Assembly: GCA_051294905.1 (NCBI GenBank)
Contig: CM119373.1
Coordinates: 5,396,001-5,460,000 of the forward strand
Direction of reading: 5' to 3'
Length of the DNA: 64,000 nucleotides
Source: Botryllus schlosseri
Lineage: Eukaryota
This document shows, piece after piece, positions 1 through 64,000 of this stretch. The position numbers and the translations under genes were made by a program. Within the stretch, counting starts at the first letter, position 1; every line of letters begins with the position of its first letter. Below the pieces are notes generated by a model. The model was not told where the DNA came from. It worked only from the letters and a program-made list of their open reading frames with translations, and made no database searches.

Positions 1-949
1 TGAATAATAACAACTACTCCGAGAGAATCTCATACATACAGGGAAAACAAGAGACTAGTCCTATCGAGCAAGACGTTTAAAATAGTTGGAATTCCAATGC
101 CTGCAATCCCCATTTTTGCAAATTCATACTCAAACGGACTCATAAGATTGTGTATATAATTTTACCTGTATTTTAGTAGGTAGGGATAGAAAATAAAGCT
201 CAATCACCCCCTCAGTTGTTACATTTATTCATTGTGACGTGTACATGTATTGAAAGATCTAACTTATTTCATAAAGTCCTATTTAATTCATTAGTAGGTT
301 ACGGAAAGGTAATATTTAGCATTACCAAGGCGAGGTCAAATAGTGGGGTGGAAACTATTATTAAAAATACTTGTTCACACGAATCCTAACGTTACAAGAT
401 ACATGTTTAAAATAATATGGAGAGCTTTCTTTTATAATCCAGACCAGGGCTTCCCACTACAATGCGGTGTCGACTTGCAAACCGAGGGTGTAGGATGAAT
501 CGTGTAATTGCGACAGCCATCACGTAGTGAATACCAAATTCATTCACTTACTGACGTAGTTGTCATGTATTTCCATTCACCCCTATATACTTGACTATGC
601 ATAGTAGCTTCTTACGTACCCTGCGTGTGAACAGTGATACTGTGATAATAAGAAACAAGTACCCCACTAAATCAGCGACCGTTTTGGGTTTATATATTTG
701 TAAATCTGACTCTAACGTGGTCAGTGCTTCACCAGTCATGAACCTCATCGCAATTCCCTGCCTGTAACCTATAGAAAATATTCAAATATACCCAGTCTAA
801 CGGTGCCAGACCATACATTTATCTGGTTATCTAGTACTATGTTGTGAAGTCACGAGAATTGCATATACTTTTTACATCTAATGACATTAGTGAGTTTCCG
901 ATCGACACTCCTATAAAAAATTAATCGAGACAGTCAAATTTCGTAACAG

Positions 950-1018
950 CAATCCCAATCACACCACATACGACCGCATCCAAAGATGGGGTCACAGAGT
1001 TAACGCCCTACGATAGCG
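950..1018 (+). pseudogene. Duplicated mini-exon with damaged donor
   Basis: Paralog of 6748-6816 (IPITPHTTASKDGVTELTPYDS) but donor reads gctaagt instead of gtaagt. Confidence 0.5.
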
Positions 1019-1097
1019 GCTAAGTTCTATATTAATCCGAGATTATTAAATGAAAAAAATTACGATCAGGTCGTTTCAATTGACACACACATAATAG

Positions 1098-1175
1098 ATG
1101 GTGGGGATCCGCCCGCCACCAAGCCTCCTTTGACCACAAGGACAGACGATCTCACCACTTCTCAGGATGATAGCT
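1098..1175 (+). CDS. Duplicated Thr-rich mini-exon (78 nt, phase 1-1)
   Basis: ataatag|ATGGTGGG...GATAGCT|gtgagt; (D)GGDPPATKPPLTTRTDDLTTSQDDS; paralog of 6895-6972. Confidence 0.5.
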
Positions 1176-2566
1176 GTGAGTTTATGACACAAGCTTCCCT
1201 CATTCGAGAATGTGGAATGAGATAAATCAATGGCTATCAATAAATTACAATCCAAGGGGGCGTCATTAAGCGTTTATGCGTCGGAATTCCGAATGCCCCC
1301 ATCCGTTGCTAACAGGTTGGCAAAACATCACAGTAGGTCGCTTTTCTCCGATCCTGTAGTAATGAGTAGCATCATAGGTATTGCGAGTTCTAATCTTTAA
1401 TGACTGCTACTCTGAGAGTATCTTATATGTGCAGAATAAACAGAAGACATTTTCGAAAACCTGTCCTATCGAGCAAGACGTTTAAAATATCTGGAATTCC
1501 AGCACCTGCAAGCCCCATTTTTGTTAACTCATGCTGAAACGTACTGATAAGTGTATGCATATATTCATACCTGTATTTTTGAAGGTAGGGAAAAATAATA
1601 AAGCTTAATCCCCCATCAGTTGTTACATTTAGTCATTGTGACGTCTATGTATACAGGAATGCTAAGTTATTAACTTTTTTCATGAAATCCTATTGAATTC
1701 ATTAATAGGTCACGGAAAGTTAATATAATATTTATCATTAACAACGCGAGATTATATAGTGGGGTGGAAGCTATTATATAAAAGTACTCACGAGTCCTAA
1801 CCTTATACAAGGGATATGTTAAAAATAATGTTGAGAACTTTCTTCTAGTCTATAATCTAGACCAGGGGTTCCTAATATTTTTACCGCGGACTCCTCAATT
1901 TTTCTGAGTGTATGCGTGAACCCGTGAATCCGTGAAATTTGGAGCTCAAAAAGGAAAAAGATCATCACTGAAGCTCAGTCGTAATGACGACTTCATTGCG
2001 ATTTTCTAGTTAATGACTGGCAAGCAACGACTTATCTAAAATAGAAGAACGTCACCCATTTTACGAAGTCTTGGCCGCGGTCAATATGGATCTTTTGACA
2101 AAAAAGGTTCTCGAGACATTGGTTTATTGTAAAGCACCAGAGGAGAGGAGAGGTGAGGCACGGACGGGACAAGCCTCACCTGTGAAAGCGCAATTCACCA
2201 TCAACAGCTCAGAATTTATAATAACTGACATTAATGTAATTCTATTATAGCACTGACTTCGACAAAGAAAGCATTAATAAGGTCAGGGCACCAAAACCCC
2301 TCAAAATCGCCAAAGAATGCGAGATTCGACCTTGTTACGCGCAATGATAGCACATACAAACAATGGTAGTGTGAGGCCAAGATATATTTGATTCATTCAC
2401 TGTCAGCTAACAATCCGATAATTGCAGCGCAGCGATACAATGCCGTGTCGACTTCGCAAACCGACGGTATATTATGAATTGTGGAATTGCGACAGCCCAG
2501 ATGTGGTGAATACAAAATTCATTCACTTACTGGCGTAATTGTCGTGTATTTTCCATCCATAACTAT

Positions 2567-3118
2567 CAGTGATGAGCGGATAGTGCTTTTCAAGACTCCG
2601 AATCTCTCCGACAACTTTAGTCGCTGAGGCAATCTGCCTCCGACTCCGAAGAGCTCAATCCCAGACTCCGAGATTTCCGAAAAATCTCGTCCAGTCTCGT
2701 CAGTCTGCCTTGCTAGATCACTAGGTTAAAATGGCTCATGGCCAATCATACCATTTTAACCGGTAATATAGCATTAGAGTGGCGAGCAAGGTACACTTGG
2801 TAATGTGTTTTACTAAAGAGATGTGAGAATATGTTTGCCTTGTAGTATTGTCTACTCTCCACTGGAGTGCATCGCATTGCCGTGCAGATGGCTGATTTTT
2901 ATGCACTTGGCAATCATTTTTGCATGTTGCCCGTCATATTACAACTTTAGAAGGTGTCAACTGCTTGTGTTTTGGTTTGTAATCAATAGTGTCTTCTGGT
3001 CAAAGCTATCCAAAAATATCGAGGGCGAAAGTTACAACACTCCGAATAAATATCTGTAGTAAACTCCGACTCCGCTCCGAGTGTCACAAAATCGGCAAAA
3101 CTCCGATGCTCATCACTG
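2567..3118. mobile_element. hAT MITE with ACTCCG subterminal motifs
   Basis: TIR CAGTGATGAGC/GCTCATCACTG; near TSD ataactat/atatctat; absent from the paralogous block at ~575-585. Confidence 0.8.
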
Positions 3119-3508
3119 ATATCTATACCTTCCATTAGGGATGGGGCATAGTTGCTTCTTATGTACTGCGCGTGAAGAATGCTAATGTTATGATAAGAAA
3201 CAAATACCCAACTAAGTAAGCTGTTATTTTGGGTTTATATATCTGTAGATCTGACTCTAACGTGATCAGTGCTTCAAGCGCAACGAACCTCAGCACCGCA
3301 CGACATAGCCTGTAAGCTGTAGACAATATATAAATATACCCACTCTATCGGCGCCAGACCATATATTTTTCTGTTTCACAATTACTATGTTGTGAAGTCA
3401 CGAGAATTGCATATACTTTTTACATCTAATTGACGATACCGATTTTTATTTCAATTTGAGATTTCAACCCGATATTATCTTCGATACGATAATCTCTAAT
3501 ATTGATTA

Positions 3509-6500
3509 CACTGGTCAACACTATTTTTGTTGACGTTGACCAGGCAATTGATTCTGACTAATTTTTTGGCGCTGAATTAAAAAAATGATTTCCGTTTTTC
3601 TCTATCACCTCAATTTTTTGGGTTAGGCACCCACCACATTGTCTCAAAACCCATATATTAGCACTATTTTTAATATTTCGTGCTTACTGTATAAAACGTT
3701 TTAAAAACCACAAGCAGTCGAAAGTAAATCAATAGACTTCAAATAAACATTTGCACTGCTTTATTAGGTTGATTTAAGCCAGGGATGGGCAGTGGCGAGA
3801 TTATAGGCTGGTCGACCTCAATAACCAATTTGCCAAAACTATAGATATGAAAGTCGGTTGTCCCGATTCTTATAACAGGATTGAAATTTAAATCTGTGAG
3901 CAGCGACTTGTGAGCAGATTTACTAATTCAATACGGAGAACGAATCTACCTAATACACGCGCGGATCGATTTTTAGACGCACATCGCTGAAATAATTAAA
4001 ACTGGAGTGGCCAATCTCCAATCGCACTCGTGATACGAATTATGTCAATCTCGTTTAGGATTTCTATAATGTTTAGCAGTTGAAACCTTTCAAACTGCGT
4101 GGGCCTTGAGATCCGGCAGTCGCGTCAGAAATGAAACATAAAAAATAATATGGGAAGTATTTACCCCAGAACAGTGGTTCTCAAACTTTTTTAAAGACAC
4201 GCCTCCCCCCCTTATGATGGTAAAAGATTTAGTGCACCCCCCCCCCCCTTAACGTCATATCACGAAATGCAACCAGGCTGCTAGAAAACCTAACACATAA
4301 TTTGTTAGCATGGAAGGTTACGACTGTCGATGAGAGATTTTCAAATATAAAATTCAGACTATATACAGAGCAACAATTATGAATGGGATGTAAATCGCGC
4401 ATAGCGCGAATTTTTTTTAGTTCGCCCCCCCCCCTTCAGATGCTTTCACGCCCCCGAGGGTGGTGCGCCCCCAGTTTGAGAACTACTGCCTTCGAATTAT
4501 TATGGTGAAATTTACTAAGAAAAAGTAAAGAGAGAGACGAGATGAAATTGTCAACTTTACCCGGTGAGACCTTTCTTCGGCAGTCTTTGCAAATCGGGGT
4601 TGGCGGATTATCAATAATGCGCGCTTTGTCTCGCTAAAACGTGACCAATTGCAGCCCGGCATTGCACGGTGTGTTGGTGCCATCATTAAACAGTTTACAT
4701 GCAGTGACCGGATTGATTGGAAAACTCATGGTATCGCTACATGCTTCCACTTTTCAAAGGGACGCGACGTCGCAGAAAGTCCGACGTCACGTGAAATAAC
4801 ATAAAACATTTCTAACAATGTCTTGAATATTTCACAATACTTACACAGCAAAAACAAAGAAACTGCGCGTCTCCTCCGAGACTACTCCTCGAGTCAACTT
4901 TTTTGTATGGCTTGACGGCGGAGGCAATTTTTTATTGACTCGAGCGTTGTAAGTTACAACTTGTAACAATGAGACAATGAGTCCAAAGCCTTGCTTGGCG
5001 TGAGTGTGAAGGTATAACAGCGACACCTTAGGGCCATACGGCGGCTGCAAGTACCGTTCAAATGACATCAACTTCGTTGACGCACTGATGGTACGAAACT
5101 TCCCAACAAAGGATGATAAATTTATTGGATGGCGGCATTTTCCGGCTGTTCCCAAACTGTTTGAAACGACGGAATTGAGATGCTGCAAATTGACGCATCA
5201 AGTCGATTCGATTTTTAGTACTGAATTTATCAATATTTTTAATAAGTTTCTTTAGACTCTCGCGTGCCGCACGGCCCGCGGGCCGTAGTTTCCCCACCCC
5301 TGATTTAATCTGATATTGCTTCTACATGACAAATAAAGTGCGAGTTTCAGGGTATAAATTTAGGCTAATAACCTATAATTCTTTAGGTTGTCTAGTTTGA
5401 TACTCGAGCAATAGTCAGCTAACATATGTAATCCCCAATCTACTCTGGTATCTTACCCCCATCATCTTCAGATGTTGGGGGGACATTTTCTCCTTGTTCA
5501 TCTCTGGGTATGTCAAGGTTTTTAGGAAAATTAATTAGCTATTTCAGCTTTTTTGAATGTTTGCTGTCGACATAAAAATATGGCAGTGACACATGTGTAT
5601 CAGGGTTACATGTGCATCCTCATTGTTTGACCACTAGAAACACTATATTTCAAAGCTGACACATATGATCCAATCGTGCCCGTGATATTGCAACAATTCA
5701 AGGTTTCTGTATTACTTTTAATGTTTCTCTATTATCCACGAAGACTAACTGAGTGCGCAATTGTTACTGCACCTAAGACATTTATCCTGACCGAAAGTGA
5801 GATACCTTCTCCACCTTGCCAAGTAATCTTTTTTCACGTCATAAGGATGTTAAAAGTTCCGAAGATTTCTATTCCAAGTCCCACAGCTTATGCCAGATCA
5901 ATAACTCGTCGAGTCGCCGAGTTTATTATTTCATGTAACTTGTATATATAGTTTGAAAGTTATTATAAGCCTATGTCCCAGAGCACGAGAACTCGATTCT
6001 TGATAACATATTTTGTCCGTGGTGCACAAGGACGGAAACGGCGCCACGCGCCACTTGAAACTCCTCATTATTAATAATAATAACAATCTTGATCCAAATT
6101 ATCGAGCGTATAGGAGTTTCAGGTTGTATGGGATAAGCTGAATGGGGCATTTGACCTATGGCTGATAGTATATGTCATGTTTATTTTTCTTGCCATACCC
6201 TGCAGTTTGCATCAAATATGTGTGTGAAATATCCTCGGATGAATGCATCCTCTAACGAAAAATGGGTGATAACATCGGCCTAGATCGATACCAGTACCTT
6301 TTTCAGCCTAATTCAATCGAGCCCTTGACTATATAACTTATTTTATGGTAAAAGTGTGGATTTCTATATTATATGAAAAAGTAATATGGCTAAATTCGTG
6401 AAAAATTCCGAAAATTTGCATATTTTGGGCATATGTCGTAGAGCAAAAATTTGACGTGATAGAAGAGAAGCAGTGGCATTTTGGGAATTGGCACGCCAAA

Positions 6501-6555
6501 ATTAGCCTAAATCAAGTGCAGACTCAGGGTTAACAAATTTGCCGGTTTCCCAGTG
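3509..6555 (-). mobile_element. Non-autonomous Chapaev3-like DNA transposon with nested hAT MITEs
   Basis: CACTGG...CCCAGTG termini, TTA on both flanks; minus-strand transposase relic (ELLQYHGHDWIICVS); homologous to 53232-55721. Confidence 0.75.
3780..5302. mobile_element. hAT MITE with an internal MITE (~4172-4488)
   Basis: CAGGGATGGG...CCCCACCCCTG; TSD atttaagc/atttaatc; empty site gatttaaactg in the second Chapaev copy (~53494). Confidence 0.8.
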
Positions 6556-6610
6556 TTATCAAAATAATATTCCTGATGCGTACATATTATAGATGATTCG
6601 CAATTGTCAG

Positions 6611-6688
6611 ATGGTGAGGCAACATCCAACGTTCATACGCTTACGACCACAAGCAAAGACAACGTAACTTCGAAGCCAAATGACATTA
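6611..6688 (+). CDS. Thr-rich mini-exon (78 nt, phase 1-1)
   Basis: ttgtcag|ATGGTGAG...GACATTA|gtgagt; (D)GEATSNVHTLTTTSKDNVTSKPNDI; assignment to gene 1 is inferred. Confidence 0.6.
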
Positions 6689-6747
6689 GTGAGTTTCCGA
6701 TCGACAAACATACACAATTGAATCGAGTGTGCCAAATTTTCTAACAG

Positions 6748-6816
6748 CAATCAGAAGCAAACCCCGTACGACCGCATCCAAATATGAGGTCACAAAGTCA
6801 ACGCCCTACGATAGCG
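6748..6816 (+). CDS. Thr-rich mini-exon (69 nt, phase 1-1)
   Basis: ttctaacag|CAATCAGA...GATAGCG|gtaagt; IRSKPRTTASKYEVTKSTPYDS; follows a 59-nt intron. Confidence 0.65.
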
Positions 6817-6894
6817 GTAAGTATCAATTTAATCTAAGATTATTAAATGATAAAATTTACAATCAAATTGTTTCAATTGACACACATATAAAAG

Positions 6895-6972
6895 AAGGAG
6901 GGGCTCCAAACGTCACCAAGCCATCGTCGACCACAAGAACGGACGAACTTACAACTTCTAAGAATGATAGCT
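6895..6972 (+). CDS. Thr-rich mini-exon (78 nt, phase 1-1)
   Basis: ataaaag|AAGGAGGG...GATAGCT|gtgagt; (E)GGAPNVTKPSSTTRTDELTTSKNDS; weak acceptor; paralog at 1098-1175. Confidence 0.55.
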
Positions 6973-7637
6973 GTGAGTTCATGTCACCTGAGAATTTGCA
7001 ATGATAGAAATTAATGGCTATCACCAAATTACAATCCAAGAGGACGGCATTACAAGTTTATGGGTAAATATTCCGAATGCACTCACCCGTTACTAACAAG
7101 TTGGCAAATCGTCACTGTAGGACATTTCCCTCCAATCCGGTAGTAATGATTGACATCATACGTATAGCGTGTACTGAAGATTGATTAATGACTGATACTC
7201 CGATAGTATTTAATACATTCAGGGGAAACGAAAAGCATTTTCGAAAACCAGTCCTATCGAGCACGACGTTTAAATTAGCTGGAATACCAGTACCTGACAT
7301 CCCAATTTTTGTTAACTCATTCTCCAACGTACTGAGAAATGTAACATATAATTGTTCCAGTATTTTTGTTGGCAGGGAGAAAAAATAAAGCTCAATAACC
7401 CCGTCAGTTGCTACATCCATTCTATGTGACGTGATCATGTCTGGGAATGCTAGATTCTTAACTTTCTCCATAGAGTTCTATTGAATTCATTAATAGGGAA
7501 AATTAATTTATAAATAGACCAATGTGAGGACTTGTGACATGTTGGAAGCTTTTATAAAAGTACTATTTAACACGAATCCTAATCTTGCAAGGGATATGTT
7601 TGAAATAATATTGACAACTTTATTCTGTTGTCTAGAC

Positions 7638-10613
7638 CAGTGGTTATCAACCTTTTGTCTTCGCTGACCCCTTCTAGATCAGGGGTGGGCAAACTTTTGT
7701 GCTCGCGGGCCGTATTCAACATCTGAATGCATTCGCGGGCCGCACTATATAAAATTGGGATTATAAACCAAAACGCAATATTGCTATTTGATTATATAGT
7801 GAGGACATGGAGACAATATATGTGCTTATTTAAAACAAGCCAAATATTGCTTTGATGATATCGTACACGCGTCAGAATCAAATAGTGGCGAGATTTCATA
7901 GGCTGGCGGACCTCAACAACCAATTTGTCAAAACTATAGAGATAAAAGTCGGTTGGCCCGATTCTTAGAACAGGATTGAAATATAAATCTGTGAGCAGAG
8001 ATCTCTTCATAGATTTAGTAATTCCACTTTGGCTTCAGTTCCAAGGACACACAATGCTGACAGCATCATAACCATGTTATCTTCAAACACGCTTCTACTA
8101 TGTAATTCATACTAAATACATAGCAATAAGTATGAATGGAATGAAAATCGCGCGATGAGCGGGAAATATTTTTTCAGTTGAGCTCAGCTTCGCGCCCTTC
8201 AGATACTTTCACGCCCCCAAGGGGGGCGCGCCAGCCAGTTTGAAAACCACTGTCTTAGAATTATCATGGTGAAATATACTAAGACAAAGTTAATCAAGTC
8301 CCTGCATCAATTCGATTTTTAGTACGCATTTTATCAAAATTTTTGAAATGTTTCTTTAAACTCTCGCGGGCCGCACAGAACGGCGTGGCGGGCCGCATGC
8401 GGCCCGCGGGCCGAAGTTTGCCCACCCTTGTTCTAGACCAGACCTGGGCAAAGTGCGGCCCGCGGGCCAAATGCGGCCCGCGAAGCTATTCTGTGCGGCC
8501 CGCGAAAGGTTGCTTGGAATTCAGAACAAAACTTGCTTTTTGAATGACTAAAACCATAGGCTATATCAAATGAACAGGAAATTCGTTTAGTTTGTAGCCT
8601 GTTCATTAATACGCCACGATTACGCTGCCTACGTGCCTCACATGCGTAATCCAGATTCAAAATAAAGGCAATGTGGCAAAGTATGAGTAGCAATTGAAGT
8701 CACAAGAAATTCCTCTTTCCATATAGTTTAGTTCAAACCTTTCTTGTTGCCATTGTCGCATTACGCATCAAACGGTCTGTGTTTCAATTTATTACGTGAT
8801 ACGTTTCCAAATCCCTAATTCGTAAAGCAAGTCAATCAATGCTCGCGATTACTATATGACTCATCATATCTATCACCCATAAAGGATTAACGGGCAATCC
8901 AAAAAAAGAAAGCCGAAAACTGAAATTCAAAGAAGGATTAGGTTTAGAATATAGAGCACTAAATATTCGTATACAGGAGTCGGGTGTAAACCCGTCCTTT
9001 CAGTTTTTGCTGGGCATGTCGCCGAGATTAAGGATTTCAATTAAAGTCGATCTTATGACAAAAACACGAAACACTCGGTCAAGGGAGGGCGAAATTCAGA
9101 AAAACTGCATGCGTCGCTCAACATAAACGCTATTTTTGGTGCAGACTGCTCGGAAGGCAGCGACCAGGAAAATAAGCTTTGTACTATATAGCATATACAT
9201 TTCATTGCAGTGGTTCTTGAACGTGAAAGCATCAGAAGTGTGGCGCGCAGCCGAAGTTTATTGAAAAAAATTTTCGCGCTATGCGCGATATATCCCCAGC
9301 TTATAGTTATTGCTCTGTGTATTGTCCGACTTTGATATTTCAGAATTATCTCATCAACAGCCATAATCTTCCATGCCATCGAACTATCCGTTGGGATTGC
9401 TAGCATTCTGGTTGCACTTTTTAATACTTTGTGATATCATGATAAGGAGGCGCGAAATTGTTCACTATCATAAAAAAAGGCATGCCTAAAAAGTTTGAGA
9501 ACCACTGTTTTAGAGTTTTAGAAGAACGTGGATAGGGGTTTAAAGAGAGCTAAAATGTAACATGTTTAACATTGTTTCGAATCATGACGGCAAATAGATA
9601 TTTTTTTAATTAACAGTCACTTTCTCATTACCTAATATCTACACATTCACTGAGCATCATTTATTAACAATGTAATTTAGAAATAAAATTAAAATACGCT
9701 AGAGAATATAGCTAATTTTTTTTTCACTAGGCCCGCCAACGTATTTCTTACTTCTCATTTGGCCCGCGGAGGAAAATAATTGCCCACCCCTGTTCTAGAC
9801 CGTTACAGACGCTCGCGGACCCTCAAAAATGTTAGTTCAAATTTAGCTCAATTACCGTAATCTGTCCGGTGCAAATATTCACTGTGGGCTAGTGATAAAC
9901 AGCAGAGTTTGTTGAAAACACCATCATACTATTTATGTAAAAAATGGCTAGACTTTTATTATATCCAAGCGAATTTTATAGTTGCGTTTATTGAAATACG
10001 TGATCGTGTCTAGAAAGTCCGCGCCCTAGATGTGATATGAACGAGTGCCGAAGATCCATTTCCGCGAAGATGGCGGTGGTGGTGAATGTGATATTTACGC
10101 ATAACGATACCGACGCCACATTTTTCGGTATGATCGCAACATATATCACACCAAAATTAGAAAACATATTCTTATTGAACATATACCGTCAATCCTAGTC
10201 ATTTATATCTAGCAGCTCATCTGGAATTTATTCTGGTTTTGTCGTTAGGTATATCGCGGAAAAAATGAATTTTTGCAGACATTTCGAATTCAGCCTATTC
10301 ACCTTACCACTCCAACTTTTGGTAATCTTCCCCGAAATAAAAAAAAATGTTTAAACAGCAATATGATTGTATAAGTAGGCTATTAGTAATTCAGCAATGA
10401 AAATGAGTTTGCACAGTTGGATATTTCATCTCAGACAGTCATTCTATTGATGTGAGTCGTGAAGTTTTAGCATGTTCGGAAGCGAAACTGCCTCGTGATT
10501 TCCCTGTAGTTTTAAGAAATATATTAGGTTATCAACCATTTTGCAAATTTAGAGGTTTCGCCCCCCCCCCCTCCTTCTGAAAATGCTTCGTGGACCACGG
10601 TTGAGCACCACTG
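7638..10613. mobile_element. Nested cluster of Charlie/Buster-type hAT MITEs (inner 7680-8430 and 8439-9792)
   Basis: CAGTGG/CAGGGG termini with GCGGCCCGCGGGCC subterminal motifs; flanks gtctagac, ttctagat, ttctagac, ttctagac. Confidence 0.75.
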
Positions 10614-11093
10614 TTCAAGAAACTCACACTTCCAGTTTTTTTTGTATACGCATAAAATATTTTTCCTTAGGGGTATTAACGATCGTGAAAAATGTTCAGG
10701 ATGATACTGACTTTTGTCAAGCTAAATAACAACGAAGACTAACATTCTGCCACATCAATAAAGTTGGTTTGAGAGCGTCTGAACATAATCGTCGTGCAAA
10801 ATTCTGTAGGTGCCACAGCCACAAAATGAATTAGGTTTGTGAACGCTTACTTATAAACGAAATTTCCCATGAGTTTTGTAACTGCAGCGGTTCATTTTAG
10901 TAGCATTTTGCTCTACTATGAAGTAGTTAGAATAAAGGTCGGAGCATTTTTACAAAATTCGACTAAAGATCTCACCCATTAGGTGTTTCTCGGTGTTACA
11001 CAATTTCTCTTGCGCCGACTCCACCACTACATAGCCCAGATATATCCAAAACCTTTAATCAACGGTTATATATATTTAAGATTAATATTTCAG

Positions 11094-11180
11094 ATTCATC
11101 AACAAAATCATATAGTGATTCCACCACAACTGACTCGATTGACATTACCACATCGACCACTCCAGAGGAGTCGGTTGCAG
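11094..11180 (+). CDS. Thr/Ser-rich stalk mini-exon (87 nt, phase 1-1), gene 1
   Basis: tttcag|ATTCATCA...GTTGCAG|gtaaat; encodes (D)SSTKSYSDSTTTDSIDITTSTTPEESVA. Confidence 0.75.
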
Positions 11181-11327
11181 GTAAATAATATATATATACT
11201 ACGCTGCATCGTAAAATTGAGGATTGCGGTCAAAGCACAATTGGTAATTTCGCGCCTGTTTAATGCACTTAACTTGCGAAATTAGTGATCGGCAAGTTAT
11301 CATTGAAACAACCATATTGCAATTCAG

Positions 11328-11399
11328 GGATGTCAACGACATCACATCGTTTCTCCGCCACGTCTGATTGGATAGAAGTTACAACCGTCACGACTGCTG
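11328..11399 (+). CDS. Thr/Ser-rich stalk mini-exon (72 nt, phase 1-1), gene 1
   Basis: aattcag|GGATGTCAACG...ACTGCTG|gtgaac; encodes (G)MSTTSHRFSATSDWIEVTTVTTA; donor weaker. Confidence 0.6.
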
Positions 11400-11513
11400 G
11401 TGAACATGATATTCGCAAGTAGCTTATTGCTAAAACTTACTATCCCAATAAGCATCCGTAGAAAAGAAAGGCTTTGATTTTACCAACTATATTGCAATTA
11501 AATTGGTATGCAG

Positions 11514-11600
11514 GCTCACCCACGGAATTCTTTGAGGATACTATCACAACAGACTCGGTACAAGTTACGACATTGACAACTCCAGCGGTACCAGATATTG
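11514..11600 (+). CDS. Thr-rich stalk mini-exon (87 nt, phase 1-1), gene 1
   Basis: atgcag|GCTCACCC...GATATTG|gtgagt; encodes (G)SPTEFFEDTITTDSVQVTTLTTPAVPDI; G+CG joins in frame to the 16282 pentraxin exon. Confidence 0.8.
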
Positions 11601-13616
11601 GTGAGTAGCCTACATCACGTATTACTTTACACACGCATGAAAATTCACCGTATAAAGGCATAATTGGTACTATACCTTTAAGATTCATTCAATAAAGCAC
11701 AAGAAACTGTATATTACTGACTTAGTTCTGCATTGTGGCATCCGTCATTTCGGCGTGTCTTAGTGGATGGTTTGAACGTGAGGTTCCCGTTCGTATTTAA
11801 AGGTTTGTGTTCACAAACGAACCATAGGCTCTGTAATGTGAACCTTTTTGATTTATTACAAATTTCCACGTATTTATGACATCTTCGGTTGCAATTCTTT
11901 GCATTTCAACCTCGACCACTCTCTGCGAGGAGCTGTCAGTAAAACACAATTTCGTCCCTAAACTTGCATGCACTTATCAATTTCAAAATTTGACATACTT
12001 TCTTATAAAAGTTTGCTGGTAATAGTCGGTATTCCGTTTGTAAATATTTAGCGACACTCTCTTGTGAGCTCGAACCATAACCACGCAACATCAATAACAA
12101 AATACACCATATCTACATAATAGCTATATAGTAAGCTAATTGTGCTAATTCAACCAATCAAAGTAATAGATATAAAGAATCCGTAGTTGTCTAATATGCA
12201 GTGGTTCTCAACCTTTTTCGCCTCGGTGACCGGTAAAACTCATTTGGTGTTGGCGTTTTGATATTGGATATTTATATGTTAATAATTGAAGTTTATGCAA
12301 CGTGAAGCAAGCGAAGTCCTATTAAAACCACTTGATTGTGATGGCTCGGTTTTCTTCGAAAAAAGGGCGACTTTGCTATTTTCTATAGCCTCTACCACAC
12401 TATTATGTGTCGCTTAATTGTTTAAAACTATCCGTAGCTTTAACATATACTTTGTCCTAAACGAGTTGTCGGTTACTTTTAAATCGTTCCTACAACACTT
12501 GCATGAATGCCCTAAGTAGACCATGAACTTTCTATTACGACACCGCGCAGAAAGTGCATTCTTAAACTCCTACATCGATTTGAAATTTGATGACTTATTT
12601 CTCTCTTTAATGGGCAAGGGTCGGACATTTTGCGGACCGGCAGGAAATTTGCCACGGACCGGCGTTATTTTTAAGTATTTGCCTGCACCCGTCAACCCGT
12701 GAAATTTGTAACGCAGAAAGGAAAAATACCATCACTATCGCCCATTCATATTCACGACTAAGTTTCAGTTTTAGGAACTCCTGGTATGCCAAAATTTCAC
12801 TTCAAAAAAGGCTTCTATGCTTCTCACGCTTCACAGGGAGAATCAATGTTCAAAATCGAATGTTCAGGTAGAGTTTTAACCCACCAACACAATATACTTA
12901 GATAAAATGTACCATTGCCTCACTCTGAGAATGTCGATGCTCACCATGTCGAGCGTAATTTCCAGACGATAGCTGATAGAAGAATTTTAAAACTATTTTG
13001 GTTTACGCAACGCGAAACGAAGCTCTGTACCTGAGGTTCCTAAACTACGGTTCGCGACGCAATGGGTTCGCTTGCTTATTCTCTGGGGTCGCAAAGATGA
13101 TAATCAATACGAATAATTATTACGAGAATGTCAATCAAGAGGATGCGATCGGCGGCTAATTTTCGAATATTTTAGTTCATATTTTTCAAAATAGAAGAAA
13201 ACTTATAGGTAATCACGAGACAGTTTCGCTTCATAACTGATGAAACTTTTAATGTCACATAAAAATAATGGACGTCTGGGATGCAATATCCTACTGTGCT
13301 AATTCATTTCAATTAACAAATGGTAAATAGTCTACTGATACAAACATATAGCTGTTTACAGTGACGTGTGGTCAGGGGAGGCAAGTGAGGCGGTGCCTCA
13401 CCTGTCGGCAGGATGAGTAAAGAAAATTTTGAAAACCATCAATGATTTCAATGGTCAACACCTACTTTAGTTGAGAAAAGTAAGAGTGAGTTTGGGGGTT
13501 CTGGAGGCCACTGATTCCGAATATGTCCTAAGTTTATTTTCAAATTGGCTCATGTTTTGGAGATAACCCATGAGGCTCTTTTTCGACTAAAATTGCCTAT
13601 TTGGTATGGTCTAATG

Positions 13617-14806
13617 CAGGGGTCTCCAACACGCGGCCCGCGGGCCGCATGCGGCCCGCGAGGTCCTATTTTGCGGCCCGCGACCTGATTTGAAAAAAAA
13701 ATCAGAAAAACGCTTAGTAAATCATGTTGAAACGCTAAAATTGATTTCAGTTGAAACATAATGTTGTTGTTTTTCAAAGTGAGCCATTCTATGTGCCCAC
13801 TATCACTATTACTCACTAGTTGATACGGCTTCGGCATGGTAATATCATTCCATGGATGAAGAATTTGCTGGTACGAAGGGGCATATTGCCTTGACGTGCA
13901 ATGGCCCACCACTGCCAAGACCGAGACGCCTGCAAAACGACTTCGGGCGCTCCAAAAGACCATGCTTTACGAGGAGATAGTTGTCTAGCAAGTAGGCCTA
14001 CCGTGTATAGCTAACCCCAATATTGATTCTTCAATCCATGGGTGGCCAATCTGCAGCAGTAGAAGGAAAATTATGCGGCTGTCGACACTTGTAATAACAA
14101 CCCTAAGTTTTCGCAGATACCCCCTGCATCAGCTGTATCTGGGAATCTGATCACATTGGCCGAGAAAGGATAAATATCTTATAGTAATATGTGAAACTAT
14201 ACTAATATTTATTGACGAAATTCACTCATGAACATGAAAATTTTTTCGCGCATCGCGCGACTACAGATTGGTTCTCTGTGGCTCTTTACAACATAACTAC
14301 TAACGATTTGGTGCGCATAGTAAGCCGATATGTGCATATAGATTAGTTCGGAGTGTACCGGCAATGGACATGGACATGATAACGTGGGTATTTGGCCCCA
14401 ACTAGTTTGTCACGACTAACCACCGGTATGCGGCCGCAGGCTAGCCTACATGAGTACGCGAAATGCGGCCGTGAATTACAAAAATGTTGGCCACCCCTGT
14501 TTTAGCGGCTAAAGACTGTTGTCATTGTCAGGTATCGTGTACAGCTCATAGTCCAAAATATAATGACATTGATGATCATGATACTTTTTGTTGTATTTGT
14601 GTTTGTTCAATAAAATATTAGTTCTTTTGTGGTGACTATAACCGTCGCCTATGTTAGAAAGCACAGCGTTGTAATAACGTAGAGTTATCAGACGTGGTTG
14701 TTGAACTGCGTTGCCTACTTTTATATCGATATTGATGTCATGCGGCCCGCGGCCTCCAGGAATTTGGAAAAGTGGCCCGCGACCTATTTTGAGTTGGCGA
14801 CCCCTG
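13617..14806. mobile_element. hAT MITE (composite); related partial copy at ~20041-21438
   Basis: CAGGGGTCTCCAAC...GTTGGCGACCCCTG; exact TSD GTCTAATG. Confidence 0.85.
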
Positions 14807-15954
14807 GTCTAATGAAATGTATCAATTGTATATAGTTGCGATAGCCATTACGAAATGCGGAGCAAACACATTCCGTTAATGATGTAGCTGTATTTTCCAT
14901 CCATAGCTACGTTAATTTGTGGTATGTAACAGCTACTTACATAACCTGCATTGTCGCTGTTTGTGGCCTTTTTGGTATTTTCGACTGCACTAGTCATTTA
15001 CACCAGGTCGATATTGTATATTTGATTCCATATCTGCTAACTTGTAGCACAGCCCACTTCAAGGTTTTTGTAAGACCCTGCTTACATGGATCATATGTCG
15101 AGTAGCAGCCTAGAAAGCCTGAGTGTGAAGGTGGCTAATGTGAGAAGAAACATAACGCCAACTCAATCAGCTAACCTTGCAAGGTTTTATATATTTGCGG
15201 ATCTTAATTCAAGGAAATTTGCATCCCCAATCAACATCACGAATCTAACCCTAATTCTCCACGGTCTGAATGATGTCTGCAACAAAGTTTGATGTTATGA
15301 GTGACATATTTAGTTTTGCTGATACAGTGTCCACTTCAATCTTGTAAAAAGGATATTGGACGAGCAAAGGACAATAGAGAATATAAAACCGGAATTAGAA
15401 CCTTACATTAAATATTATTATGTTTTTCGTTTCATCCTTTTCGTTGAGCATTTTTTATTAAACAACTGAACAATTAAATATGTCTTATAGAATGTAGAAT
15501 TGCAACAGCTAACATGGTGCAGGGAAAAGCTCTCTCGCTCACCCGCTTCGCTTGCTGCCGTTGTTATTTACATATTTGTGTATATTTATCGGGTACTTCA
15601 CGTCTGCGGGGGAGGGGTGTCAGTGTCGCACCGGCCTGGAACCTCACCGCACGTCAGTGGCTGTTAAGAGATGTTTTTTAGGGTTTATAGGGAGAAAATT
15701 TCAAGTTTTAGCAGGAAGGTTAATCTGGCTGGCTTCTAAATATTTGCAAAATCGTTTTGTTGTATATTGAACAGTATTTGGCACTTATCGCCTATTTGGT
15801 CATTTGTGCCCATAACATGAATGTTGTAAAGTTCGCTGGCCTCTTTCACTTTTGTACGCTTCGCGGACGACATCCAGTCTCGCACGCATTCATCATCTTC
15901 CACTCTCTCTTCCGTGCGTCCACTTCAGTATCAGTCGCTGTCGATTATTCAAAG

Positions 15955-16114
15955 CCCGGCTTCACTTTATCGGTCTGGGCTTTTTTCGCACAACACCGCA
16001 TATGCAGTGAGGTCGGCGATGAGGAGCATAGAAACATGGCAGAGCCGAGACTCGAACCAGCAACCATTGGTGCCGTGACTGCAGTGTTTAACCAACTGTG
16101 CCACTCGCTTCCCC
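15955..16114 (-). mobile_element. tRNA-derived SINE family B; second copy ~36860-37031
   Basis: Minus-strand head GGGGAAGCGAGTGGCACAGTTGG...GGTTCGAGTCT with A and B boxes; shared body CAGTGAGGTCGG-GA-GAGGAGC; 3' boundary uncertain. Confidence 0.65.
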
Positions 16115-16281
16115 TTAACCGGCTATAATATGAGGAGGTTAGTGCAGTATATGTTTCATTCGGAATTTCAACAAACCCCCTCTATAATTATGGATTGGAG
16201 AACAAATTTTAGGGATTTGAATAAAGTAACATTCTCATGCACTTATTTCTGACAATGACTCGTCTCCCCATTTCATTTCAG

Positions 16282-16949
16282 CGTGCAACATTTCGCACTT
16301 CATATTCCCGACTGTGGGGCACAGCGATTGCATTCAGTATGGAGGCAAGGTTATGCGTATGGTGGCGATCACGACATGTGCTTGGGTCCGACCAGTCAGT
16401 GGCGAAGAGCCTGTGACCGGAACGTTGTTCAGTTACTGTGCTTTGAAGGGTATTACACGAGAAACAGACCCGTGTGATACCGTTGACGTAAAAATTAATA
16501 AAAAATCAATTAAAGTGAAATTCGGGAGCAGAAAACACTTCACAGCGATAAATACCCCCATTATAGCCCGATCACATTTGTGCATAGTCAAGACAGCCTC
16601 ATCGACAGCGACTTACGTCAATGGCTCAGCTCTTCATTCCGGTACAGCTCAATATCCTGATCCTATCCTAGGCAATGGCGTTCTGATCTTGGGTCATTCA
16701 CAATACGGTCCTATCGACCCAGCACACCCGGCTAAGCATAAGTTTAAGGACGAAGGCTTCCACGGAGAAATTGAAGGATTTACCCTCTGGAACAGAGCTT
16801 TGAATGGGTCTGAAATATTTAGAATGTATCAATCCGGTGGTTGCTGCTGTCCAACCAATGCTTACGCGACTTTCGAACGCTACAATTCAATCGTCCCCGA
16901 TCACGGAATGACTGATACTTGGAATAACGCATGTAATCAGAATGAATGA
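16282..16949 (+). CDS. Pentraxin-domain terminal exon, gene 1 (divergent calcium site)
   Basis: Acceptor tttcatttcag at 16271-16281, phase 1. Reads CNISHFIFP...ITTCAWVRP...TLFSYC...SHLCIV...YVNG...GNGVLILGHSQYG...FHGEIEGFTLWNRALNGSEI, stop TGA 16947-16949. Motif order matches the pentraxin family. AATAAA at ~17173 and ~17210. Confidence 0.9.
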
Positions 16950-19919
16950 TGTCTTGTTTATAGTGATGAATTCTATAGTGGGAAGTATCCGAACATCCGC
17001 GAAACTGATTTATAACTGGTATTTTATAGTCATCGATATGACGATTCCACAAGAACTCCAACATCTTGTCAGCTCTTTATAAACGTGACTTGTTTTCTAG
17101 GTCTTAAGGAAACTTTTTTAGCTACAATGCGTAATGATCTTTTGAGGTTAACCGTATTCCCGTTGTTTATATAATAAAATTATGACCAACTGACAGCAGT
17201 AACATCCGAAATAAATGCTGATTGGTGATTCACCTTATCCATTTCAATATCCAATATTATCGATACTTTAGAGTGAACTCGACTAATTGAATTATCTATC
17301 GAAGTTCGAGGTGAATTTCCGTTCACTAGATAGTGATAAAATACCTCTGTTCATTTTGACCTAATTCTGCGATAGTCTTTGACGCCGGATTCATCAGATT
17401 ATGATGAATCTAACGACAACTACAGTAATTTTAATTCATCTATATTTTATAGACACAGTTTCCGTTATCGTCCAATTGATAAGCTTTATGAATTGGTCTA
17501 AGCTCAGTAGCACGGGCCTAGTTTGTTTCTTTGGACAGTGAAGGAGTCGATCTAACCCAGTTTGAGTTGGGAGATTGTCGATTTTCATGCATATTTTCAT
17601 GTTATGGTTTTCATGGTCATTTTTGAAGTCAGTTTTCAGTCTTTACAAACCTTTGAATTAGATTACAGAGAAATTTATTCTGGGGATAAAATTATTAAAG
17701 CCACGAAATCACATGTGAACCGTACTCTTTTCCGCGCATCTGGGAGTCGTGCAGCGTAAAAAAGCAGGAAAATAGTTTTTCAGTACCTCATACACTTCCG
17801 GCGCTCACACAGGTTCCGCAGAGACAGGTCGACGCGTCGACACGTCGAATCAAGTTATATTCTATGTTCTATACAACAGTGGTTCCTACACTTTTTAGAC
17901 GGCGACCCAAATCTGAAGGTTATTAGCATTTCGTCACCGAACCCGCACACTTATTTTTGTTCTTATCATCAGACCTGGTCATTGTGCGGCCCGCGACGTG
18001 ATTCTGAGTGGCCCGTGAAAGATTTGTTGGAAGTTAGTGTATAGAATATATTTAATAATGTTAATGTGTGGACAAAAAACCGCAGTTTAACAGATCCAGA
18101 AATGCGTTTATTCCGAAGTTTAGTGTGTCAGTAATCAAGGATAAAAGCAAAGCCAATATAGCAAATTATGCCGTAACAATTAAAGTTACAATATTACCCT
18201 GTGTCTATATTCAATTTCAAATCTTGTTTGTTGCCAGATCTATGTATTTTAAAATGTTGCGTCATACGTTTCCAAATTCGAATTCGTAAAACAATGCAAT
18301 CAGTGCACGTGATAAGCGGTTATCCACACTCACAAACGATGTTATGTCAAGCAATGAAAGATGACCCTAAATGCCGACATTTCAACAAGATTAGGAGCCG
18401 TGAACCGGGCTCTCCGGGCTCAAGAAATATATTTTGAGTCGGCATTATGAGAAAATTTACGCAGTGAATACATATACTCGGCCGATGCGGACCACCTAGC
18501 GTATCTATAACAGCAAGGTGATTTTACCAAGCTACACAGAACAAGGGACGCCGCTAATAATAACACATCCACTTAGCAACGCTGTTTAAAGATAGCCTAA
18601 TTTAGACATAAAACTACTCGCCGCAGATTGTATTTTAAACTTTTTCTCGGCCCACCAACGCATTTTCTGCTTCCGATTTGGTCCGCCCCCCATTTATGAT
18701 AGTGAAAAATATCGCTCCCTCCTCCCCCCTCTTATCGTCATATCCCAAAAAACGACCAGAATGCTGGGAATTACAAGTGAATCGCGCAGAGTGCGAAAAG
18801 AATTCTCAGTTGACCGGAGCTTCGCGATTATATTTTTAGCACCGCACTTAGCCGCATGTTAGCTTAAGCTTCATATCGTTATGTGTGCCAGCGCAGTAAG
18901 CGTCGACTCGTAGTATCTATGCACCCCTTGACTAGATCACCCCGACGCTCTGTCACGAGGTTAAGACAAACTAGGATATACTTTCCTGTTTCTTTACTAG
19001 TTAATGTTTTCATATTTGCGTGTACAGTTATATACTTATGCTGTTAAACATAGGGTAAGGCAGTTACGACCCCGCGTTTCCCCTTATCTTACCCTGCACG
19101 AGTAATACCCACGTGGGTTGATGTTTTCCAGCTAAAAAGATCCTAGACAAATCATATTATGACAATAAAGCAACCCATGTACCACAATGACCGATACATT
19201 CACTTGATCTAACTACAGAAGATCACGAGAATTGCGAAGAAATTATTGACCTTGTAAAAATTTCAGCAAGTATTACATACATATTTAAGTGTTTTTTGGT
19301 GTGGTTGCTACCCAACCTTCTAACCATTGTTATCCCTACTTTCGCTGTATTTCTGGTGACAACGAATATCACGAAGGATGGGGACACATTTTTACTAAGA
19401 TAAAATAGAGGGTCAAAAAGTTTAGTTAAAAATATTACTCCCGAAATACCCGTTCCCAAGTACAGTTAGTTAGGTTGGCCGTTTTTTAGTCAACCTTGCC
19501 GTAGAAATTCAGATTTCGCGTCATTCATGAATTTTCTTAGTTGTCCGTGTCCACTGGCCTGGCTCTCAAAGCTATAGAGGAGAACTAATTGCCAAAATGA
19601 AGGACATTTGGGCGTCCTCGGAGGACCTTTTCGATTTCCTCGAAAATGAAGACTAATCCCATAAACCAGTGGTTCCCAACCTTTTTCGACTCATCGCCCC
19701 CTTTTCAAGTTCAACACCGATCATCGCCCCCCCCCCAAAAAAAAATTTATGAACCGAACAATGGGCATACAAACCGGAATCACCGGGGGGTTGACTAAAA
19801 ATAAAGGTCAATTTAACGGCTCGATGTGGAATTTTCCACTTTTGCAACCAAATTCCGGTGGATTGACTAAAGAAAAGGTCATTTCTCCGCCTTGACTCCA
19901 ATATAGCAGATTTAACCCG

Positions 19920-20040
19920 TCATCGCCCCCTTATCGCCCCCTTCGCTATTTTCGCCCCCTTTGTCCGTTCTCGCCCCCCTATCGTCCCTTTCGTCATTTT
20001 CGCCCCCTAGACCGCCAAATCGCCCCATGGGGGGCGATAT
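19920..20040 (+). repeat. TCGCCCCC subterminal motif array of a hAT MITE starting ~19667
   Basis: About eight TCGCCCCC-like motifs; element begins CAGTGGTTCCCAACC. Confidence 0.6.
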
Positions 20041-21605
20041 TGTTGTTGTTGGTGAAAGTAAGCCATTCTGCTGTGCCCAATATTACTATTACTATAGTCC
20101 GGCATCGCAATATTATTCTATGAAGGAATAATTTGCAGATATGCAAGGGCATATTGCCTTGACGTGCAATGGCCCACCTCTGCCAAGACCGGAAGGCTTG
20201 ATAAACGACTTCGGGCTCTCCAAGAGACCATGCTTTACTAGGAGATAGTTTTCCAGCAAATAGGCTACCGTCTCTATATCTAACCCCAATATCGATTCTT
20301 TATTCCTGGGGCGGCCAATCTGCGGCAGTAGAAAAAAAAGTATGCGGCCGTCATCACTCTATTCAATTAGGATGTGTTGACGGCTGTCAATATTATGCAA
20401 ATTGAATTTACGAATTGACCCCCTAATTAATGAGAGGTTTGAATCATTCTGGAAATTTTCTTCACGCTGCGCGCGCGTCAGTGCGAGTTGATTTTGGATT
20501 TTAATACAGCAATTTCCATTGTAATCTGAGTCCCACAGTACAGATGCGATTAGCAGAGAAAAATGATGGGCCCCATAAAGAAATACCAACTTTTAATCGT
20601 GTTCTCCTTCTGGTAGACCTGCGTTTGGGCGAATCCAATATATTTCCACTATAACGACAATACTAATGGCAGGTCAAGAGATAACTGCATGCAACATAGG
20701 AGACTAATAAAAATTGGCCCACCCAAAGATGCACCACCGCATTAATAACTTCTCTAAGTTTTTGCAGACACCCCCTGCATAGACTCTACCGGTGAATCTG
20801 ATCACATGGGCCGAGAAAGGATGAATAGCCTATTTGATAGTTATATGTGAAACTATACTAATATCAAATGAGGGAATTCACTCATAAACATGAAAAATTT
20901 TTCGCTTTTCGCGCGACTACAGTGCGAATCCCTGTCGCTCTTCATAACATGACTATATTCACGGTCTCGGTGCCCTTAGTAAGCCGATATGTGTAAATAG
21001 ATTTATCCGGAGTGTATCAGCAACGGACATGGCGAGTTTGACGTAGATATTTGGCCCCAGTTTGTTTATTACCACTATGCACCGGAATGCTGCCGCGGGC
21101 TACATGGGAATTCGAAATGCGGCCGTGAATAGCAAAAAGGTTGCCCACCCGTGTTTTAGTTGCTACAGAGTGTTGTCTGGTATCGTGCGCAGCTCATACT
21201 TGATGAGCATGATATTTTTTGTTGTATTTGTGTTTGTTCAATAAAATATTATTCATTTGTGGTGACTATTCCAATCGCCCATGTAAGAGAGCACAGCATT
21301 GAACTTACGTAGAGTTATCACACGTGATTGTTAAGCTGCGTTTGGCTATGTTAATATCAATATTAAAGTCATGCGTCCCGCCGCCTCTAGGAATTTTTGA
21401 AAAGTGGCCTGCGACCCATTTTGAGTTGGCGACCCCTGACTTATGGTAACCCTAACGTAGCCCTAATTGACTACTTCGATTGGGTGTATATTGAAATCGT
21501 TCTATCAGACATATTTACGTTGCTTTAGATTTGCTGTACTTGGTTGACTAGTTCATAATTTCATATCTTCTATTACTGCGCAGACATCCCAACATTGGCC
21601 GTAAG

Positions 21606-22560
21606 TAGAGAGAGAGAGAGAAGAGGGGTATTCGGTTTCGGTCTGCACCATCGAGATGCTTTTGACGGTGGAGATGCGTTACGGCCGTAAGGTCATCTAG
21701 TCCGCACCCCCGCTTTTTTTCTCCTCCAATCTATCCGTGGACGCCGAGCGCCTAGCACAGTGGTTCCCAACCGGGGGGAGTTCCCCCCTTGGGGGGAATT
21801 TTGAAATTTTTAGGGGGGAATCTGGCTTGACATTTTCAGGGGATATCTGGCTTTGGCATTGTATCGAAAGATACACTATCTTCACAAGTTTGTTACATTT
21901 GTATGGTATAGAATTGTTAAGTAGAAATTAGTTCTTTACAATTGTATGTTTCTTTGGCGGACTTAAAGCTAGGTATATGTTTAAATGCCCGCCGTAGATA
22001 TTACACCCCCTGAGAAAACTACGCTCACAAGACTATATCGTTGGGTCCGCGACAGCCTCCCGACCAAATTGCTACTAAACAGGATAACGTCAAGCCGAAT
22101 TCAGCACAAGGCCGCTGATGAAATTGCTTAACTTTTTAAGCCAACATATGAGCTAACGTGAAAAACATACCCTACCAAATTCATCGATCAAACTCAAGTC
22201 CATAGCAAGTGGACTTGGTGATTTATTTTTCGTCAGCGGCTACCCGATCGGTCAAGACCAGGTCAAGTTTGATTGTACTTTACCAAAGTTTAGTGCTGTC
22301 CGCATTCGCCATAGTTCGGACATATCAGAATATCCTTGGCCATTAATTGCTCAGTCAAGAAATGGTTACGCGGTAAAAACTCATTTTTTAGTCACAAGCA
22401 ACTCTTTCATAGGGGGAAATTTTAGCTCAAATATCGGCCAAGGAGGGCACGATACGAAAAAGGTTGGGAACCACTGGCCTAGCAGGATAGCGGCGATACC
22501 AGTTTTCGAGTCTTTGGTCTGACCCGGCCGGAAATCGAACCAACGATCAAGTAGCCGGAC
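21606..22560 (-). mobile_element. tRNA-derived SINE family C (Nin-domain-like core), interrupted by a MITE
   Basis: Minus-strand B box GGTTCGATTTC, then CGGCCGGGTCAGACCAAAGAC...TGGTATCGCCGCTATCCTGCTAGGCGCTCGGC; (CT)n tail at ~21606-21621. Confidence 0.6.
21758..22476. mobile_element. hAT MITE inserted in a SINE; inverted sister copy at 23919-24881
   Basis: CAGTGGTTCCCAACC...GGTTGGGAACCACTG; exact TSD GCCTAGCA. Confidence 0.88.
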
Positions 22561-22704
22561 GTAGCTTTGAGAGAAGGTGTTGAACAGTATTTCCGTATTT
22601 AGTACGCTAAATTGAAAGGTAGGTGGTGAAACGTTACACTGGTACAAAAGAAAATAAATATTTTCCCGGTTTTGATTTTGTCAACTAGATGTAGGTAATT
22701 TTGG

Positions 22705-23430
22705 TAGGGATGGTGTGAACGTGAGGTTCACGTTCGCGTTCTGTGTGTGAACCTCGGAAATTTAGAGGTTCACGTTCACAAACGAACCTTGGTAGGTTCT
22801 GCACTGTGAACCTTTTTCATATGTTCCAATTCAAGTCATTATAACATCTTTGTTTGAAATTTATTGCATTTCAACTGCGAGTCAGACTATCCATGGCGCT
22901 GGCAGCATAAAAATCAACACTAAACGAGAATGAACCTTGACAAACTCAAAAATCTTTCATGCTTTGTTACAAAAGTTTGCTCGAAATATCCAGGTTTCTG
23001 TTTGAGAATATTTGGTAAATCTCTGCTCTGCTGGGAACACTCAGACGCCGAATACATTTTCAGGCCTGGCCTAGACCGTTGAATCGTAAGCTTATATTCC
23101 CTTGCAACTCCTCCCCGAAATTGATGGCAAAGCGACGGAAGATATTGATTTTATGAGATTATTATATCATTTGATCGCCCCAGTTGATACATTTAACGAC
23201 GTTTAAAAAGTCAGTAGCCTATGTACTTCAGCATTGGGGCATTATGTGGCCCGAGTCGTCGCTAGGTATCGTGCAAATTAATATATATCACTTCACTGAA
23301 ATGTAGGGTTGGAATTAGCAATATGACGTCACGTGACGTTATGATGGTCACGTTCGCGTTCACACAGAACCTTTCAAAAAGGTTCGCGTTGACACGAACC
23401 TGTACCTTTCAGAGGTTCACACCATCCCTA
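22705..23430. mobile_element. hAT MITE; relatives at ~11761-12060 and ~56574-57466
   Basis: TAGGGATGGTGTGAAC...GTTCACACCATCCCTA; exact TSD AATTTTGG. Confidence 0.88.
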
Positions 23431-23918
23431 AATTTTGGGTTCTTGAATTCGAATATGAACTCAGATCTGCTCTAACCCGACAGGTTTTTTAGTGATTACA
23501 ATTTCTATAATTCACGAATTTTCGCTTTTACCGCATTGATTTAGTAAAAAGTAATGAATGAACTCATTCACATTAGAGTATACACACCAGGACCGAATGT
23601 GGGTCAGTCATAACGTGTGCAGGACCTGTGTTGATAGATATAGATGTTTAACCGAAGGCAGGCAAAATGGTGTGGCTACCATTAGGAATACGGATGATAT
23701 GGAGGAAATGAAGAAGTCACTTGCATGATTTCTATTTCTGTCTGGTGAATGTCACAGGTTACAGAAGTGTCGAAAACATCTTATTCAAATCTTGGATTCT
23801 GCGTTGCGACCAAGTTCCTATTTCTGTTTTTACTCATCTTCCTCAAATTGATGGAAAAATTTTACAACATCTCTATCAGAGTTATCACATGGCGAACGTT
23901 AAGATTCAGACTTTAAAT

Positions 23919-24881
23919 AAGGGGTTCCCAACCTTTTTCGTCTCGTGGCCCCCTTGGTCGATATTTGAGCTGAAATTCCCCTTATATGAAAAATTTACCT
24001 GTGACTAAAAAGGTGCGTTTTGACGCACGACCATTTGTTGACTGAGCAAATATTGGGACAATCATATTCAGATATGTCCGAACTATGTCGAATGCGGACC
24101 GCATTACACTGTGGTAAAGTACAGCTAAATTTGACCTATTTTTACCGGTCGGGTAGCCGCTGACAAAAAATATATCACCAAGTGCGCTTGCTATGGCCTT
24201 GAGTCGAATCGATGAATTTTATATTTTTCCACATTAGCTCATATGTTGACTTAAAAAGGTAAACAATTTCCCCAGTGACCTTGTGCTGAATTCAGCTTGA
24301 CTTTTTCCTGCTTGGTAGCAATTTGCTCGGGAGGCTGTCGCGGGCCCAACGAAATCGTCTCGCGTTCCTCACTTTATCAGGGGGTGTAACACCTAGGGAA
24401 GGCATTTAAACATACACCCTGCTGAAAATCCGCCAAAGAAACATGCACTTTTAAAGAATTAGTTTCTACATAACAGTTCTACCACAAAAATCTAAAAACC
24501 TTGTGAGCCCAGTTTATTTGTTTTGAGGTGTTCATGGTGTGTGTTGAATACTATGGTCATTTACACCAGGCCAACTTCCTCCATTTTTTATTCCGTAGCG
24601 GCCGACTTATAGCACGGATCACTTCTAGGCTTTTATAAGACACCGCTAACACGGATGAGATGGCAAGGAGGAGCCTAGATAAACCCCAGACACGTAGGTA
24701 GGGATTCTTGAGTCGACCTCGGTCGGACTCGAACCCGGAACCCGTTGGTGTTGCAGCTGGGGAGTTTACCACTACGCTATCTCACCACACATTGTGAACC
24801 CAGTGTATCTTCCGATACAACGCCAAAGCCAGATTCCCCCCCAAAAATTTCAAAATTCCCCGCCCCGGTTGGGAACCACTG
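23919..24881. mobile_element. hAT MITE (inverted copy of 21758-22476) carrying a SINE insertion
   Basis: Reverse-complement similarity to 21758-22476; TSD ctttaaat/ctttaaag. Confidence 0.8.
24514..24791 (-). mobile_element. tRNA-derived SINE family A; other copies at ~27220-27475 (-), ~51680-51900 (-), ~59438-59526 plus 60660-60720 (+)
   Basis: Minus-strand A box TAGCGTAGTGG and B box GGTTCGAGTCC; AC/A-rich tail; TSD ttgtgagcccagt/ttgtgaacccagt. Confidence 0.8.
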
Positions 24882-26052
24882 CTTTAAAGCCTGAGACATC
24901 AATTCAAACAATTTGTTTCTTAATCTTCTCGGGGTAAATCACCTGGATTTGCCTAGTCAATATGCAGAATTTTTTGGCTCGAAATTCCAAGAAAAACCGC
25001 GTAACATATATATTATAAAGATATTTTATTTCAGGGGAAGGTCTGGCATATTGCGATGATATACCAAATATTCTCTTACGAGTGATGTTGCCTGAATACA
25101 ACTGTAAGGAATGGATGCTATTCATGAATAGCTCAATACGCAGATAAAGGAGTCGATAACTTCATAATGGCAATCAACCTGGCACATTCCATAGAACGCT
25201 CAGTTACCCTAAAATAGGAATACGAAAACAGCTAGCGTATGAACAGATAAAAATATGAGGAATATGGTTGGTCAATCGTTGTCGACTTCGAAATGATTGA
25301 CTTTTTACTTGGTCAACAATCTGGATACACAAAGTATCGCTGCCATATTCGCTATTGGGATTCAAGAGCCAAACAGCAACATCGGACTACAGAAATATGT
25401 GACACTCAAGAAATATTTTCACCCCATCACGGCCCCGACAATAAGTTATCATCCATGAGCAACTGCTATCACCAGAAAAGATCTTTCCTCAGCATTTGCA
25501 TATCAAACTTGGGCTTATCAAGTAATTGTTTGCGCTTACGCATTTCATTCGTTAATCTTGATTTAGTTATCATTTGTAATCAAGCCTTTTCGGGTAGGCT
25601 GTTTTTACCGCTATATAAAGCGTCTGCGAATCACGATTTGTTGGTTATTTACGTTAACGCAAAATTAATTGTAAATCTTACTCAACTTACTTCGGTCCCT
25701 TGCTTACGTTACTCTTGATTCTGTTACGTTCGTCGGCCGTATGTTGCTGTTGCTGCGCTAAGTGTCAGCTATCATCATCAAGTCGGGCGTGCTATTGTGT
25801 TATTAAAGTCATGGATCACGTGCACGAATTACAACGATTAGCATCCATAGATATGGATAGACAGGCTTCTGCGCCTATAATCGGCAGCGCAAGATTCAGA
25901 CTGCCGCGCAGAAACAATTTACAATTAATTTGCAATTTGCAATTTGCAATCAATTCGCCGGTGGAAGATTTCCGTCGAATGTTCTCTACATTGAAGAGGG
26001 TGTTGGACGAAGCGTGTCTTGGACGAAGCGGACGATTGCGGTGTTGCTACAG

Positions 26053-26580
26053 TCTATGTTCACCGGTTCTTAGGCGGAAAAGGATTGTGTCAACTTCGCG
26101 TCTTTCTGACGGAGGATATACGGACGAGGCTTCGAAGAGTGTCTTGTATTGCTGGGCAGAGTCTGAGGTGGAATAAATTTGTCTCCATTCTTCAATGTAT
26201 GTTGTGGACAATGCGGACTTTGCTTCGGCCGGGGTCATTGCCGGTTAAATGGACACCTTCATCGTCTCAATCTACACAGTACGGGACTATGCGACAGCTG
26301 TGGCTGCCAAGAAACGTTGTCCCATTCTTGTTACACTGCCCCCAATACGGGCACTACAGACGTAAACCAATAGAAGAGGCCGCATGCATCCATATTCCTT
26401 TCACTATTAAGGACATTTTATCCGAACCATTGCTAGATGCCGAAATCTACGAATTTGTCGGGAAAACCGGTCGCATATTATGAATGTGCCAAATGCTTAC
26501 ATCATCCTAGTCGTACTGTGTATAAAGCGTAAATCGCTACACACAAATATAATTATCTATCTATCTATCTATGTTCACCG
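26053..26580 (+). mobile_element. 5'-truncated, 5'-inverted LINE (ORF2 C-terminus with CCHC knuckle; I-group-like)
   Basis: TSD TCTATGTTCACCG at 26053-26065 and 26568-26580; minus segment ...EEWRQ...TILFRLRTG; plus segment GHCRLNGHLHRLNLHSTGLCDSCGCQET..HFLLHCPQY (one frameshift)...KTGRIL*; (TATC)n tail. Confidence 0.85.
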
Positions 26581-26650
26581 TCTCGCCAATCAAGAGCTCG
26601 GTTTCATTCCGCCAGTTCAGTCCGTATTCCGACAACGCGTTGATCTTGTC

Positions 26651-29461
26651 GGGTGCCTTTATTTTGTACATGCAAGCTAATGAAAAGCTAATGCAGCTAA
26701 TTAAGCTAAGGAAAAGCTAATTAAGCTAATGAAAGGCTAATTAAGCTAATGAAAAGCTAAGTAAGCTAATGAAAAGCTAATTAAGCTAATGAAAAAGTAA
26801 GCTAATGAAAAGTAAGCTAATGAAAAGCTAATGAAGCTAATTAAGCTAATGAAAAGCTAAGTAAGCTAATGAAAAGCTAATGAAAAGCTAAGTAAGCTAA
26901 TGAAAAAGTAAGCTAATGAAAAGCTAATTACGCTGATGAAAAAGTAAGCTAATGAAAAGTAAGCTAATGAAAAGCTAATTAAGCTAATGAAAAGCTAATG
27001 AAACCAGCGAATGTAAAAATGAAGCCAATGAAGCAAGGAAGTAAGTCCAGGTTAGTATTTTGCTCATATGATTCTGGATGTATCAAATCCGAAATTTTAA
27101 ATCCAAGTTTAGAATCTGGATATTCGATTCTCAATAGGGATTTTTGAATTATGATTGCAATAGTGCCAATTCAGACCTAACTGCACCCTGCAAACCGGAA
27201 GATTTGACGGCACCGACAGGTTTGTTTTGAGGTGTTCATGGTGTGTCTCGACTAATATGGTCATGGTCATGGTCATTTACACCAGGCAATTTTCTACATT
27301 TCTATTCCGTAGCGGCCGACTTGTACAACGGCTCGCATTCTTGGCTTTTATAAGACACCGCTTACACGGATGAAATGGCACCTAGGTAGGAATTCTGGAG
27401 TCGACCTCGGTCGGACTCGAACCCACAACCCATTGGTGTTGCAGCTGTGGATTATACCACTACGTTATCTCGGCACTACATACAGCCGTGATCTCTGACG
27501 AAGTTTTTCTGCCTACTCGGTGCTAAAGTGCCAGCACGTCTAACATGATAATGTGGCCGGTTATGTTTGCAAACTGAATTTGATAGCGTGAACGAACATG
27601 AACATCAACGACATTTCAAAGGGAGTTCATTTCTTGATGGTAATTAGTTAGGAAGGCAAGGAGGATTTGAAAACAGCATTGTCACACAAGCTCCAGCATG
27701 CCTGCTATCAATCAACGCATCATACAAAACTGGATTAACCCGTTTGGGCACGCGATATGTCTGGTAAACCGAATTCGCGTGGATATTGGTTGCGGGCTTG
27801 ACAGTAATTTTTATTTTACAAATAAACTTCACATCATGATCGACAGATTATAATTTAGATTATTGATCGTTTTCTTTAGAACTGAATCATTCTGCGCATA
27901 ATTTCAAAATTGGGAAGACTTCTTTTTCGTTACCTTTGCGAAACCTAAATGACGTACTAGTGAGACATCGGCACCATTGTCATCCTGAGCAATGAGTAAA
28001 CTAACGTTTAAAACGTCCGGATATGTACTACTTTGTAATTGCATATATTTGCTGCGCTGAATTGGGATATTCACGTATCATTTCTGCTTTATAATATTTC
28101 ACAGGGAGGGCAAGGTATAGCCTATCGACTAGCGAGTCGTAACGCATTGACGCTCGTGATCTTTTATTATAATATCCGACAAGAATAATGCTTAGCGCGG
28201 AATATACTTGACTAGTTCCGCTTTAGTTCGCTTGAATATATTCACAGCTCCGCAGCTGCAAAACGAATTGGTTGGGAGTTCGAATCAGGCCCAAGTCGGT
28301 TCCAGTATTCCTACCCAAGTGTTTCTGGTTTATGTAGGGTGTGGGCTTGTACTGCTCGTACGATCCGCGTAGACGGTGTCTTGCAAAGGCCCCGACCCAT
28401 ACTAGTCGGTGGATCAGGAACCGTAATAACGAATACCAGCCTGGTGTAAAATGACCAATGACCATCCCATAGTAATAGAAACACCATTAATACCAACCTA
28501 CTACGTTGGTGTGACCACTGATAAGTGTGACTAACTGTCTCTAACATTAATTTTGTAATGTAATTTTGTAATTTAATGTAGGGTCAATATATTTTGTAAA
28601 GAGAAAGCTACGTTTTCATTGGCACAATGTTCAACCCAAAATCGGCGATGTGTAGTGGTTCCAAATATAATAATTTTCATAGTCATTGGGAACGATAAAG
28701 TAGCAACATTTTCATAGTCGAAAATGAGTATATCACAAGTATTTTCAATAATATCGCGAGATAGTACTCGCAGCATAGTTTATTTATAAACGAGGCTGGC
28801 ATTGATGTCGGTTAATAATTATTATTTCAAAGATACCAATTCAGCGTCAATCAACAAACGCACACATTTCGCAATTGCAATCAGCGAAGTTTTTCGATGC
28901 GTGGTGTTCAATTAGCTTCCTTGTTACATTAGCTTCATTAGTTTTTCATTGCCTTGTTTCATTGGGTTTTCATTAGCTTTTGATTAGCTTACTTCTCATT
29001 ACCTTAATTAGCTTTTCATTAGCTTACTTAGCTTTTCATTAGCTTTTCATTAGATTACTTAGCTTTTCATTAGCTTTTCATTAGCTTACTTAGCTTTTCA
29101 TTAGCTTAATTAGCTTCATTAGCTTTTCATTAGCTTACTTTTCATTAGCTTACTTTTTCATTAGCTTAATTAGCTTTTCATTAGCTTACTTAGCTTTTCA
29201 TTAGCTTAATTAGCTTCATTAGCTTTTCATTAGCTTACTTTTCATTAGCTTACTTTTTCATTAGCTTGATTAGCTTTTCATTAGCTTTTCATTAGCTTAC
29301 TTAGCTTTTCATTAGCTTAATTAGCTTTTCATTAGCTTTTCATTAGCTTACTTAGCTTTTCATTAGCTTACTTAGCCTTTCATTAGCTTAATTAGCTTTT
29401 CCTTAGCTTAATTAGCTGCATTAGCTTTTCATTAGCTTGCATGTGCAAAATAAAGGCACCC
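26651..29461. mobile_element. Foldback-type DNA element (possibly Merlin-like) with long TIRs built of AAGCTAA-core tandem modules
   Basis: GGGTGCCTTTATTTTG...CAAAATAAAGGCACCC termini; 8-bp TSD ATCTTGTC (26643-26650, 29462-29469); arms ~26651-27035 and ~28910-29461 are inverted complements. Confidence 0.88.
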
Positions 29462-30110
29462 ATCTTGTCTACAGCATTCTCCGTTCGTCTGAAATTCGCA
29501 TCGATTGCATGGCTGCCACATTCAGAATCATCATCAAAGATGGCAGCGCAACTGCATGGAGAGTATATTCTTCTCTCTCCAGATGATATCACCTGGGACG
29601 ATATTCACTTAGTTGCTTGAGTCACAGTTGCCGACAGAGATGCACAAACGTTGGATGCGGAAGATTGAAACGGCCTCTTGGAGATGATCGAGAACTGCAC
29701 CTGACGATGAAGCGGATTGGCATTCAAGGCAGCAGAGGGTCGAGACGAAACAATTTCTTTGCAGATATTCATTCCTTTGCGCAGTCCGTTCAGTTTCGCC
29801 CTCGCTACCGTTCCCTCATGGTATTGACCCGCACCGTCCGTTAGACTTGTATCAGGCACCTCGCATCGAAAGGAGAATTCGGCTATTTGAAGAATTTCTA
29901 CCGAGCAATGCCGGAAATATTGGTATAATTCCGAAATATTCATTTCGAGCTATTGCACGTTGCGGGGACGCCTATAAGATTAGTTCGACTTCTCCAATGG
30001 TGACGAACTTCCAGATTGTTATACGATTCATACGACATCGAGAGTCATCATCACGCGCCCAAGTGAAGCTGTCCAAGTTGAACTGCGTTCGATTGTCTGC
30101 GCTCATTCAT

Positions 30111-30325
30111 AGTGATTTATTCTCGTCGCTTGTAGAGATGCTGAACGCCTCTGTACCAATTCAAAGTGATCTATTCTTATCACTTTGTTTAGAGTTGCTT
30201 AACGTTTCCCTATTATTCCAAATGATTTACTCTCCTCGCCTGTAGAGCTGTCGAACGCCACCCTACCATTTAAAACGTGATTCATTCCTGTCGGTTGTAG
30301 AGTTGGTGAACACCTTTCTGCTTTT
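30111..30325 (+). repeat. Four diverged ~55-bp tandem repeats upstream of the LTR polypurine tract
   Basis: Recurring TGAT-TATTC...TGTAGAG-TG-TGAAC unit. Confidence 0.7.
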
Positions 30326-33300
30326 AGGGTGATATATAGAACGTCTTTTGGATCGGAGTTTCAGTAGCTTCTAGTATATTGGTCATTGTACAATTTTACT
30401 TCGACAATGTGAATGGTGATTCGAGTAGTCGACTCATTTTGAACCTGTATTACATTGACAATTCTGTTGACTGGGATCAGTCAAATGGGGGAGTGTTTGC
30501 GCTTACGCATTTCATTTCTTAATCTTGATTTAGTCATCATTTGTAATCAAGCCTTTTCGGATAGGCTGTTCTTAACGCTATATAAAGCGTCTGCGAATCA
30601 CGATTTGTTGGTTATTTACGTTGGCGCAAAATTAATTGTAAATCTTACTTAACTTACTTTGGTCTCTTGCTTCCGTTACCCTTGATTCTGTTACGTTCGT
30701 CGGCCGTATGTTGCTGTTGTTGTGCTAACGCTAAGTGTCAGCTATCATAAGGTCGGGCGTGCTATTGTGTTATTAAAGTCATGGATCACGTGTATGAATT
30801 ACAACGATTAGCATCCGTAGATAACCCCATAGACAGATGCTTCTGCGCCTATAATCTGCGCCTATAATCGGCAGCGCAAGATTCAGACTGCCGCGCAGAA
30901 ACAGTAATATGTTATCTCTCTTCCTGGAGAATGCTTCAAGTACATGTGCTTTAACTTTGATGTTACCTGGCGTAGCTGAAGAAAATAAAAAGCTGAAATA
31001 TCCAATGGACCTCTAATTCGACTGTTGCTAAACACAAATTTTATATCATCTATGTATGTCTACAAAGGAAGCTACAGCTTTGAAAGATTAATTACGAAAG
31101 TCTGTTGAAATAGTTACTCACCAGCTTGTCAGCTCTGGGTTGCAATTTGATCATTTGGTTTCAATTTTTGCATAGCCATGTCGATAGATTACCAAAACCT
31201 CAGCAGTGTCAGTGAATAGCGGGTGGAGCGTTCCAGCCAGTACAATAAAAATAAGGGAGTGCGATACCAATAGTGATGGGACTGTAACATGATGACAGAC
31301 GTATTGCTGGAGTCTAGAAAAAGGTATTCCAGAAGCCTTATACTACTGAAAATCATTGAAGAGCAAATTTGTTGGCAATATCTTATAAATAATTTGATAT
31401 CTAATTCCGGTGGGTATATGGACATGACAAACCTACATGCCTATATTATATTTGGGAATTCGTCTAGTTTCTTACAAACTTCAAGATATGGCATGAATTA
31501 TGAAGTAATTGTGTAGTAGAATCTATGGTGTTTTTATATTTCTTGATCAAAAGTTTCAAATTTTTTCGCGATATGCCACATAACTCAAAATCTTGACGTG
31601 TTGGACAAAAAATAATTGCAGATTAGAAATCAGCAACCACAAATTATTCTAAATCATTTCGCAAAGTCATAACCGGAATTTTTGTGGTGACCAGTGATCT
31701 GATCAAATCGAAGTTTGGGGTCTCGACCATAAAAAGTTTCGGAACCCCTGTCCTATGGTAAACTCCTATGGCATCGCAAGTTATTCGTACCCATTGGAAC
31801 GAGAACTATATCATAGATGTGGAGGGATAGGAGCTCTTTCGATTTGTGGGTGTTGTCAACATTCAACGAAAATCGGGCTACATAATTGTGCGCGGGTCCC
31901 ATTGTTGAATTTGAATTGATCACCATCTCGCTATAACCACCGCACTGCATCGAAGGCTTTATTGGTAGTTGTATATTGTCGAATGGGCGTCTATAATGTT
32001 ACTGACCTACAAGAATCTCAGTTATCTGATTTGTAGACCTGGTTAATGATCTCTCGACTCAAGAATGGAACTCGCGGAAACGACTTTCGATTGATCGCGC
32101 GAATTATATGTAAAATTTTAATATGTTGCCATAAAACCGCGCATAGTTCAACGTTGATGAGCATGAATGGCGCCAGAGCACCACTCGACTAATTAACTCT
32201 ATACCACCAGGTTGTTATAACAACAATCAGTTACAGGCTCTGGCTTATACCGACTGGTTCAGGCCCGGTGAACGCATCCCGAATTTACCGCTGCGACTGG
32301 CAATACGGGGGCGTTAATTGTACTGAGTTTTGTTTTATTGCCTTCTGTGACCAGTAAATCAACATAGATAGTGATAGAGATCTTTGATCATATTGAGTTT
32401 AGTACTGCACCTTGATTTTGCATTTAACATGCATGTATTCCAAACAAAGCAGCCCATATTATATAACGTTCATGTGATGTAGCGGGTGACAGCACTAAAC
32501 AGTAGGATCACCCTCTATGATACTACGAAGAACTATTCAGATAATTTAATTTTGTAGCTCTCTAATACAAATATATTTAGTTGATCATTTTGACTAAAAA
32601 GCTTCAAGGGATCTTTAATGTAGAAAGGGCTCTCACTCTCAAAAGTGATACAGTGCCTCTTTTTTCTATTTCTACACGCTGTGCGCTGCGGGATAAAATA
32701 CCTAGTTCGAAACATTTTGCAGAAAATAGCCCGAGGTAGCGTGACGGGAGTATATTAACGGAGAATTTGGGGTCTAAAAGTACGAACAATTAGTTTCACA
32801 TTAATTGAAATAAACCAATGCAATCATGGAAACACACTCTAAATCCGCAAGGTCGTATTGAACACTTCATAACACTTTATTCTGCGTACAGACACACTTT
32901 TTGGGCATATAAACGCATTGGGCCATTATCGTCGCAACGCTTCTGCATATTTCTCCGTTTATATGTAACACTTCGCCAATGCGGCTTACTTTCAAGAAAA
33001 TTTATACTTGATAATTTATCATCAATTTCGCATTCATAAACTATCGGTACGTTTGGGGATCACATAGAATCATGGTATATGTAAAATAATATTGAACTTT
33101 AAAATTAAAATTGAACTGACCAAACCACTAAGTTTAAGGGTAATATTTCAATAAAATATACATATTTCCCTGTGACGCAGAGGGGTCACCACCTTCGTTA
33201 CGGTAGAGCGCGCTCGATTTCAGTTTGGAATTTGAATAGGCCTTTTGCAGGACTTCGATCACGTGACTAGATACGCATAGCAATCACAAATTGGTTAGCA

Positions 33301-34562
33301 AGCTACTTTCTCGCGCACCTGCTTCAGTGCTAAATATCGCATAGCATACTGTTGATTTCTGGTTGTAAACGCTTTTTTGCCTGCAACTTATCAACTTCAT
33401 TGAGTCTAATGTTTAGTGCGTCGCCTTATTTCGACTAAATGCGTGCAGCGCGAAAAATTTATATAATTGGTGTTTGAATCGGCCAATACAATCGGGAATT
33501 GCATATATTTTGCTATCAATTTCTTATCCCCTCTCTGCTCACGTAATCAGATTTACCGGTAGAGCTGAGTTAGGTGTGTTGAAAAAGGTAAGACCTCTAA
33601 ATAAGAATTGAACATCTTCGGGCGGACCCGTTGGTATATTGACTTCGATACATTATGCTATTTCGTGACCTCCTATATCTGTTATGTCAAAAGATATGGA
33701 AATCGCCAAAACTAAAAGGCACACACGATTTCAAAGTGGTATTGCTTTACTGGCAATTAATTTTTCCCTGTGGGATGGCATTTGTCCTGTGGGGTTCAGA
33801 TCACCAGGGCAGCAACATTTGGCGCCAGCAATTTAGCCAATTAAACATATATGTATATTGTATATATATATCGAAGTTTTGGGTCACCACAAGGGCATTC
33901 CTTCTAGGCCAAGGTCTTCTCGCTGCTAATCGTTCCGGAACACTTCTCAGAATTGGACCTTTAACTTCATATGCCTTGGTGCGTCGTGGCGCAGTAATGG
34001 CTGACGCCGAAGTCTCCGTTCCTATAAATTTTACGTATTTTCGTGGGTGAAGGATACCTAATAATCAGATATTCGGTAATATTAAATCGCGCAGCCAGCG
34101 CAGAAAAAATTTGAAAAAGTGGCATAACTTAAAAAAAAATATTAATTTATGTTAATTCACGAAATCATTTTGGGCCCCTTCGGGCTCGTCACCGCGTTTG
34201 GGGTGCGGCAGTTACGGTCCTGTTCCCCACTACCCAGCAGTTTTGTCATCACAGGGCAGCTATTTGCTGGTTTGACTACACAAGACACACAACCACACAA
34301 GTACGCAAGACAATCGCCCATAACTGCAACATGAAACGTATTGTGAGCCGATACCCGTACAGCTCAAAATTTCGCGAAAGCGTTATTTCACGTCAAACTA
34401 GTCGTGCTGGATGCGTTTGTGACGCATTGTTTGGCCATCCAGAGTTTAAAATCAGGTTTTGTGAACAACACACGCAATATAATTTTCGATACATACATTC
34501 CTGAGCAGTTAACTGGTTACGGTAATTGCGCATGGGTCTCCGTGAATATGTAGACTGTCCTG

Positions 34563-35226
34563 TAGCGCTCTTCAAAAATGACTTTTTTTCTCAAATCGTA
34601 CTGGCTACTTGATAAAATTGTTAGGTTACCTAATTTAAGCCTACACACAAAATTTGGATCAATTCCAGCCAGTAACCGCTTTGCTACGGGAGAAGAAAGT
34701 TTCTATTTAATATATAAAAATAAATATTAAAAAATTGGAAAATTTTCTGTTCACCCAATGAAAGTGTTAGGCTGTCTATAGAAACGATGCTCACCAAATT
34801 TGGTTAAATTCCAACCACTGGAACCGGAGTTATTGCCGTCGAAAAATTTCGATTTGAATAAAATAGTATTTACGGTGAGCACAATTATAATAAATAAACA
34901 AAGAATCGGTCACCGTAAATACTATTTTATTCAAATTCCAAATTTTTCGACGGCAATAACTCCGCTTCCACTGGTTGGAATTGAACCAAATTTGGTGTGC
35001 ATCGTTTCTACAGACAGCCTAACACTTTCATGGGGTGAACAGAAAATTTTCAAATTTTTTATTATCTATTTTTATATAATAAATAGCAACTTTCTTCTCC
35101 TGTAGCAAAGCGGTTACTGGCTGGAATTGAATCAAATTTTGTGTGTAGGCTTAAATTAGGTAACCTAACAATTTTATCAAGTAGCCAGTGCGATTTGAGA
35201 AAAAAAGTCATTTTTGAAGAGCCCTA
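34563..35226. mobile_element. Near-perfect palindromic hAT-type MITE
   Basis: ~330-bp arms are inverted complements (TAGCGCTCTTCAAAAATGAC...GTCATTTTTGAAGAGCCCTA); exact TSD CTGTCCTG. Confidence 0.9.
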
Positions 35227-35268
35227 CTGTCCTGTATATAGTTTTGGACAAATGCGTCTATTCCCCAC

Positions 35269-36530
35269 CAGAGATGGGCGGATTCCAGATTTTGGGAATC
35301 CGTATCCGTCCTGATCCGACAGTCAAATAGGATTTCGGAGTCCGACAGTTGAGCAACAAAATTACGATCCGAAAAAATCCTGCTATTGCTTTAGTGCTAT
35401 TTCACATTAAATATAGCCTGCAAAATAGATATGAACATTATAATCAACAAATTATTATTAAGTAATGCCTAACAAGGGTTTATCTATATTACATTTCAAA
35501 TCAATAATGTTAGGTACGGTATATATCTTGAATATAAATGTAAGTAATAGGATCTAGGCCGGGGAAATGAGCTCAAAAGACTGTGAGAACAGAGAACGCA
35601 ATATTAGTTGCTTTACGGAGAGGGTAAACAATAAACATAGTAACCCAGGCATGCCATGATGCCAACAACAAAATCAGATATTGTGCATTGTGACTCGGCC
35701 AAGACCACTAGGCCCATAGTACTACTGAAGAATGGAACTAAATTTTCACAAGAAATGGCATAGTCACATAACAGTCATGTATCAAACAAAATGGATGAAT
35801 CAATCGAAATGATCACTAGAGCAGCAATGAATAGGAAATATTATCAGCATGATGATGTGCACAACCAATCAGAGAGTACCGGTGGTACTTCAGTTCTAGT
35901 GTGTTTCCGAAATCATAAACATGATCAATTGACCATGCCAGCATATATTCATACATTACTACACCACACATTCATTCCAAATGACATCAGAAATCAGAAC
36001 CACCAATTACTTCTGCAACAACACCTCGCTTTTCTGTCATCCTGACAACTGATATCAAGTACCCTAATGGCTGATGAACATGAAGGATAAGAATGAATAT
36101 CTGATGAACAACTGAATTCGAAAACAAACACTTCCACAGCTCGCTTGCTGGAACCTGCCTTTGTCCTCATCTCATCCAGCAGTAATCACATCACTGCAGA
36201 AACTTTACTTGCCGTATGTTGCTTACGCATTTCAACGACGTGACCGGTATCAGAGGTTTCAACGTTGTCATTTATTGTCGGAACCAGCCTGGGCTTGATC
36301 CGTAGCAATGAATGCATTTAACTACGGAAATATCATCGAAGCAGCTATTTTCAGTGAATATAAAATATCTTGAACCTTTATCACCCAATATTATTTTGTT
36401 ATGAATATCAAATCCTGTTTAAATCCGGTTCATATGGCAGTTTCAGAATCCGGCTCCGATCCGGCCACAGCAAAATTCATCAAAATCCTGCTCCGGCTCC
36501 GGCTCCTGAACCGGACTGCGGCCATCTCTG
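35269..36530. mobile_element. hAT non-autonomous element with ATCCG subterminal motifs
   Basis: CAGAGATGG...CCATCTCTG; exact TSD TTCCCCAC. Confidence 0.85.
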
Positions 36531-38669
36531 TTCCCCACCAGAAACCATTCAATTCCCCACCAGTGGGGAATTCCCCACCGTTTGGGAACCACCGGTATAG
36601 AGTCTAGAGATCAGTTGTTCTTAACCTTTTTTAACGCAGACTTGTAATTTTTGTTTTGATATTTGTGTGGACCCGTGAAATTTTGAATGCAAAATGGAAA
36701 AAGATCACTATCGGTCAGTCGTAATCACGACCTCATAGCAATTTTCATAGTTCGCCTTTTTAGGCCTGGTGTTCCACGACATAAATTCCATAGTGTTCAT
36801 GGATCTTTGCTCTTGTTGTCTCGGGAACGTCTTTCAACCTCTCCTTCAGTCATTCTTCTGTCTTTACACTTTACGTTTGGGCTTTTCAATGCACTGCGAT
36901 CACAGTGAGGTCGGTGACGAGGAGCCCGGATACACCTCTGACACGTGGAAGTTGGACAAAAACGTAGTTCGAAACAACTTTCATTGGTGTCGTGACGCTG
37001 GTGTTTAACAAACTGCACCATTCGCTTCCCCGTACATACAGGGGTGATCAACCTTTTCGGCCAACGGGCCAACCGCAATTGACGAACCATTGCGCAGGCC
37101 GCCACCCGCACCAGTCGCAAGAACTTTTCAAAGTTCATAGGACAATAATAGGCAATATTATAGTTACTTGAAGATATTGTGGGACTGCTGTATATCACTG
37201 GGCTCAGTTTGCAACGACAGGACTTGAGGACTATCCAGCGCCCGGACATATCGATATCGAAAACTTCGGCCAACATGCGTCAATCCTTTTGTGCCTAGGT
37301 TTCATCGTCGACGATCAGGAGGGGGTAACAATACTAAAAGCATGAAATCGAGTGAAAACATAATGCGCGAAGCGTGAAGACTTTTTTTAACTTTAGATCA
37401 GTGGTTCTTACCCTTGCCTCTAGTGCCCCTCAAGGGGCGCTGGCGATTTTGAAAGGGCAGGAACGCTCATGGGGGGGGGGCACTGAAGGAAAATGGCTGC
37501 GCTGTAGATTATGATGTATTAGTAATACATATCCTTAATGAGTATTCAGAGCAAATTAACATTTCACAGAACATATCAAATCTCGAAATTTTTGGTTGCG
37601 CTACGCGTCGACATTTGCTACATATCTTTTCATAAATGTAGTGGGTTATTATAATTCATATGAAATGGATTGCGCGTACTTTTATATCGCCAATTTCCCG
37701 TTAAAACACTACCGTCACGCTTATAGGGTTATTTTCAACACAATGTATCGAACTAGGTATTGTATCCTGCAGCGCAGAGCGTCTGGATATCGAAGGAGAC
37801 ACTATACATCACTTTTAAGAGCGAGAGCACCTTGTACATAAAATATGCGTTGAAGCTTTGTGCACGAAAGGAATAACTAAATACACTTGTATTTGAGAGC
37901 TACATAATTAAATCGTCAGAATATTTCTTCATCGCATCATACAGGAAGACACTATTGAGTGTTGTGGTCCACAATCTCACATTGACGTTAAATAATGCGA
38001 GTTGATTGGTTTGGAATACATTCATGATAAGATTATTAACTGGGTACAGTATAGATTCAATGTGAGCAGATATATGCATCCCATTCTCAGTTAACTTACT
38101 TAGTCACACAAAGCACTGAAACAAAATCGAATACCATTAATTTTCCCGTAATATGGGCTACACAATTATTATATGGTTTATTATTATCGATTTGGCCTCG
38201 AGCGCGACCTCTTACCAGGACCGAAACAGCTGCAACCCAAACCCAATATCGCGGGGGGGGGAGGGGGGAGCTCGAAGGGTGCCCTAAATTATATCGGTGA
38301 TTGAACATAAATTACACTTCATCTCTAGACGACTCCCCTTCGAAAAAATACGAATAATTATAGAAAATTGAAATAGGCATTTCGGCGTCTGCCATTACCG
38401 CGCCACCTATACATAATATTTGTATATAACGATATTTGAAGGCGGAGAACTAACGAAATTTGGTGTCGTAAGGTAGCTAATTCTAAACTGTCGTAACTCG
38501 TTATCGCTATTATGTCATATTACACTGTTCCAAGCATCAAAGCTACCACTGACGAGGTTGTCCAATGAATATCGTTAGTCAAAATGATCAAACAGAACGA
38601 ATATGAGCTCAGCATAATATGTTCTGGTATTTGACAGACTTTAAATATAGCGAAAAATAATTATGTGAG

Positions 38670-39525
38670 TTACAAAATGTGAAAAAGTGTACTAGTAGAA
38701 TTATTATTATTTCATGAATAACTAGTTTTCTATCTACTTTACACTTTTTTCGTGCTTTTTTACATTTTATTTTTCATTAAAATTGGTATTCATTTTACAA
38801 AAACGTCGCGTAAAGGAAAAGTATTTGTACATTTCGAAGTACTCAAGTATAAATTTTGCCCACTTGCCCTATACTATCGAAAACATGAGTTAACTGGCAT
38901 CATCTCGACTCATGTGGTTCAATATTTTTTTAAACTCAGATATAGCGTATCAGGACTTTGTGAATTTTTTCAATTAGTTTATATTCCGAATTTTATTCAA
39001 AACTGAAACTGTTAAGCACTACTAAAAGTGTTATAAAATGTGAAAAAGTGTACAACTAGCAATATTATTATGTCATGAATATGTAGTTTTCTATCTACTT
39101 CACATACTTTTTTCGCGCTTTCTTACTTTTTTATTTTTCATTAAAATTAGAATTCATTTTACAAAAACATTTGGGAGTACTCAAGTATAAGTTTTGGTCA
39201 GCTTATTATATGCTCAGTATATTACATGTCAAGAATTGTATAGCATTTTATGTGGGTGCTCTGCGAGTGCTCGTCATTGAGTGTCCGTGGTCGGCGATAA
39301 GTTTAATTCCGAAAAATTAAAGAGCTCAAATCAGGCCGGTCGCCAACATAGTGTTGCATGGAATAATGGAATAGGACCTCAGTTGTATTTTGTGGGTTTA
39401 CGGAAGCGACGTAATGATTAATACCTAAAAATGATTTACTTAACATCTCGACTCATGTGGATTAATAATTTTTAAAAATTAAAATATAGTGTATCGGAAC
39501 TTCGTGAATTTTTCGATTAGCTTTA
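38670..39525 (+). repeat. Local AT-rich tandem duplication
   Basis: aaaatgtgaaaaagtgtac at ~38674 and ~39035; catctcgactcatgtgg at ~38901 and ~39444. Confidence 0.7.
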
Positions 39526-40168
39526 CTTTTCACCTAACTTGTTGTCTGTCGTTATATTCATCAGACTCGCTTTCATGCGGCTACTTTGTCCCTATCGTTA
39601 TAACGTTGGGGATCGCGTACCTGCAGCGGAAGTGTTTGTTTAATTATAGCGCAGAGAATTGCGCGCCTGCGGCTATTCCGTCGGTATTTTAATACTGATT
39701 TAATTACCCTTATACTCGACATGCAAAAATTATGCAGGCATAATGAAGTCCTATTCAGTTATACTGCGAGCTGATAATAAGTCAAAATCGCATTTTATAA
39801 TAATTAATTAGTGATGATGATGTTGCTGCCCAATCACTATGATATATCATCATAAAAACCACGCCTACTTCATCGTTGATGAGTGTTATCTAAGAGCTCA
39901 TATTATCCGCGAATATACAAGTCCTAAATGCACATATTAATAAAATATCAGGCGAATATATTCTTGCATATAGACATCATAGTTTTCGAAATTTATGTAT
40001 AATCTGAATGTTATTTATTTCTCGAAAGCAAGTTATTATCAAGTCTCGGAATTTAATCACTTTTACAAAATGTACCCTTAGAGCATGAAAATGGGCGTGG
40101 CAATTGGATGAGAATTAGTCCTAAATACACATAATAGAATATCTGAGGTAAGTATCGATAGTGTAGCT

Positions 40169-40270
40169 GCGAGCGATGATCATAAATATACACGACAATA
40201 GTCTTGCGGTGAGCGATGAACATAAATACACACGGCGATAGTCTAGCGGTGAGCGATGAACGTAAATAGC
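40169..40270 (+). repeat. 40-bp minisatellite, ~2.5 units
   Basis: G(C/T)GAGCGATGA(T/A)CATAAATA(T/C)ACACG..ATAGTCT.GCG repeated. Confidence 0.75.
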
Positions 40271-41583
40271 CTGACGGGTGGTAACAAAAGCGGATACCCC
40301 TACTACTGTAGTGGCATGTATAGAGTCGCAATGTAAAAGTCGAAAATGGGGGGGGGGCGGCGGCTTTTGTTCTCCGGCTATGACAACTTACGGCTAACAG
40401 CAACGAAAATAATTCGGACTATATAATAACTGCAAGTTAATGCTGAACAAACCATGTCTTCCGGCAGGGTCATATGTCGTATTCCGTTTAAAAGAGTGTG
40501 CATAAAACTTTGCCTGAAGTGTATTTGATGTGGATCTACGGTACTTCGGCATATTGCATTATTGAAGCATAAAAATAGCCAAAGTTGCAATTTAAAATCA
40601 ATTATTAACTTCCTGTAGAAGTAGGTATATCACGGCCGTAACTGTAAGCTAACATGAAGTATAGAGAATATTGTTCGAATATTTATTGAACTTTGTCGAA
40701 TTTTCTTCGCGCTTGCCACGATTTGTTGTTGCTGTCTATCATGATATTAATATGGGTGCCACTCCGCCAAGAAAAAAAATCGCATAGGCCTACTTTATAA
40801 AGAGATAAGCATTTCGGTGTCTGCCAAAACGTTGACAGTGACGTTTCGGCAAACATGTGACTCAGCACTCAGCGAAGTGTGCTGCCAAATGACATATTCG
40901 ACAAAACTCCTGAGCTAATCCATCATATAACCCTTTGTTGGCGAATCAAAGAGAGAAAAATACTAGAAATAGTTTTATGGCATGTTTTTTTACAACTTAA
41001 AACATCGCACTAAATTAGGGTTGCCATACGTCTAGAATTTCCCGGACATGTCCGGAATTTCACTGTTAAAATTGCGTCCGGGAAAATGTCTAAAATATGC
41101 CTAATTGTCCGGAATTTTGAAGGCTTGCAGTAAGCTCATAATGGTTTCCTAAATCAACATATACAATATTATATTCGGGCAGATTTATGCTACATGAAAT
41201 TTTTCTTCGCGTTCCGCGCGATCTAGTGTCACACTTGTTGGTTTTAGTATGGGGACTACCACCCTCGTAAAAACTGCGATCAAAATAAATGAAAACAACA
41301 TTCATTTACAGAAATAAGTCTAATTGTAATCACAATATGGTAACCCTAAACGACATGCATTCTGAGTATTTAGGGAGCTTCGGAAAGCTGTAACCAAAGT
41401 TGCAAAAACTTGCCCTATTCATCACGTCTTACAGTAAATGTACCTGTGAATGTGATCAGATCACCTATATCCATTACATAGGTTAGTGACGTATTACATT
41501 TAATAACTTTGAAAGATAAAAGCTCCGTTTCCTGATCAACCTCGTTCGCGATTCACATACTATTGCAGTACTGAGTTCATCAG

Positions 41584-42962
41584 TAGGGGAGACCGGGGAC
41601 AATTGTAACACTTTTCGTATTTTCCAACATTACGTGTATTTCTCGTGGAAATTTCACTTCCAAAGTTTTATATAAAGAAGCCAACAACTCGATAGTTGAT
41701 ATGAAAACTACATTGGAACTCAATCAACAATCAATCATGGAAATTTTGGGTCGCAAAAATCGCTGCTCAAATGTTACAATCGCCCCGTACCCAGGGGCAA
41801 TTGTACCACCCTTGCGGGGCAATTGTAACAGTGTTATTTATAACTAAACACAAACTAAATGAACAACGAAAACGGAAGCACAAATTGTAATATTGCATGA
41901 AACTAAAGGAAGAGACGTTTGAACGCTTCCAGGCTACGCCCCATCGCATTTTGGCATCTGAATGCAATATCCCCCTTCGTGTCTTGTTCAAGCTCAAAGT
42001 GTAAAAGAGACACACTCATTCCATCATCTCCCTACACATATCCGGCCTCTTCTACCAAGGTTCTGTTGTTCAGCTGGCATAATGGGTTGGTCATTCGGTC
42101 ACCTGTGAAGGTGCAAAACCGACCTGGCTAACGTATCTTGGTTGAATAGGCCGATGATAGTATAGTAAAACGAGGACGCAAAATTGTGTGGCGTCAAAGC
42201 TATAATGACATTTATCTGTGCTGTAGAAAATTAACATAAATTGTTCACATCAAATATCATAATGTAAGTGGGCCATGATCAAAGTCAGAGGACCAGAATT
42301 AAGCCTTGACTATTGAAGTTCGACACACCAAAAGTCGATCAACATGAGAAAGGGTGGTTGAATCACGAAAATAACCGAACCGTCAGATTCACATCACCAC
42401 TATGGTATGGCCGTTTCGACAGATGATCATGTTAGAATTGGTATCGCAAGGCAGTATCTGTTCTGGTGAACTTTTGGCTGTTGCAAGATTATTCTGCAGT
42501 AGATGAATGGTAATGCCAACATATGAACCGAGACATTCAGAATTGATAACATATTGTAACGGGGCAAAAGTAACAGAGTGTTACGATTGCCCCTGACACG
42601 CTCGACCATGATTAGTGTCTCAGTATGGTACCTTCCCGGCGATGCAAGTCCTATTCTTTCCATCACCACGATAGACTATAGTAACATTGTTCCAGCTACA
42701 CATATTACGTTGTAACTACTTGAGGTACTATTCGTCCAGACAAATTATTCCAGACCAGAAAAACTTTACTCAAGGGTCAAAAATTTCGTTTTTTGCAAAT
42801 TATTCCGGGGCTTCGCATCGTAGCTCAACTTAACTCCAGGTATAACAGGAGAGATAACTACTGCATGCGCACTTAAAATATCAAGCTGATTTTTCCATCC
42901 TACTAGCGGTGAGGTTGATTGTTACATTTGCCCCTAGTTGCATTTGTCCCCGGTCTCCCCTA
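41584..42962 (+). mobile_element. pogo/Tc1-mariner-like relic
   Basis: Inverted ends TAGGGGAGACCGGGGACAA / TTGTCCCCGGTCTCCCCTA; faint DDE-type remnants (ERFQATPHRI; SQYGTFPAMQV). Confidence 0.55.
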
Positions 42963-45649
42963 AAGGCTGTGTGTGCATAATGAGATGTATGCATAATGTG
43001 CTGCACTTGAAGTTCTTGGAGGCTCTGGCCAAAACAATCGTCTTCCTTGAACTCAACAAATATATGCCCCCCAAACCAATATTTTTTCCTCCTATAGTAA
43101 ACTATTTCACACGGCTATACGAAGTGATGGATATTGCGGTTGACTCACAGTACAGATACGAACGTGATTGACAGCGATGTGTTTATGGTTCTCAATTTTG
43201 AAAAGAGGACACCAAATGCTAGTCAAGGTATGACCTCGAAGCCGTGCATTTTTTTTAAATTGGCAGGAGGCTCGATTTCCTCATTCTAATTTAGTTTCGA
43301 GCCAGCTATTATTTGTGAAAGCTGAACTTTGCTCATTACGATGGCCGCGTTTCCACTGCTCTCTGCAACTTTGCAATTGACTGCCTTGATTACGACAGTT
43401 ACCTGTTCTACTGGTGGGTAGATGACTTAGATTCATTTTCAATTATTTCTCTGCTATAGTCATAGGGACTCTTGGATGTACAAAACGTCAGTATACAATT
43501 GAATATATGTATAGATTTTCATTTTTAAGGTAAGTGGGATATTATCAGCAGGCATTCGTCTGGGGTAACCGTCAGCAATTATAATAGAGAATTTACAAGA
43601 AAATTGTATATCAACAATATCATGACCAAATATGACGTCACCTACATTGCATTTTGAGAAATGGAGGCCAGAGCTCCATATACTATTTGTTATTATGCAT
43701 ATACATCGACTCTTTTTGTTGGCACAAACCAGAATTTTGATAGCAGTCGTCTCCCAGGTACATGAATGTGAGATTGAACGTCCTCTTCCTACGACGCGAA
43801 AAGTGTCGTCTCTGTGATTGGTTTATCGATTAAATGTTTGACAACTGCAGAATTCACAACATTACCCTGTTCGGATTAAAGTTTTGGACGCACATGCATG
43901 AGGCTGCAACGTGCAATATAATTGGGATTGCCTTCGCACGGATGATGGAATAGGAATCGGAAGTAGACAGTCAAATTCCATCCATTTTGGTGGAAACAAC
44001 GTTTGAAAAACTACCGTTTCGTAGATCAGTGTGCGACTTACCGTGTTACCTTTGTCCTCCAAAACGTCACTTTTTTCGTCTAATGATCATAGTTTCGATG
44101 TTGCTGAAATAATGTATTTAGAAATACATTTCCGGCATATTTTCACGTGTGAGATCCTACGAAAGGCACCAAGATTACTCAGTAGGGTGGTTCAAAAATA
44201 TCTTTGTTCTCCGGATTCGCCGATGAAATTGGCTTAATTGTGCTCTCATATATATTTTATCTAATTCATGAACGTTATCGCAGGTTTTTTCCAGACTAAA
44301 AAAAACGCATCGAGAAACCCTCATCCTCCCTTCAGACATGCCTTGAATACGATGTTTGGTCTTGTCGAAGTTAAAAAAATTGGCCACAGGAAATACTATT
44401 ATTTCGTCAAATTGTCAAAATTTCAACTGGCTGTGAATCGGCTCCTGCTGGTTGGATTTGAGCCAAACTTGGTGCGCAGCCTTTTGTTATGCAACCTTGA
44501 TATTTGATGTGTGAATCCAAGAAATCTGGAAAAAACTATTTCTGAACAACTCAAGTACTCTAAATAGATTGGATGCCACGATATAGGCCTGCTTTGCAGA
44601 TATGTAGAACAGAAACTATGGTGGTCATAGCGCGGAATTTTTGCTATTTAATAGAATTACTATCAAACTCGACGTTGAAATTCTGAAAACCATAATCCGG
44701 AATCCAAGCTGGGACAAGGCAATGGATCAAATCTAACGAAAGCTACTTAAACCAATGCAGGTGGGGAGAGTCAACAGAGCAATTCTCTCCTCCAGTTTTG
44801 ATTTTAGAATAATTCATTGTTACGCCATCATCAAATCTCTGAACGTCACAATAACACAGGAGGGTTGTGGCATATTAGAAACCTACTCTGTACATTATGG
44901 AAATGTAGTCAGTAGAGTTAGTAGCTTGATTAAAATATCGTGTTCAGACGAATCCGAACCTTATGAAGTTTTGAATTATTCCAAATAACTATGTATACAC
45001 CAGCATAAAGTAACGAAGATGATCCACAGTAGGCGATGATATAGAAATGACCACAAACTACATTATATGCAATTGGTTCTACAATATAATTATACATTTC
45101 AAATAGCAAAATCATGTCTTTCCAGACATAATTCACTCAACGTCTACATGCGGAACAAAGGAAATCAACATAGTAAGTTGATTACATCGACTCTTGACAG
45201 TTATCATTATTGTTTTTAAACTGAAAAAAATCTAGTTCCCGTTTCTCCACTCCATTAAGTTGGTATTATATTAAATCATAATATTTCTAGCCCACACATG
45301 TCAGTGGTAATTATCAGCAAATAGCAAAGAGGTTCATGTTTTGTTTATGGTTTCTCAACAACGTCACTGTACCCATTGATGTTGGTGAATATGGGCTCAA
45401 ATACCGATTTATATGAATGTAGTCAATCAACTATTGGTAGAGTATGTTCTGTTTGCGTGAAACACCCTTTGTGATATTAATACGCCATATTCGTCAACTG
45501 TCCAGCTATCAATTTCTATATTTCCTTTGACAGGACATTTCAAGTGAGTCAATTTTCTACTTCATCGGCCCTGATTTCCGTTGGAAGTTATTTTCTCTTA
45601 AGTTCACCCTGGTCATGGCTAATTTAATAATGTTGGTCGGGCCTAATGC

Positions 45650-45971
45650 ATGCCTCAGGCGACGATCATTAATATAGTCGGTTACTCACTTCTAACAGCA
45701 GTAATTGTTCGAACAGACGCAGAGAGTTTGCAATTACTGGAAAGAGCATTTACAGGGGCTGGTGGAAATATCGTTTCCGTTCAAACTCGCATAGCGAAAA
45801 AAGAGGAAGAGTTATCAACCCCCGTTCCCTTTACCCGAATTACCAAAACACAGCCAATTACGACCGAGACAACATCACCTGCAACAACAGTAGCAAGAGA
45901 ATCAAGAATAACAACAACGACAGCAAGAGGAAGTGAGCCTGTGATAACTTCAAAAGCACAACAGCACAAAG
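45650..45971 (+). CDS. Gene 2 first coding exon: signal-peptide-like N-terminus plus Thr-rich mucin-like stalk
   Basis: ATG 45650; MPQATIINIVGYSLLTAVIVRTDA hydrophobic leader, then TKTQPITTETTSPATTVARESRITTTTA; donor AAAG|gtaggc is phase 1 and joins (G+CT) to 49906; spliced ORF 954 nt = 317 aa. Confidence 0.8.
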
Positions 45972-46461
45972 GTAGGCGAGAAAATAGGTTGGAGAACATG
46001 TGGAGATACATAACGATCGCTCGTTATTACCTGAAGACAAATTGCGTGTCACCGATTAAATTTAGACAAAACATAGGCCTACATGTGTATACCCAGCATA
46101 AGCATATTTTAGTGCTATTTTGGCCTTTTCCCCAGTCCATTCGACTTCATCTCAATAATACCACCATACCAATCTAATTTAGAAACGCTTATTGCATGTT
46201 ACTCATCACTTGAAATCGGCACTTTTCTGCAGATCTCCTGAATTTTCTCTTCCTTCCGCACACCCAGACGCAAAACAGACACAAAATCGACGTTACCGAC
46301 AGTGGCAAAATAGCTGTAGCTCATTATTACCTAGCTCTAATGAAATTCCACTTAGACTGTATGATGTTGATACTGACGCTTTCTTAACTTCGCTTAAACG
46401 CCGACTGCCATTAAGTATGGTTAGCACAGCTATCCGTCACCGGACAACCACTTCCTTACAT

Positions 46462-46910
46462 TAGGCTTACCATATTTCGGAAATGAAAAAAGAGGACACT
46501 TTTTCAGAAATTTCAGACATGCAAAACTGGAGAAGAATTCTCAAAAACCGGTAAATTTTTCCCACTTCATGGTCGGTTGACTAAAAAAAAAAAAAAGGTC
46601 ATCACTTCCGCTCAGAGCTCAAAAACACGTTTTTTACTCCACATTGCTAGGTGGATGACTAAAAAAAAAAAAGGTCTTCATTTCGCTCAGACCTGAAATC
46701 ACCGCTTTTCCCTCCGAAATCCCCGCCGGAGCTTCACTTCTGCGCTAATTTGCGGCATATCACTCGCAATTTCCGCTATATCTGACCTAAATTTTCAAAA
46801 AAGAGGACAAAATCTCAAAAAAGAGGACAAAAGGGCGTCCTCCGAGGACACTTTCAAAAAAGTCAAAAAAGAGGACAAATCCTCTTAAAAGAGGACGTAT
46901 GGTAAGCCTA
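46462..46910. mobile_element. hAT (Tip100-like) MITE in the gene 2 intron
   Basis: TAGGCTTACCATA...TATGGTAAGCCTA; exact TSD CCTTACAT; repeated AAAAGAGGAC motifs. Confidence 0.88.
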
Positions 46911-47326
46911 CCTTACATCCCTATATAGCCTATACTAACATTATGTTTGTCATGCTGTAGTTTGTACTTATCATACTCGTACACTCAGAGCCGTAGCTGC
47001 CGCACCCCAAAACCCTTCATTTGGGGGGTGAGCTCGAAGGGGGTACCAAAATTATTTCGTGAATAGACATATATAATTGAGTATTTGTTTGGAATTTTAT
47101 GCAATTTTATCAAAAAAGATTCGCCTCATTTATTGCCTTATTTCTTGAATATTGGATATTCTTCCCCTGAGAAAGAATACGCATGATTTATAAAAATGGG
47201 CAATGTCACTGCGCCATGACGCACCAAGGCATATTAGGTTGACAGCCATGTAACATGGGACTCCAACAAGTGTGACAGAACGATCGGCAGCGAGAGAACC
47301 TTGACCGAAAAGGACTTCTCTTATGG

Positions 47327-49247
47327 CAGGGGTGACCAACCTTTTCGACCGAAGGGTCATATACAAGCGACGCACCATAGCGCGAACCACTATCCGCGCG
47401 AAGCGCGAAAATTCTTAAGAGTATTTAGTTCAACAATAGGGCAACAATATTGTTACTTGAGTATATTGCGGGCCTGCTGTATATCGCTGGACTCGGTGCT
47501 ACAGGGACTAGACCAGGGGTTCTCAAAGGGTGGGCCATGGCCCACTGGTGGGCCACAGGAGCATTTGAGGTGGGCCACAGAGTTATTTGGGAAATTTTAG
47601 AAATAATGTAAGTGTAGTAATATTTGTTGTGTTAATCGCTAAAAAACCTATTCATATTAGTTGATTATACGTAGGCTACATAAAGCTTTTCATCCGACTC
47701 TGACGAGACGTATAGTGGTACGTATGGAGTCAGCATTTAAAGTCGAAAATGGGAGGCAGAAACGGCGGCTTTTTCCACTGGCTATGACTACCTATGGCTA
47801 ACAGCAACTAAAATAATTTCGCGTATTTAATACCTGGAAGGTAATGCTGAAGTAACCAAGTGTTCCGGCAGGGTCATACTGTCGTATGCCGTTGAAAGGG
47901 GTGTGCAATAAAATCGGAATGAATTGTAATTGATGCATAGATTTACTGTACTTCGGCAGGTCGTATTATTGTAAGTTAAAAATGGCCACAATTGCAAATT
48001 ATTAGCAACTTCTGGTGGAGGTATACTGCACCACCGCAACGAATAGTAATGGATTGAGGATTCAGCGGAGCGCAATAATACTTGGAGTCTGTTTTAAATG
48101 TCATGCCTGAAAATCAATGTACGTAATGTAAGAATCACATGGATTGAATATTCCGACATCGCAACTTCAGTTGGTTCAGTACGTGACATTGTACATTGTA
48201 CAGCATGCATAATAAGAAAATCTTCCTCCACTCCTCTGTAGTACCCCATTCACCAATGCAATGTTTGAAGCTGGCCCCGAGTGATTATACTATTCCCCTC
48301 AATTGTGGAGCTAAAATCCCAATCACACAGTGTATGCGGGAATTCGATCATTGTGTTTCGCGAAGCGCATGGAGAAGCGGACGATCATAAAATACTTTAG
48401 CATATGATCTACCAGAGCCGTAACTGCCGCACCCAAACCCCCAATTGGGGGAGCTAGAAGGGGCCCAGCAAAATTATTTCGTTGGTCGTTTGTTAGAAGA
48501 TATTAATTCAACTTGAAAATTTCCGTCGCGCTTCGCGCGACTTCATGCCACGCGATGTTTATATTTTAATGTCACAAGTATATTAGGCGAAAAATTCTCA
48601 TATTTTAGAGAAATAAGAATATCGGGGCCGTCGGTTACCACGCATTGAAAAGGATTATTACTTTGAGATTAGAGGTGGGCCACAGCACATTTTCAAACCG
48701 GAAAATGGGCCACGGCCGAGAAAGGGCTGAGAACCCCTGGACTAGACTATTCGGCGTCTGGACGTATCGACATCGAAAGCTTAGGCCAACATGCGTCAAT
48801 CATTTTGTGCCTAGATTTCATTGTTGACGGTCTTTCTGCGAGCGCAATCGCAAGGTCGCATGTTGGACGACGCTTTCTCTCGTAATTGCGAATATAGATA
48901 TACTCAATGTGGTACATTAGGCGTTCTTCCATTTTCAGGAGGGTGTAGCAATATTAGAAGCAAGAAATCCAGTGACAACATATTGCGGGAAGCGTGACCA
49001 AAAAAATTACTTCAGGGATATCTGCTGGAGAATATTATGCTTTATTGTAATGAACGAATATCTAACAAAAATCTGACTGTTATTCCAGTCGTCACATCCA
49101 AAGTGTTGCGGCCAGACTAATCAAATTTTTTGTTGGGCTTGCAACTTCAAAATCTGGGCAATCCATTTTTGATAATAATACTAATTTCGAAAATAACCTC
49201 GTGGGCCACTCAAAACCCTCTTGCGGGCCACGGGTTGACCGGCCCTG
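47327..49247. mobile_element. hAT MITE containing a second MITE (47514-48739) in the gene 2 intron
   Basis: Outer CAGGGGTGACCAACC...GGTTGACCGGCCCTG with TSD tcttatgg/ccttatgc; inner CAGGGGTTCTCA...TGAGAACCCCTG with exact TSD GACTAGAC. Confidence 0.8.
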
Positions 49248-49905
49248 CCTTATGCTGACCGAAAAGTTCGATATATATACATATATGCTTAATTCCCCTA
49301 AATGGCTGGCGAAAAAAGTTCCTGTACCGTCAATCTGGACCCCACAAGACAAATGCCATCCTGCAGAAAAGAATTATTTGCCAGTGACGAAATACTAATT
49401 TAAAACCATGTGCTTCTTTTAGTATAGTACGTTTTGACATAGCATACAGGATGTCACGAAATAACATCATGTAACGAAGTCAACCAACTGGTCAACCCAA
49501 AGATGTTTAATCATTATTTACGGGCCCTATAATTAATATCCAAGACACCTCACTCATCTGTACCGGTAAATCTGATTACGTGAGCAGACATAGGGAAAAT
49601 TGATAGCATGAGGCAATTCCCGATCATAATAACCGATTAAATCATAAATTATGTAAAATATTCGCGCTTGGCGCTTTTAGCCCGAATAATCCGACTCGTT
49701 AAACAGTACTACAATTCTCGCTGACAAGTAGCGCATAAAACATATAGCGTGATGGGGGTCCAGAGGGTCCGTGACCAACATTATTATTTTTTTGAGGGGA
49801 GGGGGGTACTGACGAAGTGCTGTTTCGGTCCTGCGTACACTTATATGTAATGACGCAATTCGAGTCACGGCATACCATACGTCATTTATAAAATCTCAAT
49901 TTCAG

Positions 49906-50537
49906 CTTGCAACGTTTCTTTCTTCACATTTACCGCACACACGCACAATGATTACGTGTTGTACGATGGCAGTTTACCTGAGATGTCATCACTCACCGTA
50001 TGCGTCTGGATAAAGCCTGCCAGCGGAACAGCCTCCGTGAAAGGGTCGCTTATAAGTTACTGCGCTAAAGCCGCTAGGTATTGCAACACCTTCTGGGTGC
50101 TTCTGCTCTCAAATAGACAATTCATGTACGTGTTTGTTAACTCGGTAGTCCATAATTTCTCGAGCGTCCCCTATATTGAGACACGTTCACATTTATGCGT
50201 GGTGGTGCAGCCAAACGACGTGGGTTTCTACATCAACGGCGATGAGCCAACGAATAAGATCGACCGTGCAGACTCAAAAAATATTCCAGCTGGCGGCGTA
50301 CTGATCTTGGGACAGGATCAAGACGGTGAGATAAAGGGTCGGTCACCAGGCAAACCGGAAAATCCGGCACAGGGTCTCCGTGGTGAAATAGAAGGGCTGC
50401 GTCTGTGGAAAAGAGGTTTGAGCACTGAAGAGATTGCGGAGGTGTACAATGAGGAATGTCACTGCTCGACATTTGACGAATCAAATTCGATCTTGCATGG
50501 ACACGTGACTGCACACTACGACATTTGCAATGGTTGA
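49906..50537 (+). CDS. Pentraxin-domain terminal exon, gene 2
   Basis: Acceptor caatttcag; CNVSFFTF...LTVCVWIKP...SLISYC...SHLCVV...FYING...AGGVLILGQDQDG...LRGEIEGLRLWKRGLSTEEI; stop TGA 50535-50537. Confidence 0.92.
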
Positions 50538-53231
50538 AAAGACTACTCATCTGTTTATATGTAAAAAAAATGGACATTCACCGAATAGTGAGTCCACGCT
50601 CTTGGCCATCGTTTGCTAAGACACGTGATCAAGACTGAGGAATTCGCAGTTATTTCATTTCGGATGATAATTGTATATATAGTATTTTACATTCCAAATC
50701 ACCATAATCGTGGGTGCGTATCAACAATGAACAACAAAAGAGTCCAAACAACTGTTAGGAGGATTGCTCATAGATATATTACACTGTTTTTTTTTTCGCC
50801 AGGACTTCCTTGTGCTCCATCACACCACGTATTCAGATAATATATATGTCGATTATTACTACTTTTCGGGGTAATCAACAAGATGTTGCCTAGATTTTTG
50901 TCATGTTTCAAGGTCTCTTTCACTTCTACCTGAGCAGTACTTTGGAATACTTATTGACTTTTGCAATTAAGATTTCAAAAAGTCGGGAGTAGTCTAGGGA
51001 TAAGATTGCACCATTCTCCTCATTTAAACTGTCATTAGAATTGCGTGAAATAGACCCTGAATTACGGTAACTGAATGTGTGTCTTCGAAGATTCTATCAA
51101 AGTAGGGTAGTGTGTAATTATAGTCGTTTTGCGTTATCCCAGACCCCGTAACCAAATATACTTAGATAAACACTGACGTCTCATACGTCTCAAATTGAAT
51201 GACAAAGCTTCAGAAGTGACGAGTGCCTGATTTACCTTTGATTGTTATCGACGTAATTTAATGAAAAAATCACTTCAACAATCAAACTATATCGACTTAG
51301 TTCGTTACTGACCCCGTCTTGTTTGTAGGCCCTCAAGGCACGAATAGGCTCTTTCCTGAACCGCGAAATACGGATTTAAACTAGTTGACTGATAAGATAT
51401 GTATATTTGACGAAATGAGTGTAATGAAATATATGTTCGGCGTACGTACAAATTGTCATGCTTGCACACGCGAAGCTTTCAACTGAACCCCATCTGAAGT
51501 TGTTTTTTTAACACGACGAGGAATGTCAAAAGAAAACCCCTGGATCTCCGGTGGAAGGCTGACATTGTCTCTCGTTGTCTTTTGCGAGTCTTCTCAGACA
51601 TATATCCAACCAATCACATACCTATTTTGCATATCTTGTTTGTTTGTGGGATTTATGATGCTTGTCGACAAATATGTGGTCATTTATACGAGACAAATTT
51701 TCTTCATTTTGATTCCGTAGCTGTCGGCTTGTAGCCCGGCCCAAATCTATGCTTTGATAGAACACCGCTTACACGGATGAGATGGCAAGGAGGAGCATAG
51801 ATAAACCTTCAACACGTAGGTAGTAATTCTGGAGTCGACATCAGTTAGACCGGAACCCGCAACCCAATAATGTTGCAGCTGTGGATTATAACACTGCGCT
51901 AAGCCAATATTTGCATCAATAAGATGTATGTGAATAGTCCTATAGCCTACATGTTAATTGTCGAGAGTAGGATATTTAAACTGCCGTACCTTTTGTGCAA
52001 AACATGCTATCGATCTGAGGTCTAAAACACGCGGCACGCGAGAACATTTTGTGCCGTCCGCGACGTCTGTTTTAATTTTCAAGCATTCAACAATATATTC
52101 AACTGCAACATATCTTTCTTAGGTGTGAAAACACAAAGTTTACCCTAGAACTATTCCAAAAACGTGAAATGTCATCAAACGTCACTATCACAACACTGTC
52201 AAAAGCTATCATGCGGTGGAAGATCAGCTATTATTTCACATTTCTAGTTCATAATGATAAAACATGGCCCGTTGATGATTCGTGACTGAAAATTGTGATT
52301 TGGACTTGGGCACGACCGTCCGTAAAATTATTCGAATTCGAACTCAATGGGTTATAAAATAAAAATGTTCAATCACAGGACTTGTTACTCGGAACGCCAT
52401 GACCCGGTACGGTCACGGACGCAACAGACCATCAAACTGTGTTAGGGAATAGTAATGTATCAACAGTTAGTAGCTTTCGTTGTGTGTAGCGTATCTAATC
52501 AGGACAGCATGGAAGCCACTGGCATTCTGTTGCCCCATGATAGATATAGTTAGTGACATCCTGTGTGATATTTGATCTCTTTATCCATATTATTATCGTC
52601 GGTGGCACGTAAGAGTGGTGCGATTCACAGCTGTAACACCAATGAATTAGGCTGTAATCGGACATTTCTATTCCAGGGATTCTTAACCACGGGTACGTAA
52701 ACCCCTTCGAGGTACAAAGCATTAGTGGGTACGAGATACATTGTGGAAATAGTCCTGTATGCTATCTAGAGCTTGAAATTATTTTGCAAACCGACAAAAG
52801 GCGTATTATTTTCTTGGCTAATTTATTCACCCGAAAAAAATTCTTGGCGCGATGCGCAATTTTATTTGAATAGGCTTTTTCATTTTGATATAGTTGCAAT
52901 CAGTTGTGTCGAAAATGGACAGGGGTACGATCGTTAGAAATGTTAAGAAACACTGATATCGCTATCACTCAATAATAATCATTATATATAAGTAAGTTGT
53001 TTTTGATCAGTTCCAATTGCTGATTTAATTTGACCTTGGCAATGAAATGAACATTAGCCTACTTATCGGGACTATACCAGAAATCCGGATTGGGCTTCAC
53101 TGCTCAAATGCTCTGATATTAGATCAATACTTGGTGAATTCCAAAATATTCTACTGGGGTCTACGATACGCATCGTAGGCCCCGATTCCACCTATAATTG
53201 TGGAACGTCAAATGACCGCTTGCTGTAATAA

Positions 53232-55721
53232 CACTGGTCAACACAGTTTTTGTTGACTTTGATCAGGCAATTGATTTTGACTAACTTTTAGGCGCTGAAT
53301 TCAAAAATAGCTTCCGTTTTTTCTCTATCACGTCAAGTTTGTGGGTTAGGCACCCCCAACATTGCCTCAAAACCCACATAATAGCACTACTTTTAATACT
53401 TTGTGTTTATTGCATAAAGCATTTCAAAAACTACAACCAGTCGAAAGTAAATCATTAGACTTCAAATAAACATTTGCACTGCTTTATTTGGTTGATTTAA
53501 ACTGATATTGCTTGCACAGGACAAATAAAGTGCGAGTTTCAGGGTCCAAATTCACGCTAATAACCCATAATTCTAGTTTGATACTCGAGCAATAGTCAAC
53601 TAACATATATAAGCTCCGATCTACTCTGGAATCTTATCCCCATCATCTTCAGATGTTGGGGACGTTTTCTCCTTGGCCATCTCTGACTATGTCAAGGTTT
53701 TCAGGGAAATTATTAAGATATTTTAGTTTTTGTTAATATCTGCTGTCCGACATAAACATATGGCAGTGGCACATGTGTATCAGGGTTGCATGTGCTCTGC
53801 ATTCTTATAGTCCGAAAAACAAAGAAAACACAATATTTCAAAGCTGACACATATGATCCAATAGTGCTCATGATATTGCAACAATTCTATGTTTCTGTAT
53901 TGTTCTCAAGGTGTCTGTATTTGTTCAAGAAGACTTACATAGTGTGCAATTGTTACTGCACCCAAGACGTAGCCATTTTAGAGAATGTCACACTTCAGGA
54001 TCCTTTTTTAGCTACCTATAGGCATTTGTCATTCACTTGAGTTCTATATGTCGATTCCTAACTCCTCCAGTAATCCATGGTAACAGTATAATGCCAATAC
54101 CAGTATCAAGGCAATACCAAAATGCTACCGAAAGTAGGCCGGCGAATAAAAGGTTGATTCTCTTGATCGAAAGTGAGATACCTTCTCTACTTTGCCAAGT
54201 AATCTTTTCCCACTTCGTAAGGATGTTAAAAGTTCCGAAAATTTCTATTCCAAGTCCCAAAGCCTATGCCAGATCAATAACTTGTGTTGATTGACTACTC
54301 TACATTCTGAATCATCTTCAATTTCAAAATCTACATCATTAGGCCTGCCATTCCTAAGATCTTCATCTTGATCCAAATTATCGAGCATATAGCAGTTTAA
54401 AGTTACACTGAATAAGCTGAATGGGGCATTGGAACTATATCTGATAGTAAATGGAATGTTTATATTTCTTGCCATATCCTGCAGTTTGCATCATATATGT
54501 GTGTGAAATATCCTCGGATGGTTGCTTCCTCTAATCAAAAATGGGAGAAAGCATCGGCCTAGATCAGGGGCGGGCAACTTCTTCAGTCGACGGGCCGGAT
54601 ATAGGAAAATTAAGTATTTGGTGGGCCGGATTGCTGAATCGATACATTATTCGCACATTTACCCAGTTATTCAAAGAAAAAAAATCGTATTTAATGAATG
54701 TATTTAACCGAGAGCAATGTCACGTCAAAGTCATTTCTCGCCGATATTAACGAAGACAATGTGGATTTGAGGACAGCATCGTCATGAATATGAAGCCGCC
54801 ATCTCTGATCAATCAACACACGGTGCAATCCTTAATTAGGATTTCAAGGCGTCTGATAAGCCCGGTACCTCAAATTTACCAAGATATCAATTCATTCGGG
54901 TTGAGTAGGTGACGAGATAGCGTCGTTGTTCAACTATGTGGCTTATTTTATCTCGATATTGAATTCATGCGGCCCGCGGCCTCTACGAAATTTGAGAAGT
55001 GGCCTGCGACCCGTTTTTGAGTTGGCGACCCCTGACATAAGCGGTATCCTACAAAAGCTTAGAAGTGTGCCGTGCTACAAGTCGGCGGTTGCGGAATCAA
55101 AAATATGAAATATCGGCCTGGTGCAAATAACCATTGTAATCGACAAACACCATGATTACCACAAACGACATTACAGTTGAGTATATCCCGTAAATGCCGA
55201 TAATGCAGGTTTTCCCGCTTGTCGAACTTGAGCGTAAGCTCCACTCTCGCAAGCTGCGCATGCGCATACACATATATAATAACGTACAGTCACTAAAATT
55301 TGACGCAGTAAGCAACTAGTGGGGAATCTCGACAGACTGGGGCCGCAAGCCACAGTATTATGTAAGACGGAAAACTGTCCGCGGGCCAGACAAAATCCCT
55401 TCGCGGGCCGGATTCGGCCCTCGGGCCGTATGTTGCCCGCCCCTGGCCTAGATCGATACCGCTACATTTATTCTTAATAATGCAATTGAACCCATGGCTA
55501 GATAAATTATTATATGGTAAAAGTGTGGATTTTTATATGGTATGGAAAACCAATATGGCTACATTTTGCAATTTGCATACTTTGGGCATATGTCGTAGAG
55601 CAAAAACCTGACGTGATAGAAGAAAACCACTGGCATTTCTGGAATCAACACGCCAAAATTAGCCGAAATCAAGTGCAAAATCCAAATCAACAAATTTTTT
55701 GTTCAAAATTGTTGCCCAGTG
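53232..55721 (-). mobile_element. Non-autonomous Chapaev3-like DNA transposon, second copy
   Basis: CACTGG...CCCAGTG termini, TAA on both flanks; minus-strand relic GAVTIAHYVSLLEQ...IELLQYHEHYWIICVS. Confidence 0.78.
54565..55445. mobile_element. hAT MITE inside the second Chapaev3 copy
   Basis: CAGGGGCGGGCAAC...GTTGCCCGCCCCTG; exact TSD GCCTAGAT; empty site at ~6278-6285. Confidence 0.88.
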
Positions 55722-56742
55722 TAATATAACGCGACAGCATTTACGATGTCGGGATGCATTCGTCCTCTCGCATGGTGTCTATAACTGATTATTTAATTAC
55801 TATTGTACAATTCAGACCCAGAACAAAAACAATTTTATTCAAATATTTGAAAATATCATTCTTTTCTTCTTAGTACAATAGTAAATTACATTTTCACGAT
55901 GTTTGTGGAATGCCAGTCTGCAAGGTCCCGTCAAGTAACGCCTACTTGGAAAATATACATTGAAGACCCAAATTGATGCTGTGACCCGCGGCGTTATCAC
56001 AAACTGTGGAATTGGCCTGCCAACACATCTGACTTTGAGACCTCTGCTATAGATAGATTAGTACAATATGGGAGTAGGTAGCATCATATTACTCAATACC
56101 AGCATGATTTTAATTTGCTCATATTTGAACAGGTCACGGTGTCACTATAATGTGAGTCTCGTAAATTTGTTATGATTGATGATAATAGTTCAACAAAAGT
56201 TAAATTTCGAACGTTCGCACGCGGAAATGGATTGCATTATGAATGATCTCGCGCATCGCAACCTATACAAGGCATAAAAAGATATTCAATTTATTTCAAC
56301 ACACAAATACAATTTAGATTGCAGCATGAGGAAATACCATTTAAGCCATTGCGTCAGTCAATGTAGTTATGATACAAAGGTAATACCGCTTATATGTGTT
56401 GCTTATATCGAAAAGCGTTCAAATCAAGCCGAAATACGACGCAGGAAGTCGGAGCAATGGCCTTGTATTCAATACTCTATGCGGGATTGACCTGGACCGC
56501 CTTGCTTGTAGATGTATGCTACTCTTCGGGTATGTATTAACCAGCGACCTGAGTGATTATGGACAATGTTTATTAATGATGGTGCGAAACCCCGGAAGGT
56601 TCAGTTTCGTGTGAACGCGAACCTTTTTGAAAGTTTCTGTGTGAGCGCGAATGTGAACCTATGACGTCACGTATTGTCATACCGCTACTTCCAACGCTAC
56701 ATTTCTATGAAGTGATTTAATAATGTACAGTACTACGTACAC

Positions 56743-57249
56743 CGGGGCTGTTCAAAAATAACTGTTTTCCTCGGATTCCAGCCATTCACGGATTAAATTG
56801 TCAGGTTACCCAAATAATGGCTGCACACCAAATTTGGTTCAATTCTAACAAGTATAAGACTCCGCAGATCCAATTAAAAATTTTAATTTATTGGGCAAAA
56901 TCAAGAAGAAAAATTTTCACATTTTTTTGTCAACCGCATGAAATTGTTGAGCTATCTTCAAATACGATGCAAAACAAATTAGACTCAATTCTAACTAGTA
57001 GAAGCGGAGTTATTTGAGTTTTTCGTTGATAATTCTCGGATTATCCTTGGTCGGTGGATAATATGGTTGACAGGAAAATTTGATTTTTTTTAATTTTCCC
57101 AAATAAATTAAGTATTTTAATTGGATTCGCGGAGTCATAAATTTGTTAGAATTGAACCAAATTTGGTGTGCAGCGTTTTTTAGGGTAACCTGACAATTTA
57201 ATCAGTGAATGGCTGGAATCCGGAAATAAGTTATCTTTGAACAGCCCTA
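56743..57249. mobile_element. Palindromic hAT-type MITE nested in another MITE
   Basis: GGGCTGTTCAAA...TTTGAACAGCCC long inverted arms; exact TSD ACGTACAC; related to 34563-35226 and the degenerate ~44183-44555. Confidence 0.85.
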
Positions 57250-57690
57250 ACGTACACGATACTTGGCGACAACTCAGGCCACATTATGTCACAATGCTGA
57301 AATACATGTTGACTTTTTAAACGTGGACAAATTTATCAACTGTTACAATCAAATGATATAATAATCCCATAAAATCCATGTCATCGTCGCTTTGCCAACA
57401 ACTTCGACGAGAACTTGCAAGGGAATATATGCTTGAGATTAAACGGTCTGGGTCACACCATCCCTGATATTTACATAGTTGCCCACTATTGAAATTCCAC
57501 TTTCGCTAGCGAAACGATATGAAAAGCATGATTCACGGAATGCGTGAGCTCTGACATTGTGCTCGATCTTGCTCGGTGCAATCTTGAGTCACGCATGAAT
57601 GTCAAAAATAAATTTTAAAGTTGTATTTCCATCTGACTGGACGTATATCAGTGAGGAATGCATATACTTTCGGACTCGAATCTGACCAAA

Positions 57691-57933
57691 ATGTATCAAT
57701 TTTGTGGCTGGTTCTGTATTGTGAGCAAATAGTTGCAGAGCTTCGTTTCGCTTTCATAATTGGAATATAATTGAATATGAATTTGATCCAGTATCGGTTT
57801 ACAGTCTTGATGCAACCATTTATGAAGTCATCTACTTCCGCAAAGTCTAATTCAAGTCAACCTCCTAATATTTATTCAGATGGCTTTTGCTCCAGAAACT
57901 ACATCAACGGACATTGGACCTCAGCAGGGAATT
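57691..57933 (+). CDS. Tentative first two coding exons of gene 3 (57691-57720, 57880-57933)
   Basis: ATG...TGTATT|gtgagc (MYQFCGWFCI) and tattcag|ATGGCT...GGAATT|gtgagg (MAFAPETTSTDIGPQQGI); both end in phase 0, compatible with 58465; speculative. Confidence 0.3.
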
Positions 57934-58464
57934 GTGAGGTCAGTATCCCCTATGTTTCGTAGTTTTTTCATCAATAATGCATAAAATAGCAATTTCTCAT
58001 GAGCTTCAGACTACCCAATTTCCAGTAATACAATCTCGCATATTGTACTATGATTTTTGCAGTGCATCATTCTAAACCAATAGACTGCTATCATTCGTGA
58101 CTGACGCATTGTAAACGAACATTGCGTATTGTTCACGGATCCCACCGTCCCATGGGCTGTAAATAGAGTCATCAGCACGACATCTGGTACCAAATTTCGC
58201 AGTCACACTATTTTGAGTCTATGTGAAAAAATAAATGCCCGATTTCGAATGGAGATATATCCGATCGGTAAGAAGGCGCAAACGTGGTAACGTATAAAGA
58301 TTCTACTACAACCTGGTATATATCTGAATATCAAATTGTGCATTTGGATGATTTACATTTCACTAACTGAAACTGGAATACGCGATGGCATGGCGTTTTT
58401 TTCGTCATGTATGAAATTTTGTACTCCTAAAGCTGTGCTCATCACTATTAATCGCTTCTTCCAG

Positions 58465-58543
58465 GACGGAACAGCGCTTGAAGATATTATGGCCAATTTA
58501 AAAACGCTATCGGAAGAAGAAATTTCCTCGACCACGCATTCCG
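58465..58543 (+). CDS. Stalk exon (79 nt, phase 0-1), gene 3
   Basis: cttcttccag|GACGGAACA...CATTCCG|gtaatt; DGTALEDIMANLKTLSEEEISSTTHS. Confidence 0.55.
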
Positions 58544-58819
58544 GTAATTTCGCCATTTCTTGAGTTAACATATACCGAGGACACTAGCGAAGTATCTCCA
58601 TCGGTGACATTGTACCACTTTCATCAGAATTTGCCGCATACGTGTGTCAAACGTGGATAAAGCTATATTTCCGATCCCTTTTTTTGGAAACTTGCCAGTT
58701 TGAACGGATTTTCTCTTCCTTTATCTTTTGACATCTCCAAAGGGGTTGATACAGCGGACGAACACCCCAAGTAGCACCTCGTTACTTGGACTTTGAATAA
58801 CAAGAGATTAATTGTTCAG

Positions 58820-58906
58820 AACGATATACGGAACGATGTGGTCAATCGGACACGGTGGATGTGGAAGAAGTTTCGACAACGACCAATGTTGGTGGGATTT
58901 CTTCAG
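58820..58906 (+). CDS. Stalk mini-exon (87 nt, phase 1-1) with GC donor, gene 3
   Basis: ttgttcag|AACGATAT...TCTTCAG|gcaagt; (E)RYTERCGQSDTVDVEEVSTTTNVGGISS; same length and phase as the other 87-nt exons. Confidence 0.65.
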
Positions 58907-59526
58907 GCAAGTCGTGTCTATCGACTAGCACGGGAGTGGGCAGCCTCTGACCGCCTATAAATAATCATCCGACCGTGTATGCATAATTGAATTAGCAAGT
59001 GTTAGCGGCAGCAATTTGAATTTACAGATGTACTCCCAAATTGTTGAGATTTACGATGACGCTAGTTACGGTGACTTGATTTGTCTGTGGAAATATAGCA
59101 ATATCCTTGCGATATGAGTCCCGCCTTACAAATGCGAGACGCAGAGGAAAATGACGCGCCCGTGAAGAAATACCAATTTGGAGTCGTGTACGTCTCATGA
59201 AGGTTTTCGTGGTATACCTTTGACTTGAGCTTTGTTAGTATATCGTTTGACCAAACCAAAAATCTTTACGGGGGTTTAAAAAAACAGCATGAAACAAAGT
59301 GATTATTAACAACTCAAAGATTCATCACCGTTACATATGTGCCCAAAATTGTCGAAGAGAACCCCTGTTGGTGTAGGGCGTACCAACAAATTCTCTGGTC
59401 CGACTCCGTCCGACGACTACTTAGTCATATACTTGAAGCTGACGAGGTAGCGTAGTGGTATGATCTCCAGCTGCAACAATAATGGGTTGAGGGTGTGAGT
59501 GCGACCGAGTTCGAGTCCAGAATTTC

Positions 59527-60659
59527 TAGTGGTGCCACTCCTAGTGTTTTAACACTAGATCTAGTGTTTTTTCGGTCGTCCTAGCGTTCCAGTGTTTTTT
59601 TCGCAAAATTTTGCTAATCTAGTGTTTTTCTGCAACTATGCATATAATCAATATTCTAACGTTAGACTACTAAATTATAAGCTAAATTTATCGCTAATGA
59701 GGCGATTCTGTGTTTGTTTTCAACAATTCCATGTGGTGGTGCAGTAACAAGCAATTATTACGTAACAGGGTCCGCTGTGAATCCGTACTTATAAGCGAAA
59801 GTTAATGAAAAAATGAAGAGCGATTTCGCTCTGATGCTCTGTCGTTTCTTGTTGAACTCAGGCTGCAGATTCGGGCAAGATTTTCATTTGCCGAGACAGA
59901 CGGACAGTTTTATTGAACAAAATTGAAATAAAAATACCATTCGTGCTGCAGCGATACGATCCTTCGGAATTCCCGCGGATCACCCAGCCAGCTGCATTGA
60001 TGGAGTGCTAATTAAGCATTGTTCAATTCGAGTCTCGCGTCATCAATAAATATTGAAAAAATGTAAGCTGGCAGAAGAATAGTAAAATCAATCATTCTTC
60101 TAGCTGCGCAATTTCCCTCTGTGATATTATTTGATGAACTTTAACTTTGGCCAGATCGCAAAATGAGCTGCAGGTTATCAGTCAATGCCCTCCAACAGAA
60201 TTTTTGCAAAAATTGAAATCTGTGCACAATGGATTCGGTGAATCAAAATTCCATTTACTGGAGAAGCTCATGACGAATCTCTTGGCATTGCCACATTCCA
60301 CTGCATTCGTGGAATTGGAGTATGCTGCACATGGAAACCTCCCTATTTTTTTGGTTGAAGATGTGCGGTAGAGAGCAAGATGCCCCACAAAAAATACTTA
60401 TGTTTGATGGATGGTGTACATCGAAAGAAAATTTTTATGATGCCGCACAATTCCAAAGCGACATATTTGATTTTTTTGCGCTGTTGAATTCGTTTCATTA
60501 ATTTTCCTTGAATAATCATGCATATGTATCGAATTCATGGGTGGAACACTTCCTATCTGTGGATTTGTACCTTGGTCATCATGATTACTTGGCAAGGGCA
60601 AATCTTTCCTGCAATTTACTAATCTTGTGTTTTTCCGGGAACTTAAAGTGGCAACACTG
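59527..60659 (+). mobile_element. hAT deletion derivative retaining a C-terminal dimerisation-domain fragment, inserted in a SINE
   Basis: TAGTGGTGCCAC...GTGGCAACACTG termini; ORF 60147-60371 EFLQKLKSVHNGFGESKFHLLEKLMTNLLALPHSTAFVE resembles the hAT C-terminal motif (LxLPHSxAxVER). Confidence 0.7.
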
Positions 60660-60731
60660 TTCCTACCTATATCAGTGTTGACGGTTTATCTAGATTCTAG
60701 ACTCTTCCTCACGATCTGATCCGGTCAGGTC

Positions 60732-61973
60732 TAGCGTTGGGACCCCGGGAAATCCCGATCCCGGGATTCCGGGATTTGAAGTAATCTCGATCCCGGGATT
60801 AATCCCAATGAAATCCCGGGATTTGTAAAAAGCATCTACCAAGGCTTACGTAGCGCCATATATCTTATTTTGGTAATGAAGCAGTGTCACAAACTCCGCT
60901 GATTGTCTAAAACAGTGGTCTCAAACACGCTGCCCTTGAGAACATATCGCTCACATAATAAGTAGAAATGCTTAACAACAGTTTATAGTTACCAGCCAAG
61001 ATAGTGAATAGATACGAATTGATGAAATGCAATACATTACGCATTTACAAATCGATATGATACAATTCGAGCCTGTGCCAATGGTTGAGGACTATATAAA
61101 CTATATTCGAATTCAGTTTCAATAAAACAATAGGTTTGGTTAAGGTAAAAACAGAGAACAGAATTTACTTTACTATACTAGTTTATGACAACGTAAGCTG
61201 TAAGCTTCGATCACTTCGTTTGCGGTCAATTAATTTGTGAGATAATAATGGAGGCTGAGTATAACGCACGATCAATAAATGATTGGTCGCTCTCACGGGT
61301 TACACCATCGTTTGGCGAACATATGCAAGATACAGTGATTTTGATCGACACCGATTACTTGATGATTTGAAATTGACTCGTGAATTTTGCTCCGAGTCAC
61401 GATTCAATCCACATTTCTTATAGGCCGAGTCAAGTCAATTCATACGAAAAAGGTGACTCGAGTCTGACTTGAGTTAAATCATGACTCGAGTCATCCCAAC
61501 ACCGGTGTCAAACTGTCTATAACTCATTATTTTGCCAAATTATGCCAAGCACAAAAATATTTTTTAATAAAATATTTAAAAACATTACTTTATCGTGGCA
61601 AACGTGATTATTACATTCGTGAATCACATTTTCACAATTTTTATTGAATGCCAGTCAGCAAGGTCCGTCAAATAAGGCCTATATTTGGAAATACATATTG
61701 TACCTCTATTTGATGCTGCGGCCCACCGCGTCATCAGAAACTACGGGAAATTGGCCGCGAGCAAGTTTGAGTTAGAAACCCGTGGTCGAGACGATGATAC
61801 GCTTGCTGCTCTTATGTTTTGGGTCAATATTACAAGGAATAAATGTTGTTTGTGTAGCTTGTATGTGTATTTTACTACTTTTCTAATCCCGGGAAATCCC
61901 GGGATTGAGAAGCGAGAATCCCGGGAAATCCCGATCCCGGGATTTCAAATTTGATCCCGAAGTCCCAACCCTA
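60732..61973. mobile_element. hAT MITE with CCCGGGA subterminal repeats
   Basis: TAGCGTTGGGAC...GTCCCAACCCTA; exact TSD GTCAGGTC. Confidence 0.85.
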
Positions 61974-62225
61974 GTCAGGTCATGTTGTGCGGCCGTGACG
62001 TGATTTTAGATTTCGCCAGAACGTTAAGAAAAGAATTTTGAAATGGTGAAATTGATTTCAGTTGCAAAAAATCGCGAAACTTGCGCTAATCACAGCACAG
62101 GTTTTGTGGCCACAAGAGCTTGTCTACTACTACATATTGGACGATATATACATGATTGTGATATGTAATAATGGCGGTGTGTGACAATTTCTGATTGCAG
62201 TTAAGTTGTACTTTCCTGTTTTTAG

Positions 62226-62312
62226 AGAAACCGATAGAAAGCAAAATAGTAGCTACTACAGTTGAACTTGAAGGGGTTTCGACAGTTACCACCGCAGGCG
62301 ACAATACTACAA
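62226..62312 (+). CDS. Thr-rich stalk mini-exon (87 nt, phase 1-1), gene 3
   Basis: cctgtttttag|AGAAACCG...ACTACAA|gtgagt; (E)KPIESKIVATTVELEGVSTVTTAGDNTT; A+CT joins in frame to 63564. Confidence 0.8.
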
Positions 62313-63563
62313 GTGAGTGCTGTCATATACCTATCGCCGTAGCCGGTGCGCAATAACGGAAATTACATATCATCTATCGACCACACCAGGTTGAATACCA
62401 TACTATTGTTTATCATTCCTTTGGACCAGTAATTATTAACCTTTTTAGCGGTGGTATCCCTTGAACTGCCATGAAATTTTTCCCGTGCCCCCTATCCACG
62501 ATTAAAAAGCAGTTTTTGAAGCAGCCCCAAAAACGTTGGTTTTTGGGCTCAGTATAGGGTTTCAACACGACTTCTGTGGATTTTTGGAACAGGAGACGTA
62601 GCAGCGACTGAAGATATTAGTGTCGAAGGTTTCGCCAACGTGCTGTGTTTTAGGTTCCTAAAGTTTATCACTACCGATCTCTTTGGCAATGCGGTCTACG
62701 TGGTCGCAGGTGCACCGAAACGTCATGGGTCTTGGTCTTTCTGGTGCGGAAGTTACGACCAGAGCCGAAATGCCGGAGTGGGACACTCCCGCTCCAGTAG
62801 ATTTCCCACCCCTGGACTAAAGCACCCCAACGGCTTGATGTTTCCAGTCTCTTGTAATTACGATTAATGCTAGACTCGTTTCTTTAACTTAGGTTTTATT
62901 TTTATTAATAGCCTACTCTTATGTTGTTGTAGGGGCTGGCATACCGAAATTTAAAGAAAAAATTCTCTTAAAAGAAAATCGCGCGAAGCGCGATGAAAAT
63001 ATCCGATTTGAAGAAATTCAATGAATAATATTCCACTTTTATTATGATTTGCAAAATAATTGATATCATAAAATAGCGTACGATTTCGCACTGCATCCCG
63101 TACCCATACCTTGGTGCCTCGCACCCCCATGAGGTCCATTGACTCCTGGTTGAGTACATCTGCGTTATGCCGTGTTTCAATGGGACAGGTATATGTAAGT
63201 TTAGTTGCCTCCCACAAGGAAAAGTTTTGAAATTTGAATTGAGTGCAATATTAATCCATTAAAGTACTCACAAAGGACATATTCGCCCTGCGGAATAAAT
63301 TGAAAGAATTGGTAAAGTATTAATTATCCATATTGAACGAGTTGTAGGTTGTCCAATTTCAATAATCGATGTACAACCATATTCTTCATCAACTGGCGTC
63401 GTAGTATGTTGAGTTGATACAGACACTTCCTTCAGCTGGCTTATACGAAATACGTGTTCGTCATTCAAATGTAATGATTAAATAATAATATACCAAACAC
63501 TTACTGAAATGCCGTTTTAAGTTTGAGCAAACATCATCATAAAACAAGGCATCTCCTTTTCAG

Positions 63564-64000
63564 CTTGCAACGAATCAGTCTTCACATTTTCCGAGGAGAA
63601 CCACCTTGATTACGTGTTGTACAATGGTACTTTACCTGAGATGTCATCACTCACAGTATGTGCCTGGGTTAAGCCTGACAAGGACAATGAATTTGTGAAA
63701 GGATCCCTCATCAGTTACTGCGAACCGCTCGGAAGCGATTGCAACACATTTTTTGTGCTGCTGCACTCAAATGGATCACGCCTCTTGCTCGTTTATGTCA
63801 ACTCACAATCCTATCGATTCTCGGGGGCTCCGTTCATAACGTCTCCTTCGCATTTTTGCGTGGTGGTGCACCCATACGAAGTGGGCTACTACATTAACGG
63901 TACTGAGCCAATGGATAGAATCGACCGTGAAAATTATATGAATATACCGACTGGCGGAGTGCTGATCTTAGGACAGGATCAAGACGGCAAAATAATCGGA
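63564..64000 (+). CDS. Pentraxin-domain exon, gene 3 (runs off window end)
   Basis: Acceptor ccttttcag; open frame CNESVFTF...DYVLYNGTLPEMSSLTVCAWVKP...SLISYCEPLGSDCNTF...SHFCVV...YYING...TGGVLILGQDQDGKIIG; close paralog of gene 2; absent from the ORF track because no stop falls in the window. Confidence 0.92.

Follow-up and report, generated by a model that had tools for sequence, protein, structure and literature searches.

Three pentraxin exons and their gene models

The window, that is, the whole 64-kb stretch of DNA analysed here, contains three single-exon pentraxin domains, all on the plus strand:

16282..16949, + strand, terminal pentraxin exon of gene 1 with stop codon; 10 Cys, calcium loop degenerate (GHSQY)
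49906..50537, + strand, terminal pentraxin exon of gene 2 with stop codon; 8 Cys, calcium loop GQDQD
63564..64000, + strand, pentraxin exon of gene 3, cut by the window end; identified by Pfam and six-frame hmmsearch

No fourth pentraxin exon was found on either strand by hmmsearch --max in the six-frame translation of the window; a 'CNTF'-like stretch at 41569-41616 was ruled out (score -2.5). A phase-1 acceptor, tttcag, opens each exon, with A-C-N in two genes and T-C-N in gene 3, confirming the three co-oriented x-C-N exons of the first-pass annotation. The TGA stop lies inside the exon at 16947-16949 in gene 1 and at 50535-50537 in gene 2, and no hydrophobic segment is seen in the last 40 residues of either protein (KD19 0.04 and -0.12, respectively), in agreement with the earlier claim that both end without a transmembrane segment. 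AATAAA-type signals are situated 224 and 261 nt past the stop of gene 1; AATAAA and ATTAAA are absent within 1.5 kb past that of gene 2. The interval from gene 1 to gene 2 contains four long ORFs, plus one on the minus strand, none with a Pfam match.

The domains of genes 2 and 3 match Pfam Pentaxin (E-values 1.5e-11 and 2e-7), whereas gene 1 is recognised by Laminin_G_3 (5e-8), its Pentaxin E-value of 0.075 being below the cut-off. The PDB sequence search yielded NPTX1 (E-value 1.5e-9; 3.9e-21 with a profile). The fold model of the gene 2 domain has pLDDT 86, and its top Foldseek matches are NPTX1, NPTX2, Limulus SAP, SAP and PTX3 (TM 0.67–0.79). Pfam in genes 2 and 3, the fold model of gene 2 and the identity of gene 1 to gene 2 place these domains in the pentraxin superfamily, marked by a domain of about 200 residues with a concanavalin-A-like fold. 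Gene 3 shows 60% identity to gene 2 and 83% to an unnamed protein, P0001; genes 1 and 2 are 37% identical. The open frames span 144–221 codons with conserved cysteines, and the dN/dS ratio for genes 2 and 3 is 0.44 (bootstrap 0.28–0.70). Hence the pentraxin domains are under purifying selection.

The exons preceding the domains, compatible with them in frame, are predicted as follows:

6593..6688, + strand, gene 1 Thr/Ser-rich exon, phase 1-1; the alternative acceptor at 6611 is the start used in the first pass
6748..6816, + strand, gene 1 Thr/Ser-rich exon, phase 1-1
6895..6972, + strand, gene 1 Thr/Ser-rich exon, phase 1-1; weak AAG acceptor
11094..11180, + strand, gene 1 Thr/Ser-rich acidic exon, phase 1-1
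11328..11399, + strand, gene 1 Thr/Ser-rich exon, phase 1-1
11514..11600, + strand, gene 1 Thr/Pro-rich exon, phase 1-1
45650..45971, + strand, gene 2 first coding exon; ATG, hydrophobic leader, Thr-rich basic stalk, phase-1 donor
56457..56529, + strand, gene 3 signal-peptide exon, 24 codons, phase-1 donor
57880..57938, + strand, gene 3 short exon with Cys pair, phase 1-0; reading frame maintained with both adjoining exons
58465..58543, + strand, gene 3 exon with short amphipathic helix-like segment (helix from the residue pattern), phase 0-1
58820..58906, + strand, gene 3 optional acidic/Thr-rich exon, phase 1-1; one Cys, GC donor, the least certain exon
62226..62312, + strand, gene 3 Thr-rich exon, phase 1-1

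A candidate stalk exon was defined as AG..GTRAG in symmetric phase 1, 60–129 nt long, with at least 33% Thr+Ser. Under this strict pattern the plus strand has six, every one upstream of a pentraxin exon; the minus strand has none, phases 0 and 2 of the plus strand give one each, and 200 shuffles gave zero, one or two exons in 154, 41 and 5 cases. The Thr/Ser-rich phase-1 exons are thus well above chance. A looser donor pattern gives ten exons on the plus strand and none on the minus strand, but we prefer the strict count, since the looser pattern held motifs selected after the exons had been viewed.

Strongly mucin-like, however, is the N-terminus of gene 1 only, with 41% Thr+Ser against 26–27% in genes 2 and 3, where 30-residue peaks reach 50% and 40%. 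The Thr+Ser+Pro content across the three model N-termini is 47%, 32% and 27%, and their lengths are at least 162 aa in gene 1 and 107 and 128 aa in the other two. Nor is the layout of gene 3 that of a stalk alone: its signal exon and its segment with a Cys pair and a helix-like stretch had been overlooked. The two-exon model of gene 2 has 317 aa and a hydrophobic leader, as described earlier. By hydropathy, genes 2 and 3 have moderately hydrophobic, signal-like leaders (KD19 1.54 and 1.49, starting at residue 2–3), which, as judged by eye, carry small residues at -3/-1. Signal-like exons are weak evidence by themselves, with two on the plus strand, including that of gene 3, and two in the minus-strand control. 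Signal-like exons at 26480, adjoining repeats, and 61794, within a gene 3 intron, were taken as chance. The start exon of gene 1 was not found in the window, where copied parts of its three-exon stalk cassette and the intron after it lie further upstream:

1..447, + strand, further copy of the intron following the cassette, 72% match to 7182-7640; cut by the window start
880..1870, + strand, tandem copy of the cassette, partly decayed, 76% match to 6679-7645

In the decayed copy the first exon is mostly replaced by a repeat, the GT donor of the second is broken by one base, and the third (1098-1175) retains intact splice sites. Its identity to the gene 1 cassette is 77–86% in exons and 77–81% in introns.

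The splice joins of the gene models are predictions. Four runs, two of them raw RNA (about 6% and 13% of these read), were compared with positions 44001-64000, containing genes 2 and 3. The junction check suggested in the first pass gave no support there: of 137 joints, none of the 15 listed lay at a predicted junction, repeats having swamped the signal. Depth was zero in bins inside both pentraxin exons in the two raw RNA runs, and in the first coding exon of gene 2 in all four runs; one contig of run X1 crosses the gene 3 exon 62226..62312 unspliced.

An unnamed clade with an altered ligand site

Of the 49 rows in the tree, 15 form a clade (support 100/100) made up of the three genes and 12 unnamed relatives. 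This clade lies within a group of 40 rows (95/90), in which every named member comes from a tunicate (Styela, Halocynthia, Ciona, Clavelina). With its long stem (1.12), the clade has a tentative position among tunicate pentraxins. No named member of the clade emerged from the protein searches run, consistent with the diverged, apparently expanded family proposed earlier. Features of the clade are one additional pair of cysteines, a calcium loop lengthened by a 6-residue insertion, also visible relative to NPTX1 and NPTX2, and loss of the signature Trp. The signature H-x-C-x-S/T-W-x-S has its His in 13 of 14 rows, its Cys in all 14 and its Trp in none; hence these are divergent rather than canonical members of the superfamily.

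Calcium-ligand positions were mapped through the alignment with NPTX1, to which the CRP numbering was carried over. The ligands in CRP and SAP are Asp60, Asn61, Glu138, Gln139, Asp140, Glu147 and Gln150 (PMC6503050). Gene 2 has Cys, Asn, Asp, Gln, Asp, a sixth blurred by the insertion, and Gln at these positions, and gene 1 has Cys, Asp, Ser, Gln and Tyr, a sixth that is not assignable, and Glu. Two subtypes are seen in the clade, one keeping and the other losing most ligands. Judged by these residues, genes 2 and 3 probably bind via calcium, as most ligand positions are kept, and gene 1 probably binds otherwise, as two acidic ligands are lost.

Comparison with known pentraxins

The architecture had been thought undescribed, yet automatically annotated Styela clava RefSeq models already have it (XP_039249362.1, XP_039248577.1, XP_039271740.1, XP_039249013.1, XP_077968089.1). 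They have about 270–340 aa, Cys-containing and short helix-like segments, a Thr/Ser-rich linker and a C-terminal pentraxin ending in Cys, with a signal-like leader in all but one; the full order of signal, Cys/helix segment, Thr/Ser-rich linker and pentraxin is present in the first three. The overall design is therefore not new. However, the Styela domains show only about 29–34% identity, fall outside the 15-row clade and lack the extra Cys pair. Their names are automatic ('SAP-like', 'CRP-like', 'jeltraxin-like', 'neuronal pentraxin-1-like'), and we found no functional study of them. In four such Styela clava clusters, a member lies on a record whose length is 25.4 Mb each time. In pairwise comparison of the gene 3 N-terminus with the Styela Cys/helix segment, 3 of 500 shuffles were as good (best of 36 comparisons); homology is unproven, as 512 of 1000 shuffles reached the score of a three-sequence HMM. 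An Atlas search with the Styela segment gave no usable match.

Nor do the gene models depart from long pentraxins, as had been suggested: the definition given in PMC3539679 covers a unique N-terminal region with a C-terminal pentraxin domain, and our models, with predicted splicing, fit it. PTX3 and PTX4 share with them the fold, a leader (signal-like in genes 2 and 3), an N-terminal region of its own kind and, on a single exon, a pentraxin (passages of PMC3539679 and PMC7461825). The N-terminal domain of PTX3 is helical and forms a disulfide-linked octamer (also in PMC3539679), whereas ours are rich in Thr and Ser and are split over many small exons in the case of genes 1 and 3; no test made indicated orthology to PTX3 or PTX4. 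NPTX1 and NPTX2 are the best PDB matches by both sequence and fold, and share the Asn and GQxQD loop with genes 2 and 3, but NPTX1 has four introns (a passage of PMC7461825), and the neuronal pentraxins form a separate clade in the tree.

The collagen-pentraxins of tunicates (Halocynthia roretzi 'C-reactive protein c' BAF49232.1, Ciona XP_002121231, Clavelina XP_076806633.1) and the Ciona robusta Ptx-like protein are secreted proteins extended at the N-terminus, and fall into the same broad group of the tree; the former, however, carry 7–16 Gly-X-Y repeats, and our three models none. Short pentraxins form multi-gene families in invertebrates, e.g. Limulus (PMC6503050). CRP and SAP share the fold and have almost the whole domain on one exon (PMC7461825, in part), but lack the N-terminal extension present in all three models, which are thus not short pentraxins; CRP and SAP also have the full signature and the complete set of seven calcium ligands, of which our models retain a part. 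Going by these comparisons, what is new seems to be a diverged, apparently expanded unnamed clade, not the overall design.

Possible function and alternative readings

We consider it probable, with moderate confidence, that the locus is a tandem cluster of three long-type tunicate, most likely ascidian, pentraxin genes encoding secreted recognition lectins on O-glycosylated stalks. By family analogy, these are most likely pattern-recognition lectins with an immune role, present in mucus, tunic or haemolymph; a Ciona robusta Ptx-like gene is LPS-induced in haemocytes, as reported in a passage of PMC9960688. The stalk would keep the disulfide-stabilised head at a distance from a scaffold in mucus, tunic or haemolymph, and this head may bind microbial or self glycans or phosphorylated ligands. 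Heads would diversify through gene duplication, and stalk length through gain, loss and duplication of small phase-1 exons.

A bolder version is conceivable but doubtful: a dozen or more stalked pentraxins would form an undescribed lineage-restricted repertoire with a rebuilt ligand face (a disulfide newly placed where the first calcium ligand sits, a lengthened calcium loop, and subtypes with and without use of calcium) and stalks varied by phase-1 cassettes, providing diversified soluble recognition in mucus or tunic and possibly barrier formation against microbes or foreign colonies.

The same gene structures might encode structural or adhesive matrix proteins of the tunic, mucus net or egg coat instead of immune sensors. 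The mucin-like stalk would suit a gel or matrix, the calcium loop of gene 1 is degenerate, the lack of reads for genes 2 and 3 in the two bulk RNA runs is compatible with a narrow tissue or stage, and a SAP-like botryllid lectin has been tied to barrier fibres (PMC2275902). However, paralogue divergence at this dN/dS and remodelled ligand loops would be commoner in recognition proteins, and we regard a matrix role as unlikely. Quite unlikely, too, is that one or more of the genes encode type II membrane proteins resembling the neuronal pentraxin receptor, in which an N-terminal anchor stays uncleaved and a glycosylated stalk carries the C-terminal pentraxin head on the cell surface. Gene 1, with the longest stalk, more cassette copies upstream and its first exon outside those found, leaves room for this, and the gene 2 leader might serve as a signal anchor; but in genes 2 and 3 the leader is short and moderately hydrophobic and has the small residues noted above, and full-length Styela relatives have ordinary signal-like leaders.

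Less probable still is silence or decay of the genes, or splicing of the pentraxin exons to 5' exons other than those modelled. This would agree with the absence of junctions and the near-zero depth over the exons of genes 2 and 3 in the four runs, the unspliced X1 contig, the damaged cassette copy with exons no better conserved than introns, and the missing polyadenylation-type motif of gene 2; long open frames with conserved cysteines, dN/dS below 1, intact splice sites and the non-random chain of phase-1 exons argue against it. Finally, although SVEP1-like proteins and adhesion GPCRs do carry pentraxin domains (weak matches to ADGRG4 and ADGRG6; multidomain matches), it is highly improbable that our exons are internal parts of such a gene, because the stops of genes 1 and 2 lie past the last Cys, where clade relatives also terminate, the sole donor-like sites near the exon ends would remove the conserved terminal Cys, and, as weak evidence, a search of longer proteins gave 11 matches among 8000 candidates scored, all distant; the first-pass view of stand-alone C-terminal pentraxins is retained.

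Returning to the secreted recognition lectins, the finding extends the known pentraxin family and is not a new kind of system. The clade may be missing from annotation, since all that the searches found of it were predictions of single exons, unspliced and without names. Among invertebrates, tunicates are the nearest relatives of vertebrates, and a proposal exists that C1q first partnered with their pentraxins (a passage of PMC5465252). An expanded clade with altered ligand sites would offer concrete genes in which to test how pentraxin recognition may diversify without antibodies.

Pentraxin exons and the exons upstream of them

The window contains just three pentraxin-like open frames, each of them on the + strand, and a profile search of its six frames, with stops read through, yields no fourth. 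The feature is real, and the first-pass annotation, a tandem cluster of probably secreted proteins with a mucin-like stalk and a C-terminal pentraxin, is correct in outline. The three co-oriented exons share the phase-1 acceptor that it described (tttcag, x-C-N), and its 317-residue model of gene 2, with a hydrophobic leader, is reproduced by joining the two exons of that gene.

6593–11600, +, six Thr/Ser-rich phase 1-1 exons of gene 1 (162 aa, T+S 41%)
16282 onward, +, pentraxin exon of gene 1
45650–45971, +, sole upstream exon of gene 2: ATG, hydrophobic leader, Thr-rich stretch
49906 onward, +, pentraxin exon of gene 2
56457–56529, +, signal exon of gene 3
63564 onward, +, pentraxin exon of gene 3, continuing past the window end

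The Pfam matches are Laminin_G_3 in gene 1 (E 5e-8; Pentaxin, at 0.075, does not pass the cut-off) and Pentaxin in genes 2 (1.5e-11) and 3 (2e-7). The pairwise identity is 37% for genes 1 and 2, 34% for genes 1 and 3, and 60% for genes 2 and 3. As claimed, genes 1 and 2 end without a transmembrane segment: the stop codon lies inside the pentraxin exon, and a hydrophobic tail is absent.

Five upstream exons are predicted for gene 3, the signal exon being accompanied by a Cys-pair exon, a helix-like one, an optional one whose donor is GC, and one rich in Thr. A strict exon rule selects six stalk exons on the + strand, every one upstream of a pentraxin exon, versus 0 on the − strand, one in each of the other phases and at most two in 200 shuffles; hence the Thr/Ser-rich exons are not due to chance. 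The three-exon stalk unit of gene 1 (6593–6972) recurs at 880–1870, and its intron recurs again at 1–447. The stalk region has thus been duplicated in tandem; two of the three exons at 880–1870 are damaged, and exons there have diverged about as much as introns, so that this copy bears no sign of selection.

The window (GC 40%) is not CpG-depleted and is rich in dispersed repeats. Two arrays of a degenerate 9–11 base unit (AAGCTAATG-like), 26674–27045 and 28911–29442, are inverted to each other about 1.9 kb apart, with a direct 88% repeat further out (25527–25916 and 30494–30903); together these are probably transposable element ends. The open frame at 25251–25715 (155 codons) has no Pfam match, and we take it to resemble a fragment of a widespread invertebrate transposase. 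Two long, near-perfect palindromes, 34562–35227 (667 bases, 91%) and 56745–57247 (503 bases, 75%), are mutually related and MITE-like.

Relatives and architecture

Searching 1.84 billion representatives produced 247 matches at E 0.001. Among the best 150, which were listed, the closest are twelve unnamed single-exon predictions; the 11 looked up, all but P0024, are Logan-only, and several have an apparently intron-derived start ahead of the same x-C acceptor position. The tree was built from 49 hand-chosen domain rows: top matches with a single domain, the named members of their clusters, and outgroups from vertebrates, corals and hemichordates; most multidomain matches were omitted. In it, the window genes and the twelve relatives form a clade (support 100/100, stem 1.12) nested in a group of 40 rows (95/90), in which every named member comes from Styela, Halocynthia, Ciona or Clavelina. 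This placement points to a tunicate as the source of the window. Gene 1 clusters with the relatives P0017 and P0024, all three having a degenerate loop, and genes 2 and 3 cluster with P0001. Of the 14 clade rows scored, 12 have an S-Y-C...C pair, the two misses being fragments that begin downstream of it; none of the 62 other single-domain rows has the pair. The clade is divergent, its ligand face rebuilt, and the suggestion of an uncharacterised family holds in that all 15 members appear unnamed among the matches listed. Family expansion is likely on this comparison, in which the twelve relatives may come from this species or from others.

The suggestion of an undescribed architecture, on the other hand, is not supported. 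Gene 3 has the layout of three Styela clava RefSeq models, XP_039249362.1, XP_039248577.1 and XP_039271740.1, in which a leader is followed by a segment that contains Cys and looks helical, then by a Thr/Ser-rich linker (30-residue T/S peaks of 60%, 50% and 37%, respectively) and a terminal pentraxin; other tunicate members have collagen runs. Annotated ascidian genes thus already show the stalk-plus-pentraxin design. The mostly open-access literature searched yielded no description of a tunicate pentraxin family with Thr-rich stalks. Since N-terminal homology between the window and Styela was tested and not shown, the common layout may be ancestral or convergent. Long pentraxins combine a unique N-terminal region with the C-terminal domain, and in PTX3 the leader, N-terminal domain and pentraxin lie on three exons (PMC3539679). 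By architecture, known here from gene models, the window genes would fit this class, and they would work as its members do.

Four Styela clava proteins (P0222, P0153, P0159, P0029) have in common a conserved N-terminal Cys-x-Cys and short helix segment, an unnamed small domain with no Pfam or Atlas match. For several of the Styela clava pentraxin models P0152, P0041, P0022 and P0154, newer RefSeq versions are shorter or split relative to older ones, which suggests that annotation copes poorly with this family.

Domain fold and ligand site

The best PDB sequence matches are NPTX1, NPTX2 and PTX3, followed by short pentraxins. The AlphaFold model of the gene 2 domain (pLDDT 86) has these pentraxins as its first matches in a structure search (TM 0.67–0.79, top five). 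CRP ligand numbering was transferred to the window genes through an NPTX1 alignment. The CRP calcium ligands are Asp60, Asn61, Glu138, Gln139, Asp140, Glu147 and Gln150 (PMC6503050). Gene 2 retains the Asn, the Gln and Asp at positions 139 and 140 and the last Gln, and has Asp in place of Glu at position 138; gene 3 agrees over the part inside the window; gene 1 has Ser at position 138 and Tyr at position 140. Position 60 is Cys; a second Cys, its candidate disulfide partner, precedes it by a few residues. The calcium loop carries a 6-residue insertion. The pentraxin signature H-x-C-x-S/T-W-x-S (PMC3539679, PMC7461825) is reduced to H-x-C in the clade, Trp occurring in 0 of 14 aligned rows. 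These proteins lack the full canonical signature, and they are neither CRP nor SAP.

Expression, selection and the proposed role

Domain identity, exon anatomy, terminal position and the clade are established. The products of genes 2 and 3 would be secreted and would probably use calcium, that of gene 1 probably not, and the stalk would be O-glycosylated. A structural matrix role for such proteins is unlikely. Type II membrane anchoring is a slightly poorer prospect and concerns mainly gene 1, for which no start was found upstream of the Thr/Ser-rich exons within the window.

Marginally less probable again is that the genes are silent or spliced differently. Read depth in four runs over 44001–64000 (genes 2 and 3 only) is zero in the gene 2 first-exon bin in all four, and zero in both raw RNA runs, sampled to about 6% and 13%, in bins 50004–50670 and 63344–64000, over the pentraxin exons. 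The contig set X1, another of the runs, has depth 2–3 in these bins; its contigs may be DNA, as they cross exon borders unspliced. No predicted junction of genes 2 and 3 is among the 15 joints listed of 137. However, decay is disfavoured by the gene 2 versus gene 3 dN/dS of 0.44 (bootstrap 0.28–0.70; 143 codons) and by the intact reading frames and Cys residues of the pentraxin exons, whose domains are under purifying selection. A repeat in the gene 2 intron, 46460–46910, has very high depth in each of the four runs; many loose ends fall at 46462 and 46910, and the repeat is a high-copy element carried in many transcripts.

It is highly improbable that the exons belong to SVEP1 or to an adhesion GPCR. 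Of the secreted stalked lectin proposed at first, the stalk and pentraxin anatomy stands, and secretion of genes 2 and 3 and the lectin role are predictions. We consider it fairly probable that these proteins are soluble lectins that serve pattern recognition in the haemolymph or on mucosal or tunic surfaces.
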